From Styela clava (Eukaryota), in contig NC_135250.1 of the NCBI RefSeq assembly GCF_964204865.1, positions 6,758,001-6,822,000 of the forward strand: DNA of 64,000 nt, written 5' to 3'. Of the stretch, positions 1 to 64,000 are shown piece after piece. The translations under genes were made by a program, and so were the position numbers. How positions within the stretch are numbered: the first letter of the stretch is position 1; every line of letters begins with the position of its first letter. Below the pieces are notes generated by a model. The model did not search any database, had not been told where the DNA came from, and saw only the letters and a list, made by a program, of their open reading frames with translations.

Positions 1-92
1 GTCGAATTTCTGTAATGCCGGACTCGTCCCATCCCCAATTTGGGGCCACTTTATTATAATAGAATCAACTTATGAAGAAGTTGAGATAAAAA

Positions 93-284
93 GGTAAACC
101 AGTAGTGTGTGTACCAGGATAGGCTTACACCATAGTTTTGTTCCGATTTTTCCTATTTTAGTTCTATTATGAGGACTGTTTGTGTTACCGGGGTAAATAG
201 GTTTCAGTCCCTTTACACAACTTGATGTAAAATAGGCGAACAAAATCAGTTACCTCCATATTGGTACACATACTTCCGGAGCCT
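93..284 (-). mobile_element. MITE family A copy
   Basis: GTAGTGTGTGTACCAGG...CCCTTTACACAACTTGATGT...TGGTACACATACTTCCGGAGC. Confidence 0.75.
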
Positions 285-323
285 AAAAGTTACCGGTATA
301 TTTTAAACAGATAACAAAGTTAC

Positions 324-527
324 CTTTAGTTGTTCAATATTAATGTCCTTGAATGCATGTGGATCCTGCCATCCTACATTGATTGGAAACTTTGATCGTA
401 GACTTACTGCACCATGCAGTAAACATATGTTGTGTAAACAAGGAAGATATTCAGGCCGAGTGGAAGTGGTGAAGATGTCTGCATCGACAACGGTGGAGAA
501 AAATCGAAGCAGATTGTCTTTCATTCC
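324..527 (-). CDS. DHC exon 89 (AAA6 lid); gene continues past window start
   Basis: GMKDNLLRFF...LHNICLLHGAVSLRSKFP..GW. Confidence 0.93.
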
Positions 528-3500
528 CTAGATAGAGGAGAAGTTTATTTAGACTAGAAATTATGGAAAATTGAAAAAATAAGGATAAAAACACGTAAAA
601 TTTTTGCAAATAATTGTGGAATAAAAGAGGCATGTGCTTGTTTGCACGTAGAAGAAAAGCTTGTAATAGAAAAAAGTCATCCACTCTTTCTCACGAGTAC
701 GAAAATATAGGAAGGTATTAACCTCATCGAAAACAAAAAAATGGGGTACATCATATGACTTAAACATCTCATCAGCTTTCCCCTCCCACGAGATAAATAC
801 AAAAATAGCAAGTACATACACCACACAATATTTTATAAGCTAGTTTTTTGACTCAAAATCAACAAATAGGTTTTCTGTATAAATGACTTTATCTAATATC
901 ATCTTGATAACTGGGAACTAACAAGACCAAACAAACATTTTAACACAGCACAAGAAAAAAGTTATATTCTGATGGAGATCAAAGCATATAAGGTGACCGA
1001 ATCGTATGAAAATCCATACCTCATACAATATTAATAAAATCTTTTTATTTAACATTACCTTGGGGTGATCAATCACAAGCTTTATAGATGTATGTAACAA
1101 TGGGTCAGGAAGAGCATTGGCTCTTGCTGAACAAGATAAAAACAATCGGAAGTTTGCATGAGCATCTCTGCTTGATCCGTGACTCGTAAGTGATGATGCA
1201 TTGTTGTTACTTTGTGATACAATCGAGTAAACGGTGTTTAGAAGATTCTTGTTAAGTTGGACATTGTGCAAAAGTAGCCACGTTCCCTTGAAATAGATTT
1301 AAACAATATTAATGTAAGGCAATTTTTTAACAAAACAGATTTTTTTAACATTTTTTTATGAAGTTCAAATTGGTAATGATACGAGACAACAAAAAGGTTT
1401 TGTTACAAATCCTCTCATATAATTAGTTAGCAGTTTAGTTCAGGCATAAAAGCATTATAACGATACAATTTTCTTATAAAGTGTTCTCTCATCCACACTC
1501 CAAGGCTCTGTGCAAGCATTGATACAGATAGAGCTGAACTGGAATTTTCCTGAGAGATTTTTGAACTATGACACCAGCATAATTCTTCCCAATGCTCTGT
1601 AAACTAGTTTTGCTTTAGTTTAATCTGGATGTGCAAGTAATTCCAATCCTTTTGCATTGCAAGCTTATACCTGAGTCCGATTTATTATCTATACCTATGA
1701 TGTTACAATGCCCTAACAGCTAGCTTGTGCGAAGTGAACAACGCATGTAATAAGCTCAATTCTTGAAATTACTAGAAAGCCTATGTTAAATAAAAGTGTG
1801 GTAATTAACAAATTCGAATTGTTCATTCTGTGACACAAGTTTGGACGACGACTTTTTTGTATGTCGAAGGTCATTGTATTTCATGTTAGATACTCACATT
1901 ATCCATTGCATTAGAAAGTCCAGTTCGAACTTTCTTTTCTTCTGATGATCCTTCGCCCACGAATTCAATCACTTGTAATTTGATTTCATTGTTTGATTCA
2001 ACTTGTTTTTTCATGTAGTCATGTATAGAGTTGTTTTCTGAGAAAAAAGTTAGTCAAAATTGTAAAAAAACGAATCCCAGAGTAATAAATTGGGTGAAAC
2101 TTGCGCCACAGAATTTTTTGTGCAATAAAAGTGGGCCACAAAGAAAAAAGTTAAGAACCCCAGTAAAGAGTCTGTTACGTAATCAACAGCCTTGTTCGAA
2201 GTAAAATTGTGAAGACGACCACAGAAATTTCTATGCTGTGTTGAATACCGGTAATCTTTTTATTTTTGAAAGAAAGAATAGTACAATCAGTTGAAATAAT
2301 AATAAATATTTCTCACCATTTGTGAACAATAGTATTATAGGCGTGTTTGGATCACTTTGCCGTACAGCAGTCGCAATATCAGGAGGTTCATCTCTTATGT
2401 ATTTTTTACCAAGAACAGATATTACAAATTCTGTAGAAGCTTGCACAATACGATCCGAACGTATCCCTCTGAAATAGAAAAATATGTTTGAAAATGGAGG
2501 AAGTAAAAAATAAAACTAAATCTATTACTGAAATTAGTGCTTTCTACAGATATAAATGGTTACCTAGTTTTTTGGGTCGACAGATACAGGCACTTAGGAG
2601 GTATCTATACTCGGCGGTTGTCATTAAGAATATGCTTGCCATTGCTCTTCAGTTTACACTGCGTGACTTCGCAGGTTCGAATCATGTGCGATAGGATTGC
2701 TGGACTCATCACCATCATAGGGAAATAGATAACTAATCAACAATTCCCATGCTATGGTTAGCCATATGATTAGGCCATCTCAATGACTTTCCTCTCTCTT
2801 TATAAGAATATCCTATCGTAAAAGAATATGTCGACCTCCAAAGCCCTGTTATTGTATTATATCAATTACGCCAGTGTGTGTTTAACATACAGAAACCTTA
2901 ACTAATAAAAATTACCATTCTCACAAATCTACTAGCATCATAGCAAAGAAAAAACTGAACTCTAAAATTTAGGAGATAAAAGTTACAATAATTTACCTTA
3001 TCACCAGTAATCTCTGAAGAGGTGTGTAATGAGTATCAGCATTATCAGGTAATCTGTTCTTGTTGGTTTGTTCTGGTGAATCAGCCTCGCATAAAACCCT
3101 CCATTGCATTTCACGTCCTTCTTTCGGCATTCGATCAAACGAGTCGTAGAACCAATCATAGTACATTCCCAACACCTACGGTAGTTCCAAAAAAATATTA
3201 CCGGTAATGTGAACTATGTTTTCGTTTTGTAAGAATTGTCTATTTTCGCAAATTTATCATATTCAGTTTTGGCAACATACAGTGCTGGGATGGCTCTATT
3301 CATCAAATTAGCTAAAGTTGGACTGGAGTCACTATCTATCAAAAACTCGAAGTGACCCGTGTTATTGAAATAAAATAACCTGGACTCATACTCAATTAAA
3401 CTCCAGTGAGACTTAACTCAGCGATTGATGCGACTCCAGACACGGATAATTTGTGACTTGAGACTTATGATTCTACTTTTTCGAAGAAAGTTTGCAATAA

Positions 3501-6500
3501 GTAATAAAATTACGATATATTTCAATTTATTCGATTCACATAAATTACGATTTTATTGAAAGTGTTAAATTTTTGATAGAATACTTATATAAATCATTTA
3601 AATTATTCAAAAAGACAAATTCCTTTCAACCAGAAGTATCATTTTACCTGAACGTTATGAAATTGTTCTTCACTCATCCAATCGAATATCTTCTTCGCTT
3701 GTGATCTTGTTTCCGATGGATGATGTCCTAATGCCGACATCAATGCTCCTCCATACGATGGAGCAATTAAGTATTCTCGTTCGCCAATGTTGACATTTCC
3801 TTTAAAACGAAAATTAGGTTTGACAAAGGATAATATAGGATTTTCATATTCACATTGTTCAAAGCGAAAAAAGTGAATAGGCTTCATAAAAAAAAAAATT
3901 TTCAATGTCTATATTATGAAAATTTCTCTTATATTATATATATTCTATTTTTTTTGGTAAAACAATACATTTTCATCAATGAACAATTTTCTACCGACCT
4001 AAAGAATCTTCAACTTCTAATGCCGTCATCAGACTAAATATATGGCGATCCTTCTCCAGTAATGACTTAGAAATCGTAGAAAAGATATTGTAAGTCATTT
4101 GGTTGCAGACAGCTTTCAATGATGATCTCTCTGATTGACGAATGTTTTCATCATACAATCTGAAAAATTCAAATTTGGCAGAATATTAGCACTTGAAAAT
4201 CATTGGTTTATTGCTGTATAATGGAAATTTTTTACAAATTATTCGCGAACCCCATGAATCTCTGCCAGCTTGTATAATACAGTGGATTGACAATTGACAT
4301 GCTCGTTACAGTTTGATAAAGAACGGATCCACGAATTGCAATCTCAGTGAAGCCTTCCTTCGCTCGTTCAATTGATTCCTCTGCATTTGCGATCTTTGTT
4401 TGCCTGGAATAGAACAGAAAATTGGCATTCTAAGTTAGAATTGTGTCAGATTTAAATTGGTTTAAAACAAGAACTCAAACAAAATTCTGAGAAACTAAAA
4501 AAGATAATGAAATTATTTCAATTAGTTCGAACTTCCATATACTCAATTCCTGCAAAAAATTTATTATAATTTTGGTAAATAGGTTAAGTAATTGAAATCA
4601 ATTGTTTGACTGAATTACATTTTTTCAGATTGGTACTAATTTTACCAATAGCCAACATGGAGCAATATATCATTATCAAAATTAACAACTTCAATTAGTT
4701 TTGAAATAAAATATCAGATTAAAAATGTTTGAATAATGCTTAGTGACATGCCAATCAAGTGTCACAGCTTTATTTTCTGCTTTGGTTAGTTCATAAGCCA
4801 ACGCATGGCTCGGCGGTGTGGGGCATTGTGCTAAGCGTTAGGAGTACGCTCACCACCACACTTCCCTGCCGGGGGCCGCAGGTGTGAAACTCATGCAGGG
4901 TTAATTATGTGCAAGAGGTTTGCTGGACACCTTGCTGCCGTAGGGTGGTTCACGTAACCGCTGGCTGATTATGGCTTCCTCAACCATCAGGTCCATGCTT
5001 CCAAATAAAAACAAATAACTGGCTAACTAATTCCATACCCGACATGGACTGGTAACAGGACGATAGGCTGTGGTTCGCCATTAGATTAAGCCGTCCTATA
5101 AGCTTACCTTTCTCCCGAGATAAATATGTGAATCCTATCCCACCTCTACCAGGATATAATTAAATTAGGTGCGCCAAGTCAAAGCAAAAATGATTTCGCT
5201 CTATAATCCTGCGCATAAGTTGCTGTTTGTATGTACCCTTGTTTCAGGTTATTTAAAAAAAAGTACTAAATGAAATATTGTCTATGTTACAAGTTAGAAA
5301 TCTCTTATTCTAGTCTTGTTTAGCATACAGATTGAAATGATCATTTCAGTTAGTAAGATATTCTAGTTGCGTCACAAGTTATTATCTTACATTTCCATTG
5401 CGTCATCATAGTTTTTCTTAATCTCAGTCAATTTGTGTGTCACATTCAAATCGTTCAGTAATCTATGTCCACCGACTAAAATATCTTTCAGTTGATTTTG
5501 TAATTCTGCAAGAACTTTCATATTTCTCGACTTTTCGATCTGCATGTTCGTCCATTCATCTCGAAGTCGTGGCTTTTCATGCCTCATGAATCTTAGAATA
5601 TGTAAACAAAATCTTATCAAAATGATAAAATATAGGAATAGATAAAACTGAAAGATACTCTCACCAAAATAGATAAATGATAACAAGAGATCAATTTTAT
5701 AGATAAGAAGATGATGATAGAATAAAATTTGCTCACCGCATCACTGATTACTCAAAATTAGTCAATATTATATTTTTCAACCAGTTAAAATCAGTTAAAA
5801 ATTATTATAAATTTTAACACACAGTTTGAACTGGGGAAGAGAATCTGCAGGGAACCACAGTTGGTTATAGAGCAGCAACACTCATGGTCTAATAACTAAC
5901 CAAGATTGAAAGTCTGGGTTTAAGGTTATGAAGATATTGATGGTTCACATGAAATGTTTTCATCATAAATACATCGACCATACTGGCCAAGCATGACTGA
6001 AATATTGTGATTAGATTAATACCTGTCTAGTAGTTCAGTTTTAATTCCATCTCTTGTGGTTTGATTGTACAACAGAGTGGTATAGGCAGCAAGTTCTGGT
6101 GGGACATGTTGTGGTAAACTCGTGGTGTGAAGGAACATTCGGAAATTTGGATTACATTCAACTTCATGATCACCAACCTGAAATAAATGATAAGATGAGG
6201 TGTTGTCGGGTATGGATAGATAAAGGTAGGGAGACATTGCTCAGTCGTCAATAGGTCTTACATTTGGGAATAAAAAGTTGGGTCTCTAGAATTGGTAACA
6301 ATTTAATTGTTAGTTATCAACCTTAGATTCGCACATCAAAATCATGTAGGTATGATTATGTGTAAAAGAATGCTTGACCTCAAGTCCAGCAAGGTGACTC
6401 CATGAACCATTTTTATTCATTAGGAAACATTGAACTATTTAGATTATATGTCAGCAAATTTCAGGAGGTCGGATTATTTTGAAAAAAGACATTGCTTTAT

Positions 6501-9500
6501 CCTGATCCCTTACCATCATTTTGAAAGGAGTGTTTCCTTTTAGGAAAGCTGATCTACATCTGAACAGCTGATGAAATCTATCATCACGAGCGAGTGCTTC
6601 AACATCACAGTATGTGACAAGAAGAATTTGTCCCTCACTCAAACTTGTTTCAAATTGAGAACGTAGATCCTGCATGAAAGATATAACGAGAACACAGAAA
6701 AAATGTTAGGATATTAATGTGTAAGAACATATATAAAAAATGAAGAAGAAAAAATACAGCCCCCCCCCCCTTTTATATAATATCCTACCAGGGCATAAAA
6801 ATTGTGTAGCGCATGATAGAATCGAAGATTCTAGGCTACGTGACTCATGGTCTTATGCAAAGAAAAAATGGAAGGCTTCATGAAAATACCATGAGAAATA
6901 ATTCAGACTACTGTAAAAAATTTGTCAATATTGAGATCTGAATATTTATAATGTGATGGTGTGTTAATATTTTATGACATGTAAACATCAAATAAAAATC
7001 ATTTTCTAGTAAACGTTTGAAATCTTTCTCAAGGAGATTTCTGTAAAAATAAACACTTACCCGGTACAAAACTTGTACAAGATGTGGCGTCGGTTCTTCT
7101 GGGACATCATCATGATTTTCTTTGCTCATATCTGGTGAGAAATATCCATTTATCCAATCAACAATTTTGGTTGTTGGGTCGCAAATCAAACACCATGTCA
7201 TATTGCTTTCCATCGCAGCCAGAACACAAGCATTTTCAAGTGATTGGTTATCTGTTGGTAGTTTCTTCATTCTAATTGACTGAACTTCTGTAGGCTCAAA
7301 AATGAATTCCTGCAATCTGGAAAATTAAAGGTAATGCATAAAGAGTAATGTAATGTTAAAGCCAATCGTTGATGAGGAAGTTTCAAATGCTGTTCTGAGG
7401 GACACTCATATGCAGAAGGATTGTCGAACAAATTGCCTCTTACATTGAATAGAATTGGTAGTCAATAAGCAGTTGTCCAATATATGTTTATTATCTTCCT
7501 ATGATATGGTACCTCCCTATGACTGGCTTGTATAAGGCCCTGTTGTGTGTGAATCCTTATATATCATAAATTACCAGCATAAATCAGCGTATTACCTGTA
7601 ATTGGTGAATAGCATCTTGTGTGGCAACGGAAGTTCGTAATGTTTGCAAACATGGGTATAGAACGACACCATACGTCTTCTTGCGTCGATTGTCATTCCT
7701 CCGCAATATGTTTGAAATGCTGCGGCAAGAATGCAGTTTGTCAAAACTTGTTCAACTGTAACGCTTTCATCCAATTCATTCTTCCATGCATTTTCAAGAG
7801 GCTTGAGACTGAAAAATAGGGTAGATTTTTACAAATAGGTAAGATTTACATATTTTCTTTTTTTGAATATTTTTCATACAATGGTGTAGGTTCCAGCACC
7901 TACTGACTGTCAACAGAAAAAATTGGGAAAAAATACAAAAAATTTAATAGATGATGACATAAGGACTAATGTTATCATTGCGAACAAGAAAGATGGAAGG
8001 CGTCATCATCAATTAGGTCATCTCAGAACTGGCTCAGATCCATATCGTAAAAAATGGTTGTAGTATTTCTTCTCTCTGTGAATCTTTTCTTGGTAACAAT
8101 AATTTGAGTAAACAAATCAATTCTAATGTGATATTATGATATAAATGTTTGACTAGAATTGAGAAATCAGGATGAAAAGGACGAAATTTTTGTAATGGCT
8201 ACCTTTCTAATGTTGCTAGTGCAGATCTCAGTCTTTCTTTCGATGTTCGAAGTTCAGTTCTCAAATGGTGTTTTCTTACAACCGCATTGTCATATCTGAA
8301 AAAAGCAAAATTTTATAGATTATTAAAAAATTTGGCAAATTATTATTTCAATTGCCTAGAAATGTAATTAAATTTTTTCACGATTATTTATCTGATCAAA
8401 TTGGATTTTCAATAGGTTTGCTCGGAGTAAAGTTCAGAGCCTTCAACAAAAACGGTAATAGGTACTGATGGAAGAGTTGGAATAACCACTAATGCACCAC
8501 ACACTAAATATAGGTCAAAAGAAATTGGTTTGAACAAAATTTAAAATTGAAGCTTGAAACTAAAATCTATTTTATTTTTATATCATTTTATTCATTTATT
8601 TGCATAATATTGTCAAATTGTATAGAATAGAATAAAATTTCATGTGCAATATGTCACTATATTTAAAATCAGAATATATTACAGGACAAAATTCTGGAAT
8701 ACCAACTATTCTGTCATGTACAACAACCTTCTTTAGTTTGCGGACCGGTAGAATTTCAAAACTAATTTTACGGACAGGTGCACCTTTAAAATCAACTCAA
8801 GATGTCAGAAAGACAAACATGTCTAAACGAAAGTAACTGCAACAAAAGTATGCAATTCAAAAGAAGACAAATCAATTTAATGATAAGTTTGCTTCTGTCT
8901 TTTTGATATCATACATGTCAAACATGGTTCTATTGAATTCCGTGGAGCAGCGGTTGGGAACCACTGATGTACGACACTATCTAATACTTGGAGCACTTTT
9001 TTGAGTGTAGATAGAGCCACATGATAACATAAATGGTGAAGAATATCTTACTTTTCTTGTAAATCGTTGACTAAATCTGCTATTTTTTCCACGTCATCCT
9101 TTGTCAGTCCATCAATGTTAGTTTCCTTAAAAACACTGGCTGCGTCACTTACTGTATCAGATTCAGTATCATTGTCTTGGTCACTTTTTGTTTGCGGCTA
9201 TTTAAACAAAGAAGAAAGTCAAGCCAACTTTAGTCTTTCCAACAAGTAAAAAAGTCAGTTTTACACAAAATATGAAGAAAAAGGATAATCACACATTTTA
9301 ACTGGGGAAGGCGATGCGCGAGGAACCAAATATGGTTATCGAGCAGCAACACCCAATAATAAAGATTCGATAGGGAATGTCATTGAGATAGTTGGCTCAA
9401 CAGACAATATAGACTCAATCTCCTAAACAAAACAAAAACTTTGGTGCATTAAAACCTTCGTTAACAACACTTAGTAAAATTGATATTTAACTCAGCTCCG

Positions 9501-12500
9501 ACCCCGGAGGATAAATGCTAATTCCAGACTCTGATGAGGGTCTTTGAATTGTTATTACAATTTGAAAAAATCGCTCAGTAAAATTAATGTTTTTTGAGAT
9601 TAAGTCATTGTAAGTTATTGAGTAAGTTTTAGCTTCTTTTATCATCATTGAAACTCTGCATTTCCGACAAATTCAAATTTTGAAAATATGGTTTTGACCC
9701 CTGAAGATACATGCTAATTTCAGACTCGAGTTATGACCTTTGAACTGTTATTACAACTTGAAATCTAAATAAGATCTCATTGTCCATTTTAATAGGTAAA
9801 AAAACGTTAACATTTTAAATTTTTACCTTTTGATCATCAATTTCAGATCGTTTTAATTGTTCCAGTTCAGCTTCCAAACCGTTCACTTTATCAGTTGCTG
9901 ATTTGAGCGGTCCACATAATCTTAATATAATATAGGTAGTTAAGTAATTGAAATAAAAATTGGCTGATTTGGAATTTAAATCGGATAGACGGTTGGCGCA
10001 TTGTACTAAGTGTTAGGAATACTCTTGACATCACACATCTGATTACAATGCCAGAATCCAAAAGATAATTGCGTGTGATATTATTGCTGCGCTCATCGCC
10101 AGCCGCCACTAGGTGGATCATGCTACCGCTGGTCAGTTTTGGCTTCCTCTACTACATTAGTTCATGCATCTGAAACAATAAACTGATTAAATATCCCCAT
10201 ATCTGACATGGATTCCCAATTAAATAATAGGCAGTTTGCAACATGATTAAACCGTTATATTGGCTTTTCTCTTCCAAAGATAAATATGTCAATCCTATCA
10301 TATACACTTGAATAAATGTCTTATATTTGACATACATTGTATATTCAACAATACTGATAACAAACTCAACCAGGACTGCCGCGTCTTCGCTACTATATCT
10401 TGCTGATGATATTGTTATTCCAGTCACTAATAAGGAAATAAGATAACAAAGATAGAATTAGAACAATTTAATAATTATATTCCAATAATTAAATGAAAGA
10501 GAAATAAATACTTGACATTTTTTTTCCAATTTTATCTAAAATTTAATTTAATCAGTAGATAGTTTTTAAGCCAATATGGACAATAAATGATGGATATATG
10601 ATTTGACACTTTTTCTTATGATGTTTCCACGTCTTTGTTCCCACTAATATACAAGAAGCTACAGTTTTGAGGATGAACATTTTTTTCGGTTCGGCCTTGT
10701 TTACTAAATTTATTACATTCTGGGTGAGGGAGGGACAGGGTATGTAAACCAATGATATTTAATGCCAACATAGTAAAAAGTCTAACGCTTTACCCACTAG
10801 AAACTTACTGTTAGGTTTCCTTTGTTGTCCCTGAACGGAAGTTGTATGTTCAAGCAATGACCCTTCACCTGTGACCCCTTCTTGACCCTCCTTGCCTTTC
10901 TTCAAATAAGACTCAACTTCAGTAAGAAGAGATGGTTCAAGTCCAGTTTCCCAGTTCACCCTGCATGATAACAGACAATATTTGATCCCCAATTTTCGGG
11001 ATACATTTTTTATTTTATACCATTTAAATGTGTGATTAAAAATTTATTTGAAAATATATTTGTTGATACTTACGCATGGATCATTTCAACAAATCTGACG
11101 GTATCATTCATAAAATTTTGCATGCTCTTCCATTTATTTCTATCAGCTGCTGATAAACCTTCTGATTTTGCATTCGATGCCGCTGCATAGAATAAGTATG
11201 TAATTAACAATTCCCAAATTTATAATATATTGTATATATGTAAAAATTCACTTTTACTAAATGTCATAGGATAGATAGATAATGATTTATATCCGAATAT
11301 TAAGTACACATTGCATAAAAAAACAATGATCATAAAATATAAACGAAAGGGGACGAGCAAGGTCAACGGGGTAGACTGACCCATGAGTTTACATTTATGT
11401 CAAAGGAAAACAAAGCATATAAGACCGTATTATCTTATGGCTCGAAGGTTAGCACATCATGCATCGAGCCATCGCACCCTTCGCAGGTTTGAATCGAGTT
11501 GGTGATGGGATAATTAGATGCAATTGGTTTTCTGGTCAGTTACGGCTTCCTGGGAAGGTAACAGGACATGAGGCCATGGTTCACCAGATGATTAAGTCGT
11601 CTTATTGGCTTTTTTCCCCCAGGATATATATGAAAATTCTATCTTTGTTCTTTTACCAAATGTGCTCTGCCTTCTTCCTTTTGCTTTCACTTTCCTTGTT
11701 GTTCGCAGAGTACTGCCCGATGAAACTCTTGATTCCACTGGTTCAGTGGTGTGTTCTCTGCGTCCGTTTTTAGGTGTCTTTGTTTCTGAACCCCGAGTAC
11801 CCATTTGTGATTGCTGATCGGGTCTCGTACTTAAATAAGGATTTGCACCCACAAGAACCATAACCATTTCAAGAACCTAAGAAAAAATAGAAAAATTTGG
11901 GGTATATATAAAATGAAGACAAAGTAAATAAAATTTGTGTAATTATATTTTGAAGATTTCAGAAGTGTTTCGTTTCTTTTATTCTTCTGTGAGTTGATAA
12001 CCTATTATTGAAGTATTCCTTGAATTTATCTAAATTATGCGACTGAAATTAGAAAAAAAAAACATTTAAAATAAGCACAAATTATTAGGTATTTGTTTGC
12101 TATGAAACTTAAATAAATCACAAAACATTAGCTCCATTAAAAATTGCAATTGAAAAACAATACTATTTTGCTTTAATATACTTACAGCATACACTTCCAA
12201 TACATGTAATACAGAGCAATTGCTCTTGTTTACAATGTTGTTGTTGTTTTTATAAAAAATTGGTCTCATTTGCAACTAATGATATAATCAAAGCAGGATT
12301 ATGATAACAACATAACAGTTAATTCTGTCTGTTAACCAATCATACCTGTGCAACAAGTACAGGTGGATTCTGAAATTTTTTGAGTCGTTCAATGCATCCT
12401 CTGTCTACTTTATTTCTCCACATTTCAACTTGAGCTTTAGCAGATGTCAAATTCGAAGTTGCTTCATCCAATTCTTTCCTAAAATTTGTTAAATAGCTAT

Positions 12501-15500
12501 GTTTCATTCCGGAAAGTGGGTGCCAATAATATCAGATTCATGAAGTCTATATACAAAGTTCTTCTGCTTTTCAGAGTTATGGTTCCCACCTAAGCAAAAC
12601 TAATTTACAGTATAGGTATATGTTCAAAAAATTAGGAGTAAATAATGATTTTGGTCAAATATTTGAAAATTTAATAAAATGATCTAAGTTTTATTAACTG
12701 ATCTTTTGATTTATCAGACTTTTGTTTAATCCTTTTGTCCAATCCCCTTACCTAGCTTCCACCAAGTCCTCGTCGATTTGCATTCTTTTTGATTTGAGAT
12801 TGGCTTCCATCATTTGTTCAAACAATTCATCATATTCATCTCTTTCTTCATGCAGTAGTAAAGTGTCATCATCAAACTCATCCTCGTCATCTTGTTGTAG
12901 TTGCTAAAATTTGAAATGTGTTAGAATGTTTTGCTTTTTGTGAGCGACAATATTGAGGAAATATTAGTATTGTATATGTTATCACTGCCAGGGCTATAGA
13001 GATAGTTTACTTTATGCCTACTACCTTGTTCTCGGTAGGCAGTTTTTTTTCTAAAAAAATAAGAACTCTCAAAATATCAGCGGCTGCTTCTACAGTGCCT
13101 TTTTCGGAGTGAAAATCATAAAAAAGGGTTGTATAAAATATATTAATATGAATCTATATCCCAGTTCACAACAAACTATCACTGGATCACTGAATTTTTT
13201 ATATTTTCAACTTATAAATGGGGATATTGAAAGTATATTCATAACAACTGTAAAAACACAATAAACATATTGTTTTCTCAACTTTCTGCAATGATTCAGG
13301 AACATTTTAGATCAGTTTTGACATATTTACGAGTTGAACAATTGAATATTCATGTATATTTTTTCTATACTGTATCCAGAAAATAATTTGTCTAATTATG
13401 AACATGCATGCTATAAAAGAATGTCGGCCTTGAAAAAAAAATTTTTTGTTGTGGTGATGATCTTACCTGTAAAAATGCAATCAAAGGTCCGTTTCCGATT
13501 CCGAGATGAGCTTTCAATTTTTCAAGTCTTGTAGCTTCAATAGTTAATTTTGTGAAAAGTTCTTTCACTTTGATTTGTGCAGAGGAGAATTGATTTTTCA
13601 ATACCTGAACACAAATATATCAATTTTTTTGTCTGTTTTTCAGTGTGATCTAATGAATGTTATCATAATCTAGCAAATTCTGATGGCTGGTGATCAGCAT
13701 AAATTCCATTTAAATGTCAGAGAGAGAGTAATAGATAAAGCTACATAAGCATAAATATTAGTGTTGTGTTTGGTTTTGAGGTGCCTGTATTAACATTCAA
13801 GATTGAAGTTTTGTAATTGTGAAAATTTTAGATAAGGTTAAAAAATTTTCAGAAAGGAAAAATGACAAGTAAAAGCAAAGAAATACTTGTCATCAATGAA
13901 AAGAAACAAAAATTTAATATGATAGCAAAAACAATATTCACCCCAATTGCTTTTTGCATTAGTCTTGCATCTTTGCGAGTTTCATCCAAAGTATCAAGTG
14001 CATGTTGTAATCGACCTGTCTCTCGTCTCAACTTTTCACTCGCGGCATTGTAAAGTGTGTGTAAACAATGCATAAATTTCCGATAAGTGTAAGGACCAAT
14101 GTAAATCTCATTCGCTGCACTGTTTTTGAAATCCCTTTGAAGTTAAAAGTACAATAATAAGGTTGGGGTGACCAAAATATTACTCAACATGAGTCACATT
14201 TTACAGTAACGCAACTTGAGTATGTTTTAAATAATTTTGAAACCAGCTTTTCGCATGAACTTTGACCTGAGGGCTTGGAATGACTTGATTTAACTTGAAT
14301 CAAGTTGCAAATAGAGAACTCCCAGTGAAACAGTGTTCGAATTGGCGTATTTGATGAAAATATCTAGAATCATCCTTATCCGACTTGGTGAATTGGCTTC
14401 ATTAATAAGTAAGTCCAATAGATTAGAATTCGGAATATGTTTAACGAATCAAAATCATGATTAATTACAGTTTTTAATCCCAGAAAACTTCTTTTTTAAA
14501 TTTTTATAACGTCTCTATTCACCTATGCAGTAAGTTAATCCTTTCCAGTAATATAGTTTTTGAGTAAGGTAGATTTGGTAGATCATATTTCTCAACTTTT
14601 ATTGTTTCCTTGTCTTTCTTCGTCTGCAAACTTGTACCAGTAACAGAAACTGTGGGATTGGTATCACCGCTCCATAATGTTTGTTTACAGTCACGAAGAG
14701 TCAAACTGAAATAAGAGAAGTTTTATGAAAGTTAGGTATGACATGATAAAATGTGTAACAAGTTATAATCCAGTGGTTCTTTAACTTTTATTATTCCTTT
14801 CAAAGACTCTTTTGCTCTTGGAAAAAATACCTAGATTTCCTTCAACGATTCTCCACCAGTTATTTTGTTCAACACAATAAAAAAGCGAACAGAAGAAAAT
14901 GAAAGAATAAATGCAATAATCCGCAAATAGCAGTTAATTCAATCCAGTCATTGTGAATGGCTCTTGCTCAGTGCGTCCAGAGAATGACTTCGCGGCCCCT
15001 TAGAAGGGTCAATGGTCGGTCCACTTTGAGAAACCCTGTCATACTGCCCTGTTGTTTATGGGCAGTAAGTTTTTGGAAGACTATAAATATTGAATTTTTT
15101 TATCATTCACAAGAAACTACATTGATTGTTTTTAAAATAGAAATATGATCCATACCTGTGAATGTTTGCAATTGCCATTGTAAGATATTCTCTAGTCTTT
15201 GAACTTGCTTCTTTTGCCACATTTTCATTGTTGATGAAGAATTCAGCTTGTTGAATCAATACTTCCTGAGGCCAATCTCGAATCCAGATAATCTATTTCA
15301 AATTTCAAAAATTTATTGAAAAATCAACTGGCATACAATGATTATTCGATCAGTGGCAAGCAATTTACCGTTATACTCTCGCTAGGATGTCCAACTTAAA
15401 ATTTTAATTTCAGAAATTTGTCATTATTTTGAATTTCGAGTAATCTAAAAAGCCATTTTTTGCCACAAAATACCATTCGATTTCTGAAACAAAATTAAAA

Positions 15501-18500
15501 GCATTTTATTGCAAAAATGACAAATTCAGAATGCCGGAATAAAAAAAATTGTCAAAAAATTATGAATATCCTTTCATATTTAAATTTTGTTATAACATTA
15601 GCCCCCAGTTAATTTTTTGCCTTTGAAAATTATATTTTTTGAATAAAAAAATAAAACATATGTAAAACAAACTTCGAATGATTATTTTTAATTTGTAATT
15701 AAATAATTGGTAATTGAATAAAATTAATTATATTCTTGATCTTTGTTACTAACCTGTGTTTCGGAGACAATTCCTGGATAAGCTTGTGATGCATCTCTCA
15801 ATAGTTTGTGATTAGGTGGAAGATTGAGTACAATATGAAGATTACATTTGACTCGGGAAACAAAAAATTTCATCGGATCTGACATCATATTTGGATGGCT
15901 TCGTCTTAAGATTGGTGCAAGAACCTGAATTACATAATTAGACTTGACTATATTGGCTTCGCAGGTTACACATCATAGGTTCAAATCTGATGTCTACTGT
16001 TCCTCCCAAAAATATTAGCTCTTCACAAATCGTTAGAGACCAGTGTTTTTTTCGGAGGGTAAGACGTAAGGTAAAGAGCATGTATAAAAAAACTCGAATA
16101 ATAGGACAAAATATTAGGATGTCAGCGTTTTATGAAAAATTTGAGATAATGAAAAAAAGTTCTATAAATGACTTAAATATTCAGATAAATTTGTTGAAGA
16201 ATGATCTAAAGAACAATGAGTAAATTCATGTCATGATATAGAACAAAGAGGTTTGGGTACTCCCGTAGTGTGTGTACCAGGTTAGGGTTAGGCCATAATT
16301 TTATTCTGATTTTCCTTATTTTAGTTCTATTACGAGTTCGGGGACTGTCTGTGTTAGCCAAGTGAATAAACCCCCTGCCCATAGGTTTCATTCCCTTTAC
16401 ACAACTTGATGTAGAGTAGGCGAACAAAATTAGTTCCTCCAGATTGGACACATACTTCTGGAGCGCCAAATTTAGACTTCAAAAAGTTGAATAAGTTTTA
16501 TTTAAAAACTTGATAAACAATAATGAAAGAGAATAAAAATAGATTATATTTCTGTCACAGAAAAAATTACAGTATTGCTTTGTAGACTAACAGCACTTGC
16601 CAAAGCACACAATGAAGATTTATTTTTCAGGGAAAGATTTGCTTAATGATATTTTAAATAAAAGATTTCATCATGCATTATATTTAATCACATCAAACCG
16701 ATTTGGCTTATTGTTTCAAAAAATATACTGTAATATTGTTATACTTAAACGCTGGCATGATGGAATTATTATCAAGCTTTGCATGAGTCTTTCATAGGTA
16801 GAGAACTACAGAAATTGTCGAAGGTAGAAGCATCCCAATTCTACATAGTTCATCTAATTTACTACTCTAGGTGAGGTTGTGAAAGTGATCACCTTGAACA
16901 ATGAACCAATCAGGGCTCAAGCACAAGATCTTAGGACTATTATCTGCCTATTAAAATGCCAAAATAAAAAAGTTTGCATATAAAGTGATAACCATTGAAA
17001 CAGAATCTGAAAGAGTAAAATGGGTCAAATACTAGATGCTAAAATGTTCATATCTCGAGTAAGGCTAGAAATGATGTCTTTAATCAGATCACAATTGCTT
17101 ACAGGATAGTTATCAACCAATTTCCACTTGTAATAAATAACCTTGAAATATCAATTTCAAAAATTTTGTTTATATATATTCATACCTTGACATACAATTG
17201 ACTGATCATAAATAATTTTGATTGAAAGCTAAATCTATTTTAAAATGTTAGTATAGCTAATAAATCAGTTTTTCAAATTAGATATAGATGATCAATTTGA
17301 GTGATTTTGAATGAAAACAAATATATTGCAAAGAATCAATAAATTTTGCTACTGATCATAACTTTTTCAAAAATAATCAAGCCAGGTGTATGTAGGTTGT
17401 ATAATTAACATAAATCTTCTAATATATATTGATTAGTTTTCTTTATATGAATTTTCTTGTTATGATGGTATTAATTGCAAGATGCAAAATTTGAGGTTCT
17501 TGCCTCCTATGTATTGTTAATTACTTGATGACCAATAAATAAAGTAGAACAATATGAAGAATATGAACGTTGAACATGCATTTGCAATTTACACTGCTGA
17601 ACAGCTGTGTAGTGTGTAAGTTTGAATCCTGAATATTTATGTTTGATACTACACCACATATTAATGCAAAGCTTTAATGTTTGATAAATAATAATGTGAA
17701 TATGGTACATAATTTTGAATCAATGTTTTAAACTAACTCTCTAACTCTCTCCTTCTAACTTTTATAAAAATTTATCAAAAATATGACAAAGTACACAATA
17801 GTCGAATCAAACTGCTCTCATCTTTTTGATAAATGTTAATACATTGAAAAATTCATTATAATTATTTCTTTCGCTGATAAATACAACATATATCTCGAAA
17901 ATACAATGACGACCGTGGTAAATATTGCAAAATATAGCATATTTGTATTCTATAGGTCAAGGGTGAGCAATTACTTTTCTGAGTGGGCCAGTTACAGATA
18001 ATAGACTTGGTTACTGGGCTGGAGACTCAAAACTCAATATGAAAAACTATCAATAAGAACAACAGCTAGGCTAACATTTTTATAATAATAAAAAGCACAA
18101 TGTAACAATCGAGGTCATTATGACATTTTTTTCATCTATATTTCCATCAGACATCAATATCAATAAAAACTATAGTCATAATTTTAGCAGACACAAGTGG
18201 GCCAGATGAAACATTTCGATGAGATCCGGCCCACGGGCCCTATTTTGCCCACCCTTGCTATATCTTATAGATTCGCCAGCATTTGTTCATATCACTATTA
18301 ATAAATGCTAGCTTTATGCCTGCGTCAAGTCAAGTTAGTTATGTTATAAAATAATTGCATATAGCTTAAGCAGTACCTATATCAAAAAAGCATTTGTTTC
18401 AGCTGTTATGCAATTCGAAAAATCATGGTTTTAGCATTTGATTTTGCATTACAAATAATAGTTTTCTGTTAAAAAGCATCATTACATTGGTATTGTTACC

Positions 18501-21500
18501 TGATCTGGATCGTTGCGATATTGTTCCAATATATACTAAAAATGGCGAATGACATCAAAAACTTGTAAATTAGGAAATGCTGTTTGAGTGAAAGTTAAAG
18601 TTTAGGCAAATTATAGCCACAATCTTTTCTAGTTTTTTAAAAAATGTCTGAAAAGATCATCAAAAACCAGACTAAAAAGATGTGAGTAAAAAATGAGATA
18701 TTGCATAGATTACTTAATTTTGAAAATTGTCTCCGTATAAATAGTCAACCCATACAGTCATAACGCTATTGTCTGTATGGTATAGAATACTGCTTAAATG
18801 CTAATGAAAAATTTTATCAAATATAAGAATGTCAATTGTTGATATTGTGATCATATGACACCTTATTTCATATAAATCACTTGGATTGTAATATAAGGGC
18901 TTAACAGTTGACTCACTTAGATAAGAATTATAAATCATATATTTATTGTCGTCACTCATGACTTTCTCACCTAAGTTGAGCTAGTTAATGAATCTCACTC
19001 TCTAACCAGTGCCAATGGGTCGTGATATATTTATTATTTTTTATTTTACGTGGCCTTACTAGGTCTAGGTCCCTTTTCACACAGGATGAACATAGAAATT
19101 TTCCTAATCTGAATGAGACGACATGGTTAAAAACTCTCAAATATTCTTGAATGAAAAACTGAAAGTATAATGTTGTTGGTATGATATGAAACAGAAAACA
19201 TCAAAGAAATACCTCGAGTGTAAACTGCTGGTAATGTACCTACCTGGAGTAGACCTTCAATTTCATCATTAGAAAATAGATGTGGATATTCACCAGCTAT
19301 GAGAAGACTGTTTATGGCATCAAGAAACGAAGGATCGTATAAATCTCTGGAAAATAAAATGAAGCATATGTTACATAAAGTCATATAAATTATTAATTCA
19401 ACGCTGAAATGGGGCAAATCAAACAGAATTGTATAAACTACTGTATAGATTTCATGGTCTCAATTTTTTACAGTAAAAACCCTCTTCAGTAGACTGCCAG
19501 TACACAAGAACCAATGTTATTTATAAATTAAAGTTCTTTTTGGATATTGTTTTTTTTTAATTTCGTAATTAAACTTTCATAGAGAAGACATTCGGAGACT
19601 GCAGCGCTGCAAGATGATTTGAAAATGCAACAGGGTTTAGAGGTCGATCAAAAAGTCGAACATTGCTCACCATTGCACATATCATGTTCACATAACCCAA
19701 TAGTAATGGTTTAGTGACCCTTTGAAATAACCAGAAAGGCTTCTTGAAAAAAAAAACAGAAACATTTTCTGAAATTGACAAGACGTACAGTGCGTGAATA
19801 AGGATTGCAAGCAAATAAAACAGTATACCTTGCTGTCAGTACCACAACCACAGGTACACCTTCTGTTCCTGCTATTCTAACAGCAGTTCTAAGACTGTCG
19901 AAAAACGTAGCAGGTCTTGATGCATCCACTTTAAAAGGTTGCAATCCAGCGACATGTAGGGCAAGTTTCGTTAGATTCGATAAATGTGATCCGACAGCAC
20001 CAACCACAGTCATACTTCCACTGAAAATTGAGTGAATAACAAAAAAAAAGATTTTTATTTGGTATCTTATAGCATAGCAATTCCTGCATAAGCAATTATC
20101 ACTTTCATAAAATATTTTATTTTTTGTTTTTCCCAGTTTAAAGTGTATGTAGTTATGTCAATTGCTTGCTTGTATCATAGTTTGACAATATTTAACTCTT
20201 TGAACCCTGAAAGCCGCTAAACCGGCTTTCCCGAGAAAGTCTTCTGACGCTGAAAGCCGGTTTAGCGGCTTTCGCATCCCGTAAGAGGTATGCAACTTTG
20301 AAACCTCATATCTCGCGAACCATTCATTATATTTAGACAAGTTTTACATCGTGTGAGAGATAACCTACAGGACTAAGTATAATTTCAAAATTGAGATAAA
20401 ATATTGTGATCATCTTATGAAAATTGGCAAAATTAAAAAGCATAAAAAACTTCTAAAAATTGCTCAAATCTAATTGACAAAACTTAAATTTGTTTACGAT
20501 TAAACCTAGTACATTATCGACAAAATTTGTAGAATTTGAAGATAGCTTTCCAGTGATACCATTAGATTGAACTTATGTTGCACCATTCAAATTTTAGAAG
20601 CATTTTTATTCGTGATTTTGTTTGTCGCAAGATCGAGGCGACGTCAAGGTGACGTAAATAACAACCTAACACATTTACGCCGTTACGCAGCGACGTTAAG
20701 CAATTACGTTGGCACGTAGCACGTTTACGTTTCATACGAGAAACACTTTTCCTCGCATGCTCGTAACGTCATTTACTTAAGTTCGTACTCGTGAAGCGAC
20801 TTACGACTTGTAAACGATACACGGGGAAATTTACGCATTACATCGGTTCGACTAAAACACACAATACGCAGTGTTATTGCCGTTTTAATTGCATAAAGAT
20901 ATGAAAAATAAGAATAGCCAAAATAAGGATTTTTAAAAACAGAATGATGGAACATATCGATGGATGCATTGTTTAGCGCCATTGCTGAGTTTTATTGTGC
21001 AATATTTTCTTTTTCCGATATATGAATACTATCCAATATTCCATCTGGACAAAGCTTTCGTTTAAAATCCATTGTAAATATAGCGATATCAGGAATGTAG
21101 CGTATATGCAGTAATTTCGAAAATCTAATGAGGCTGCAAAATGTAAAACACTGACCAGGTGAGCTACTGGTGCCACCATGTCTTCCGTGTACCCGTTATT
21201 ATTTTTTTTTTTATTCAATCTTCATGATATCCAACGGTGAATAATTAGCCTTGATGTTTCCGGCGGAACCTCATAAATTCATGAGGATCAAATATTTCGT
21301 TTTGGCCATTCATTTTCGTCCCATATCCAAATAGTAAACGTATATAAAATGGCCTTTATATTCTAGCAATTTTACTATGTTCGATCAAAATTCGTCTGAA
21401 AGGGTTTTATCTGCGGCCGAGGATATGATACTAATGCAATGAAGCCACAATCTGCACTCAAGCTGTGAACGACCAGATGTGCAATTGCGCAATATACCTC

Positions 21501-24500
21501 ACGCAAAGAGTTACGCACGATACGTCGCATGAACGTTATCACGACAATGTCGTCGTCGCCCTTTGCGTCCTTAGCAAACTTGGCGTCAAATAGTTGATAA
21601 ATTTTGTTTGCAAACCATTTGAATCGATAGTACAAATTCTGCAATAAAATGAGTTATGCGTATGTTAAGAAAGTCATACGTATATTCTCCGAAAGGTAAT
21701 TTTGTATACTTTTCAAAATTGTACTTATATTGATGATACATTTCTAAGAAATGTATTAAATATTACCAAAATACAAAAAAATAGTAGATGGGGCTACAAA
21801 TAGGCTTACACATCTCATCAAAACATCTCGTGAAAAATAATGCCAGTTAAAAATAAAAGACTAGATAAGCTTTTATATGATATATTACAGACCATCTGAT
21901 ATCTAATGGTTTAGAAGTTATTTTGATTTAAAATTAGGGATATTACAATTTTTTAACGCGTCAAATCGATGCGACGCCGTGGGAGGTCAGGGTGAGAGAG
22001 TAGCATCGTTCTGGGGATTCAGAGTTCAAAGAGTTAAAACTTATTATTGAGGCGAAGAAAGCCTTGAGAAGCCAGAGACAAAAGAAGCCACAAACCAAAT
22101 TAAAGAAAAAAAAACAGTGCAATACTACATACACATAAACCAATGTAACTACAGTAGTTGATAATCCGAAGCTTTATAAATATGTTACCTATCACATTAC
22201 TGATTGAATACCATATACCCATCTTCTCCCCAAAATAGGCATATACCATACTAAAATCTGAAAATTATAAATTCTACTAAATTCAACTTACCCATAAGAA
22301 TATGAAAGAACGCGGTGCATTCTGATAACATGGAGTAAAACATCATCACTCAACATCAGCCGAGTTATTGAATCTTGTGTTACTTGCCTATCTTCATTGT
22401 AATGGATGACATGAGCCTGAAAAGCCAAAAAATCATTTCATCATCCTTTTTTTGGCCTAAAATCTCCAATTCAGTCAGGTCAATAAGTGCACAGAATTCT
22501 TGGTATTGCAGCTAATCAGATTAAGCTAATTTAACATAACCAAGAAAGTCAATAACAGTTCAGTTAACATAGATAGTGGTTGCTTGCTTGAGCAGGTCCT
22601 GAATCCGAGATTTTAAACTTTCAGTCCACCACTGACCGAGACGAGGTCATCAGGCTTACATCAACAGGTTGATATTTGAAAATAGACAAAATCATATTAC
22701 CTGTAAATATTCATATGCTGCTCTCAATTCTGGTAATGGATAAAGTTTTACTTTGGTTGTTTCTCTTGTACTTGATGCGAGAGGTCTGTGGTGAACCTTA
22801 GCATCAACTGTAACAGAGATTTGGTATTTGAGTCCAACATCTACTCAAAGAAAGGTAACCAGAATAAAACTACTGATCTTTGACTTGAATTATGGGCGCT
22901 TGAACAAGCCCCAAAAGATGAAAAATTATAGCAGCAAATTGCTTTTTATTAAATACTGATTGACACAAGATTTAATATAATTCAGGTCAAGACAAATATG
23001 AAAACTGCTATGAGAAATCCAGCTTATACATATGCTCGGTGGTGTGGCCCATAGTGCTGAGCGTTAAGAATACGCTCGCCATCCTACCTCTGATTCGTGC
23101 GTGCGTTCGCAGGTTCGAATCTCATGCGGGGATGGTTATGTGCAAGAGGGTCGCTGGGTGGTTCACCCAACCGCTGGTCATACGGCTTCCTCCACCATTC
23201 AGTCCATTCTTGACATAGACAGGTAACCGGACGAGAGGTTGAGGTTCACCATATGATCAAGCCATCTTATTGGCCTTCCTCTCCCCCAGAATAAATATGT
23301 AAATCCCAAAAATGAACCACGTAATAACCTGCAAAGGTAGTAAAGTAGACTGGTGGAACTTCTGCATCACTTTTCCCATCTTCACCAGAACTTTGAATCG
23401 CATGACTAAAAAATTCTTTGGTAACGTTTTCAATTTCTCTTTCAAACCAGGCAAGATCAGAGGAACGACATAGTTGATCAGCAAAAAGTCGTTGCATTTC
23501 GTGTTTCCAGAATGCGACAACGTATGTTTCTGATGAACGGTTCTCCTCATCGACTCGTTTTAAACATTGACACATTTTTATAATTTGACGAAGACAGAAT
23601 GCATAATGTTGTCGGCCAGGTAGAGGACTATAAAGTATAAAAATATAAATGTTAATATAAATGTTTCGGGTTTATTTCCATGCCCACCCACCCAGGGTGT
23701 AATAAATTGGGTGGGTAACGTCAAATCAAACCCTTCATGAATAGTAGATCCCATCATATCGTTTGATATCAGTGCCTGATTGTACAGATAGAATGGAATC
23801 TTAAATAATGTAAGCAATATTCATACCTCGGTCTTAAAGCTTCCTTCAATTGTTCAAGAAGTTTACTGCAAGCTAGTGCAATTGATTCGTGAAGTTCCTG
23901 GGTTAGTGGTTTGTCAGACATGTTTGCTTCCAGCACTGAAAAAATGACATTGTGTACATCGGTTGATGACGCACTTCGAAGACGAAAAACAGCGAAATGT
24001 CGCAGCAAACGAGGATCAAGATTATTTCCAGGTGACGCAGCGTTTACAGACATTGTTGCAAGAACCTGTTAGCAAAGAACAAAAATTTTATTCAAGTGCT
24101 CATGAAAAATGAAGCCCAGGAACAAATAGTTTTATATTCTAGATTCTGCCTCGCAACTTAATCTACTTTTGATCATCCCCTTGGGAAAAATGTAGGTTAA
24201 GAGGAAGAGAGGAAAGCTGATGTGACAGCTCAATCATAATATGGCAAAACACAGCGTCTCATCCAGTTATGTCCATGTCTGGTACCAAAACAGTTTTTTG
24301 TTTCTGCTCATGAAACAAATAACTGGTTAGCTACTGTCATAAATGACATGGAATGGTAACCAGACGAGGGACAAGGTTAACCATATGATTACATCATGTT
24401 ATTGAATTTCTTATCCTCAAAGATACATATATATAATAAATTATATTCTATCCAACAGTGACTATTTTGAATAAAAATATTTCATTATTAAAAGAAAAAT

Positions 24501-27500
24501 AATAAACCCTCTGAAGCATAAAAATTATGAAATCTTTAAAACCCACCTCCAAACCTTCAACAGTTCTCCATTCAAATGGTTTATTCAGTTTACATATAGT
24601 TTGATCATCAACAAGAGAACGAAGCAATTCATTACATCTTTGTACGCCATCTATATCACATGACGGTAGATTCAAGTCATCAATGAAAGCCTGAATAGTA
24701 AAATATTGTTATCGATACAATTTCACCAACATAACTAGAAATAAACAGTTTCACGTCCCTATTCAGTAGTATGTATGTTTTTAAAGAAGTAAGACCTCAA
24801 ATGCTATATCTCGAATTAACAAAGTAGGAATAGCTGGGCCAATCCAGAAATCACATTGCCATATGTATCCGGGCATGGGATACATAAAACTTGATAATCC
24901 ATGCCAAAACAGTGAGATCAAGTTATTTTCACATACTACATAAAAGCTTGTAGAAATTCTACAAGGAAAACGGGATACTAAAATGTCTACGCATAGACAA
25001 TCATTCTATGTAACTCTCACTTGGGTATGGAAATTAAAAATTATGAACATTAATAGTTATAATACCTCTAGAAATTTCCCATCTCGTGCCCCATAAACAA
25101 ATCCTTGTCTATGTTGAATATTATGTTGCATGAAACTATGAAGTTGAGAAGCAGTTGAAGCTCGACTGAACACTAGACGTCGCAGAATACTGAATTGTTT
25201 GTCTGATAAAATTATAAAAATTATGTTATGTGGGGAAAGGTAACAATTTGAGGGCGGAGAAGTGTATCATACAGCCTGTGAAACCTAAATAGGTGGCCTA
25301 TAACAGAACGCATATTCCATTGTTTTCAAATACTTTTTCTTATTTATGCTGATACTATCAGCATTTTTGACTCTGTATAACGCCACATTAAGATGAAATT
25401 TTGTTTGGAGAGACTTCAAAAGCATACTGTCATTAAAATTTAAATTACTGCCTCTTGAAAAAAAGGATGTTAAATATATAAGAGGGAGGTTCGAATTAGG
25501 ACAAGTTCAACCTAATCAAGATTAGCTAATTATTCTTTATATAGTGAAAAAGCAGTTCAATGATTTGGTCCTCAGCTCCACTTCAATTTTACGTCTCACC
25601 CATTGCACGTTGTTCAGGGGATTGTATGCCGTCAAAAAAAAAGCGCCGGTAGAAGCAACCTTGGTCCTACCTTGAGTATCCAAAAAATCATTGACTAAAG
25701 CTGTTTTCCCGATTCCTGATTCGCCCACCACTAGAGTGTGCTTTCGAGCCATATGTGCAAAGTCAAGTAAACAACGAGTACGAATCGTATCGACAGTATC
25801 AACAAACACCTGAATATAACAAGAATGATATTTAAAAAACTCCATGTCCAAACTTTTACATGAATGCATGAAAATGTCTAAGCAGAGATGTTCATATCTG
25901 AAAAAGCTCGTAATGTTTTATTTATTGATATATATTATAGATTTTTATAAACATGAATATGAATGAAATGGTTTTCCATTGAGCTACATGAAATAGTAAA
26001 ACCAGTCAAGGTTGGTTATCAGAGCAGAAAATTTTAGGATGTTAAGCTTTTTCAGTTTTCATCATTTATTGTCAATTAACAGAGAATATTAGAATTTGCT
26101 GCTGTTATAGAGATAGTCGAAAGTTAAGCATGTGTTTGAGGACCAATCCACAAAAAAACTTTAAAACCGGTCCATAGTGTGAAAAGAGTATTGAATCCCT
26201 GTTTTAAAGGACATAAATATATGTCTCAATAATTATCTTCCTCACCTCTCCAAGCATGTCGGTTGTCCCTGTATAAGTAGCTTCAGGAACCCTAGCCATC
26301 CAAGTATCCCATTCACCTGATTCATCAACATAATAATCAAATACTGAAATATCATGGTCGTAATCTGGCAACCTAGAAAAAAGAAATATGAATATTTACT
26401 TATATATCACACATCCAGCAACCAAGCTGAACTGCTATATAATTTAGTTGCCTACATGTGCATTCCTCTATCTCAAGTTGAATATAACAATATATTCCTA
26501 CATTTGAAAAAACTTACGCAGATGACAATGTTCGAAGAAGATCACTGAATGTTTTAACAGTGTTTCCTTCCAGAAGTCCACCAAATGCCCAGACAAGACA
26601 AAACAAGTACAATCTCTCAATGTGAAGATCACCACCTGGAATTTTGAAAAAATTGTTCTTGTAGTATTTGTACTTCACGCCCAATAAATACAAGTATAAA
26701 TTCATAAAAACCAAGAAATCTCCAAGATATCTTACCAATATGTTGCTGATGCTCATTCAGCATTTCACCCAGCAATGTAAGACATGTTGTCAACAATCCA
26801 ACTTCACATACTGGAAGTTTTATCCTGGCAAAAATAAAAATAAAACAAATAGGAAACACAACAAAACCAAAATGATAATATTTATAAAAGAATTATTCTA
26901 ATTCAAGCAAGACCTTTGTATAGGCATTGTCATTGTATAACAAAATTCACAATAAAATCTACCTTTTATCATGGAAAACAAAGTTACAGACACTGTCTAA
27001 AGTTTTGTCGAATGCTTTTTCTAGAACACGTTTTTCATCAGCGTTTCTTTGTTCGAGCCAAGCTTTTGCAAGAGGACGCCAACCAAGAACGTTTTTATCC
27101 AGATAGACCAATCCCTGTAAAAATAAAAGTACAGTTGGATATGATGAGTATTAAAACACAAGGTTTACAATTACCATGTATTACAATAGTGTTATGATGC
27201 TATTATTTTATCTATTCCTCCTCAAAAAGAGTACTAAAATTCAGTCATTAGTCCTAGTCACTCACCGTACGAGACAGCAATGACGGAGACGCATTCCTCA
27301 AATCAGTTGTCTCAAATACAACTCTCATATTATCCGTGAGATAGAGTCGATCTCCATTACTCAGTTGCATGACTTTCTGATCAGATAATGCACCGTTGAG
27401 ACGATCAGCCCAAGAAGATACTAACGGACCATCAAGACAGAGCCACGTTGTACTTTGATTCTGCATAGAATAAATACATATGAATCATTAATAGGATGGA

Positions 27501-30500
27501 AATTTTGATAAATAAAATAAAACTAAAAATTTTCTTATTTCAAATATGAATATCCACAGTTAATCCTTGAGCAAAATCATAATACAAGAAACCTCTTATA
27601 TGTTGACCTGAAATGTTGAATTGAATTATTTGATAATTTATTTATATGAATTATTTTGAACTCTGCCCAACACACAAGGCAAACACACAGAAGGAAAAAA
27701 CTCCAAATGAGGAAATGGATATCTCACAGGTTCGACTGCTGTTAGAAATATGTGCGCAAAGATTTTTGACCATCCTTGCACTAGACTTGATGGTGGAGAG
27801 ACATAACCGAACAGCGGTTACTTGAACCACCTTATGACACAGAGGAGTTGGGAAATCCTCTCGGACATAATTATCCCTGCGGGATTCAAACCTGCCAACA
27901 GTCAATCAGAACGTGCAATGGCAAGCGTATTCCTAACCACTGATTCAGAAGATATAGCCATGAAATTCCATATTTATTATTTACTTACCCTGTTAGCTTT
28001 TCTCCAAGCATAAGTTAAAATACCATCTGACCATTCACGAGAGTTATTGGTTTGTCCGAACATCAAAGAAAGGTCATCGACAGTCAATGGGTGAAGTTTT
28101 TGCAACTTATGGTTCGACATGCCGGGGCTGATTGTTCTCCCAGCCCCAGGATTGTGGGGTAATTTACACAAAGCATCGATAAGTACAGAAAGCATGACTG
28201 ACTTCCCGCAACCTGCTGGTCCAGCTAAAACAACACCTTGTCTGGCTTCCGCTGTTTGGTATAACTGAGCAGCTTTAGATAACCAGTTTTGTCCAGGAAT
28301 GAGTCCCCTTTCATTTGCAACCTAGTGGTAAATGATATAAATATTTTTTTTTAAATTAGCAAATTTCACAATCATATTTATTCTGTGGGAGAGGAAAGTT
28401 TTTCTAACAGCATTTATTTTATTCATTTCAAATATTAAATCAAACATTATCTGATAGCATTTCTGTGGCAAGAATAAGCAAGCACAAATAAAGCCCTAGG
28501 CACATTGAAGGTCATTTCTAACTCTTCAGTACTGTTTTCCATTTTTGTTGAGGAATTGAGACCTCGATTTGAGTAAATGTGTAAAAATTTATTCTAGATA
28601 TAAATCAAGTTTGGGCATAGGAATAAATTGGGGCAATTATCTTCAATAATCGGGCACTTCTTACTATGAATTTCATGTCATATATTTTCATGACATAATT
28701 TTATATCTATTCAGCTTATATATGAAAATAATATCCAATCCTATTTGTCTATTATACATTGCTCAGAGCATTGTACCTCCGCTTTTGCCCTAGAAAGCTC
28801 ATTCATAAAAGCAAAAGCTATAGATGCCATACACAATATTGGGCACTCCGGTAATTTTTTTACCAAGATGACGAACAACCTGAACAACCCTAACATGGTA
28901 CACATACTATGTTCAGGTTGTGCGCCATCTTGGTATGAATACTTCGGGAGCATCCAATATTGTATGATGCTCTTCTGCAGGATCCAAATGCAAAAGTTTT
29001 ATATAGAATTAGAAATAAGTGCCTATTTATTGCCTTGTTCTGGGCGAAAGTATGAAGAAAAAAGAAAAAAAGTTGAACTGACATGTGTTAAAACTGGTTC
29101 CAAAATCTGTTCTTTTTTGCGAGAGCTTGCAGGACCAAAAGACAATTGTGTTTGAATCGGAGTTATTGAGTGACTTCCGGTAGCGGACATTGCACCAAGC
29201 AATTCTTTCACCATCGGAATTCCACTGAAAGTGTCTTTCAAGATAAAGTGAAAAACCACTGTATCAGATGGAGATAATCCTGGTGATATGGTCTCAATGA
29301 TAGCCTGAAATAAGAAAACAAAAAATGAACAATCAACAATACCAAACTGAATACTTTTAAAATAATAGTTTAATAGGATTTGAATTTAAAAATTCTATGA
29401 ATTCATGTTACATAAATTTACTTTTTGACAAAAATCATGATGATATTTATGTGCCAAGGCTGTAACACTGAATTTAATGATTTGTAAAAATAGAATATTT
29501 GAAAAAATTATAAATTTTCACAGAAACCCATTTGTATTCAAATAATATTTTTGAATTTTACAATACAATCTAAATTGATTCTGATGTTGACTGCCCTAAC
29601 TGGATATATATTTTGGGACAAAATTTTTATTTCAGATAATTTTCAAATATAAAAACAAATATGACAAGATAACTGAGAAAATGAAACTTCTATAAAAAAT
29701 GAAACATTAATTTAGATAAGCTGCATTCGTGAAAAGTGCTCCTTTATTGCATATTGCGTTTGTTGTCAATTTTAGCCTGAACTGAATTCTTTGGGCATCA
29801 TGATATAGAAATGAACAGTCTATGTTGACTAGTTGTTTTGATGAGAACCCCTATATTTCTGTTATAATCTGTTAGTTAAAATCTAGTCGAAAAAGTGTAA
29901 ATATTTCCAAATTCTACATCTTAATAAAAAGTTTACCTGAGCAACAAGTCCGTGGTCAATTTTAGCCTGGCCTGTTAATGTATTCGGCATATTAGTCTTT
30001 TTTCCAATCAATTTATCAGAAACAGCTGCTTGAGGTCGGCTCGGCACAGCTACTACAGGTGACGGTGGTTGTCTAGAAGTGTTCAAATAGGTTGTTGTTG
30101 TATGTTAGTACGTATTATAAATCAAATTCTCAAAAACATACTAAAAAAAATGATTACTGTGTGAAAAACTGGAGCTTTTTATTAAAAAGAATTTTTTCAA
30201 AGCCTACTCATTTAAAAGTAAAGGAGACTCTTTTTTGAGCAAGGTTACAGGCAATCACTGAAGTGCCGAGAGCTGAAGAAACTATATAGATTTATGGTGG
30301 TGCATTATCATGTCAGCATATATTACTTGACTTGAGATATATTACTTGATACACTTGAAGAAATTCACAAGAAAAACAGCTAAGAGGGAGTGACACAAAT
30401 GAAGTTCTGGAAAAAAAATGTGCTCCTGTACATAGTCTGTGGGTATGAATCCTGTGAATTATTGATATTCTCCTGTCAACAAGATATTGTTCACCTAACT

Positions 30501-33500
30501 ACTATAAGCTGTCGTCTGCTCTTTCACACATTTTTATTAGAATATGAAATGTTTACTTGCTTAGATATTCACATCCAACTTGAAGTAGCAAAATGACACA
30601 ATGTCGCAATTGAGCATAAATTATACCCATCTTATAAACTTTCCTCTCATGGGAATAAGTACAATTCCTTATTCAAATACCTGACAGAAGTTTGACTGTT
30701 TGATCTTGACAATTTCTGTTGATCAATTTCAGTTCTTGAGCCTGTTACTGTATCAGATCGAGATATAGCTTCAGAACGTTCATCCTTTGAATAAAATAAA
30801 AAGTTGAATTAGATTTGAGATCAACTGAATACTTCTGTGGTATATTCACTTGTCTAACACAGATAGTCCCTGAACTCGTAATACAACTAAAATAAAAAAA
30901 AATCAGAAAAAAATTATGGCCTAACCCTAACCTGGTACACACACTACGGGAGTACCATCAGCTTGGGATTGCTTCTGCATATTGTGGCACGGTCTTTGAA
31001 TAGGATAACAAATTTTCTCCAATCTTATAATATTTGTGTGTGAGCTACGTTCGGTACCCTTGTTACGCATTCATAATCAGTGTCACAGAGCGTCGAGCCA
31101 TTGACTCGACTCGAGTTGGACTTGAGTCAACGTTTATCAAACACTCAAAGTTATGTGAGTTAACTGGTAACATTTCTCATACCCAACATGGACAGGTGAC
31201 CTGATGAGGACCCACAGAGTACTATATGTTTGAGATGTTTTATCGTTTTCTCTCTCATAACATAAAAATAAACAAAACGCCTATTCAGAATGTTAGTATT
31301 CAGCTTAATTCAATGATAAATATGATTTAATCACATACCCTAGCTTTACGTTTCTGTGCTGCCAATGTCAAGGCAGAAAGCAATGACTGCAATGAGACTT
31401 CATGATGTTGAGATGAAGATCTAGGCAATTGTTGGTGTGACAATTCAACAAGTGTTTTCAGTCTATCTGCAAGAGCTTTAGGCGATCGTAGACCGAGTGC
31501 AGTACATTTTGCTTTCAATATTGCGCTCATATCTGGTTTGATAATAGACACTGTCCGATAAAGAGACCTAAGAATGAGTGAATAAAATGTAGAATGGTGT
31601 GTGTAATGGGCTGGTAAGCTTTCCTCAAACAGATACAAAGTCCTGTCCAGGTGGCGTCTTTTACAGGAAAAAAATTTAACTTTGTATTTGTGTAAGGCAA
31701 CATTTCCAGCAACCCAGCCAGTAATCATTATTATATTTTCTCACCATCATGAAAATACGCTTTGCACAAACAATGAAAAAAAACATAAAAATGACACTTC
31801 AAGGTGAACGGGGGGACGCAAAAATCCAATACTGGTTAACAAGCAGCAAATTTTTATCATCTTGGGGGGGAAATGGGCTTTATATTTGCTGTAAATAGCA
31901 ATACTCAATGTATGAGTACTTTCAATGCATAGTGAGGAAGAAATAGAGAGTTCTGAAATAAGCAAATGCAGGAATTTAATGAAAAAGGTTAGGAACCACT
32001 AGTGTAAGGTAATACCTATACCGTATTCTTATTGAATTATAAACTGTCCGAACTGTACAAAAGCGTAAAGTGCGAGTCGCTCAACACTGGCTAATGTAGT
32101 GACTCATTAAAAACGAACCCCTATTTTCCCAAGGTGCCAATTGGGAGGGCAATGAGAAAATTGAAGGTTCCCAGTCCTCTGAAAATTACCTGATCGCAGT
32201 TGGTAATGGTTTAAAATGTGGAGCTGATGGATTGTATGTGATGAACATAGCTGATCCTGGATTAACTAGATTGACTTGAGCATCATTGTCACCATAATTA
32301 CTTGAATCTTGTCTCTGTAAAATACAAAAATTTATTTAATAATTGAATTATACTCATAAGATGATGGATGGGTACAAGCTTGATACAGATGTTCATTTTG
32401 GTTCATCAATCAACACAAAATGGATACATGAATAAAGCAACTTGAGGGAATACTAATAAAGCTAATATAAGAGTCAGATTAAGGCTTTTAAGGATATTAA
32501 TATAATCCATTTAAATAAAATGTGGTCCAATTTTTAAAATTCTGTTAATTTGATCAGGCATAATCATATTCTTCTTATTGGTAATTAAATTATCACAAAT
32601 ATCTACAACAAACCTTGAAATCAATGATCTTCTGCATTGATGAAAAGATCTTGTAACTGAATTCTAAGATGACAGAAATACCACTAGGTGACAGTAGATG
32701 CACATCGTCAAGGCAACCCCAGCATCCATCAGCAGCTAGGCCCTGTGATAACAATTTTGTATATTTGTAGTTGGGATGTATCAGTGGTGATAGCGTTATA
32801 CCTAATTGTGGGGATTTGCAGCGTCACCCTAACTGGTTTAAATTCTATACTAATTGCCCCCACCCAGGTTGAATTTTAGGGAGCATTCCATATACGACAT
32901 TTTCAATGTGTGGAACTTTCTGAGAGATGTTTTTTATTACTGGGAATTTTGTAGGTTAAATTAAACTTTGAACTTCTGAATACGAACCTGTAGTATTTTT
33001 CCCAGTGATGTAGCATCAGTAGATCGTGTACAATTGATCATGAAAATATATTTTCCAAACAAACTTGCAAGACCCATAACAGTTTCTGTTTTTCCACTAC
33101 TGGCATTGCCCACCACTGCAGAACCCTGAGAGGAAAAAAAAAGAAAATTGATCAATTAGGATAAGAAGAGGAAGAATTAAATTGAATAGAGCATGATTGG
33201 TAGAGGGAGTCGCAACAAATCAGTCTGGTAAAAGAACCACTTTGTGATGAGCCCATGAGAACCTTATCAAATAATTAGTAGCATCAATAGTTCTGCACAA
33301 CCAAAGCCTTATTCAGAGTGATAAAGTGAAGCACAATATTAAAATACATACTTGACATTGAGCGAGTGCAATTGACATGCTGACGAAAGCTCTTTCTGTC
33401 GCAGGAGCAATCACTAGATTTGCAGATGACGATAAGCCGTAGAATTCGAGTCCGTAATGAAACTGGTTATCGAGTATATGAAGGTTATGTTCTTGGAATC

Positions 33501-36500
33501 CATCAACATCCTCAGAATAGAAACGAATACTTCGGCGCCATTCAAAATCACCTAATAAAATGGTGAAAAATTATTTCCTCACTGTTTTAACATTTCACAA
33601 TGTACAATGTGGTAATTTTTTGAATAAATTTCCAATAACCCAGAATTTATGTACCGTAGGTAATTTCATAGGTCATACGGTAAGTCAATTTGGTATTCTA
33701 ACAATTTGGTATTTTGTTAATACAAAACTGTGATTAATTTTGATTATATATGCAATATAAACGATTTTATACATATATATATATTTTACAGTAAAATCAT
33801 GATGCATAATAATATAACATAAGTTTGGATTTCGCAAAAGGCTTAAAAATTTTACAGAAGAAAAAGCAAACTTTATTACGAACGATATTTCTAATTTTCT
33901 AGCGTAAAAACACCTTTTATAAGTATATTCAATTCAATAAGCCAAATTACCTTAGCTGAATCAGAAGATTCATATTCTTTATACAAAGACAAGAAAAAGC
34001 CTCATAAAAATGGATTTTGAAATCCATTCTGTATTGGCAGTCAGGCCTGATTTTAAACCAATGTTTACCTTCTCTTTATTATCTCTTTTGTGTGTTTGTT
34101 GTGAAATATAAAAAAAATTCTTACTTATGTCTCTCATTTTTCTTGAACCCATTCCGTCCAATGAATCTCGTAGATGGACGGAGTAATGAATTAAATTTTC
34201 CAATCTAGCACGATGCACTGGTAACATTGCTTCATCTCCACCCTTCCATGTTGTGCGATTGATGACTGTAGGTAGGCTGTAAATAAGAATGCAAGAATAA
34301 ACTATAAATACAAAAATCATGCTGTGGTTGTTGTCATCACAGGATAGGATTTTCCTGATCAACCAGTGGGGAGGAAAACTGATAAGATGACATTACGCCA
34401 ATCGTCTGGTTACCAGTCTGTCTGTTATCGTCTGGTCCATGTCTGGTATGGGAATAGAGATTGCTCATTACTAAAGGAGTCGTTTATAGCATTTGCAGAA
34501 TGTCATGATTTTGGGAGATGAATTGAAAACATAGTTTTAATACACCCTTGTCAGAAAAATTGACCCTGTTTATAATGTTGAACTTTGAAAAAGTATCAAG
34601 AAAATTTTTCATGATTGAAAATGCCCTTGTTCATGATGAATTTAAACTCTAAAACAATACAAAATGGAAATTTATGCTTTGGTGCTACATTCCCCCTAAG
34701 AGCTAAGGTTAAAATATTTTTTACATAGTCGATGAGATAGCCGTGTATCACAAGATTGCTGTCGACCTAGCTGTTACAAGGTATTCCACACACACAACTA
34801 ATGGTCAGTTATGACTTTTTACAACAACCATATCAATGCATCTGAAACTTGGAAACAAAAACGGGACAGCTATTTTGATATGATGACCAAAACTAGATAA
34901 GAATCTGTGGTGACTGTATTAATAGGTCAGCAATCCTTTCCCCTAAATAAAATCTGTTACAGGACTCATAATAAAATTTCTGTTTTCGCCAGGGTGTGAT
35001 CTAGATATCTTGTCATACTTACCGAGATATCATCACAGAAAATTTTTTGCTTGCATTTTGCATTGCTTTTCTTTCCCATTTCAACTCAGCAATTCCTGCT
35101 TCACATTCACGAGTCCATAGGTATAGTAATGCCAATTTTCCAACTTGTATAGGGTATCTAGAATTGAAAAGCATCAAATGCTATAATGTTGAAAAAATAG
35201 ATTTTTTTAAGATTTTTCACTCCAATAAAGACTCAGTTAAAAGCAGTCCTGATAGGGAAAAATCTGTAATTATGGAAGAAATCGGAATCTGTTTGAGAAA
35301 CCATATACTAGGTCATTACGCCCACTGGAGGTCCACATTCAAAGTTCAGAATTCATTTTAAACTATTCATTTCATTTCAACTTCCTTTTCATAAATTTAT
35401 AATTAATGAAAATGTCCAATTTTGAAATATGCTTTAAGACTAGAATTGACATAATTTGGCATACTTGAGCACAATTTCTTCTAGTGGAGTATTTGCATCA
35501 ATATCAGCAATTGCTTTTGTGATATTAGAATGTAACGAGCGTCGTACAGAATCCTGCAAGTTTTGAAGCCATAATTCTGCTCCTTCAAAAAGACTGATCT
35601 AAAAAATGAATATTATTTTATTCAAAAGGTAGTTTTTTTGTTTAAATCTTGCTGTATGGAAGACTATCTGAAAGTACCGTACTAGATTGGATGAAACATT
35701 TTTTGGTTTTCGTGAAGCCTATCCAATTTACAACATTGTAGGTAAGATATATAATAGACTCCTCCAAGCAAAAATGAAGATCATAGTAACTTTCCCCACC
35801 AATATTAACAACAGTATGTGTATGTTAACACACTTTGTGCGAGGGCTAACTTGAAAATGTTAGTACCTCAATTGCTACCTATATTATGTCTTTTTAATGA
35901 ATACCTCATCATCTTAAAATTGCAAAAATTAATTTGAAAAAACGAGTACTACAGAACAATACCTCTTCATCTAAGTTCAAAATTTCACCATCCGCTGCAA
36001 GCACTGCAGTTGCATGCAAAACATCAGCAGGTTCTTCTGCATAACTTGCAGAAAAATGTAAGCTGTCAGATGATTTCATCCTCTGTAAAATCAGTCAACA
36101 AAGGATGATAAAAAAGTAAAAGATGATGACCTATATAGTTGATAATTTTTATGACATGTGTTATATCTGCTCTGAACGAGACTCTGTATAAGCAGTCTCT
36201 AGGATATGGAAACCCTTTTTTGGGAAGAACTGGGATTTCTCGTACACTCATTACATATTTTATTGTGGGCAACATCGAGTGTTAAGTTGAGAACATATGC
36301 AGCCGCGGGACCTAGACTGTATAAAGTGGGTAAATACATTCCATACTTACCGATTTAAATCTTACTCCTGACGCTCTGTGATGAGCATCTTCATTTCGAC
36401 GCTGAGTTTCTGGATTATGTTGAAGAACGGGGGACGAATCTGGTGTGGGAGTGTTGCGTAAAGATTTCATTGAACTAACAGTCTCAGACCAACTCCCAGT

Positions 36501-39500
36501 TTTCTCAGTTTTAATATCAGCAATGCTCGCAAAAATCGATCTGTAAAATATGATCATTTTTTATGATCTCAATCATGGATGAAATCATATACAGTAATTT
36601 GTTTAGAAATGGTCAACCAATGTTGGAGGAGTTAGTCTTTGCATCTTTAACTATGGGTCATGATTATGTCATGTCAGGCATGAAAGGGGGACTCTTTACT
36701 CTCATGAGTTAGTTGCGATATTTCTCCAGCCAAAACTAACTAAGAAATCATCCTATTTTGACACAGCCTTGCCAATGGAATAACTATTTTCCAATAAAAT
36801 TGACTATCTAATAATAGCAAAAGTATGAAAATTATTTCTTAATGTAATGATTCAATAATGTTGAAGCATAATATGATCACAGCCATGATCAATGAATAAT
36901 GATAACAAATTTTTGTCATGACAGTACAGCAATATCAAAATATAGAAATGCTTTCCTACCTCAAATGTGTTCGGACGGATTCCAAATCATTAGGTCGAGA
37001 CAATACTGCCAGTAGAACGGAGTCAGTGAGGAAATGGAATCGTGGAAACACTGCTCGTTTTTTGTCAAGATATTGAGTCAAACTTTTGAAGCAGATTTCT
37101 AATTCTTCTTGCATATGACGAAGAACAACATCTTTTGGAACTTCACCTGTTTTGAAGAAACAAATTATCAAAAATTAGTTTGAGCAAGTCTTGCATCACA
37201 GGTTAAAATCTTGGGTTCAAATCCAATGCCCAAAAACTCACCCATAGTGTAAAAAATTAGGAGGCCAATGCGGTACCGGATTAATTTCATTCCATCCCTA
37301 CTAGGAACCGTTACATGTCATGAACTATTTCGTGATAAATTCATCTTGAATAACTTTCACTTTATTGATAAGATTACAGCTATTTTTATCTCATTGTTAC
37401 TAAAATTCTCGATTATTGAGAATTTTTGTACTGTATTTTTCCAAAAATTAGGTTTTCACTTCCTAATTATTTCTGTGACAGTGACGATTATTCATGATCC
37501 CATATTTGAAAATAAAAGTAAATACTCACCCCCATAACAACATTGCAGAATATTCCTTGTATCATAGGCTCTTCTCATCAGTTTTACATAACTTTTATCA
37601 ACCATAGAAAATCTTTTTGCTTCTTGAGGGAGTTCTTTCGCTGTGGCATGGTCTGAGAACACAGCTTCTAATTCTTGCCAGAGATCTTGCGTTTCCAGCC
37701 ACGTATCGAGAACTTCACTGACACCTTTAAGTTTTTCAGCCCACGATGCAGCTTCTTCTCTAAGCGGCCCTATTGAACATATTGTTTTTTTTTAATATCT
37801 TCCAAATGTTGGACTAAATACACTAGGATTGCTAGTTCTCCGAAAAGACGATCTCTTGCGCAGATGGTCATATTGACCAACTCCAACCCAAATTTGTTTG
37901 ATTCAAATTGCCAATATTTTACTCGATATTCTTCATTTTTTAATATTTTTAATATTTATAGGCAGAATATTATAGTAACTTAACGGTAGCAAACAATAAT
38001 ATTCTGGAGGTACAAGCAAAATTGTGTAATTTACCAATATGCTTTGAGGTCAGCATAGTGGCCAACAATGCTTGAGCATCTTCAAGAAGTTCTAAAAGCC
38101 TTTCTGAATCTTCTTTAACCAACAACACAGGTCCTCTTCTCTTGTAGTTTTCAAAGCTCAGAACCTATAAAAGTAATGATTTAAAAATATTAATGTCACT
38201 ATTTCTATTATCAAAACATAGTAAATTCTAATCAGTTCATTTTCGGAAAGACCAATTGGGCCGATGATTATTCTTTGTGGGCAAAGAATGCCACTATTTG
38301 ATAAGGTATAACTTTGTTTGCATATTATAAATAAAAGCACATTGGTCTGTTCTAAATCAAGTTTCTAAAATCATGCCAGATCGACTCTTGTTCAATAATC
38401 TTGTACACAACCACACTGAGTCAAGAATAATTTGAGATAATTTATACATGCCTGTTCAGTCCATTCTTCTTCAATTCCTCTCATTTTTACTTCAAGTTCA
38501 AGTTCTTTGTTTGCAGCATTGCATATCTGCTCAATTTCAGCACTGTGTCTAAATATAAAAAAAAGTGGACTCAGCAAAGACCCTTGAGGCATACCATTAT
38601 TTTTATATTTTATCTTACTCAAGAAGTCCAATGTCCAACAAATGTCCCATTTTAAAGATGTTTGATTCAAGTTGGAATTTACTGAAGGTGACAGACATAA
38701 CTTGAAGCCAATGACGGTTTCGTATTTTCTGTAATTATGATAAAAAATGATGAAAATACCAAAAAGTTTAATCACAATGTGTATACCTATATCAGAGGTG
38801 GGCAGCCCCTGGTACCAAGTTTGGCACGCAAGCTCATTTATTTGGCACGTGAGCAAAGTCTCGGAAACGAGATCATTCTTTTTCGGATAAAAAGTTTCAA
38901 GACTTTGAAATATCTGGTGAAACTAGGTGTTCGTTTATTTATTATCGTTTGTTAACAATCCGTTATTTATTTAAACTCCTTCTGTCCTTTCATGACATAT
39001 GGCTACAAGGAAATATATTATTACGTCAGAAATGGGCGAGTTCTCGAAAAATTTTGTCAAGAAGAGCGCAGCATTCATTTGGCAACATTCTCACGTAATA
39101 TAGTTTGTCTGTGCCCCCCTTTTCTTCATTCCTGCTTAATTTATGAAGTTGCACAGCTCATGTTGGTTAGGGTTACTTGCTAACTTACTGTTATAAATTG
39201 ATTTCGAGAGAACGATAAGCGATTAGAAAAGGGAATACAAGAGAGAAGTGCAGATAACGAACTATTGCGTGATTGGGATACCACTCCCAAAAATTTTTCG
39301 TGTCATAAAAACTCGTCAACTGCATTACTTTACATATTTTCATCTACATATGCTTGTGATTTTCTGTTCTCAGTTATGAAAGATGAAACCAGTAGTTCAA
39401 GTATTTCTCTGAAAGTTACAAAATATAAACCCAATGTAAAATCTCCATCAGCTGTAATGTAGCAGCAGAAGTCTCACTGATATAAAATAAGGAAATCTAT

Positions 39501-42500
39501 TTGTCGGACTGATATTTTACCGAATAGTGGATCTGTCTGTACGTTTTTAAAAGGTTTATTATTGTGTATCTTTGCTTTGAAATTGGCAAAGCATTGCTTT
39601 TAATTTTGGTGGGCACGTGAAAGAATTTTGTTGGTAAATTTAGCCGATTTTGGCACGCGAGCCGTAAAAGGTTGCCCCCACCTGACCTATATACAGGGTT
39701 GCCATATCGTGCTTATTTCTAAGATTTGTGCTTATTTTCTAGCCCGCGTCTTATAAAGTAACGATGTGCTTATTTCTAAGAGAAGTGCTCATTTTTGAGT
39801 CGCGTGCTTATTTGGTCTTGGAAACGTGGATAACCAGTTCTTGTTTTGCGTACAAAGCTTGCGTGGAAACGAGGGACAAACTTTTTCTGTCAACCGTGGG
39901 GTTTGCGGTATTTCCAGGCAAACTATGACACACACAATAGTTGCTGCTAGTTTTCAGGAATACTGTTTTTAGGGACAAACTGCAATTTAGAGTAAGCGTA
40001 ACTATGAGTTCTGTTTCGAACATGAAAAGAAATTTTCTATTAACTACTGCTAGTGCGACATCGAGAAAGGTGGAAAACAGTAGGTGCCCACAATACTACC
40101 ACAAAACACAAGAAGTATTGCGGGAAACCAAAATATGAAGACTTTAGATCAGAGGTCGGCCACCTGCGGGCCATATCCGGCACGCGGAGTAAAATAATTC
40201 GGCCCACAGTGTTTCACTTAAACCTACGGATCGTTATTATATATGTTATTCTTGTTCTTCATTAATAATTCGTTTTCCCATCGTTATGAAAAAATCGCTT
40301 CTGTTTTCAATTACTTAACGAAAATAAAATTTTCCTCGCGAAGAACTATAAGATTAGTGATAGACATTTAGAAAATGTTCTAATTTTGGTTTTATTTAGG
40401 GTATCACCTAGTGTCGCACTAAATGTTATTTGTAAATATTTTGCATAGTAAGACGACCTGAGTCCACGAGTTGTCGCAGTGTTCGCTCGCTATTTGAAGT
40501 CTGAAATTTGAATTTCTATTCTGTATAAATAATGTGGTTCATCAGCCACCCGTTCAGTTTTTACCTTTCTTGAAAAAATATGTGCGACCCGCCAAGATTC
40601 GTAACACTTGGTTTTGGCCCGGGAGCGACAAAAGATTGCCGACCCTTGCCTTAGAGCAGTGTTTCCCAACCCGAGTCCGCGGTCTCAAATGAGTCCGCAG
40701 AGCCTTTAAATGAGTCCGCAACGAGTCAGAAATTCACTGCGGGCCGCAAACGTTTTTGCGAAACTTAATTAACTATCAGCCAAGTTGGGATTTGCGTTAG
40801 AGTTTACAAAAAAAAACATAAAAAGTCAGTTTATTCACATGACATTAATCGCGTCAATAATTACTGGTTACTGAGTAGGGCTGGGCATATATTCGAATAT
40901 TCAACTATTAGAATAGCACATTTACGAATCGAAAATTTGATAACACGTGACGCGACAGGTCACTTGCGAGTCGCTTAAGCGATTGGATTTCACAACTCAC
41001 TTGTGGATTTCCGACGAAAACAAGAGTCTGTACACGCTTCGATAGATTCGTAATAGGTGTTTCTCGCGAGTTCGAACAACGAGGCATAAATTATTTTTCT
41101 GGTAGGTGTAAATTGTGGCAACCCAAATTTTCTAAATTGAAGAGCGGTCCGCGAGCGATTAAAAACGCTTTTTTAGACATTGCAAATCGCAAAATTTCGG
41201 GTGCTACCATAGTACACGTACCAGGGCATTTTCCTTTAGGATTCTCTGCTTTACTGACTCCACTTTAGTAATGTCGCACAGTAGTAATGTCGAATTCACA
41301 CAGATTTGTCGATTCACAAAGATACGAATCAAAACAAGATATACACTTTACCACGCATTTTTGCGTCCACGGATTGTCATGATATTTTCTGAGTAGTATT
41401 GCTCTCATTTCGTCAACACAACCGTATATAAAAAGAACCACACATGTGGATGGATTGAATATTTTATGCAACAGAAAAAATCATTGAAAAGTCGGCTCTT
41501 TAACGAGTGACGTATACGCGACTTACTTCAGAAGTTGTTCGCGAGAATTTCAAAGTGATGAAAATGTATTTTCGATTTACTAATATATATACTTTAAATA
41601 TATTTTTAATAAATACTAAATTAACTTGGTATATTCTGGAAACTTATAGCAGATAGTATAATTTTTTCTAACAGCGATAACAAATTCACAAGATCGCAAA
41701 AAATATGTATCAAAGCTGAATATAATCAGGCAATATATTCTCTCATTATTATGTTCGCAGATGGCAGTGGAAATTTTTTAAAAAGTGAACTTTTATCTTA
41801 TCGTAAGTCGACGCTACCGCAAGTTACCAAGATGAACACAAATAAATTAAAATAGAAAGACATTTCAAATTCTCGTCGTTGTCATGGATTGAATACTGTG
41901 CGACAGAAAAGTCCATTATATATATATACACCAAAAAAGTCGGCTCTTTTAACGAACGCGTAATTGCGGCGGATTTCCGATTTTGAAATACGTTAAATTT
42001 CTGTTGTGTTTGGTTTTATTGCTTCTTCACACAGAATACGGTTGCAATAAACGCACCTTGAGTCCGCAAAGGTTTTCGCCGGTGAGAAAATAGTCCGCGA
42101 CCAAAAAGGTTGGGAAACGCTGCCTTAGAGATTGCGTGTGACAGTGTCTTTCCATAGCTTTTTGCGATTTTGGAACTGCGTACAACCACGTTTGAAGTGA
42201 CTTCTAATGACAAAAAGTGGGAGACTCGTGTATGATCTCCTTCCTATTCTGCGTTTCTGCCGTTGTTAAGACGCCTCCCCTTGAAAAAAATAACATTTTG
42301 ACGCCCGTGCTTATTTTTGGCACTGGGTAGATGGCAACCCTGCCTATATAGTAACTAAAAAACTACTAACCGGTATCATGATGTCTTTAAACTTTCCCTG
42401 CAAAACAAGGCAAAAATGTTAGATTATTCTCAAAACACTTTAGATTGAAAATTAAAATAAAAAATATTACAAATTTGAACGAAATGTACATTTCCAAATC

Positions 42501-45500
42501 TTCATATAATAAGAAACATCGGAATAGACTCATACTAGAATTAATATGATTCACCATCAAAGTAATTTAAATACCTTTTCAGCCAACCGATGCAAGAGTG
42601 GGAAAACATTCAAGTATGTTTTAATGCTTTTCTTCATTTCTGTGTATGCATCCCAATCCTTTAACTTGTCTGGAAGATTCAAACATTCATCCCAATGCCC
42701 ACGAACCTTTGAAAATATAATATATAAATGGTTGTTTACAGTTGATTCATCAAAGGAGAGATTAAAAATTTTAGGATATGACCATGCAAAATGATATTCA
42801 AAGTATGATTGATGAGTTAAGCTAAAGTAATTTCACAAAACACATTAACTAGAATGAGATTTTGTAGTGTGCAACTGTATTAATATTATTATGATGGCTT
42901 CGCATGTGTTAACCAAGTGAATATACTCCCTGCCCATAGGTTCTAGTCCCTTTACACAACTTGATGTAAAGTAGTAAAAAAATTAGTAACCTCCATATTG
43001 GTACATACACTTTTGGAGCGCCAAATTTTGTGCTCTTTTCACGTTATACACATCTGAATAACATTTCTCAAAGTTGTATTGGGATATCTAACCAGTTCTA
43101 CTTAGAAATTTCAAATCTGATCATTTGTTCACCTCAATATTTGCTGTATGCAAGCCTGCATTTTCCCAGAGTGTATCTCGGAATCTTCTATCAAAAGCAA
43201 TGAACTTTTGAAACAATCCATATAACATCCCAAGAAGTTTGAGTTCTTCTCCAGTTTTGTCAAGTTCAGGAAAAGGTTTCGGAAGAATCCCAAAAAGTCG
43301 CTGGACAGAATCGAGCGTTTTTCTCTTTGCATCATAAAGAGTAAATCTAAACAAGAATACTCAAAATTAGTGCCAAAAGAATCACTAGTTTTAAAAGTAC
43401 ACTTTTGCATTAGCACAGTAGTGGAACACAAAAATTTTTGAAAATAAAATAAAAATGTAGAAATAAATTAGTTGTATTAATTGTAAAAACATGGTACGAA
43501 AGGTAAAAAAGTAAATGATTGCTGACATCAAACGAAATTTAATTTGTAATTTCTTAAGCATGTAGCTTCATGAAAAGAATATATAGAGAGAATCAGATAG
43601 TGAATACAATAAAAGCATCCCAAAAGCAACACATTGAATAAAACAATTCAGAAAAAGCGTATAAGAAATTACAACAGTGGTGTGCAATGCATGCAAAAAT
43701 GTAAATGTGATGTGACATTGGGAAATATGTTCCCAATATTATAATTTCCTCGAAAATTCCTTATCTATTCATCAAAAATGTGCCGTTTAGCATGAACAAT
43801 ATTTCTTGAGTTTAGGAATGTAATTATGAACATTACATATATAACATTCCAAATTTCACTCATTGAAATTTTCCTTATAAATTTTTGATAAAATCCTAGG
43901 GGAGAGACGAATTATGAGATCATTTTAATCATCTGGTGAAACCAGGCCATCTCGTTTGGTTACCAGTCTATGTCGGATATGAGAATTAATGTGCATGTTC
44001 ACACAAAAATTAGCAAGCAACAAAGGTGAATTGATTACAACCACACAAAAGAACATGTTGAATGTGATTCTGCATAAAATAATATAAATATTGTGTGTGT
44101 GTGTGCTAAGCAAAACTCTCAGGCAAACAATATGTGAAATAATAGGTGAGTGCAATAAGTGATTGTGCATGTGACAAATAACACACACAAACACACTTAC
44201 GTTTTGTAATCTGCAAATAAATGTGATATTGTATTAAAATTAAAAAAATATATATATTTATGCCAGTAATTTTACCGTATATCATAAACAAGTTGAAAAA
44301 AAGATAAATTAAGGAATGTCCAAATAATTCAATTTTATTGAATACAAAAATATTTAAATTTGAAAATCCTTAAAATTAGAGTATTTAAAAAAAACATTGA
44401 GCTATGATTATGTGAAGTAAAAAATAATATTGAACTCATTGTACATAGACCTTAGAAAAGTTGGGTTCCCAATCATCACAAGACAGCAATATAAGTTTTA
44501 TCAAGTACATCACTACTCTAGCTTTCGTTCCGCTACCCTATACCCATTTTTTCCACCCAAAGTTTTTGAATGATTTTTCATTAACCCTTTCCGTGCGGTG
44601 GGCACGTATACGTACCAACGACAAAAGTCGCTAGATTGCGGTGGGTACGTTAGTGTACTCCACTGTTTTATTTAGCAATCGGTCGAAACTGTCGGTCTAG
44701 TTTTTCCGGGTTTTAGTTTATTGATAAGAAGTCTTCTTCGAGATTACCATAAGCGACGGTAAATCTCGCTTTCGTTTACGACGGGAATTTTATTTGCGGC
44801 GGAACGAGGGAGTGTTTTTGAAATTTATGCAAATTCCGGTGTTTTTGGGGTGGTAATAGAAGACATATTATCCCTTCCATCTACCAAAGTATTTTGAGTT
44901 AGATCACGAAATTGCTACAGCAATATTATGCTATTGTTTGCAAACCACGAAGCGGTAACAGTAAAGGATTTAGCAATTATTTCTATTTTTTTATAACGGT
45001 TTGAAGTTTCAACTCCCAAGAAAAAAAAATGCCTTTTTTCTATCCGGTTTGTGACTCAGACCACCACTTTTGAAAAAAACTTTTTTTTTATTCGCCAATT
45101 GCAAGCTCTTTAAATAAGCTTTCCAACGAGCCATCAGTGGGCAGCAGAGGATCAATAGTTTTTCGTTAGTCGATCGATTAGTTGTGGGGGTACAAATGCA
45201 TAAAATCGGCGTAGCAAATACGAATATTTACTAAAAAATAAAAATCGCATGGAAAGGGTTAAACATATATTCCATTTTTGGCCGCTTCAAAAGTATGTGT
45301 ACCAATATGGAGTTAACTAATTTTGTTCAGCCACTCCACATCAAGTTGTGTAAAGGGACTGAAACGTATGGGCAGTGGGTATATTTACTTGGCTAACACA
45401 GACAGTTCCCGAACTCGTAATAGAACTAAGAAAGGGAAAATCGGAATAAAATTATGGCCTAATCCTAACTTGGTACACATATTACAGAAGTACCCATTTT

Positions 45501-48500
45501 TTGTCACCTCAGTATCATATCACTGAAAGCAACTTCCCTACCGTCAAAATACTTAAAAAGAATAAAAGAACGACAAGTTCTGAAAATTGTGCAAAGTTCA
45601 AATATACAATTTGTTTTGCATGTTCCTTGTAGTGCATTCCGCTTAAAACAGTATTCATCATACCTGTTCTGAAACTCTTGTAATCTTATTACTGCTTCTG
45701 CTGGGCGAACCCCTGGTATTGCAGGTCCTTGAGCATCAAATGCATTTCTGAATTGAATAACTTCAACAACAAATGTTTTCAATTGTTTATCAAGTTCTTG
45801 TTCAAAGGATGCACGACGTTCTTTCAATAAAGTATGACCAAGTCGATCAGCAAGTTGGACTAATTCACTCCAGTTTTGGCGAAGACTGTCCACCTGACGA
45901 TAAGTAAAATTATGTTTGTTGTACAATTGTATTAGTAACACCTTGGGGGCAGTAAAAACAGTTAATAGGACGTTCAAATCTGCTCGGACTATCAACATTG
46001 ACAAACATTAGGATGAGATTTTTGTATTTATGGCATGGCAGCCGATGAGACAGCTTATTCATATGGCAAACCACTGCCTCTCGTTTGATTCCTGTTCATG
46101 AAAATAATTAACCAGTTATTTGTTTCAGATGCATGAATTTGATGACCTATGACGATAAAGAGCCCCACAATCTTCTTGCACATAATTATCTCCCACAAGA
46201 TTCGAACCTGCCAATCTGCACAGGGTAATCAGAGATGCGATGGATGGTAAGTGAATTCCTAAACTTAGCACGATAAACCAACCACCGAGCCTTCTCAAAC
46301 AGTTATTCATTGATGCATCTTGCCTATATATGCCGACTTTTAATAAGGTTGTTTGACGAAGAATCCAATTTTTCACACACTTGGTGAAGCATGAATGAGA
46401 CTCGGGCCTGATGTCTCTAACCCGCAATGCCAATATAGTTACCGGTAGGTCTGACATGCGAACCACTGGGAGCCAATCACATCCAATCAGCAAAAAAGTA
46501 GTCAGGTATAAACAGAGGCAACTATTACCTGTTGAAGTTCAGATCTTGCCAATCTCAAATCGTATTCTTTCAGTTTTTCATACATTTTTTCAATTGGTAG
46601 ATAGACTCCATCGATTTTGTTTTCCATGTCATGGATTTCATCAATTAGACTTAATGTACCGTTGAGTTGGTCCAGAGTAATAACCTGGAATATTGTGGAA
46701 TTGAATTAAAAAAATGATCAAAACACTCGAAGGATGGTATTCAAGCTTTTCAGCGTCATCACTTCTGTACTAAGTAGATTGCCTGGCTGATGACTGTATT
46801 TCTTTATAAGTAATCAAACGAAGCTCTTGTTCAGATAGGCTCAATTCTATGTTATCCTAAAAAATTGAGAGCATTTTTCCAAAACAGTGTCAAGTGCATT
46901 CACTCAAGAAAAGACGATGACAAAAAGAAGCAAAGTTGGGGGACTGCTTAATTACCATGAGATACTCAATAGAATAAAATTATGATTGTGCAATGAGAAT
47001 TTTAAAAAGCAGATGTTTTGAAATATTCTTAAAGTTTCAACTACATTAAACACAATGATATTAAGTTTAGTTTTATTATGAACGCATTTAAAATAATAAC
47101 TTACAGCGGCAGAAAGTCTGTTCTGAACATTATTCCTGTATTGTACAACAGAATCCAACTTTTTCTTCGCATCTTCATGAAGAACCTGTACAGGTATTTT
47201 ACCATTATGACCAATCTTGGAAAATATGATGTCATAATACTAAAAATATTGGATCCATGAACACCAAACTTATTTTGTTAGTACTTAACATAAAAAATAA
47301 GAATGTCCGGAATGACAAAATGAGAGATTAAAAAGTGATTACAAATGAAATGTTACACAAGTTTTACCATTACTATTGACCAGTAAACAAGCTGAGAGAC
47401 TGTTGTGGTATTGATTAGCAAGGATGGCCAAAACCGAATTATTCATTATTTTGAGTGCATTATGAAATTTAAATATAATTATTTTTTAATAGATTGGAAT
47501 ATTTGATTTATTTTAGAAATCCTCTGGTATACATTTCATTGCTGGAAAACATATGAGAACTCTATTTTAAAATCCATATGTGATCAGATATGCAAATTCT
47601 CTATTCAAAACTTACAAGTGCATATTGGGTTTTCCATGCTGCTGCAAGACCTTGCAGAGCATCCATGATAGGACCAGGACATAATACAATACAACCTGCA
47701 GGTAGGGTAACAGGAATCGAAGATATTTTTTGCTCAATATCAAGGAGATTCTCAACCTGTGAAATGAAAAAATGTACGAGTTAGAAAAGTAAAATCAAAA
47801 ATTTGGTATATCGAATATATCACAATAATTTTGATTGGTATTAAAACCTATGACGTTACTGTTACATGCCTATGCTTCCTGTCAAAAGTCTTTACCTCTT
47901 TTCGTATAGCAGAGATATTTGGACTGGCACACATGAAATCAGAGTAAGCTCGATGCATATCATCTTTCCATAGAAAATTATATTGACTAAGATGTCCAAC
48001 ATATGATCGAATCCTCTTTCTAAGATCTGTAAGAAAAAATTTTCAAAATACTGTGATAACATTGTTAGGAACTACCGACCCGTCCAGGGTGTATTATGTA
48101 CCATATTTAATATTCGTAGCTCAAAACGTGTTTTTGAACCATCAAGAATCTTGAAAATCCACGTTTCCAGCCTCTGGCTAAACCTGTTAGCTGATTCGAT
48201 CTTAATTGGCAATTAGAAATTTCAGGACCTCCCCTCATTTGAAAATTTCTGGCCCTGGACGCCCCTGGACCTGTCCTGTTTTATGGTGACCCGTTAACTA
48301 ATAAATCATTACAAAACAATGACTAACATTTTATGATAAAAAAAAAAATTATTAAAAAACTTCAACAATCGAAGAAAATTTCCTACAGTTACAGCATTGT
48401 TACTACATTGTGTTAATCCATGCTATAAATATATAATTCTTGGTAGAAATTGCTTGAAAATATAAATCAACCAATTAACCTAGTAACTGAATGGCAGTTC

Positions 48501-51500
48501 GATTTTGTTTTTTACTCAATATAAAAATTGTAACACACCTCTTGTAAGTCCAGATAAATTTCTTCTTTGTATTGTAATAGATTCATCAATCAAAATTTGA
48601 CTTTCAAATGTTTCATTTTTATTCACTCCTGCCCACCATGTGATTTCTGAAAAAAGTAAGAAAGAACATCAAGAATATGAATATGATAGTGTCTAAAATT
48701 CACATTGATCCAATGATTAGAAAAAAACCTCTAGGTGTAGAAATGATTTCTTCTACAATTTCATCAACTACTTGTTGTACTTGTGATAATGGTGGATCAA
48801 GTAGAATATCCGGAATACGAAACCTAGATAAAATTATAAAATATTCATTTCTGTATACTTGACAGAAAAAAATCATTGTTAATTGACTCATTCAGTTATG
48901 AGTTGAAACACACAATGATCTATGGTAAGCGAAGGATGATTATATATGGTGGCGGTGACATGACTTGGCGGTGTGGCGCATCGTGCTAATTGTTAGGAAT
49001 ATGATCGTCACCGCATCTCCGATTACCCTGCGTGGGTGCGCCGATTCGAATACCATTTGGGGGTAGTTATGTGTGGGAGTATTGCTAGACTCCTCGCTGT
49101 CGTAGGGTGGTTTACTTAACCGCCGGTTGGTTACGGCTTTCTCCGCCATCAAGTCCATGCTTCTGGAAACGAATAATTGGCTAACTAATCTCATATCCAA
49201 CATGGATTGGAAACCGGATGAGAAGCCGTGGTTTGCCATATGATTAAGCTGCCTAGACGGCTTTTCATCTTCCCTGGGATAAATATATAAATCCTATATA
49301 CATGAAAATCAATGTAAGCGAACAACTGCTTTTTGTTAGCCATACAAGTAAGATGTCACTTTCATTTCCCTCTCTTCTAAACGGATGAAAATTCTACTTT
49401 AAAAATATTCGATAGCAATCTCACAATATTTGAACTTTGATTTTCAATTTGACTTCGTTATCAGCATCAGAGATAAGATTATCAACAATTGATTTCCATG
49501 ATAAGGTTGAAATTGATGATAAGACAGAACTTGGCCTAGTTGCTTCCGTACTAAGAGAACAAATATGGTATGAATATCATACGTCCTTGAAGATCAATAG
49601 ATAATGAGGTGAGAATAGATTTCTTCACTAATTACGTTTCCACATCTCATACTTGTGATCGAGCAATAGACCATGGTTTGCTATTAGTCTTATATACTTT
49701 AATCTCCCTACATCAAAATTAATATCAAATCCTACCTGAGTATATAGAACTTACAATATATATTATAAGTTCTAATATAATATATAGAATAAAGAACTTA
49801 TAATATATATTTTTTATACAACATTTATTCATAATTTTTATTTTGAACAAGGCCTTGATATCTAACAATAGGTAAAAAGCTGATTTTAAAAGATTCAGAA
49901 TATTCCTGGTTCAGCGTTGCCTAATTAATTTGTTAAACCCTTGTTGAGGAGATGGCCATGGGACTTAAACCTGTAATGCCAACACAGCTGCGTCTAATGC
50001 TTCAACTGCTTGGACATTAATCTACAGAAACCAAATTGAATCCTATTGTCTATAACTCCATCAAGCTCTTTGGCACATTACATTCCCCTATTGTTTCAAT
50101 ATTTGTGCTTAAAGTAAAGACTCCTCACCTAGAGCTTCCAGGTCTTGAGATAGCAACCAATTCAGTGCGATGATGAAGTTGTTCGTCATAATTTTCTGAA
50201 GACATATTTAGTCCAACTCCAAATGCTTCACATAAACATGATAACGTGTTACAGATAGATTTGTGGACACTACTATACATCTGCTTGCTGTAGTGACCTT
50301 GGAAGATAAAATGTAATAATAATAAAATAATTAATATTAATATATAATTAAATATAAACAATAATTATTAAAAAAGAAAACTTGTATAAAATGCTAGTTG
50401 AATAACATCAACGTTGTGCTGGCCACCGCATCTCTGATTACCCTGTTGCATGTTTGACTCCCACAGGAGATAGTTATGTGCAAAAGGATTGCTCATTACG
50501 GCTTCCTCCACCAACATCTTGAACAAATACCTATTCCTATACCTGACGCGGACTGGCAACCAGATGGACAATAAGCCGTGATATCGGCTTTCCCCTTAGC
50601 CAGTCAGATATCCTATATAAAATCCTAGCCAGTCAGACATCCTAAACAAAATCCTAGCCAGTCAGACATCCTAAACAAAATCCTAGCCAGTCAGACATCC
50701 TAAACAAAATCCTAGCCAGTCAGACATCCTAATCAAAATCCTAGCCAGTCAGACATCCTAAACAAAAATCCTAGCCAGTCAGACATCCTAAACAAAATCC
50801 TAGTTAGTCAGACATCCTAAACAAAATCCTAGCCAGTCAGACATCCTAAACAAAATCTTAGCCAGTCAGACATCCTAAACAAAATCCTAGCCAGCCAAAC
50901 ATCCTAAACAAAATCCTAGCCAGTCAGACATCCTAAACAAAATCCTAGCCAGTCAGACATCCTAAACAAAATCCTAGCCAGTCAGACATCCTAAACAAAA
51001 TCCTAGCCAGTCAGACATCCTAAACAAAATCCTAGCCAGTCAGACATCCTAAACAAAATCCTAGCCAGTCAGAAATCCTAAACAAAACCCTAGCCAGTCA
51101 GACTTCCTAAACAAAATCCTAGCCAGTCAAACATCCTAAACAAAATCCTAGCCAGTCAGAAATCCTAAACAAAACCCTAGCCAGTCAGACATCCTAAACG
51201 AAACCCTAGCCAGTCAGACATCCTAAACAAAACCCTAGCCAGTCAAACATCCTAAACAAAATCCTAGCCAGTCAGACATCCTAAACAAAATCCTAGCCAG
51301 TCAGACATAAGAAGATTTAGTCATGCAGGAAATGCATGAAATCAAAATCTCTTGATGGTGCATGAGAGAGAAAGAAGATTGGGTAAATCTGGTCCTGGCA
51401 AAAGCTTAATTAATAGACATTACAATTTTCAATAATTCATACTCAAAATTGTTTAGCTAAATAGAGTGACAATACTCTATAACTATATCAGTAGTATAAT

Positions 51501-54500
51501 TAGAAGGACATACTTAAAATATCTTGAATAGTTGCTTGATCAGGTGCAAATCTTTGTTGTGCTTGTATAGATGAAGAGTTTGAAACACCAGTTACAGTTG
51601 AACCACTTCCGACACGAGTACCTCGACGCGGAATGTTTGGGCCGGGCTTTCGTCCAGGTGGTGGATTTGCTACTTTTGTGCCAGGAGCTGCGATGGATCC
51701 TAGAGACAAAGTAAATAAAGTTTGTTAATGAGAATGTCCGCTATAACTTGAAGTATTTTCTCGATTCAACTAGAAATTTAATTGTTTACAATCATTCAAT
51801 TACAAGTTACCATGTCCATGATCAGCACTGTTGATCCTTGATGATGACAAGATATCAATAATTTCATGAATTGCATTCTCAACTACTTGAGCATGTTCTT
51901 TTATTAACATTGCTCCTTTTTGAGTTGAATCTTGCATTTCCTAGATAAAATCAATTTAAATTGCATAAAAAATGTCCAGTATGAATATGAATAGTTATCA
52001 CCAATATTACTCTCAAAAAAAATTTGATATAAAAAATATCCGATATATTGAAGAAATAGAGAAACACTTGGAAATGGTGAAAATTTAAAAGAAAAATGAA
52101 AATGGCCAGATTACGTAATCATAGTACAAAGACATGATGTCATTATATAACATTATGGCGTTCCCAATGCCAGGGCAGTGTCACTTCTTTCCCCAAGCGT
52201 CAGTATGCTATACCTAACTTGCATTAATTTAAAATAATATGTATTTATCTCTTACAACCAGGGCTGAAAAGCAGAAAATGGAGTAATGATGTTTTGTTGT
52301 AGCTAGAGCCAAGCTTATCATAATAAATCAAGCCACATGTACCAGAAATTTTAGTAGCTCAAGTTCCTAACTATCTAATTGCGGTCACATTTATAATTTT
52401 CTAACATATCATACAAATAATAAAATTTACCTTTCGAGCTTATGACTTTTTTAAAATTTAATTAAATATCAGACTCATTTTTCGAAAATATTTGCGATTA
52501 GATACGTTTTTATTAGAGTATAGCCATGCTAGTCTAGTGAAATCACGATATAATTTACCTTCAACAAAGCTTCTGTTGTCCATGTCTTTCCTAGAACAGA
52601 TTGTTGGTCAAATAAAATGGTTTCAGAAACGACAGATACTGATTTGTTGATTTTTTCATCAGCGATGTAACAAACTTTTTCAACAATGCGTTTCAGTCGA
52701 TTTGTGCTTGATCTGGGTAATATATTGAATATATTATATATGATGTGAATTATTAAAAAAAAAATTTAACACAAAATTTATGACATTAGGTAACTCAACA
52801 ACAAAAATATTGTCAATAACTACCATCAAAATGGACAGAAAAGAGATCCCCAAATTCACAAATTCTGAACACTTCGACTTCCAGTCATACAAACACAATG
52901 CATTGTGAAGAAAATATGATAATATTAAGTAGGCCAGTGGAGTCAGTGAAAATTTATGATCAACTCTGTATTCCGAGTCGAGAGAAATAAAGTATGAAAA
53001 AATAACGTTTTGACAAGAAAAACTTTGGTGGATGGAAAACTTTTTTAACAGTCTGTTGGGAATGTTTAGTCAACTAAATACTTTTTAAGTTTCTGATGGA
53101 ATTTTGTCCTGAATTACCAAAATTAAAATACTAAAATTTCCTCTTCGGGGTACAATCACTGAGGGGATTTGAGAATTTTGACTCTCGAAAGTTTCAAAAT
53201 GCAAATCCGACCCCAGTAAAAACAAGCCAAAAACGGATCCGACTCAACAGTCCCAATATTAACTGTAAATTATGACAAGAAAAAGTTGTATAAAATACCC
53301 ATTTTTGGCTATTTTAATCATATTATCCTATTTTTTGTCCCAAATATGAGAAGAAAAAAAAACAATTTCTCATTTACGATATTGATTGACATTCTATGAT
53401 GCACTCAAAACTATCTTGTGGCACTGCAGTGGATCATGACACACAGTTTCAGAACTACTAGAATAGAGCATTTTATGATAGCTCAACTCTTACCTTATCT
53501 TATGTAGAAATGCATCAATATTCATGCTATCCCAGGTAATAGTATTCAGTCCGGCTTGCAAACATTGAAGAACAGTATCAGTATGTGGACGGAACAGATG
53601 AATAAACGGACGAGGGATGCTTCCACAAACCTAAAGAAAAGGCATAATGGAATATCACATCAAATTTATCTACTTGAGAGAATTTTCCAGCTTGCACTAA
53701 CCCGTGGTGTTAATTTGAGTGAACGAATCATTTCAATATTCTTGTTGTAAAATTTGGGTAATACACAATTTTAAAAGGTTTATGCGCCTCAAGAGTTTTT
53801 TTCTTGCTCCGAATGAGTGGGTGTTTTCTGATCGGTATAGCTATTTTGGAGGATTAACCAAGCAAAATTAGCTAAATGAAAGATCAAGCCTACCAAAGAG
53901 GCCTTTTCAAGCCAATATATCGGTACATTACAGTGTCTACTTTTCTTGAGCCTTATTTTATGCAACGACCTGGAACATATCAAAAATACCTCTTTGTAGT
54001 CATATAAGCATTGCTCAAGGTGCATTTTATATTTTTTGAATTGAGTTTCTCGGGCTAAAATAGTTTTTGCTGCGCTGGGAACTTCCAAATTCATTCTCAG
54101 CATCCATTTTGTTTCTTGAATGAGATTTAATATTTTCTGATCAACGTTGACTGAGAGTTCACCAGTAACTGGATTTGGTATAAGGAGAGAAACCTGAAAT
54201 AAAAGCAAAAAATTGATTTTTGAGAAAAAAAAAAAAACTATTTTACAATGCTCGTTCAACAGTGGCCCGCTCATTTTGCTAAGAGTTGGGTACACTCTCA
54301 CCATATTGCAGCAAATTAACCTGTGTTGGTTTGCAATTCTGTTGCGGGTGAATAGATGTGGACTCTCTAACTACTGTTCCCTCTACCAATCAAGCTCATA
54401 CATTTGAAGCATATAATTTAATAGCTGTTCAAACCCAATACTGCATGGATGGACCCCACAACAAATATGAAAATCCCTTCAACAGTTCGCCATATCCAAA

Positions 54501-57500
54501 GTATTTATTCAGACAAGAAAAGGAGATGCAAAATTACTGCTTTATTCTGTGAAATTTTCTATTATTTCCGCTGGATAGTAGTAACTCATTAGGCACACAG
54601 TATCAATTAATACTTACTCTTAATCCATTCAAAGCATGATCAACAGATTTAATCCATTGTTGATACCACAAGGTTTCACAAGTTACAAGAGCAGTTGCAA
54701 TTCTGTTGTAAATCTTCACCGCACGATGATATTCCTTGCTTTGGTTCAGTGTTTTATTCTCTTGAAATATCTGAAAAAATTTGAAATTGTAGAATAAAAA
54801 ATAACTTTATGACTTTTCTTAGGGAGAAGCAATGAGTAATTTATTCAAAATACCTTCATTGGTTCCTCAATATGAGACATCAATTGCCTTGTCCAATAAA
54901 TAGCACCAGCTGCAGGTGGGGCATCTCGTGGTACAATTGGATTGTCTTTGTTCTCTTCATACATCTGTATATGAAATATGCAAGTTACATGAATGAAACC
55001 ATGTAATTAATTCTTGAATCTACTAAGGGAAAGTTGGAATTAAACACAATTGCCGACCATAATTTTCAAACATCGTACTTGATTGACTGTGAGCTCTCAT
55101 CCATTTGCTGATAGTGCACTTTTCAGATGATAATTTTTTAGGCCAAAAGTTTTTTCCAGGAACTGGTTGCTTGGCTATTGCTTTGTTCAGTGCATTTATA
55201 TACAGCCTAGTCTTTTGACAGGCATTTACTATACCATAAATATAAATTATATTACCTCCTGTATTCTGTATAATTCTTGAGAAAATGTAGAATAGACATC
55301 ACTATATCGTTCCGCAATGACATTACTCATACTGGGCCTTTGTGCAACTGCTTTAAATCTGAAGAAGATAAATAAAATTACTCAGTCAAACAAACTAAAA
55401 TCTACAAACAAAAATATTTGGAACTGAAATTAAGTACAAACATTCGTGGACAGATAAAGAGGTAGTATATTTTGGTTTGACCAGGATCTTTCCGATACCA
55501 TTTTTTTTTACACCCTGTGTTGCATGGTGATATGGTGGGCATGGTATTTGATCCATTGAATTTTAACATGCAAGTTCAACGTATCATTAATGTGTCATCT
55601 TATCCACAAAATATAATAATATCCTAAATATTGGGTAGACTATATCAAACTAGAGAAATAATATTATTTAAAAACTCAGTGGAGCCACAGATCAGAGATA
55701 CAAATCCCACTGACAACTACAAACCATACCAAACATATTTTTGAATAAATACTTACTTTGCCAACACATTTAGTCCTTGTTGAGTTTTCATTGATTTGGC
55801 AAATATTGCAGCCAGATATACAGATAACAGTTGATCAAGGTCTTGACTCAGATTAGTGAATTGATTGAAACTGTCCTCAAATCTGGAAAGAAAATAACTT
55901 TTTGTTTTGAATTCTTCAATATCAAGGTAATATTGAATATAGGATCGACAATTGCTGATTGTGTCTAGGCATAAGAAACAGGCTTGCCATTTCCGAATAA
56001 TTTACCTCTAACTTGTATTATTATTATTCAAAGAAACATTCGAAAAATTGAAATTACTATTTCTGTGTTTGAATAAGCCTATGACATATCTGTTTAATCT
56101 TATGCGAACAAGACGGGTCTAGTATAGTTTAGTACCACAAGTACTTCCAGTGGGTGTAGCATAACGAATTTTGCAAAGTATAATTACAATCACCCGAAAT
56201 GGCATCTGCGCCGCCAATAACGAACTCGCTAACGCCGATGATCTCTCTCCTATGGTGATCGTTGTGACGAAAAAACGAGAGAAATAGCTTGCTCGATTTC
56301 TGGTGATCATATGCGCGTATTGGACGACCATCCGCATACTTTGGTGGGTCTTATTACGCCACTGTGACGTCCAAATGACATAATTTTTCGGTGACGTAGT
56401 GAGGTGGGGATTAGGATTGACATATGCAAAAATTGTTGAACCAGGCCAACTAGAAGTGCATGTGGTACTAAACTATATGAGACCCAACAAGACAAGCTGG
56501 TTTAAAATCACTCTGGCACTGAAGCTTTATTTTTTTATCTCTAAGTTGGGTTCCATAGCCATTGATGTTTTTTTGGGATGACCATTTCCATGAACCATCA
56601 GCCTGAATGTGGTTTCATGGCAGTGGGATCCATGACCATGATATAAAAGCTTTAGATTTCAAAATTGTATTTCAAACTACTCAAATTTAGCTTAAAACTT
56701 GGGTGCTCGTAACAATGTACTTTATCATAAAGCACTTCTAAACTTCATATTAATGTTTAGTTCATTTTCCCACCTGTCATTCAATTTCCCATGGACATCC
56801 AACAACATGGAAGTAGTTATTGTTCCTCTCATTGCTTTTATCATTGCATTGACGTGATCTGATATCAAAGAACACAATCCTGGTCCTTCTTCTCCACCTG
56901 GCATCTCAATGCTGTAGAGTCTCCCTGAAAATGGAATGGTATTTTAAACATATTGCTGAAAGATATTTGGTAGAAACCATAGGGTATAGAACTGAATAAA
57001 TTGAAAATTTTATCTTCACAGAAAATAGCCATTTTACTGATGAAACACACATAATTCTATTACCGTGTTTGGTGCATCATGCTCAGTGTTAGAAACATGA
57101 TTGCCATTGAACCTCTGATTATCCTGTGTGGGTTCACAGGTTCAAATACGCAATGAATTAGTTGGTATGGAAGGATTGTTGGTGTATTTGTCATTGTATG
57201 GTGGTTTATGTAACCAGTCTGTTGGTTGGTTACAACTTTCTCTACCATCAACTGGATCAACTTTAAAACCCAGAATACTGCTACGAAGTGTATTACAAAA
57301 AGTGTATGGACATTATCATGAAGCAGCTTGTGTTATATAGGTAATAATAAATTATACTTTTGTCGTACTCATTTTAACATTCATATACGACTATTGTAAC
57401 ACTATTAAAAATGAGATGGCATATTGATTAGCGCATTGTATTTCAACTATGTTGGCATTGCCAGTTACAAATCTCAAGTTTAAACATTGTATTTACCTCA

Positions 57501-60500
57501 CTCAGGGAGTAAGTGATACATTGAGAAAAGCCGAACCAAAAATATTCTAGTACTTAAATATAAGTGACTGCATGTGCAGAGCCTTGCTAAGTGTGAAAAA
57601 TACTCTATAAAAAATTTAGAAGAATTTACCAGAGCTAACATCCAACTTACTTAAAAACCCTGCAGCATTGAACTGCGCCTGTATTGGCGATCCAGGAGAA
57701 CTAGCGGTTCTAAAATCCATGCTTCTATCTTCATCCAGATCCATATCAGAATCTATATCCGATCCTCCTCTTCTATCTCCTGCAGAGATTCTTCTTTTAG
57801 CTATTGCACCTGAAGTCGGAGGTTGCCTTTGGTAAGCTGAATAGATGAAAAAAAATATGATTATTTGGTAACAGTATAATTATTTTGAAAACTCCTATAT
57901 AAAAATTGAAGTCGTTTAGTGGTTTGTTAGTTGCTGGTTTCTAAGTGAAGTATAACCTGAAAGTAGCATTTGAAACATTTTCAAAACAAGCTCAAGCTAT
58001 GGACATTGCAAAGTTTACATATGTTTTTCTTGGTGACCGTACATTTGAACCCATGTACATTTGAACCCATGCGTATATCCACGGGTTCAATCTATATGCG
58101 GGTGCTAAAACCCATGGGTTAGGGTTAGTATGGGTTTAACTATCCGTGAAACAAAAAAAATTCCATATGTGCAATGGCATACAGATGCAATTGTCATGGG
58201 TTCAAATGTACGTGGGTTCAAATGTAATGGAACCGTTTTTCTTCAATATCGACAGGATACCTCAGATGTTGGGTCAATAAACGGTGCTCCAGAAGTGTGT
58301 GTACCGATATGGAGGTAACTAATTTTGTTTGCCTACTTACATCAAGTTGTGTAAAAGGATTGAAACCTATGGGCATAGGGTATATTCACTTGGCTAACAC
58401 AGACAGTCCCCAAACTCATAATAGAACTAAGAAATAAGGAAAATCCGAAAATCGCTCTAACTTTAACCTGTTACACACACTACGGGAGTACCCAATAAAC
58501 AGTCTCCATAAAAAAATTCAAAAAATTCTATCAAGCATTTAAAAATTCAATATGTTCATATGAAATTTTGTAGCTCTACTAGAAGGATCCCCCCCCCTCC
58601 CAGTTATTTGTTTTCAGAATCTTGGACTTGATGTTGGAGGAAGCTGTAACCGACCACCCTACGGCATCGAGGAGTCCAGCAATCCTCTCGCAACATAATC
58701 ATCCCGCATGAGATTCAAACCTGCGAACACACGCAGGGTAATCAGAAGTGAGGTGGCGAGCGTATTCTTAACGTTGGGCACAATGCGCCACACTGTCGAA
58801 CAAAGTTTGTTGAAATTATCTAAAAAATTTTACGAGTAAGATAAACGATAGTTTACCTTTATTAATATCTGCAGATACATTTCCTCTGCTGATTTCATCT
58901 TCTTCTTCCTCTTCTTGTAATGGACCCATACTTTGTTGTTGTCTCTGAAATAATGAAAAATAAGGATAATAAATAAGACAGGTATAGTAAATATTGGCGC
59001 TTCCGTAGTATGTGAACCAAGATGGCGGTCACCGGAACATAGTATGTGTACCAGGTTAGAGTTGGGCCAAAATTTTACTCTAATTTTCCTGATTTTAGTT
59101 CTATTACGAGTTCAGGGACTAGCCAAATGACTCCTGTAGTATTTGTACCTGAAATTATGGCCCTACCCTAACCTCGTACACATACTACGTTTCGGTGTCC
59201 ACCATCTTGGTTCAAGTTAACCGAAGTAGGTTTATCATGTAGAACTATGTTTTCATGAACTACCGTATATGAATTTTTATCATTTCCCTTCATGCTTCGA
59301 ATATCAATTTTCACTAGTTAGAACTATTTCATATTCTTCAATATCAATATCACGAGCAGAGGAAGGCTTTACTAAAATTGCAATCTGTGAATTTTTTCTT
59401 TATTAAACTGTAACAAGCATGCCAATTGTTAATCTATTTTATTATTTGTGTTTTGTAAATATCTTTAAATTTTGCATCTGCTAAAGCTATATTTCTTGTT
59501 AAACTCGTTTTCCCTTCCCAAAAGTATATATAAAGTCTGAACATCAAATTCTCTCACAATAAAATGTGGGTATCCAATTTGTTTTGTGGCAGAAGTGTTT
59601 TCTGGAAATTCATGTGACATGTTATCCACCGAAGCTCCTGTATTTGCTGTTCCTTGTGGACTCATATGAGCTAAAAAATATAATTGGAAGAAAGTTAAAT
59701 CAAAAAACATCTGATCTAAATTGAAAAGCAAAAATTAGAAGACTTATTGGCACAGTACGATTACTTAATGGTATTAGATATAAAGCATTAAAATTTTTCT
59801 ACGTTATATTTAGTTTTGATTCAAAACAAACCTAAACAAATATAATACCTAACACATAATTAAAGCGACCAAAATTTTCGATTCAGTTCAATCTACTAAA
59901 TTTATTGCACTTTATATTGAATAGTGACTGGTGAGTAGACTACCAGTATTTTTAATTTGTACGACAAAAAATGCAAATAGTAAACTGTAGAAAAATAAGC
60001 TTAATCAAATTCTTTTCCAAAAATTGACCTATAGATGACTTGTCATCACTATCAGGTAATGGAATATCTTCTAGTCGTGGTCGTGGTAACCCTGCAGTGT
60101 CTTTTGCTGAAAAACGAAACAAGAAACTTGTCAACTTATTTCTCAGATAGGCAATGAACATCATAATGACTCGACTTGAGTGAGTGTAGTAAAATGACAT
60201 ATTTCAATTGTGTCATAATTCAAATAGATTAAGTTCACAGGCATTCACAAAGATAATTAAAGAAGACTTGCATAGGCCAAAGTTTATGTGGTCAGGATAT
60301 AGTTTCCTCAAAATAGGGAGTTGGAGTCAAGAACAATATTTCTTAATTTTTGAGTAGACAGCAAAAGTCTGTGTCAAAATTCTATAGTGTGTAGAATTTT
60401 AAATGTAGAATATTTTCTCAGCCCCCTCATCTCTCAGTTATGCGCTCCTCGGGCCATATTATCAGGGAACTTACCAAGAGTAGTGAACTGTCTCAATGAT

Positions 60501-63500
60501 GCAATAATATCCAGCATTTGTCTCATTCGTCCACACAATGAATCGAGATGTCCGAGTATCATATCTTCATCGGCCATTGATACGCCATATCCAAATGTTG
60601 AATAGTCTTTACCATCTACGGTAAATAGAGTATAATGAACAAAAATTTTTTATATTATTTTCATAAATCTGATACAGGAGCATTTTTTTTGTGCATAAAC
60701 CAGCATAGCACAACTGAATTTCAAAAAAGTCAGTCTTTCTGCCATAATGATGTTTATTTCCACAGATTTAACAATTATAGTTCTAAATGTAGGCCGATAA
60801 AAATAATTTATTTTACTAACTGGATTGTTATTTTGCGACACACTCAAAATAGCTTTATGAATCGCACCGTTATGGGAACAACTGCTTGGCCTACTTACTT
60901 ATCCTCGATGTAAAATGACTAGACCCGAAGTAAATAAGTTGTGTTGTTATTTTTTGCTTCACTATTCGGTTGCCAGGCACTTTTAAGCATCTTTATATGT
61001 GATAAACAGATCCTTGTTCAGATGAAAAAATACGACATACCTGATCCAGACACAACTGAGCTTGGGCCAGCCATGGCACCCAAGATTCCTTTGCTTCTTG
61101 CCCCAGTACCAGATCCTCTTGGTTTCTTTACCCTCGCTGAGACTGTATCGATAGAACTTTGAGATTGTGCAAGACTGTGGCTTCCAGCGGCTCCTAAAGT
61201 ATCTTTCATACTTCGGATTAAATCCCGGTAAAACACATGAAGTGAAAGACATGCCTTCAATCTGAAAATTATTATATGTTCAAAGCAAATGTCAAAGACA
61301 AACATGTTGCTTTTTAATAATAAACCCAACTTAAAAAAGTTATAGCTAAAGTACTCTACTTATTAATAATCAAATTATCATGAAGTCACACAATTTTTCA
61401 CACCTAAACTCCTAATAAGGCAACAAGCAGTCACTCACGGGTAGAAAGCTACTGAGGTATGACATGGCCGATACTCCAATGTGATCTAATTCGATACACT
61501 CTTGGTTTAATTGGCCACTTGGATATAAAAAGATATTGAGATACAGTATCTTCATTTCTTCCAGTTATTGAGGTAGTGCGCTTGAACTGAACTACTCAAT
61601 AGTCAAAACTCAGAATTTATAACCTGCATAGGCCAAAACAGTCATGCACGCATGCCAACTAATTGGTCAATTTAGGTGATCAATTCATTCTGCATCCTGG
61701 ATCTAACGCTTATATATCTATCCATAAAAAATGATTTTCAATGGACAGTAAAGACTGTCTGAGGTTGAGGAAATAGTGAACCAGTTATTCATTTCCGATG
61801 CAACGACCGAAAAACCTCAAAATATAAAAATAAAAAATGTCTGAGCTTATTTACCTTCCAACAAGAGATTTATCATCTTCATAAATCAATTCTCTTCTTC
61901 TGATTCCTCTTTTATTTATCTTAAATACTGGTGGAGTTGATTCCGGTCTCGAAACCTCGTCTTCAATAATTTTCCATAAATTATCTTTTACCATTGCCAT
62001 GACATGCTCCCGGCACAAATTCGCAAGATCATTGCATATCTGTAGAGAAACATAAAATAACAACATTTTTAATGAAAGAGCTTCCAAAATTATATAGATC
62101 AGAGTTTCTCAAACTGAATGCCTGATCTTCCTAGTGGGGTAAGGAACTTTGGGGGGGGGGCACAAGTAAAAGCCTGGGCCCAACCTAAAGCCTAAAAAAA
62201 TACTGTATCATTCATGATGAGTACATTAATTTAAAGTAGGCTATATTGACAGTGATTTGTTCAACTTTTTGACTGCAATGCATTTAATCATTTTGCTTTC
62301 ATTTGTTGGCGGAAGGAGGCCATGGAGCATTGAGTGTCTTTGGAAGGAGGCCATGGAGCATTGAGTGTCTTTGGAAGGAGGCCACGGAGCATTGAGAGTC
62401 TTTGGAAGGAGGCCACGGAGCATTGAGAGTCTTTGGAAGGAAACCATGGAGCATTGAGTGTCTTTGGAAGGAGGCCATGGAGCCTTACGAGTCTTTGGAA
62501 GGAGGCCACGAACCATTGAGAGTCTCGGAAGGAGGCCATGGAGCATTGAGAGTCTTTGGAAGGAGGCCACGGAGCATACAGTGTCTTTGGAAGGAGGCCA
62601 TGGAGCCTTACAAGTCTTTGCAAGGAGGCCACAAACCATTATGAGTCTCGGAAGGAGGCCATGGAGCATTGAGTGTCTTTGGAAAAAGGCCAAGGAGCAT
62701 TAAGAGTCTTTGGAAGGAGGCCACGGAGCATTGAGAGTCTTTGGAAGGAGGCCATGGAGCATTGAGTGTCTTTGGAAGGAGGCCATGGAGCCTCACAAGT
62801 CTTTGGAAGGAAGCCATGAAGTATTAAGAGTCCTCGGAAGGAGGCCATGGAGCATTGAGTATATCTGGAAGGAGGCCATGGAGCATTGAGTGTCTTTGGA
62901 AGGAGGCCACGGAGCATTGAGAGTCTTTAGAAGGGGCCACGAAACATTGAGAGTCTTGGAAGGAGGCCATGGAGCATTGAGTGTCTTTGGAAGGAGGCCA
63001 CGACGCAATTGAGAGTCTTTGGAAGGAGGCCATGAAGCCTTACGAGTCTTTGGAAGGAAGTCATGCAGCATTGAGAGTCTTTGAAAGGGGCCACGAACCA
63101 TTGAAAGTCTTGGAAGGGGGCCATGGAGCATTGTGTGTCTTAAGAAGAAGACCATGGAGCATTGAAAGTGTTTGGAAGGAGGCCGCAAATCATGACAGTT
63201 TGGGAACCATTGACATCGATTCATGCTGGAATAAACTTGAGGCCCATTTTTCAGATCTTAGTAAGTAGGCCCTATTTGCTGCCTATCTGGCTATGATGTA
63301 CGATGGTTATTAAAATGATAGTTAAATAATGCTGAAGCAGTAGCATATAAAGCCATCTTATCAAATGAGTATAAGAATCCAACACAATGCACACCTTTTT
63401 GCACAGTAATCCCAAATATCCAGATCTTGCATAATAACGGGAGACAGATTCCATTTGTCGAATCGCTGCTATGAGAGCTGGCAGAATAATATTGACTGCA

Positions 63501-63599
63501 ATAGCAGGATTATTCTCATGGTGAAGCTGTTCCAGATGTCGTCTGAGAGCTTCTAGGTATTTCACTTTGTCTTTGGTTTCGTTTTGAGCATCAGTGATA
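324..63599 (-). CDS. Divergent axonemal dynein heavy chain, outer-arm gamma (DNAH5/DNAH8-like) family; multi-exon gene, partial at both ends (89 exons, ~4,630 codons in window)
   Basis: Manually spliced exons keep frame throughout. Dynein motifs occur in the expected order: ITDAQNETKDKVKYL/SRYY, PPAAGAIYWTRQL, GELSVNVD, RHW, FPRFHFL, DFEW, GKTET, GPAGCGKS, CLDGP, GESGIGKT, FIDD, NLHIVL, DWP, PP (MTBD), GDHEVECNPNFRMFL, RGSVLY, WLLLHN, FRLFL. Confidence 0.95.
1059..1286 (-). CDS. DHC exon 88 (AAA6)
   Basis: GTWLLLHNVQL...HANFRLFLS...LPDPLLHTSIKLVIDHPK. Confidence 0.94.
1898..2037 (-). CDS. DHC exon 87 (AAA6)
   Basis: KLQVIEFVGEGSSEEKKVRTGLSNAMDN. Confidence 0.87.
2317..2468 (-). CDS. DHC exon 86 (AAA6 start)
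   Basis: GIRSDRIVQASTEFVISVLGKKY...SDPNTPIILLF. Confidence 0.93.
2610..2816 (+). mobile_element. tRNA-derived SINE (internally deleted)
   Basis: CTCGGCGG head, GCAGGTTCGAATC, TATCCTAT tail. Confidence 0.65.
2997..3175 (-). CDS. DHC exon 85
   Basis: VLGMYYDWF...QWRVLCEADSPE...TPLQRLLVIR. Confidence 0.92.
3648..3799 (-). CDS. DHC exon 84
   Basis: NVNIGEREYLIAP...FDWMSEEQFHNVQ. Confidence 0.9.
3999..4159 (-). CDS. DHC exon 83 (AAA5S)
   Basis: LYDENIRQS...MTYNIFSTISKSLLEKDRHIFSL. Confidence 0.92.
4251..4403 (-). CDS. DHC exon 82 (buttress / AAA5S)
   Basis: QTKIANAEESIERAKEGFTEIAIRGSVLY...VNPLYYTSWQRF. Confidence 0.93.
4808..5140 (+). mobile_element. tRNA-derived SINE, near full length
   Basis: Head GCTCGGCGGTGTGG..CATTGTGCTAAGCGTTAGG with A-box-like motif and degenerate B box; 3' end GATAAATATGTGAATCCTATC; more than 10 homologous copies in window. 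Confidence 0.8.
5391..5591 (-). CDS. DHC exon 81 (buttress)
   Basis: FMRHEKPRLRDEW...LLNDLNVTHKLTEIK. Confidence 0.92.
6023..6177 (-). CDS. DHC exon 80 (AAA5)
   Basis: VGDHEVECNPNFRMFLHTTSLPQHVPPE...GIKTELLDR. Confidence 0.95.
6514..6669 (-). CDS. DHC exon 79 (AAA5)
   Basis: DLRSQFETSLSEGQILLVT...FKMM. Confidence 0.9.
7061..7316 (-). CDS. DHC exon 78 (AAA5)
   Basis: KKLPTDNQSLENACVL...WCLICDPTTKIVDWI. Confidence 0.93.
7596..7808 (-). CDS. DHC exon 77 (CC2 end / AAA4S)
   Basis: LKPLENAWK...NCILAAAFQTYCGGMTIDARR. Confidence 0.92.
8203..8295 (-). CDS. DHC exon 76 (CC2)
   Basis: YDNAVVRKHHLRTELRTSKERLRSALATLE. Confidence 0.9.
9052..9197 (-). CDS. DHC exon 75 (CC2, acidic insertion)
   Basis: PQTKSDQDNDTESDTVSDAASVFKETNIDGLTKDDVEKIADLVNDLQE; required for phase 0-2. 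Confidence 0.85.
9827..9920 (-). CDS. DHC exon 74 (CC2)
   Basis: LCGPLKSATDKVNGLEAELEQLKRSEIDDQK. Confidence 0.87.
10336..10426 (-). CDS. DHC exon 73 (MTBD H6 / CC2 start)
   Basis: TGITISSARYSSEDAAVLVEFVISIVEYT. Confidence 0.87.
10809..10960 (-). CDS. DHC exon 72 (MTBD H5 plus insertion)
   Basis: VNWETGLEPSLLTEVESYLKKGKEG...QRKPN; alternative donor at 10794. Confidence 0.85.
11074..11182 (-). CDS. DHC exon 71 (MTBD H3-H4)
   Basis: ASNAKSEGLSAADRNKWKSMQNFMNDTVRFVEMIH. Confidence 0.87.
11450..11640 (+). mobile_element. SINE fragment
   Basis: TTCGCAGGTTTGAATC...GATTAAGTCGTCTTATTGGCTTT. Confidence 0.55.
11657..11876 (-). CDS. DHC exon 70 (MTBD H2 plus basic loop)
   Basis: VLEMVMVLVGANPYLSTRP...RKVKAKGRRQSTF. 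Confidence 0.87.
12346..12478 (-). CDS. DHC exon 69 (CC1 end / MTBD H1)
   Basis: KELDEATSNLTSAKAQVEMWRNKVDRGCIERLKKFQNPPVLVAQ. Confidence 0.9.
12752..12903 (-). CDS. DHC exon 68 (CC1, acidic insertion)
   Basis: QLQQDDEDEFDDDTLLLHEERDEYDELFEQMMEANLKSKRMQIDEDLVEA; required for phase 0-2. Confidence 0.87.
13467..13604 (-). CDS. DHC exon 67 (stalk CC1)
   Basis: VLKNQFSSAQIKVKELFTKLTIEATRLEKLKAHLGIGNGPLIAFLQ. Confidence 0.88.
13942..14134 (-). CDS. DHC exon 66 (stalk CC1 start)
   Basis: IYIGPYTYRKFMHCL...RLQHALDTLDET. Confidence 0.92.
14523..14705 (-). CDS. DHC exon 65 (AAA4S insertion)
   Basis: LTLRDCKQTLWSGDTNP...ERINLLH; phase 2-2. Confidence 0.8.
14771..15038. mobile_element. Old hAT-like MITE
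   Basis: CAGTGGTTCT ... GAGAAACCCTG ends; degenerate 8-bp flanks. Confidence 0.45.
15156..15292 (-). CDS. DHC exon 64 (AAA4)
   Basis: IIWIRDWPQEVLIQQAEFFI...IANIH. Confidence 0.93.
15754..15924 (-). CDS. DHC exon 63 (AAA4)
   Basis: FFVSRVKCNLHIVLNLPP...YPGIVSETQ. Confidence 0.94.
16255..16467 (-). mobile_element. MITE family A copy
   Basis: GGTACTCCCGTAGTGTGTGTACCAGGTTAGGGTTAGG ... TACTTCTGGAGCGCC. Confidence 0.8.
17958..18257. mobile_element. hAT MITE
   Basis: TIRs CAAGGGTGAGCAA / TTGCCCACCCTTG; flanks CTATAGGT / CTATATCT. Confidence 0.7.
19244..19346 (-). CDS. DHC exon 62 (AAA4)
   Basis: SFLDAINSLLIAGEYPHLFSNDEIE. Confidence 0.94.
19829..20020 (-). CDS. DHC exon 61 (AAA4, degenerate P-loop)
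   Basis: GSMTVVGAVGSHLSNLTKLA...FFDSLRTAVRIAGTEGVPVVVVLT. Confidence 0.93.
20196..22033. mobile_element. piggyBac-type non-autonomous element
   Basis: TTAA|CTCTTTGAACCCTGA ... TCAGAGTTCAAAGAG|TTAA; CpG-richer interior; no transposase ORF. Confidence 0.8.
22292..22416 (-). CDS. DHC exon 60 (AAA4 start)
   Basis: AHVIHYNE...RLMLSDDVLLHVIRMHRVL. Confidence 0.92.
22701..22807 (-). CDS. DHC exon 59
   Basis: DAKVHHRP...KVKLYPLPELRAAYEYLQ. Confidence 0.85.
23034..23306 (+). mobile_element. tRNA-derived SINE
   Basis: B box GGTTCGAATC; same body and tail as the 4808 copy. Confidence 0.78.
23329..23627 (-). CDS. DHC exon 58 (AAA3 lid)
   Basis: PLPGRQHYAFCLRQI...FWKHEMQRLFADQL...DLAWF. Confidence 0.94.
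23827..24065 (-). CDS. DHC exon 57 (AAA3)
   Basis: VLATMS...LDPRLLRHFAVF...LRP. Confidence 0.94.
24547..24690 (-). CDS. DHC exon 56 (AAA3 Walker B)
   Basis: AFIDDLNLP...NELLRSLVD...LNKPFEW. Confidence 0.94.
25066..25202 (-). CDS. DHC exon 55 (AAA3)
   Basis: RRLVFSRASTASQL...HRQGFVYGARDGK. Confidence 0.93.
25671..25809 (-). CDS. DHC exon 54 (AAA3 Walker A)
   Basis: VFVDTVDTIRT...TLVVGESGIGKTAL. Confidence 0.95.
26246..26372 (-). CDS. DHC exon 53
   Basis: LPDYDHDISVFDYYVDESGEWDTWMARVP. Confidence 0.93.
26518..26635 (-). CDS. DHC exon 52 (AAA2 lid)
   Basis: HIERLYLFCLVWAFGGLLE. Confidence 0.93.
26736..26824 (-). CDS. DHC exon 51 (AAA2 lid)
   Basis: IKLPVCEVGLLTTCLTLLGEML. Confidence 0.88.
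26963..27114 (-). CDS. DHC exon 50 (AAA2)
   Basis: GLVYLDKNVLGWRPLAKAWLEQR. Confidence 0.93.
27266..27460 (-). CDS. DHC exon 49 (AAA2 Walker B, Arg finger)
   Basis: TWLCLDGP...LSNGDRL...VFETTDLRNASPSLLSRT. Confidence 0.95.
27822..27936 (-). mobile_element. SINE fragment
   Basis: GGGATTCAAACCTGC...GGCAAGCGTATTCCTAAC. Confidence 0.6.
27989..28321 (-). CDS. DHC exon 48 (AAA2 Walker A)
   Basis: WLSKAAQLYQTAEARQGVVLAGPAGCGKS...MFGQTNNSREWSDGILTYAWRK. Confidence 0.95.
29083..29304 (-). CDS. DHC exon 47 (AAA1S end)
   Basis: AIIETISPGLSPSDTVVFHFILKDTFSGI...LEPVLTH. Confidence 0.87.
29937..30072 (-). CDS. DHC exon 46 (AAA1S insertion)
   Basis: QPPSPVVAVPSRPQ...IDHGLVAQ; phase 2-0. Confidence 0.8.
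30681..30784 (-). CDS. DHC exon 45 (AAA1S insertion)
   Basis: DERSEAISRSDTVTGSRTEIDQQKLSRSNSQTSV; phase 0-2 bridges its neighbours. Confidence 0.75.
30837..30957 (+). mobile_element. MITE family A partial copy
   Basis: ...ATTATGGCCTAACCCTAACCTGGTACACACACTACGGGAGTACC. Confidence 0.7.
31339..31567 (-). CDS. DHC exon 44 (AAA1 small domain)
   Basis: SLYRTVSIIKPD...QQLPRSSSQHHEVSLQSLLSAL. Confidence 0.92.
32190..32314 (-). CDS. DHC exon 43 (AAA1 sensor I)
   Basis: VNLVNPGSAMFITYNPSAPHFKPLPTAIR. Confidence 0.92.
32614..32742 (-). CDS. DHC exon 42 (AAA1 Walker B, degenerate)
   Basis: GLAADGCWGCLDDVHLLSPSGISVILE. Confidence 0.93.
32988..33125 (-). CDS. DHC exon 41 (AAA1 Walker A)
   Basis: GSAVVGNASSGKTETVMGLASLFGKYIFMINC. 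Confidence 0.95.
33352..33551 (-). CDS. DHC exon 40 (linker end / AAA1 N-loop)
   Basis: DFEWRRSIRFY...YGLEFYG...NLVIAPATERAFVSMSIAL. Confidence 0.95.
34125..34276 (-). CDS. DHC exon 39 (linker)
   Basis: LPTVINR...RARLENLIHYSVHLRDSL. Confidence 0.92.
35023..35157 (-). CDS. DHC exon 38 (linker)
   Basis: YPIQVGKLALLYLWTRECE. Confidence 0.93.
35465..35598 (-). CDS. DHC exon 37 (linker)
   Basis: ISLFEGAELWLQNLQDSVRRSLH. Confidence 0.92.
35963..36082 (-). CDS. DHC exon 36 (linker)
   Basis: RMKSSDS...ATAVLAADGEILNLDEE. Confidence 0.87.
36351..36540 (-). CDS. DHC exon 35 (linker with insertion)
   Basis: SIFASIADIKTEK...RNTPTPDSSP...VRFKS; alternative donor at 36366. Confidence 0.83.
36960..37146 (-). 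CDS. DHC exon 34 (linker)
   Basis: [31 protein letters not shown]. Confidence 0.95.
37530..37769 (-). CDS. DHC exon 33 (linker)
   Basis: PLREEAASWAEKL...WLETQDLWQELEAVFS...LPQEAKRFSMVDK. Confidence 0.95.
38035..38164 (-). CDS. DHC exon 32 (linker)
   Basis: VLSFENYKRRGPVLLVKE...LEDAQALLATMLTSKHI. Confidence 0.93.
38452..38548 (-). CDS. DHC exon 31 (DHC_N2; GC donor)
   Basis: HSAEIEQICNAANKELELEVKMRGIEEEWTEQ followed by gcatgt. Confidence 0.9.
38619..38728 (-). CDS. DHC exon 30 (DHC_N2)
   Basis: KIRNRHWLQVMSVTFSKFQLESNIFKMGHLLDIGLL. Confidence 0.93.
38793..39684 (+). mobile_element. Non-autonomous hAT (Buster/Charlie-like) element with transposase C-terminal relic
   Basis: TIRs CAGAGGTGGGCAGCC / GGTTGCCCCCACCTG; 8-bp TSD ACCTATAT (38785-38792, 39685-39692); internal ALLYIFSSTYACDFLFSVMK resembles the hAT dimerisation domain. 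Confidence 0.85.
40150..40648. mobile_element. Nested hAT MITE
   Basis: TIRs CAGAGGTCGGCCACC / GATTGCCGACCCTTG; flanks CTTTAGAT / CCTTAGAG (6/8 match). Confidence 0.7.
40657..42122. mobile_element. Nested non-autonomous hAT element
   Basis: TIRs CAGTGTTTCCCAACC / GGTTGGGAAACGCTG; perfect TSD CCTTAGAG; subterminal GAGTCCGC repeats. Confidence 0.85.
42575..42706 (-). CDS. DHC exon 29 (DHC_N2)
   Basis: VRGHWDECLNLPDKLKDWDAYTEMKKSIKTYLNVFPLLHRLAEK. Confidence 0.93.
42900..43022 (-). mobile_element. MITE family A partial copy
   Basis: CCCATAGGTT..GTCCCTTTACACAACTTGATGT...GGAGCGCC. Confidence 0.7.
43133..43346 (-). CDS. DHC exon 28 (neck / DHC_N2 start)
   Basis: FTLYDAKR...LFGILPKPFPELDKTGEELKLLGMLYGLF. 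Confidence 0.93.
44585..45258. mobile_element. piggyBac-type MITE
   Basis: TTAA|CCCTTTCCGTGCG ... CGCATGGAAAGGG|TTAA. Confidence 0.85.
45280..45494 (+). mobile_element. MITE family A copy
   Basis: Same internal sequence (ACATCAAGTTGTGTAAAGGGACTGAAAC); CCATTTTT on both flanks. Confidence 0.78.
45664..45893 (-). CDS. DHC exon 27 (tail/neck)
   Basis: VDSLRQNWSELV...FDAQGPAIPGVRPAEAVIRLQEFQN, gamma-HC GP..PG..P.EA..RL motif. Confidence 0.93.
46008..46290 (-). mobile_element. tRNA-derived SINE
   Basis: GATTCGAACCTGC (B box, reverse complement), ACCACCGAGC end. Confidence 0.7.
46529..46684 (-). CDS. DHC exon 26 (tail)
   Basis: VITLDQLNGTLSLIDEIHDME...PIEKMYEKLKEY. Confidence 0.9.
47105..47185 (-). 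CDS. DHC exon 25 (tail)
   Basis: VLHEDAKKKLDSVVQYRNNVQNRLSAA. Confidence 0.87.
47616..47756 (-). CDS. DHC exon 24 (tail)
   Basis: VENLLDIEQKISSIP...AAAWKTQYAL. Confidence 0.9.
47896..48026 (-). CDS. DHC exon 23 (tail)
   Basis: LRKRIRSYVGHLSQYNFLWKDD; phase 1-0. Confidence 0.9.
48539..48646 (-). CDS. DHC exon 22 (tail)
   Basis: ITWWAGVNKNETFESQILIDESI; phase 1-1. Confidence 0.83.
48729..48823 (-). CDS. DHC exon 21 (tail)
   Basis: FRIPDILLDPPLSQVQQVVDEIVEEIISTPR; weak donor gttttt. Confidence 0.85.
48964..49296 (+). mobile_element. tRNA-derived SINE, near full length
   Basis: GGCGGTGTGGCGCATCGTGCT...GATTCGAAT...GGATAAATATATAAATCCTAT. Confidence 0.8.
49425..49550 (-). CDS. DHC exon 20 (tail)
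   Basis: TEATRPSSVLSSISTLSW...KLKIKVQI; phase 2-2. Confidence 0.8.
50129..50297 (-). CDS. DHC exon 19 (tail)
   Basis: HYSKQMYSSVHKSICNTLSCL...SRPGSS; phase 1-2. Confidence 0.83.
50410..50594 (+). mobile_element. SINE fragment abutting minisatellite
   Basis: GCCACCGCATCTCTGATTACCCTG...TTACGGCTTCCTCCACCA...GACTGGCAACCAGATG. Confidence 0.65.
50595..51307. repeat. 29-bp minisatellite, ~24 copies
   Basis: Unit CCTAGCCAGTCAGACATCCTAAACAAAAT, highly homogeneous. Confidence 0.95.
51514..51699 (-). CDS. DHC exon 18 (P/G/S-rich insertion)
   Basis: SIAAPGTKVANPPPGRKPGPNIPRRGT...IQDIL; phase 1-1. Confidence 0.82.
51811..51940 (-). CDS. DHC exon 17 (tail)
   Basis: EMQDSTQKGAMLIKEHAQVVENAIHEIIDIL; phase 0-1. 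Confidence 0.87.
52559..52712 (-). CDS. DHC exon 16 (tail)
   Basis: SSTNRLKRIVEKV...KTWTTEALLK; phase 2-0. Confidence 0.88.
53494..53630 (-). CDS. DHC exon 15 (tail)
   Basis: VCGSIPRPFIHLFRPH...GLNTITWDSMNIDAF. Confidence 0.92.
53990..54193 (-). CDS. DHC exon 14 (tail)
   Basis: VSLLIPNPVTGELSVNVDQKILNLIQETKWMLRMNLEVP. Confidence 0.93.
54618..54770 (-). CDS. DHC exon 13 (tail)
   Basis: IFQENK...YNRIATALVTCETLWYQQW...GLR. Confidence 0.92.
54854..54964 (-). CDS. DHC exon 12 (tail)
   Basis: MYEENKDNPIVPRDAPPAAGAIYWTRQLMSHIEEPMK, conserved DHC_N1 motif. Confidence 0.93.
55256..55358 (-). CDS. DHC exon 11 (tail)
   Basis: FKAVAQRPSMSNVIAERYSDVYSTFSQELYRIQE; phase 2-0. Confidence 0.88.
55757..55882 (-). 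CDS. DHC exon 10 (tail)
   Basis: FEDSFNQFTNLSQDLDQLL...GLNVLA; phase 2-2. Confidence 0.88.
56115..56485. mobile_element. MITE with ~40-bp TIRs and 8-bp TSD
   Basis: GGGTCTAGTATAGTTTAGTACCACA... / ...TGTGGTACTAAACTATATGAGACCC; TSD AACAAGAC on both sides. Confidence 0.85.
56774..56924 (-). CDS. DHC exon 9 (tail)
   Basis: RLYSIEMPGG...MLLDVHGKLND; phase 1-2. Confidence 0.82.
57062..57258 (+). mobile_element. SINE fragment
   Basis: CCTCTGATTATCCTGTGTGGGTTCACAGGTTCAAAT. Confidence 0.6.
57651..57836 (-). CDS. DHC exon 8 (tail insertion; alternative in-frame donor at 57630)
   Basis: YQRQPPTSGAIAKRRISAG...NAAGFL; phase 1-1. Confidence 0.75.
58032..58234. mobile_element. MITE with 9-bp TSD (Mutator/Merlin-like)
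   Basis: TSD GTTTTTCTT on both sides; doubled TACATTTGAACCCA at left, inverted copies at right; internal GGGTTAGGGTTAG. Confidence 0.8.
58283..58492 (+). mobile_element. ~210-bp GG-ended MITE family A copy
   Basis: GGTGCTCCAGAAGTGTGTGTACC ... TACACACACTACGGGAGTACC; 8-bp TSD CAATAAAC; homologous to copies at 93, 16255, 30837, 42900, 45280. Confidence 0.8.
58600..58799 (-). mobile_element. tRNA-derived SINE (5' part)
   Basis: Reverse complement matches the SINE head and body. Confidence 0.75.
58857..58944 (-). CDS. DHC exon 7 (tail insertion, acidic)
   Basis: RQQQSMGPLQEEEEDEISRGNVSADINK; phase 0-1. Confidence 0.75.
58997..59225. mobile_element. Palindromic variant related to MITE family A (partial relative at 28891-28953)
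   Basis: GAACCAAGATGGCGG..CACCGGAACATAGTATGTGTACCAGG is inverted against GTACACATACTACGTTTCGGTGTCCACCATCTTGGTTC. Confidence 0.6.
59558..59670 (-). CDS. DHC exon 6 (tail insertion)
   Basis: HMSPQGTANTG...IGYPHFI; tag/gtgag; phase 1-0. Confidence 0.7.
60029..60106 (-). CDS. DHC exon 5 (tail insertion)
   Basis: KDTAGLPRPRLEDIPLPDSDDKSSI; phase 1-1. Confidence 0.75.
60475..60615 (-). CDS. DHC exon 4 (tail)
   Basis: GKDYSTFG...ILGHLDSLCGRMRQMLDIIASLRQFTTL; phase 1-1. Confidence 0.9.
61041..61261 (-). CDS. DHC exon 3 (tail, S/G-rich insertion)
   Basis: LKACLSLHVFYRDLIRSMKDTL...PSSVVSGS; phase 2-1. Confidence 0.87.
61855..62039 (-). CDS. DHC exon 2 (tail)
   Basis: ICNDLANLCREHV...DKSLVG; phase 0-2. 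Confidence 0.88.
62311..63185. repeat. 31-bp minisatellite, ~28 copies
   Basis: Unit TGGAAGGAGGCCATGGAGCATTGAG(T/A)GTCTT, decaying toward the right. Confidence 0.95.
63395..63599 (-). CDS. DHC exon 1 in window (DHC_N1 tail)
   Basis: cag/gt ends; ITDAQNETKDKVKYLEALRRHL...SVSRYYARSGYLGLLCKK. Confidence 0.93.
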
Positions 63600-63651
63600 C
63601 TGAATAAAAGAATATGACAGAGAAATATGATGGTGATAATGGCATAATGAT

Positions 63652-63810
63652 TGGATAGAATTTACTATTTACATATTTATCCAGGGGGACAGGAAAACCA
63701 ATAAGACGGCTCAATCATGGCCTCTTGTCCGATTACCAGTCCATGTGGGGTATTGGATTAGTTAGCCAATTATTTGTTTTTGGAAGCATGGACATGTGAG
63801 AAAGCCGTAA
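63652..63810 (-). mobile_element. SINE 3' fragment
   Basis: Reverse complement of the SINE tail (TTACCAGTCCATGT, TTAGTTAGCCAATTATTTGTT). Confidence 0.6.
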
Positions 63811-64000
63811 TGACAATAGCCTTTGGCAAATTGCAGAAAAGTGGGATGAGAGTTGCATAATTCTTTTGGGGAGAAATCGAACAATAAGAGCATAAGTCTA
63901 ACTCTGGTATAAGTATAGATAACTAGTGATTCGTTTCAGCTGCATGAATCTGAATGATGCAAAAAGCCACAATGAACCGGCCGGCACATAAACCGCGCTG

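What the first reader, a model, noticed from the sequence alone, without database searches (positions are those of the whole stretch)
324..63599. Intact but apparently de-motorised outer-arm-type dynein heavy chain (candidate pseudo-motor)
Seen: 89 exons splice into ~4,630 stop-free codons with every dynein module in order, so the gene does not look decayed. Yet AAA1 catalytic residues and the AAA4 P-loop are altered, and the stalk and MTBD carry large insertions (see separate findings). Known: AAA1 hydrolysis and stalk helix sliding drive the dynein cycle. Inference: this is a gamma-HC-derived paralogue kept as a structural tether, brake or regulatory scaffold rather than a force producer. 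Divergent heavy chains such as vertebrate DNHD1 are known, so novelty depends on orthology.
Basis: partly seen in the sequence, partly recalled or inferred. Interest (0 to 1): 0.85.

Follow-up and report, generated by a model that had tools for sequence, protein, structure and literature searches.

The report
Sea-squirt copy of non-motile dynein DNAHX

Summary
On the minus strand, window 324-63599 carries 90 GT-AG exons (4,640 codons). They are part of a 106-exon, 5,416-codon gene. Its spliced translation equals RefSeq XP_077973667.1, the uncharacterized Styela clava protein LOC120348568. The first 285 and last 491 residues lie outside the window.

In trees the protein sits with SH-aLRT 100 in one clade with XP_041462850, the type sequence of DNAHX (Chai et al., bioRxiv 2025). 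That clade is separate from DNAH5/8.

It shows every sequence hallmark of DNAHX:
- length above 5,000 residues;
- a roughly 55-residue insert in the AAA4 small domain, which folds as a beta-hairpin plus helix;
- insertions in both stalk helices and in two loops of the microtubule-binding domain;
- a degenerate AAA1 site.

These traits are shared across the family, not special to this gene. The family probably equals Kollmar's class 12 of 2016.

Small additions from this work:
- all chordate copies have lost the AAA1 Walker-B glutamate;
- the AAA4 P-loop lysine is lost in the whole family;
- AAA1 is the least conserved module here but the most conserved in DNAH5/8;
- an ichthyosporean sister lineage lacks the insertions.

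The related notes from this scan lie on this same window only.

The parts
324..63599 (-). 90 coding exons (residues 286-4925 of 5,416) of Styela clava LOC120348568, the DNAHX orthologue. The gene continues beyond both window ends.
   Evidence: exact match to P0103 / XP_077973667.1, with all junctions GT-AG or GC-AG.
33087..33110 (-). AAA1 Walker A. It departs from the canonical GPAGTGKT but keeps the G-K-T core, so nucleotide binding is plausible.
32695..32715 (-). AAA1 Walker B with Asp-Asp in place of Asp-Glu. The following Asn-Arg of canonical DEFNR is also replaced.
   Evidence: Asp at this position occurs in 7 of 7 tunicate and 37 of 37 scorable vertebrate DNAHX rows.
32228..32245 (-). 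AAA1 sensor I loop. The Asn is kept. The canonical Gly-Tyr-Ala-Gly-Arg that follows is lost.
31381..31404 (-). AAA1 sensor II position, Arg replaced by Gln.
   Evidence: The Arg is present in 29 of 29 canonical rows and absent in nearly all DNAHX rows.
28199..28222 (-). AAA2 Walker A, intact.
27266..27289 (-). AAA2 arginine finger motif facing the AAA1 site. The Arg is retained.
25702..25725 (-). AAA3 Walker A, a full GxxGxGKT. It is closer to consensus than the DNAH5 motif.
19978..20001 (-). AAA4 P-loop position with the Gly-Lys lost, so no Walker A lysine remains.
   Evidence: Lost in every DNAHX row; present in 29 of 29 canonical rows.
18500..18535 (-). 36-nt cassette exon used only in isoform X1 (XP_077973666.1). 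It adds 12 residues inside AAA4.
14119..14683 (-). Pre-sensor-II insert (PS2i) of the AAA4 small domain, residues 3582-3640, on two exons with an intron between. This is the DNAHX hallmark.
   Evidence: about 55 extra residues at the same place as in the sea-urchin type sequence, absent from DNAH5/8; conserved motif across the family; the exon 14522-14707 folds as beta-hairpin plus helix.
12769..13490 (-). Acidic insert in stalk helix CC1, residues 3738-3790 (18 Asp+Glu of 53), with exons and introns between.
11085..11831 (-). Basic, Ser/Thr-rich loop before helix 3 of the MTBD, within residues 3856-3946 (the last ~16 are conserved helix-3 sequence).
10374..10908 (-). Second MTBD insert, in the helix-5 region, residues 3968-4018.
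9096..9856 (-). Acidic insert in stalk helix CC2, residues 4053-4096.

Best explanation
The window holds the central 86% of the Styela clava orthologue of DNAHX. DNAHX is an old animal family of dynein heavy chains that split from the outer-arm gamma / OAD-alpha (DNAH5/8) lineage.

Shown here:
- the gene is intact and places in the DNAHX clade;
- it has all the sequence hallmarks of DNAHX;
- constraint is selectively relaxed on AAA1, while linker, AAA2 and AAA4 stay well conserved.

Inferred from the sea-urchin cryo-EM work:
- the protein still binds ATP at AAA1 (Walker A lysine, sensor I Asn and the AAA2 arginine finger are kept);
- it does not turn ATP over, because the Walker-B Glu and the sensor II Arg are gone;
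- the AAA4 insert holds the C-terminal cap, so the ring stays in the pre-powerstroke shape;
- the interrupted stalk and the loop-laden MTBD no longer give regulated microtubule binding.

The tail is outer-arm-like. Through it the protein would pair with a second, working heavy chain and hold it in an inhibited two-headed particle, probably during flagellar assembly in sperm.
For: - Identity of the gene.
- The type sequence is in the same clade: P0089 = XP_041462850; DNAHX 25 rows, one branch, SH-aLRT 100; DNAH5/8 separate, 100; tunicates sister to vertebrates, 97.
- Length 5,416 residues, and every region longer than in DNAH5.
- PS2i at the same site with a conserved motif. It folds as hairpin plus helix, with pLDDT about 87 in the hairpin.
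- Stalk and MTBD inserts at the sites named in PMC11785096.
- No Pfam MT match: 155 bits in Ciona DNAH8, none in the Styela protein at E<=1e-5; none in this window at E<=0.01 in the genome-wide scan.
- Motif census over about 100 DNAHX and 29 canonical rows.
- AAA1 is the least conserved module within DNAHX (53% Styela-Clavelina against 58-75% elsewhere). It is the most conserved in DNAH5/8 (80-84% against 31-73% elsewhere).
- The insert-bearing region 3300-4300 keeps 61-62% identity between tunicate orders and 40-44% with molluscs and echinoderms.
- Cryo-EM of the orthologue (ATP held in AAA1, only the pre-powerstroke state seen, heterodimer and phi particle): PMC11785096.
Against: - No functional or expression datum exists for the Styela protein.
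- Asp in place of the Walker-B Glu need not abolish hydrolysis. Walker A Lys, sensor I Asn and the arginine finger are all in place, so a slow ATPase is not excluded.
- The stalk and MTBD flanks are conserved across phyla. That argues for some retained function there, not mere wreckage.
- The functional model rests on one preprint on one species.
- The contact between PS2i and the C-terminal cap could not be tested here, because complex prediction was unreachable.
Confidence: 0.8

Rival explanations
1. It is a working motor with altered kinetics. AAA1 still hydrolyses ATP slowly, and the long stalk with its extra loops gives a different step or a different track, so the protein tunes the sperm or ciliary beat.
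For: Walker A Lys, sensor I Asn and the AAA2 arginine finger are kept in Styela. AAA2 and AAA3 P-loops are intact. MTBD helices 1-2, 3-4 and 6 are 73-76% identical between tunicate orders. Kollmar 2016 expected such classes to give 'different axonemal bending characteristics'.
Against: The Walker-B Glu and the sensor II Arg are both gone. AAA1 is the least constrained module. The PS2i lock is present. The sea-urchin orthologue, which still has the Walker-B Glu, already shows no post-powerstroke state and holds unhydrolysed ATP.
Confidence: 0.12
2. It is the tunicate orthologue of vertebrate DNHD1 (Kollmar class 11), the other known divergent heavy chain.
For: Both are long, divergent heavy chains with a defective AAA1 Walker B. 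The preprint calls DNHD1 a possible 'structural ortholog'.
Against: The gene sits in the DNAHX clade next to DNAH5/8. DNAHX is reported absent from mammals, which do have DNHD1, and the two are reported to lack specific sequence similarity. No protein named DNHD1 was among the 120 best relatives listed. The same genome has a second, far more divergent heavy-chain locus on contig 9 that could be the DNHD1-like gene. No DNHD1 sequence was available here for a direct tree.
Confidence: 0.02
3. It is a decaying duplicate of DNAH5/8, on its way to being a pseudogene.
For: Catalytic motifs are altered, and Pfam scores are two to three times lower than for Ciona DNAH8.
Against: A 16,251-nt reading frame runs over 106 exons without a stop or a broken splice site. 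Orthologues occur in placozoans, cnidarians, molluscs, annelids, nemerteans, echinoderms, hemichordates, all three chordate subphyla and acoels. Styela and Clavelina are 66% identical over 4,483 columns.
Confidence: 0.01

Closest known systems
DNAHX subfamily (Chai, Suchenski Loustaunau, Zheng, Yang, Zhang; bioRxiv 2025, PMC11785096; type XP_041462850 of Lytechinus variegatus)
   Same: Same clade as the type sequence. Length above 5,000 residues. PS2i insert in the AAA4 small domain. Inserts in CC1, CC2, before MTBD helix 3 and in helix 5. Non-canonical AAA1 Walker A, sensor I loop and sensor II. Found in an animal that sheds sperm into water.
   Different: Styela and all other chordate copies have lost the Walker-B Glu, which the sea-urchin protein keeps. 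The Styela Walker A also differs from the echinoderm one. Tunicates are not mentioned in the preprint's text. The family-wide loss of the AAA4 P-loop lysine, the intact AAA2 and AAA3 P-loops, and the inverted conservation of AAA1 are not discussed there.
Class-12 dyneins, DHC12 (Kollmar 2016, Mol Biol Evol, PMC5100056)
   Same: The tail resembles the outer-arm class 3 (DNAH5/8, Chlamydomonas gamma). The stalk is 'extremely unusual', without a typical microtubule-binding site. Origin is placed in the holozoan ancestor. That fits the ichthyosporean sister pair found here.
   Different: The equation DNAHX = class 12 is my inference from the descriptions. No class-12 sequence was at hand to test it, and the preprint does not make the link. 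Kollmar proposed class 13 as its partner heavy chain, which is untested.
Outer-arm gamma / OAD-alpha heavy chains (DNAH5, DNAH8, Chlamydomonas gamma)
   Same: Nearest canonical class by score and by tree. Same order of modules. DHC_N1 and the DNAH2/5/8 coiled-coil in the tail.
   Different: It forms a separate clade. It shares 25-34% identity per module with Ciona DNAH8. Canonical AAA1 and AAA4 motifs are lost. It has about 800 extra residues and no Pfam MT match.
DNHD1 (class 11, the human 'orphan' heavy chain)
   Same: A divergent heavy chain with a defective AAA1 Walker B, thought to be non-motile and needed for flagellar assembly.
   Different: It is a different lineage with insertions at other sites. 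It is present in mammals, where DNAHX is absent.

Membership tests
DNAHX | Groups with the type sequence XP_041462850 and apart from DNAH5/8 in a heavy-chain tree | tested here: met
   P0089 is XP_041462850.1. The DNAHX clade of 25 rows, including the window's protein, has SH-aLRT 100, and the DNAH5/8 clade has 100. The result repeats with more protist outgroups. These are quick LG+G4 trees of 4,300-4,500 columns. Only OAD-alpha-type sequences served as non-members.
DNAHX | Unusual length, above 5,000 residues against about 4,500 | tested here: met
   5,416 residues (isoform X2) and 5,428 (X1). Every region is longer than in DNAH5.
DNAHX | Pre-sensor-II insert in the AAA4 small domain: beta-hairpin followed by alpha-helix | tested here: met
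   About 55 extra residues at residues 3582-3640, aligned with the sea-urchin insert and absent from canonical rows. The motif is conserved family-wide. An AlphaFold2 model of exon 14522-14707 with 27 family rows gave strands 19-30 and 33-44 and helix 48-61. Mean pLDDT was 70.7, about 87 in the hairpin. This is a fragment model, so its position in the domain is not shown.
DNAHX | Insertions in stalk CC1 and CC2, and in the MTBD before helix 3 and in helix 5 | tested here: met
   All four are seen in the alignment with canonical rows. Stalk plus MTBD is 522 against 350 residues. There is no Pfam MT match.
DNAHX | AAA1 Walker A, sensor I loop and sensor II depart from the canonical dynein motifs | tested here: met
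   In addition, the Walker-B Glu is Asp in Styela.
DNAHX | Locked in the pre-powerstroke state with ATP held at AAA1; non-motile | not testable with these tools
   Known only from cryo-EM of the sea-urchin protein.
DNAHX | PS2i contacts the C-terminal cap | not tested
   Complex prediction on residues 3530-3700 against 5090-5416 was sent four times and the machine was unreachable each time.
DNAHX | Forms a heterodimer (dynein-X) with a second heavy chain; present in sperm flagella | not tested
   The partner is unknown even in sea urchin.
Kollmar class 12 (DHC12) | Tail like outer-arm class 3; stalk without a typical microtubule-binding site; holozoan origin | tested here: inconclusive
   The descriptions fit: DHC_N1 and DYH2-5-8_CC are in the tail of the orthologue P0016, there is no MT match, and there is an ichthyosporean sister pair. 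No class-12 sequence was available for comparison.
Canonical OAD-alpha (DNAH5/DNAH8) | Canonical AAA1 motifs (Walker A, DEFNR, sensor II Arg), AAA4 Walker A lysine, Pfam MT stalk | tested here: not met
DNHD1 (class 11) | Orthology to vertebrate DNHD1 | not tested
   No DNHD1 sequence could be fetched. It is argued against indirectly by the DNAHX placement and by PMC11785096.

The most novel reading that the evidence does not exclude
DNAHX is Kollmar's class 12 and is older than animals. The lineage would have lost its motor in steps. An insertion-free form survives in ichthyosporeans (Chromosphaera perkinsii Nk52_evm2s805 and a metagenome relative). That form already has a defective AAA1 Walker B and a degraded AAA4 P-loop. 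The PS2i lock and the stalk and MTBD insertions were then added on the animal stem. The Walker-B glutamate was lost on the chordate stem and, independently, in a few other lines. The unidentified second head of dynein-X would then be the class-13 heavy chain that Kollmar paired with class 12.
Probability: 0.4. Interest if true: 0.45.

Novelty: new member of a known kind. Interest (0 to 1): 0.3.

Why it matters
For this locus the result is mainly an annotation. RefSeq's 'uncharacterized protein LOC120348568', earlier called 'dynein heavy chain 8, axonemal-like', can be named DNAHX.

Beyond that, it gives a chordate model with tractable sperm and embryos in which to test the non-motile dynein idea. 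It also shows that chordate copies are a step further from a working ATPase than the sea-urchin protein studied so far.

The contrast in AAA1 conservation is a simple sequence signature of a heavy chain that has stopped using its main ATP site. AAA1 is the best conserved module in DNAH5/8 and the worst in DNAHX.

The link to Kollmar's class 12 and class 13, if right, names a candidate for the unknown partner of dynein-X.

Tried and rejected
- Exon query: the AAA1 exon alone found only weak matches in solved structures. It was a poor query for the representative search, giving 47 hits, mostly fragments. That search still yielded the first full-length orthologues.
The joining was done only inside scripts, to prove identity with the database protein P0103. 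P0103 or single exons by reference were then used for searches.
- Pfam: the scan refuses P0103 for length. The older partial model P0169 and the orthologue P0016 were scanned instead.
- Other features in the window: Rfam, tRNA and other-strand ORF scans found nothing.
- Contig 9 locus: the ESM Atlas look-up of its AAA1 exon said only 'dynein AAA1'.
- Literature: Kollmar's supplementary tables are not held.
- Rejected readings: pseudogene, DNHD1 orthologue, and canonical DNAH5/8 with annotation errors.

Full report
**What is in the window**

The window is G000 contig 1, 6,758,001-6,822,000, of a 377-Mb genome. Long open frames on the minus strand hit dynein Pfam families in descending order along the window, from DHC_N1 near 54 kb to the AAA6 P-loop domain near 1 kb. 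The scores are weak for a dynein.

A search with the AAA1 exon brought in full-length relatives. These match the window exon by exon. A wider search found P0103, Styela clava LOC120348568 isoform X2, 5,416 residues. It lies on a contig of exactly the length of the window's contig, 32,746,820 bases.

Exact matching of P0103 to the window plus 10 kb on either side gave 106 exons. All 105 junctions resolved uniquely as GT-AG, with one GC-AG. The joined frame of 16,251 nt translates to P0103 without a single difference.

Ninety exons, 13,921 nt and 4,640 codons lie at window 63599-324. Residues 1-285 and 4926-5416 are outside the window. Isoform X1 adds a 36-nt cassette exon at about 18500-18535.

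The joining was done only inside scripts. Searches used the database protein or single exons by reference.

**What family it is**

Relatives of 5,100-5,650 residues occur in placozoans, cnidarians, acoels, molluscs, an annelid, nemerteans, echinoderms, hemichordates, amphioxus, three tunicates, non-teleost fishes, coelacanth and amphibians. True DNAH5/8 proteins score far lower. None of these relatives carries the Pfam MT domain in the precomputed lists. All canonical hits do.

One relative, P0089, is XP_041462850.1 of Lytechinus variegatus. [quoted passage not shown]

In a tree of 36 heavy chains over 4,492 columns, the Styela protein falls in a DNAHX clade of 25 rows (SH-aLRT 100). DNAH5/8 form their own clade (100). 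Inside DNAHX the gene tree follows the species tree: tunicates next to vertebrates (97), then ambulacrarians, lophotrochozoans, cnidarians and Trichoplax. A second tree with more outgroups agrees.

The nearest solved structures to the Styela motor are human DNAH5, DNAH8 and Chlamydomonas gamma. So 'gamma-derived' is right.

**The hallmarks, one by one**

- Length: met.
- AAA4 small-domain insert: about 55 residues at 3582-3640, at the same alignment position as in the sea urchin, with a motif conserved across the family and nothing there in canonical chains. Folded with 27 family rows, the exon that encodes most of it gives a beta-hairpin (pLDDT about 87) followed by a helix. The preprint describes this same arrangement.
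- Stalk and MTBD: the alignment shows an acidic insert in CC1, an acidic insert in CC2, a basic Ser/Thr-rich loop before helix 3 (residues ~3856-3930), and a second insert in the helix-5 region. The conserved CC1 proline of canonical chains is replaced. In the same genome the MT profile hits at least ten other dynein loci but nothing in this window.

**The ATP sites**

In Styela:
- AAA1 keeps the Walker A Gly-Lys-Thr, the sensor I Asn and the arginine finger supplied by AAA2.
- AAA1 has Asp for the Walker-B Glu and Gln for the sensor II Arg.
- AAA2 and AAA3 P-loops are intact.
- The AAA4 P-loop has no lysine.

A census over about 100 DNAHX and 29 canonical rows shows the following:
- The sensor II Arg and the AAA4 lysine are lost in essentially the whole family.
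- The Walker-B Glu is kept in echinoderms (11 of 11), hemichordates, most molluscs, nemerteans and most cnidarians.
- The Walker-B Glu is Asp in all tunicates (7 rows, 3 species) and all scorable vertebrates (37 rows), and Asn in amphioxus.
- The preprint's text does not treat AAA4L, AAA2 or AAA3.

A further signal comes from conservation per module. In DNAH5/8, AAA1 is the best conserved module (80-84% between Ciona and a mammal or a fly). In DNAHX it is the worst (53% between Styela and Clavelina, against 73-75% for linker and AAA2). Constraint has been lifted from the main catalytic site and kept elsewhere. A decaying gene would not show that pattern. It fits a protein that still needs its ring, linker and tail.

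**How it most likely works**

By homology with the sea-urchin protein, the ring holds ATP at AAA1 without turning it over. The AAA4 insert pins the C-terminal cap, and the ring stays pre-powerstroke. The outer-arm-like tail lets it pair with another heavy chain in an inhibited phi particle, proposed to help deliver dyneins into growing sperm flagella.

For Styela this is inference. Nothing here measures activity, partners or expression. A slow, altered motor is not excluded.

**Older literature**

Kollmar (2016) defined metazoan or holozoan classes 11 (DNHD1), 12 and 13. [quoted passage not shown] He suggested that classes 12 and 13 form a heterodimer. I infer that DNAHX is class 12. The preprint does not say so, and I could not test it.

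**Side finding that fits this**

A metagenome protein (P0136) and Chromosphaera perkinsii Nk52_evm2s805 (P0175; identifier scheme checked in PMC6981761) form the sister group of all animal DNAHX (SH-aLRT 100). An AU test rejects placing them with the holozoan canonical copies (p = 0.0005). Two long branches meet there, so caution is due.

The metagenome member, P0136, has normal length, an MT domain, no PS2i and a sensor II Arg, but already a defective Walker B and a degraded AAA4 P-loop; for P0175 only its length and MT domain were checked. This speaks against the preprint's 'absent in protists'.

**Verdict**

The kind is already described, so this is a new member of a known family with a few incremental observations.

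Noticed in passing
P0136 and P0175 (off-window; database proteins): An ichthyosporean heavy chain (Chromosphaera perkinsii Nk52_evm2s805) and a metagenome relative are sister to all animal DNAHX. They lack the insertions and keep a Pfam MT domain; the metagenome member also lacks the PS2i. This suggests the lineage predates animals, contrary to the DNAHX preprint and in line with Kollmar's class 12.
   Followed up: partly
G000 contig 9, about 9,499,700-9,547,100, minus strand (L004 and L006-L010): A second, much more divergent dynein heavy chain gene in the same genome. Its AAA1 Walker B reads Asp-Gln, the classic hydrolysis-dead form. It is a candidate DNHD1 (class 11) or class 13 gene and could not be named with the tools left.
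   Followed up: partly
G000 contig 13, several places between 148 kb and 462 kb; contig 4 at 14.04 Mb: Repeated weak matches to the middle of the dynein AAA1 profile. They may be fragments or a tandem family of divergent copies.
   Followed up: no
G000 contig 5, 15,088,394-15,093,109: A dynein heavy chain lying in one uninterrupted open frame of 4,311 residues. It is the only intron-free one among the dynein loci of this genome.
   Followed up: no
window 50597-51308 and 62311-63184: Two intronic minisatellites: a 29-bp unit in 24.5 copies at 95% match, and a 31-bp unit in 28 copies with a 154-bp higher-order period. They account for the local skew in base composition.
   Followed up: no
window 18500-18535: A 36-nt cassette exon distinguishes RefSeq isoform X1 from X2. 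It adds 12 residues inside AAA4.
   Followed up: yes
P0172 (Phallusia mammillata) and P0096 (Clavelina lepadiformis): DNAHX orthologues exist in three ascidian orders. No Ciona DNAHX appeared among the listed hits, only canonical Ciona DNAH8. This may be a loss or an annotation gap.
   Followed up: no

Follow-up and report, generated by a model that had tools for sequence, protein, structure and literature searches.

DNAHX is a DNAH8-like dynein heavy chain of sea-urchin sperm (accession XP_041462850, about 5,270 aa), described in a bioRxiv preprint (Chai et al., 2025, PMC11785096). According to the main text of that preprint, the chain has insertions in both stalk helices, CC1 and CC2, its stalk is folded back in an AlphaFold prediction, and density for the distal stalk is missing. 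Its AAA1 is ATP-trapped and pre-powerstroke, with no post-powerstroke particles reported in sea urchin. It forms a phi-like heterodimer with a second chain that has a straight stalk and whose identity is not given there. The authors also stated that AAA1 motifs vary across the family and that inserts of varying length are present in four more distant species, and they inferred that microtubule binding has been lost. In the available part of a classification of dyneins, class 12 is holozoan, resembles class 3 in its tail, and is described with "an extremely unusual stalk domain" in which a typical microtubule-binding domain (MTBD) and coiled coil are missing (Kollmar, 2016, PMC5100056).

The text available for PMC6600642 gives one shared stalk length for 99% of 534 dyneins. 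Some small stalk indels uncouple ATPase activity from microtubule binding; three of the indel mutants were without coupling, and seven, mostly in CC1, were still motile (PMC6600642).

We analyzed a stretch of 64,000 nucleotides, referred to as the window. A divergent axonemal dynein heavy chain gene on the minus strand takes up all of it (1..64000), with single-exon Pfam matches to DHC_N1, DHC_N2 and AAA_6, AAA_7, AAA_8 and AAA_9. A further DHC_N1 exon of this gene sits just beyond the high end of the window. The stalk of this gene contains paired inserts, which are real, spliced, and common to a second animal. Paired inserts in the stalk have already been published for DNAHX, so this finding is a rediscovery. 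Several details were absent from the consulted texts, which for DNAHX came without visible figures: the acidic charge of the inserts and their roughly level position, sequence conservation in the CC1 insert, and a constraint that is stronger on the MTBD core than on the coil. The main text of PMC11785096 uses none of the words "acidic", "charged" and "class-12". A literature search that reached a minority of subscription journals found no other later paper on the DNAHX family.

Paired acidic inserts in the stalk

All stalk exons from 14134 to 7596, including both acidic exons, were joined by contigs at canonical sites. The GT-AG joints 13467/12903, 12752/12478, 9827/9197, and 9052/8295 were present in contigs from all four runs, which came from two studies and are likely RNA, by guess only. 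The spliced stalk model had an open reading frame over 833 codons. The preliminary description had read the stalk exons at these positions, and its reading held. It had also named splice sites that exclude the acidic segments as a case that would overturn it; no joint bypassing either acidic exon was listed among the contig joints of the four runs, in which rare isoforms are dropped. A pseudogene or mis-splicing was rejected on contig splicing, the open frame, and exon conservation in an orthologue. A repeat at about 16250-16450 swamped read placement, and splicing was read on a narrower stretch.

The stalks of the other dyneins of this genome served as the comparison set. They were modeled with a spliced aligner, and spans between fixed anchors were measured. 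L028, a paralogue with a partial model, was excluded, and L017 yielded a span for CC2 alone (78). The span from the AAA4 Pro to the MTBD Pro-Pro was equally long in 11 of 12 canonical dyneins, with one model longer by 1, and it was longer by 45 in the window gene. This excess consisted of the 41 residues of the acidic insert plus 4 more. The span from the CC2 Pro to the Trp was 78 in all 12 canonical dyneins and 115 in the window gene, giving an excess of 37, or of 34 if the CC2 Pro is counted as shifted by 3. Alignment to canonical stalks thus gave a net gain in both helices, and the earlier estimate of 35-40 aa for each insert was near the measured 41 (+4) in CC1 and 34-37 in CC2.

All features are on the minus strand. 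At its start (13467..13502), the CC1 insert has a Gly-rich turn and a brief amphipathic segment, both present in the orthologue too, and it continues with an acidic body (12817..12903). The whole insert is 41 aa with a net charge of −14. Its best placement was 29-31 residues ahead of the CC1 Pro position. Distal CC1, H1, and the start of H2 follow in two exons (12346..12816); the CC1 Pro is Ser here, and 4 extra residues come directly after it. On the other helix, the CC2 Pro (9908-9910) and distal CC2 are located at 9827..9920, followed by the acidic CC2 insert (9105..9197; 34-37 aa, net −6). The best placement of this insert was 21-23 residues past the CC2 Pro; placements at 19-26 scored at most 3 units lower, and side optima occurred at 10 and 33. 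The proposed distance of 25-30 residues from the MTBD was therefore close to what we measured (29-31 in CC1 and about 22 in CC2).

Registry offsets of 3 and 7 residues are counted from the two prolines. The two breaks were offset by about 8 residues, near the stalk registry offsets of 3 to 7 in the available text of PMC6629372, and are therefore roughly level. The inserts thus roughly face each other in the antiparallel coil, as had been proposed. Two random sites would face each other within 2-7 residues in 10-21% of cases, so the facing alone is weak evidence.

The peak net acidic charge per 25 residues was 14 in the window gene and 12 in the orthologue, whereas it was 4-7 in all 12 canonical stalks. 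Gly/Pro and acidic runs are present in the inserts. In single-exon AlphaFold models (two sequences each, with rough helix limits), the acidic runs were non-helical and the helix resumed after them. The first 17 residues of the acidic body of the CC1 insert were modeled as non-helical, and the remainder was continuous with the distal CC1 helix. A four-chain complex model of the stalk exons had a score of 0.09, and no ESM Atlas hit for the acidic exon exceeded 0.75. The preliminary description had suggested that the inserts lengthen the stalk. This appears unlikely because of the Gly/Pro and acidic runs and the non-helical acidic parts in the single-exon models.

A metagenome scan found two loci, L025 and L026, of one other species, which were 99.9% identical to each other. 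The stalk conservation figures given here rest on this one orthologous stalk, whose exon model is without RNA support. It retained every stalk insert, namely the Gly-rich turn, both acidic inserts, the basic loop before H3, and the H5 insert. Its CC1 insert was 40 aa with a net charge of −11 and was identical at 22 of 41 positions (54%). Its CC2 insert was 32-35 aa with a net charge of −7; 12 of 34 positions were identical (35%), and the end was conserved. The basic loop had a net charge of +10. The AAA2-AAA4 exons were 51-88% identical between the two species. The conservation of both inserts in orthologues, which had been listed as a check, was borne out in this one stalk. Protein database searches gave single-exon orthologue fragments (P0001, P0003, P0004, P0008, and P0009), and the Walker B exon as query gave no orthologue candidate.

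Microtubule-binding domain, AAA1, and family membership

The MTBD span was 200 in the window gene and 81-110 in the canonical dyneins of the same genome. A basic, low-complexity insert of about 75 aa lies before H3 at the flap site (11145..11843, minus strand, two exons, net +9), and another of about 30 aa follows helix 5 (10809..10896, minus strand). MTBD helix 6 lies at 10336..10426 (minus strand), and the H6 segment was identical to the orthologue at 29 of 32 positions. With the inserts set aside, both coils and H1-H6 aligned in five pieces to a profile of the stalks of this genome; Pfam MT had no match at this locus. According to the available text of PMC6629372, DNAH7 also has an insert between H2 and H3, and this flap site contacts tubulin. 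The DNAH7 flap is 13-18 residues, whereas the insert here has about 75 low-complexity basic residues.

The MTBD core was identical to the orthologue at 94 of 109 positions (86%), compared with 100 of 174 (57%) for the coil (Fisher p = 2e-7, from two sequences only). Three canonical paralogue pairs had no comparable MTBD excess (whole MTBD 58-66%, coil 48-77%), a benchmark that takes in MTBD loops and is not strictly comparable with the core figure. The DNAHX authors inferred a loss of microtubule binding (PMC11785096, main text), whereas the MTBD core was strongly conserved here. The stronger constraint on the core therefore questions the view of the MTBD as simply disabled, a view that fits the two identity values poorly.

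In AAA1, the Walker A motif (33087..33110, minus strand) was GNASSGKT instead of the canonical GPAGTGK(T/S), with Lys retained. The catalytic Glu of Walker B was Asp (32704..32706, minus strand; LDDVHL versus FDEFNR), and the sensor II Arg was Gln (31387..31389, minus strand). All 18 canonical chains of this genome retained FDEFNR and the sensor II Arg, and the window gene differed from all 18 in the Walker A loop, Walker B, the sensor I loop, and sensor II. It retained the Walker A Lys, the sensor I Asn, and the AAA2 arginine finger. From these residues, AAA1 is predicted to be unable to cycle. The small domain of AAA4 (AAA4S) contains an insert (14523..14705, minus strand) that was 76% identical to the orthologue and corresponds by position and size to PS2i of DNAHX. 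The Trp-to-Pro span of AAA4S was 114, whereas it was 53-60 in all six axonemal paralogues measured and 47 in dynein-2. The excess was about 56 residues, and the orthologue had an equal span.

All three tail exons best matched gamma/DNAH5/DNAH8-type outer-arm chains, and the domain order is also shared with DNAH5/DNAH8 (class 3). Apart from the window gene, the genome has at least three canonical genes of the class-3 type (L027, L028, and L030), so the window gene is an extra one. The class-3-type genes have canonical stalk spans and an intact AAA1, and the window gene has neither. Class 3 proper (DNAH5/8/15) was rejected on stalk length and AAA1. The preliminary description had used a DNAH5-like ordinary motor as its yardstick and missed that the gene likely belongs to a known family of probably non-motile dyneins in which AAA1 is degenerate.

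Every DNAHX sequence hallmark tested was found in the window gene. It is closest to outer-arm DNAH5/DNAH8 and yet a separate gene; it has insertions in both CC1 (+45) and CC2 (+34 to +37), before H3 (~75 aa), and at H5 (~30 aa); the pre-sensor II insert of AAA4S, a hairpin plus helix in the hallmark fold, was recognized by span and place; and the AAA1 motifs are degenerate. DNAHX is described with the same set of insertions and a degenerate AAA1 in the main text of PMC11785096. The AAA1 residues differ between the two chains: in sea-urchin DNAHX, Walker B is present, with Arg to Lys and Thr to Val changes (PMC11785096), whereas the window gene has Asp in place of the Walker B Glu and Gln in place of the sensor II Arg. 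The window gene is likely a DNAHX dynein, a membership read from these features; PDB contained no matching chain for a sequence comparison with DNAHX. It is probably also a member of Kollmar's class 12 (PMC5100056, available part) and has the class-3-like N-terminal tail of that class. Class 12 is described there as having neither a typical MTBD nor a typical coiled coil, whereas H1-H6 and both coils aligned to canonical stalks here once the inserts were set aside.

The double break and its possible consequences

We consider it probable (about 0.8) that the paired acidic inserts act as a hinge in a DNAHX (class-12) dynein, a motor predicted not to step, in which sliding would not reach the MTBD and the stalk could fold back. 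Both inserts would break CC1 and CC2 at about one level, which puts the hinge about 30 residues under the MTBD. With both helices interrupted by non-helical segments, CC1/CC2 sliding would not extend to the MTBD, and the distal stalk would be free to fold back at the hinge. Because AAA1 is predicted not to cycle and sliding would stop at the double break, the chain would be non-motile and may serve as a scaffold, a role suggested earlier for DNAHX, or as a packaging partner for another heavy chain. Established here are the size, place, charge, splicing, and conservation of the inserts, the MTBD and AAA4S inserts, the AAA1 residues, and the gamma-type tail; the hinge, the fold-back, the absent motility, and a behavior like that of sea-urchin DNAHX are what we infer from them. 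The earlier suggestion that the inserts uncouple the MTBD from the ring agrees with this anatomy, with the published DNAHX fold-back model, and with the missing distal-stalk density of DNAHX (PMC11785096); as a whole, the earlier interpretation is partly supported. A point against the hinge is that several CC1 indels of 5-9 residues leave motility intact in yeast (PMC6600642, available text).

The acidic hinge might also work as an electrostatic switch. It would mimic the acidic tails of tubulin, bind the basic pre-H3 loop of the same chain, and mask a competent MTBD, so that the protein would be a static tether or brake. This proposal is tentative and is compatible with the hinge as a refinement of it. 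The charges were opposite in both species (−14/−11 and −6/−7 in the acidic inserts versus +9/+10 in the loop), the loop is located at a site of tubulin contact in DNAH7 (PMC6629372, available text), and H1-H6 all aligned to the canonical profile. No part of the stalk was better conserved than the MTBD core (86% versus 57% for the coil), with no comparable excess in canonical paralogue pairs, and an MTBD that still works under the mask would explain this. However, this conservation could equally stem from contacts with a partner protein or with the stalk once it is folded back, and insert length varies in the four more distant species, for which a loss of microtubule binding was inferred (PMC11785096, main text). 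The preliminary description had included binding of cations or of the own basic loop among its options; the conserved opposite charges are the sole observation that would favor this.

If the inserts were tolerated and looped out in register, sliding would be preserved, and the motor would still work, slowly but with an extended reach. The proximal coil aligned without gaps to canonical stalks, the inserts are roughly level, and the retained Walker A Lys, sensor I Asn, and AAA2 arginine finger would suit a working motor. We nevertheless regard this as improbable: the Walker B Glu, sensor II Arg, and CC1 Pro are lost, the CC1/H1 junction is 4 residues longer, and no post-powerstroke DNAHX particles were reported for sea urchin (PMC11785096, main text). 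Drift in a decaying gene, or an artefact of the gene model, is hardly credible. It could account for a CC2 insert identical to the orthologue at only 12 of 34 positions and for the missing Pfam MT match, but it is at odds with splicing in 4/4 runs, the open frame, the identity of the CC1 insert (22/41), and that of the AAA2-AAA4 exons (51-88%).

A possible partner chain

Another gene of this genome, at about 14.0 Mb (G000:C4), has a DHC_N1 tail with one clearly beta-like exon and one ambiguous exon. Its AAA1 is without the Walker A GK and the Walker B DE and looks dead, and its stalk spans are canonical. This C4 gene fits class 13 and the described partner chain, and its product could be the partner of DNAHX. 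A dimer of classes 12 and 13 was proposed by Kollmar (PMC5100056, available part), and the mass spectrometry given in the main text of the DNAHX preprint names no such class-13-like chain (PMC11785096). A class-13 partner, if true, would link Kollmar's dimer hypothesis to the point left open by the DNAHX preprint. A fuller version, in which DNAHX is class 12, the C4 chain is its class-13 partner, and both form a second outer-arm-like dimer of pseudo-motors with the acidic hinge as a tubulin-tail mimic that switches a competent MTBD, appears doubtful.

The C9 gene was rejected as a class-13 partner; its tail matched 4100-4260-aa chains of the single-headed type and had no DHC_N1 match. Two divergent dyneins of the genome besides the window gene, in models without RNA support, had canonical stalk spans of 140 and 78, indicating that the inserts are specific to the family of the window gene.

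P-loops of the window gene

The P-loop regions of AAA2 to AAA4 of the window gene, a likely DNAHX (class-12) dynein, lie at window positions 19822-20037 and 24544-25812. Both this gene and its orthologue in one other species retained the P-loops in AAA2 and AAA3, unlike that of AAA4, whose Walker A motif was degenerate in both.

Other dynein heavy chains in the S. clava genome

A divergent, class-13-like dynein was located on contig C4 (about 14.00-14.06 Mb; loci L048 and L059-L065). It has a DHC_N1 tail and canonical stalk spans, and its AAA1 lacks the GK of Walker A and the DE of Walker B. It is a candidate partner of DNAHX.

Another divergent dynein is on contig C9 (about 9.50-9.57 Mb; loci L049 and L051-L057). 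Its tail is of the single-headed type, its stalk spans are canonical, and its Walker B carries Gln in place of Glu. It is likely DNHD1/class 11, a name that we infer.

The heavy chain at C5:15083996-15095999 (loci L001 and L016), which we take to be of the dynein-2 type, is a single intronless open frame of 4311 codons, whereas the other S. clava dyneins examined have many introns. At C13:148676-461857, the dynein AAA1 profile gave at least four repeated partial matches, covering only profile positions about 158-254. Of these, one was examined; it appears to be a broken fragment of class-3-like type and may be set in a segmental repeat.

Repeats within the window

An intronic, tandem-repeat-like array at window positions 62244-63257 was GC-richer and gave rise to long open frames of repetitive sequence on each strand. 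A high-copy, short interspersed repeat was observed at about 16250-16450; stretches resembling it lie near 45317-45523 and 58228-59111. This repeat was extremely abundant in contigs from runs taken, by guess, as RNA.

Follow-up and report, generated by a model that had tools for sequence, protein, structure and literature searches.

DNAHX, or dynein-X, is a non-motile dynein of sea urchin sperm described by cryo-EM in a preprint (Chai, Loustaunau, Zheng, Yang and Zhang, 2025; PMC11785096). According to the available sections of that preprint, sea urchin DNAHX holds ATP trapped in AAA1, is locked before the powerstroke and forms heterodimers and phi particles with another heavy chain, and no stalk density is seen past the crossing point. 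The same sections report inserts of variable length before helix H3 and at H5 in the MTBD (the domain for microtubule binding), further inserts in CC1 and CC2 of the stalk, and a stalk predicted to fold back. The inserts are regarded there as unconserved and microtubule binding as likely disrupted, on the basis of predicted models alone. The available text has no match for 'basic', 'phosphoryl' or 'DHC12', and uses 'proline' and 'charge' for AAA1 only, so that loop charge, loss of the CC1 proline and a conserved motif in the second insert appear not to be discussed in it. A literature search on DNAHX by name, with few subscription journals covered, found nothing beyond this preprint.

DNAHX is probably the same family as class 12 (DHC12) of Kollmar, although this equation is our own and is absent from the preprint text. 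Kollmar 2016 (PMC5100056) was the one relevant paper in a search of the DHC12 and class-12 literature that covered few subscription journals; its available part gives class 12 a class-3-like tail, an animal distribution and a stalk missed by family models, and describes it as having neither a typical site for microtubule binding nor coiled coils. The parent class, judged by tail similarity, is outer-arm class 3 (DNAH5/DNAH8 and the Chlamydomonas gamma chain), which carries a flap at the same site between H2 and H3. In the portions available of PMC8500839 and PMC10205576, H5 and the flap are both bound by LC1, which draws in the acidic tail of beta-tubulin; other dyneins have a flap that touches this tail itself, by charge (PMC8500839, in part), and the DNAH7 flap extends to the next protofilament (PMC6629372, in part).

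A DNAHX gene in Styela clava

The window, by which we mean the whole 64-kb stretch of Styela clava DNA that was analysed, is filled by one minus-strand gene for a dynein heavy chain, divided into many short exons. A protein of 5416 aa labelled Styela clava by NCBI (P0086) maps to it in 76 tblastn pieces, residues 286-4931 lying at 63598-306. Against XP_041462850.1 (P0109), the DNAHX type sequence, P0086 scores 4511 bits at 43% identity, versus at most 1899 bits against 24 controls, and the gene is almost certainly the DNAHX orthologue. The protein has a length above 5,000 aa (above 5,200 aa as the likeness to the preprint's DNAHX is drawn), inserts before H3 and at H5, others in CC1 and CC2, an AAA4 small-domain insertion and a degenerate AAA1, which are the marks of DNAHX in the available sections of PMC11785096. 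It differs from the echinoderm proteins in the loop before H3 (80 aa and +10, versus 53-69 aa and +6 to +8), and from sea urchin DNAHX in having lost the Walker B Glu as well.

Homologues were collected as 99 long proteins lacking the Pfam stalk model, the 24 controls having it. They range over sponge, placozoan, cnidarians, molluscs, rotifers, acoels, echinoderms, tunicates, non-teleost fishes and amphibians; no named sequence from choanoflagellates, a group whose inclusion is a mark of class 12, was present in the homologue lists, and a search with the AAA2 exon among proteins of up to 2000 aa gave no match. In a motor-domain tree (FastTree only), in which another sea urchin represents XP_041462850.1, the 20 sampled sequences, from sponge to frog, form one clade with SH-like support of 100. 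The top PDB matches of one orthologue (P0076) are the gamma chain and DNAH5, with the best stretches in the tail, and the tail tree agrees.

The following features, all on the minus strand, cover the gene and the exons of the MTBD.

306..63598, minus: gene for the DNAHX heavy chain, coding here for residues 286-4931 of the 5416-aa protein and extending beyond both window ends
12346..12478, minus: exon with the end of CC1 (without proline), H1, the PP motif and the start of H2; from splicing, contigs and AlphaFold2
11657..11876, minus: exon covering the last part of H2 and the greater part of the 80-aa loop; from splicing and contigs
11074..11182, minus: exon with the end of the loop, H3 and H4; from contigs and AlphaFold2
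10809..10960, minus: exon with H5 and most of insert 2; from contigs and AlphaFold2
10336..10426, minus: exon with H6 and the start of CC2, including a family-specific Tyr (10397-10395) and Glu (10388-10386)
9827..9920, minus: exon in which the CC2 proline is retained (9910-9908)

Exons 12478-12346, 11876-11657, 11182-11074, 10960-10809, 10426-10336 and 9920-9827 have AG/GT ends and in-frame joins, and the resulting model of 894 aa matches P0086 letter for letter. Immediately past H2 there is a GT in frame that is a potential donor (11849 would be the last exon base) and whose use would remove most of the loop, and the loop could on this account be a read-through intron or a partly skipped exon. 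Among the joints listed, however, the donor used is 11657 in spliced contigs of three of four runs (X1, X4 and X5, from two studies), which cover the loop exon and skip both flanking introns; the contigs of X6 do not cover that exon. These runs are available as contigs and were labelled RNA by guess; the skipped parts have intron ends. The 80-aa spacing is also kept in all three protein models of this gene, and long loops occur in homologues from sponge to frog. The contigs and protein models together rule out an artefact as the main form, and we give this explanation next to no weight. Among the sequence differences listed for the loop-coding part, six of seven are synonymous.

Within the intron that splits the loop lies a copy of an interspersed repeat (11557-11643), with further copies at about 5051-5139 and at 10234-10299. 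Loose-ended contigs accumulate at these copies and at 9259-9356.

Inserts of the microtubule-binding domain

A sequence-only reading of the locus had proposed an 80-residue loop rich in S, T, R and K between H2 and H3, a second insert of about 30 residues after H5, and a stalk that lacks the CC1 proline and keeps that of CC2. It had missed that the subfamily is known, that its inserts are already in print and that its discoverers inferred loss of microtubule binding. Since family and inserts are published, the remodelled domain is not in itself a new finding; what is added here is the conserved charge of the loop, the motif of insert 2, the loss of the CC1 proline, the conservation of the core and the position of the inserts at LC1-binding elements.

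11133..11846, minus: 80-aa H2-H3 (pre-H3) loop, net +10, predicted disordered, with intron 11656-11183 (474 nt) inside
11667..11708, minus: the loop's K/R cluster, with RRQ as its end
10422..10902, minus: 33-aa insert between H5 and H6, with the conserved motif GVTGEGSLL at 10878-10852
12442..12444, minus: Ser at the canonical CC1 proline position (26 before PP), two residues after EATSNL

Between VLEMVMVLVG and WKSMQNFM lie exactly 80 aa, with 17 K+R, 7 D+E and 21 S+T; the insert after H5 has 33 aa with a net charge of +1, so that both inserts were correctly recognised. Both stalk prolines are invariant in canonical dyneins, where they have a hinge role at the MTBD (PMC4579568). The canonical CC1 proline stands 26 residues before the PP motif between H1 and H2 in 22 of 24 controls, and at that site in none of 92 DNAHX homologues. 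The loss had thus been rightly noticed and its site misplaced, for the Ser found there lies past EATSNL and not inside it. The CC2 proline is kept in 89/92, as in the window, and the two-proline hinge of canonical motile dyneins is absent from this protein.

The canonical CC1 proline is also absent from P0137, P0139 (Chromosphaera) and P0158, which have short flaps. In the tail tree P0137 and P0139, two of the 24 controls, group as sisters of DNAHX, on long branches that make this unsure. Judging from these sequences, loss of the CC1 proline may be older than the long loops, a placement that the long branches make equally unsure. Upstream of the canonical CC1 site, at a distance of seven residues, one sponge sequence (P0134) carries a proline.

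Conservation of the loop was assessed in stalk stretches extracted from 94 of the 99 homologues (five gave none), of which 92 had an intact core and two were dropped; P0158, whose tree position is unsure, is counted among the 92, and these sequences are not independent, with 27 from amphibians and 21 from bivalves and snails. Loop length is 19-88 aa (median 56) and the median charge +6. Net charge is at least +3 in 87/92, a 12-mer of at least +4 is present in 81/92, and every sequence reaches +3 in 12 of 15 lineages (85 sequences assigned), which bears out the expectation that charge would be conserved among orthologues. Not basic are the loops of the sponge (0), the placozoan (+2) and the octopus (-1 and +1), the octopus copies having degenerate inserts. 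Column identity of the loop is 0.14 (32 sequences). As an internal control, three of 23 long variable segments across the protein are consistently basic, the loop among them, so that basicity is neither the default nor unique to the loop. In charge density the DNAHX loops equal the ancestral class-3 flap, which has 19 aa and a charge of about +2, and the charge may therefore be inherited rather than newly selected.

In its full form the sequence-only reading had the tether switched by PKA through RRQS. This motif ends the basic cluster of the window loop, the loops are S/T-rich (median 22%), and RQx[T] is legible by eye in all three tunicate loops (window 11670-11660; P0081 and P0090), so that a group-specific basophilic kinase site may be retained. 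R[RK]x[ST] occurs, on the other hand, in just 7/92 loops and in neither of the two other tunicates, and in the available part of a survey of 79 axonemal heavy chains PKA-type sites are only N-terminal or in AAA5, inclusion of DNAHX not being evident there (10.1101/2025.03.10.642390). A PKA switch is accordingly dropped as a family mechanism, and we hold it to be very improbable.

Conservation of the helical core

While the loop varies, the second insert contains G[VI][TS]GE in 77/92 homologues, and GVTGEGSLL, at 0.74 identity, is in the top 4% of 9-mers (32 sequences). In the same 32 sequences column identity is 0.56 for the MTBD core, versus 0.42 for the whole protein and 0.39 for AAA1, the core being better conserved than AAA1, AAA5 and AAA6. 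We take the mouse numbering of H1 and H6, as placed on this domain by motif counting, to apply here. The basic residue after Asp in H1 is retained in 91/92 and the Trp-Lys of H3 in 90/92, and in H6 the second basic residue has become Tyr in 84/92 and a Glu has been added in 89/92. This loss and gain in H6 should lower affinity for tubulin. The mouse residue numbers are from the available part of PMC4987762.

These data bear on the preprint's reading, in which the MTBD is a relic and its inserts are tolerated disorder that blocks microtubule binding without a conserved role. The variable length and low identity of the loop, a stalk broken by inserts, a dead AAA1, the degenerate octopus inserts and the stalk-MTBD section of PMC11785096, as far as available, fit such a reading. 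The better conserved core, the recurrent motif of insert 2, the constant sign of the charge and the mostly synonymous loop variants speak against it, and on balance we think it unlikely. Our results thus disagree, in a way open to test, with the single structural study, which takes the inserts to be unconserved, whereas over the animal tree we see conservation of the charge, of one motif and of the core.

Predicted structure of the domain and stalk

An AlphaFold2 model of the window MTBD, made with an alignment of 17 sequences, predicts a six-helix core with most blocks at pLDDT > 90 and both inserts largely below 50, and its H1-H6 match the helix placement proposed from the sequence. The fold of canonical dyneins is thus present in the model, whose top matches among known structures are dynein MTBDs, at Z 15.3 (rmsd 3.7, 164 aligned), 14.9, 13.9, 13.5 (6L4P, a class-3 heavy chain) and down to 10.6; the best short-chain matches without dynein in their title reach at most Z 6.6. 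Foldseek with this model gave no match at E <= 0.001, the rows listed being nonetheless dynein or axoneme entries. PF12777 has no match in the window and is listed for none of 55 homologues. The domain is thus probably invisible to sequence models because of its inserts, and not because it is absent. In contrast to the description of class 12, with which comparison was by description only, the models (that of the limpet stalk below included) predict an intact six-helix domain on long but interrupted coils.

A phmmer search of the domain against PDB sequences returned delta-crystallin only, at E 0.13, which is a chance match, and no dynein.

12826..13469, minus: acidic insert in CC1, two exons
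9099..9847, minus: acidic insert in CC2, two exons
33087..33110, minus: AAA1 Walker A, lysine kept
32698..32715, minus: AAA1 Walker B, catalytic Glu to Asp
31375..31407, minus: AAA1 sensor II, Arg to Gln
19978..20001, minus: AAA4 P-loop without its lysine

The stalk inserts are acidic, with median charges of -13 (CC1) and -5 (CC2) in 55 homologues; CC1 spans 186 versus 141, and CC2 133 versus 97. In a whole-stalk AlphaFold2 model of the limpet orthologue (pTM 0.44) the long helices are predicted to be broken at both.

The acidic inserts may offer the basic loop an internal partner. The MTBD might have given up microtubule binding and been retained because its surface serves a protein partner. 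This could be the partner heavy chain or motor ring in the phi particle, which is folded back, or else a transport factor or the CC1 and CC2 inserts themselves, which the loop would clamp so as to keep the stalk folded. The near-invariant, family-specific residues of H6 and CC2 and the motif GVTGEGSLL, which differ from tubulin-binding dyneins, would suit such a surface, as would the heterodimers and phi particles of the preprint (PMC11785096, available sections); the CC2 insert starts about 20 residues past the CC2 proline and should be within reach of an 80-aa loop. Both AlphaFold2 models, however, give the loop and acidic inserts low confidence and suggest no ordered contact between them, and the basic H1 and H3 residues of the tubulin face are retained. 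We consider a partner surface, its clamp variant included, somewhat unlikely.

State of the motor

In AAA1 of the window protein Ser stands for the Walker A Thr, Asp for the Walker B Glu, Ala for the sensor-I Tyr and Gln for the sensor II Arg, and the complete catalytic set of a canonical motile dynein is lacking. Across the 99 homologues the Walker A lysine is kept in 97, the Walker B Glu in 40, the sensor I Asn in 36 and the sensor II Arg in five; all five catalytic residues occur together in none, versus 21 of 24 controls. The sensor II column of echinoderms and hemichordates was checked against K2393 of PMC11785096. At AAA4 the commonest P-loop forms among homologues are without lysine, and the small-domain insertion (PS2i) gives a span of 149 aa, versus 93-94 in those controls (15 of 24) where the pattern allowed a measurement. 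A dead AAA1, together with the trapped ATP seen by cryo-EM (PMC11785096, available sections), suits the earlier proposal of nucleotide-independent binding.

A putative microtubule tether

The DNAHX MTBD can be tentatively read as a weak, nucleotide-independent tether whose basic loop contacts acidic tubulin tails, a reading that we hold possible while placing it short of an even chance. In its favour are a loop charge kept in most animal lineages at low sequence identity, a well conserved core, the retained basic residues of H1 and H3, the loss of the AAA1 catalytic set and the flap contacts of other dyneins. Since AAA1 is locked, the stalk is interrupted and one of the hinge prolines is missing, the ATP cycle is likely unable to switch the affinity of the MTBD, which would be uncoupled from the ATPase ring; if no helix sliding reaches the MTBD, a strong state gated by ATP should not arise. 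Contact with alpha-tubulin would be weakened by the altered H6. Class-3 heavy chains have a flap of about 19 aa, two prolines, an acidic H5 with Glu in 19/19 sequences and an intact AAA1, all of which are altered in DNAHX. Both inserts sit at the elements that bind LC1 in this parent class, and because both contact elements carry inserts LC1 has likely been displaced; the lengthened flap might then take over its basic contact with the tubulin tail, and a long basic loop would make that contact weak and constant. The closest analogy is the flap of DNAH7 and dynein-c, also an H2-H3 insert that extends contact with the track, but this is a short beta-hairpin in an active motor (PMC6629372, in part), whereas that of DNAHX is a long, basic loop, predicted disordered, in a non-motile dynein.

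Several points count against a tether: the H6 changes, the preprint's view that microtubule binding is lost and the stalk folded back, its lack of stalk density past the crossing point, a charge that may be inherited, the non-basic loops of sponge, placozoan and octopus, the non-independence of the homologues, the acidic stalk inserts as a possible internal partner of the loop, and two other segments of the protein that are equally basic. Were the tether reading correct, we would learn from it how a motor domain can be turned into a passive, modification-sensitive microtubule clamp, and it would give a function to a dynein class retained from sponges to frogs. A wider proposal, in which DNAHX is an ATP-independent reader of the tubulin code, its own basic loop and a new conserved motif standing in for LC1, and serves motile cilia in general, beyond sperm, as a passive brake or damper, is speculative and seems to us rather unlikely.

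Distribution and other observations

DNAHX homologues are found in bdelloid rotifers, a caecilian, salamanders, a land snail and an octopus, animals in which males are absent or fertilisation is internal. Their presence fits poorly with a link between DNAHX and external fertilisation. Ciliated epidermis is found in amphibian and non-teleost fish embryos, and may be a better fit to the distribution. The link to external fertilisation was proposed in the preprint, whose available sections report DNAHX to be absent from zebrafish (PMC11785096).

Introns of the gene contain two tandem arrays, at 50597-51308 (period 29, 24.5 copies, 95% matches) and 62311-63184 (period 31, 28.4 copies, 81%). An open frame on the minus strand at 38395-38922, perhaps a retroelement fragment, includes a GMPQGS-type stretch that we take to resemble a reverse-transcriptase motif. 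Elsewhere in the genome there are weak AAA1-like matches at G000:C13:148676-461857 (repeated at least four times), G000:C4:14039018 and G000:C9:9532101-9536941, which may be further divergent dyneins, for example of classes 11 or 13. A dynein paralogue (L001, G000:C5:15088394-15093109), presumably dynein-2-like, differs from the genome's other dynein genes in lying within a single open frame of 4311 aa without introns.

What the first reader, a model, noticed from the sequence alone, without database searches (positions are those of the whole stretch)
31339..33551. AAA1 catalytic site degenerate: Walker B E to D and sensor II R to Q
Seen: Walker A GNASSGKTET (consensus GPAGTGKTET; K and T kept). 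Walker B WGCLDDVHLL (codons GAC GAT near 32704-32709; consensus WGCFDEFNRI). Sensor I FITYNPSAPHF (consensus FITMNPGYAGR; N kept). Sensor II region QHHEVSLQSL (consensus HYDFGLR). N-loop NLVIAPATER (consensus RLVITPLTDR). Known: these are among the most invariant dynein motifs; the Walker B Glu is the catalytic base and the sensor II Arg contacts the nucleotide phosphates. Inference: the site may bind nucleotide but hydrolyse poorly or not at all.
Basis: partly seen in the sequence, partly recalled or inferred. Interest (0 to 1): 0.85.

Follow-up and report, generated by a model that had tools for sequence, protein, structure and literature searches.

The report
Sea squirt DNAHX: dead motor site
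These exons encode the main ATP-burning pocket of the sea squirt's copy of DNAHX, a sperm dynein described in 2025 as non-motile. The catalytic residues are truly missing, as in its relatives in other animals, so the finding is real but already explained.

Summary
Five minus-strand exons (33551-31339) encode a dynein AAA1 module with Walker A GNASSGKTET, Walker B DD (GAC GAT, 32709-32704), sensor I N kept in a remodelled loop, and sensor II Gln (CAG, 31389-31387).

The gene is the Styela clava orthologue of DNAHX. [quoted passage not shown] (bioRxiv 2025.01.18.633724) from sea-urchin XP_041462850. It is not a degenerate ordinary outer-arm dynein, a pseudogene, or DNHD1.

The window's exons match public model XP_077973667 (5,416 aa) exactly. 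That protein sits inside the DNAHX clade (SH-aLRT 100). It carries every DNAHX insertion: AAA4S PS2i, stalk CC1 and CC2, two in the MTBD, and a long tail.

- Across 98 DNAHX proteins the binding residues persist: Walker A Lys 97/98, Walker B Asp 82/98.
- The catalytic residues do not: Walker B Glu 43/98, sensor II Arg 5/98.
- All 92 other dyneins keep both catalytic residues.
- DD is shared with a second tunicate and all sampled vertebrate DNAHX.

The likely mechanism, inferred from the urchin cryo-EM, is that AAA1 holds ATP without turning it over.

No read, cDNA or structural check was possible. This is a new member of a known kind, of modest interest.

The parts
306..63598 (-). DNAHX gene body within the window. 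It covers residues about 286-4931 of the 5,416-aa Styela clava model XP_077973667. Both gene ends lie outside the window.
   Evidence: 87 collinear minus-strand tblastn pieces, near 100% identical in exon cores. 55-62 collinear pieces at about 50% identity to DNAHX of other phyla.
33352..33551 (-). AAA1 exon A: N-loop NLVIAPATER. The canonical TDR is TER here.
   Evidence: N-loop Asp-to-Glu occurs in 92/98 DNAHX, against Asp in 90/92 other dyneins.
32988..33125 (-). AAA1 exon B: Walker A GNASSGKTET, with Lys and Thr kept (K2289 and T2290 of the model).
   Evidence: Pfam AAA_6, E 1.3e-9..
32614..32742 (-). AAA1 exon C: Walker B WGCLDDVHLL. D2335 is kept and D2336 replaces the catalytic Glu (GAC 32709-32707, GAT 32706-32704).
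32190..32314 (-). AAA1 exon D: sensor I FITYNPSAPHF. The Asn is kept. The loop Tyr and Arg of canonical NPGYAGR are replaced.
31339..31567 (-). AAA1 exon E (small subdomain): sensor II HHEVSLQSL. Gln (CAG 31389-31387, Q2468) replaces the Arg.
   Evidence: Pfam AAA_6, E 1.8e-10. phmmer alignments..
27989..28321 (-). AAA2 exon with an intact Walker A, GPAGCGKS.
27266..27463 (-). AAA2 exon carrying the Arg aligned with the canonical ATVSR arginine finger that faces AAA1 (R2813; SLLSR).
   Evidence: Calling it the arginine finger rests on general AAA+ knowledge, not on a structure of this protein.
19828..20040 (-). AAA4 exon whose Walker A has lost the Lys (GAVGSHLS against canonical GVGGSGKQS). 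The loss is family-wide in DNAHX.
14522..14707 (-). Exon encoding the DNAHX-specific AAA4S pre-sensor-II insert (PS2i). It is 43 aa in the model (3583-3625) and 41 aa in the urchin.
   Evidence: 41-51% identical to the urchin and starfish inserts. The insert block is absent from five canonical outer-arm alpha chains.
12751..12903 (-). Exon with the acidic stalk CC1 insert (model 3754-3787, 34 aa; urchin 33 aa).
11655..11876 (-). MTBD exon with the basic insert (model 3854-3899, 46 aa; urchin 32 aa). Its position matches the pre-H3 insert of the paper.
   Evidence: The helix assignment is inferred from the paper's description.
10810..11025 (-). MTBD exon with the second insert (model 3970-3999, 30 aa; urchin 39 aa).
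8883..9197 (-). Region encoding the acidic stalk CC2 insert (model 4062-4097, 36 aa; urchin 22 aa).
   Evidence: The exon borders here were not refined.

Best explanation
The five exons encode AAA1 of the Styela clava orthologue of DNAHX. DNAHX is an old duplicate of the outer-arm alpha heavy chain (the DNAH5/DNAH8 type) that has become a non-motile dynein.

The pocket keeps what is needed to hold Mg-ATP. It has the Walker A Gly-Lys-Thr, the first Walker B Asp, the sensor I Asn and the Arg contributed by AAA2.

It lacks what is needed to split ATP and release phosphate. The Walker B Glu is Asp, the sensor II Arg is Gln, and the sensor-I loop Tyr and Arg are gone.

AAA1 therefore most likely binds ATP as a standing ligand and turns it over very slowly or not at all. 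That would keep the motor in the bent, pre-powerstroke shape. The AAA4S insert that clamps the C-terminal cap and the insert-disrupted stalk and microtubule-binding domain point the same way.

Shown here: the sequence facts, the orthology, the shared insertions, and the conservation pattern. Inferred from the urchin cryo-EM and from general AAA+ enzymology: ATP retention, lack of hydrolysis, and the locked conformation in Styela.
For: Identity of the gene:
- The window matches XP_077973667 of Styela clava exon by exon, and the five AAA1 exon peptides are exact and contiguous in it.
- P0105 is XP_041462850, the type DNAHX. The residues the paper names (V2221, S2322, T2324, K2393) are at those positions.
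- The Styela protein pairs with the tunicate Clavelina (SH-aLRT 100). Both lie inside a clade of metazoan DNAHX (96-100) that contains the type and is separate from canonical outer-arm alpha chains. This is a 514-column tree of the linker, outside AAA1.
- Three of four single-exon trees made from the window's own exons agree, at 98-100.
- tblastn sum scores against the window are about 1,500-4,000 bits for DNAHX members (fragmentary models at the low end) and 590-970 for canonical DNAH5/8.

Shared anatomy: PS2i, CC1, CC2, both MTBD inserts, the tail inserts and a 25-aa C-terminal insert sit at the same alignment positions as in the urchin.

Conservation of the site in 98 DNAHX proteins against 92 other dyneins:
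- Walker A Lys: 97 against 92.
- Walker B Asp: 82 against 92.
- Walker B Glu: 43 against 92.
- Sensor I Asn: 38 against 91.
- Sensor II Arg: 5 against 92.

Further support:
- AAA1 identity is 81-87% between animal outer-arm alpha chains but 38-55% between DNAHX. The DNAHX linker is 57-83% identical.
- Published cryo-EM shows ATP in AAA1 and only pre-powerstroke particles for the urchin protein.
Against: - No experiment or structure exists for the Styela protein.
- Asp in place of the Walker B Glu keeps a carboxylate, so residual slow hydrolysis cannot be excluded from sequence.
- DD is fixed in both tunicates and all sampled vertebrates. That argues the position is still under some constraint.
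- The source paper is a preprint, and I could not see its figure comparing AAA1 motifs across the subfamily.
- The trees were quick searches with SH-aLRT support only.
Confidence: 0.8

Rival explanations
1. AAA1 is a slow but genuine ATPase. The Asp at the Walker B Glu position still activates water, and DNAHX in tunicates and vertebrates cycles slowly or under regulation instead of being locked.
For: A carboxylate is retained. DD is invariant in two tunicates and all sampled vertebrate DNAHX, which suggests constraint. Walker A, the first Walker B Asp and the AAA2 Arg are kept in Styela.
Against: - Sensor II Arg is absent, and its replacement varies freely between lineages: Q, P, S, A, K.
- The sensor-I loop Tyr and Arg are gone.
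- AAA1 is one of the fastest-evolving domains of the protein.
- The urchin orthologue keeps DE yet holds ATP unhydrolysed.
- The PS2i clamp is conserved in Styela.
Confidence: 0.12
2. The gene is a decaying pseudogene or a dying duplicate of an outer-arm dynein, and the motif changes are neutral wreckage.
For: Several normally invariant motifs are altered at once. AAA1, stalk and MTBD are poorly conserved.
Against: - 87 exon matches show no reading-frame break, and a 5,416-aa model exists.
- Orthologues of about 5,100-5,650 aa occur from sponges and placozoans to amphibians.
- The linker is 83% identical between two tunicates and 71-72% identical to amphioxus and urchin.
- Nucleotide-binding residues are kept selectively.
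- The urchin protein was purified from sperm axonemes.
Confidence: 0.03
3. It is an orthologue of DNHD1, the other known dynein heavy chain with a degenerate AAA1, or a lineage-specific oddity unrelated to DNAHX.
For: DNHD1 is reported to lack the catalytic Walker B residues. This was my first guess.
Against: - The gene groups with XP_041462850 at full support.
- All named relatives found from the AAA1 exon are DNAHX members.
- The nearest solved chains to the family are outer-arm gamma / DNAH5.
- The DNAHX inserts are shared position by position.
- No DNHD1 sequence was in my trees, so the exclusion is indirect.
Confidence: 0.02
4. The odd residues are an assembly or annotation artefact, or a canonical alternative exon is used in vivo.
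For: No reads or cDNA could be examined.
Against: - Three public gene models from two annotation rounds contain the same AAA1 block.
- Clavelina has DD, and all sampled vertebrates have DD.
- A six-frame scan of the whole window finds no exon with DE-F/V-N or G-L/M-R.
- All five exons have canonical splice sites and compatible phases.
Confidence: 0.02

Closest known systems
DNAHX, type protein XP_041462850 of Lytechinus variegatus (Chai, Suchenski Loustaunau, Zheng, Yang, Zhang; bioRxiv 10.1101/2025.01.18.633724)
   Same: - Same clade.
- About 50% identity over about 3,460 aligned residues.
- Length above 5,200 aa.
- The same insertions in tail, AAA4S (PS2i), CC1, CC2, MTBD and C-terminal region.
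- N-loop Asp to Glu.
- Sensor II Arg lost.
- Sensor-I loop remodelled.
- Walker A Lys-Thr kept.
- AAA4 Walker A Lys lost.
   Different: - The urchin keeps the Walker B DE, and Styela has DD.
- The urchin sensor II is Lys, and Styela has Gln.
- The urchin Walker A has Val where canonical dyneins have the first Thr (GPAGTGKT), and Styela has Ser there and another Ser in place of the preceding Gly.
- Styela keeps the sensor-I Pro that the urchin lost.
- Tunicates are not named in the text of the paper. A search of its text for 'tunicate', 'ascidian' and 'Ciona' found nothing.
Vertebrate and other tunicate DNAHX orthologues (for example Rhinatrema XP_029452717, the Xenopus tropicalis protein annotated 'dynein gamma chain, flagellar outer arm', Clavelina XP_076801378)
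   Same: Walker B DD followed by H-L-L. Sensor II is S-L-Q in most amphibians and the coelacanth. Walker A G-K-T-E-T is kept.
   Different: Vertebrates have also lost the sensor I Asn and, in amphibians, the AAA2 Arg (Lys instead). Styela keeps both. Clavelina has Pro, not Gln, at sensor II.
Canonical outer-arm alpha heavy chain (DNAH5/DNAH8; Chlamydomonas gamma)
   Same: Sister family. Same overall domain order. The closest solved structures to the family are 7kzm_C and 8j07_n0.
   Different: About 36% identity. No DNAHX inserts. A Pfam MT stalk domain (PF12777) is detected in the canonical chains but in none of the DNAHX proteins listed. All AAA1 motifs are invariant. Three outer-arm-alpha-type loci with intact motifs exist elsewhere in this genome.
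DNHD1 (orphan dynein heavy chain of mammals)
   Same: A dynein heavy chain with a degenerate AAA1 that lacks catalytic Walker B residues. It has disordered inserts and a proposed role in flagellar assembly rather than beating.
   Different: The authors describe it as not homologous as a subfamily, with inserts at other sites. The Styela gene groups with DNAHX. DNHD1 itself was not aligned here.
Dynein AAA2, and other AAA+ sites that bind but do not hydrolyse ATP
   Same: Works alike: P-loop Lys and Mg-binding Asp are kept and the catalytic Glu is absent, so the nucleotide acts as a structural ligand (general knowledge of dynein).
   Different: That is a different module of the ring. Here the change has happened in AAA1, the site that normally drives the powerstroke.

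Membership tests
DNAHX subfamily | Groups with the type protein XP_041462850 to the exclusion of canonical dynein families | tested here: met
   In the linker tree the DNAHX clade including the type and the Styela protein has SH-aLRT 100. Single-exon trees from window exons give 98-100 in three of four. The accession was verified.
DNAHX subfamily | Nearest canonical family is the outer-arm alpha chain (DNAH5/8) | tested here: met
   The outer-arm alpha clade is next to the DNAHX clade. The best PDB matches of a family member are outer-arm gamma (Chlamydomonas) and DNAH5.
DNAHX subfamily | Unusually long heavy chain (above about 5,000 aa) owing to many insertions | tested here: met
   The public Styela model is 5,416 aa, against 4,495-4,698 aa for five canonical chains. 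23 insert blocks of at least 10 aa were found, most shared with the urchin. The window itself holds residues about 286-4931.
DNAHX subfamily | Pre-sensor-II insert (PS2i) in AAA4S | tested here: met
   Window exon 14707-14522 is 41-51% identical to the urchin and starfish insert. The block is 43 aa against 41 aa and is absent in canonical chains.
DNAHX subfamily | Insertions in both stalk helices (CC1 and CC2) | tested here: met
   Model residues 3754-3787 and 4062-4097 sit at the same alignment positions as the urchin inserts. The predicted fold-back of the stalk was not modelled.
DNAHX subfamily | Two disordered insertions in the MTBD (pre-H3 and H5) | tested here: met
   Model residues 3854-3899 and 3970-3999 are shared in position with the urchin. 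Helix names are taken from the paper and not checked on a structure.
DNAHX subfamily | AAA1 catalytic motifs not conserved | tested here: met
DNAHX subfamily | AAA1 holds ATP and the motor is locked pre-powerstroke | not testable with these tools
   Known only for the urchin protein by cryo-EM.
DNAHX subfamily | Partners with a second heavy chain in the dynein-X complex of sperm | not testable with these tools
   No expression or interaction data were available.
DNAHX subfamily | Occurs in animals that shed sperm into water | not tested
   Styela clava is a broadcast-spawning ascidian by general knowledge. The organism identity is supported.
Canonical outer-arm alpha heavy chain (DNAH5/DNAH8) | Falls within the DNAH5/8 clade and has invariant AAA1 motifs | tested here: not met
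   It falls outside that clade. About 36% identity. Motifs differ at positions invariant in 92/92 dyneins.
DNHD1 | Orthology to mammalian DNHD1 | not tested
   No DNHD1 sequence was retrieved. Exclusion rests on the positive placement in DNAHX.

The most novel reading that the evidence does not exclude
The dead AAA1 has a history that the DNAHX paper does not describe.

- The sensor II Arg was lost once, at the base of animal DNAHX.
- The Walker B Glu decayed later and repeatedly. The linker tree needs at least six changes.
- In the line leading to tunicates and vertebrates the Glu became Asp and then froze for over 500 million years.

A frozen DD beside a freely varying sensor II would mean selection for a pocket that must hold Mg-ATP but must never split it. 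In other words, ATP would serve as a permanent structural cofactor of a pseudo-motor.

The DNAHX line may also predate animals. A Chromosphaera perkinsii dynein is sister to all animal DNAHX. It keeps the sensor II Arg and a recognisable stalk domain but already lacks the Walker B Glu.
Probability: 0.3. Interest if true: 0.45.

Novelty: new member of a known kind. Interest (0 to 1): 0.3.

Why it matters
It shows that the striking 'de-motorised' dynein in this ascidian belongs to DNAHX, a family recognised only in 2025, and extends that family to tunicates.

It gives a numerical picture of how an AAA+ motor site decays. Binding residues are kept in 82-97 of 98 proteins. Catalytic residues are kept in 5-43 of 98. 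AAA1 goes from the most conserved domain to one of the least conserved.

Ascidians such as Styela and Ciona offer abundant sperm and tractable genetics. They could be used to test what a non-moving dynein does in flagellar assembly.

For the scan, it is a caution. A high-interest 'broken invariant motif' can be a family trait that the literature already covers.

Tried and rejected
Hypotheses set aside:
1. DNHD1 orthologue was my first reading. I dropped it after the representative search and the trees.
2. An alternative canonical exon. A six-frame motif scan of the window found none.
3. A pseudogene. The intact frames and deep conservation argue against it.

Tools that gave nothing:
6. The PDB copy holds no DNAHX chain. 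The preprint lists placeholder accession codes.
7. A search for earlier classification of this family led nowhere useful.

Full report
**What is in the sequence**

The window is AT-rich animal DNA, with GC of 0.30-0.38 over most of its length. It carries one very large gene on the minus strand.

In the flagged interval, five open stretches have canonical AG/GT borders and compatible phases:
- exon A, 33551-33352
- exon B, 33125-32988
- exon C, 32742-32614
- exon D, 32314-32190
- exon E, 31567-31339

The GAC GAT codons lie at 32709-32704 and the sensor II Gln codon CAG at 31389-31387.

**Which dynein it is**

I first guessed DNHD1. A literature search then turned up Chai et al. 2025 (bioRxiv 10.1101/2025.01.18.633724). 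They describe DNAHX, a heavy-chain subfamily that split from the outer-arm alpha chain.
- It is over 5,000 aa long.
- It has inserts in both stalk helices, two in the MTBD, and a pre-sensor-II insert (PS2i) in AAA4S.
- Its AAA1 motifs are degenerate.
- By cryo-EM, AAA1 holds ATP and the motor is locked in the pre-powerstroke state.

A search of 1.8 billion representative proteins with exon E returned only relatives of this kind. The named full-length hits are 'DNAH8-like' or 'outer arm gamma-like' proteins of amphibians, bichirs and amphioxus.

Word-index searches from those proteins brought in about 100 family members, from sponges and Trichoplax to frogs. Among them is P0105, which is XP_041462850 itself. 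V2221, S2322, T2324 and K2393 sit where the paper says.

The same searches returned P0214, which is XP_077973667 of Styela clava. It matches the window at essentially 100% in 87 exon pieces. It contains my five exon peptides exactly and contiguously at residues 2212-2484.

The public model served wherever a spliced protein was needed.

**Placement**

tblastn of family members against the window gives 55-62 collinear pieces for full-length DNAHX. Sum scores run from about 1,500 to 4,000 bits (fragmentary models at the low end) at about 50% identity. Canonical DNAH5/8 give 590-970 bits at about 36%.

Trees built on single window exons put the window inside the DNAHX clade at SH-aLRT 98-100 in three of four cases.

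A 514-column tree of the linker, a region outside AAA1, gives three results:
- Styela pairs with Clavelina at 100.
- Both lie inside animal DNAHX (96-100), together with the type protein.
- Canonical outer-arm alpha chains are separate.

The Styela protein has the PS2i (window exon 14707-14522, 41-51% identical to echinoderm PS2i). It also has the CC1, CC2 and both MTBD inserts, the tail inserts and a 25-aa C-terminal insert. All sit at the same alignment positions as in the urchin.

In the tables, none of the DNAHX proteins has a recorded Pfam MT-stalk domain (PF12777). The canonical axonemal and cytoplasmic chains in those tables do.

**Are DD and Gln shared?**

Yes, in part. The motif tables are and the counts.

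| Residue | 98 DNAHX | 92 other dyneins |
|---|---|---|
| Walker A Lys | 97 | 92 |
| Walker A Thr | 88 | 92 |
| Walker B Asp | 82 | 92 |
| Walker B Glu | 43 (Asp 43, Asn 10) | 92 |
| Sensor I Asn | 38 | 91 |
| Sensor II Arg | 5 (Gln 31, Ser 19, Lys 13) | 92 |
| N-loop Asp | 5 (Glu 92) | 90 |

- DD occurs in both tunicates and in every vertebrate DNAHX sampled.
- Amphioxus has DN.
- Echinoderms, hemichordates, most molluscs and the anthozoan cnidarians sampled keep DE.
- Acoels, rotifers, octopus, a sponge and Clytia have harsher replacements.

On the linker tree the sensor II Arg needs two changes, one loss and one regain in Bufo. The Walker B Glu needs at least six.

[quoted passage not shown] Three of those genes are of outer-arm alpha type. 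No alternative exon with canonical motifs exists in the window. All three public models of the gene share the AAA1 block.

**How it most likely works**

The residues that hold Mg-ATP are kept. These are the P-loop Lys and Thr, the first Walker B Asp and the sensor I Asn. The AAA2 Arg aligned with the canonical arginine finger is also kept.

The residues that catalyse hydrolysis and gate phosphate release are gone. These are the Walker B Glu, the sensor II Arg and the sensor-I loop Tyr.

Domain-by-domain identity makes the same point. AAA1 is the best conserved domain of canonical outer-arm alpha chains, at 81-87% between animals. In DNAHX it is the least or nearly the least conserved, at 38-55%. 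The DNAHX linker is the best conserved, at 57-83%.

With the conserved PS2i clamp and the disrupted stalk and MTBD, this points to a scaffold-like dynein whose AAA1 holds ATP without turning it over, as seen in the urchin.

The urchin keeps DE and is already locked. The Glu-to-Asp change in Styela is therefore better read as later decay, or hardening, than as the cause. This paragraph is inference. Nothing was measured for Styela.

**Rivals**

- Residual slow hydrolysis by the Asp cannot be excluded. The fixed DD in tunicates and vertebrates hints at constraint.
- A pseudogene, DNHD1 orthology, or an artefact is each unlikely, for the reasons given in the rival entries.

**Limits**

No read, cDNA or neighbouring-species locus check was possible.
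- The model exceeds the limits for Pfam and folding and cannot be cut by reference, so no pocket model was made.
- The trees are quick searches with SH-aLRT support only.
- DNHD1 was not in the trees.
- The key paper is a preprint whose figures I could not see.

**Verdict**

It is the expected state of a family described in 2025. What is new is modest:
- a tunicate member;
- the DD state shared with vertebrates;
- counts of motif decay across about 100 orthologues.

It is a new member of a known kind, with interest about 0.3.

Noticed in passing
window 19828-20040 (minus strand): The AAA4 Walker A of DNAHX has lost its Lys in every family member aligned. It reads GAVGSHLS in Styela and GAIGSHLT in the urchin, against canonical GVGGSGKQS. 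The Walker B Asp is also gone. AAA2 and AAA3 P-loops are intact. A term search of the DNAHX preprint (AAA2, AAA3, P-loop) and the sections I read do not discuss this.
   Followed up: partly
P0244 (Chromosphaera perkinsii, 4,537 aa) and P0246 (ENA metagenome protein): A dynein of a unicellular relative of animals is sister to all animal DNAHX (SH-aLRT 100). It keeps the sensor II HYDFGLR and a Pfam MT stalk domain, but its Walker B reads D-A. The DNAHX line may be older than animals, whereas the paper reports it from sponges upward.
   Followed up: partly
window 62311-63184: A 31-nt minisatellite with 28 copies and 81% matches lies in the intron between exons 63598-63389 and 62042-61794. It causes the GC and GC-skew jump at the window's end.
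   Followed up: partly
G000:C5:15088394-15089419 (L001): Another dynein heavy chain of this genome lies in a 4,311-aa open frame without introns and has fully canonical AAA1 motifs.
   Followed up: no
G000:C13:148676-461857 and G000:C9:9532101-9536941: There are several weak AAA_6 matches (26-40 bits), repeated on contig 13, and one further weak locus on contig 9. They could be other divergent or fragmentary dynein-like genes.
   Followed up: no
P0054 (Bufo gargarizans DNAHX): This is one of five DNAHX rows with Arg at the sensor II position (S-L-R), and the only one among those in the linker tree. On that tree it reads as a regain.
   Followed up: no
window about 29937-30790, between exon E and the AAA2 exons: The Styela protein has 29-, 40- and 29-aa insert blocks after AAA1S (model residues 2476-2504, 2518-2557, 2594-2622). 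The first two are shared in position with other DNAHX, and the third is long only in the two tunicates.
   Followed up: no
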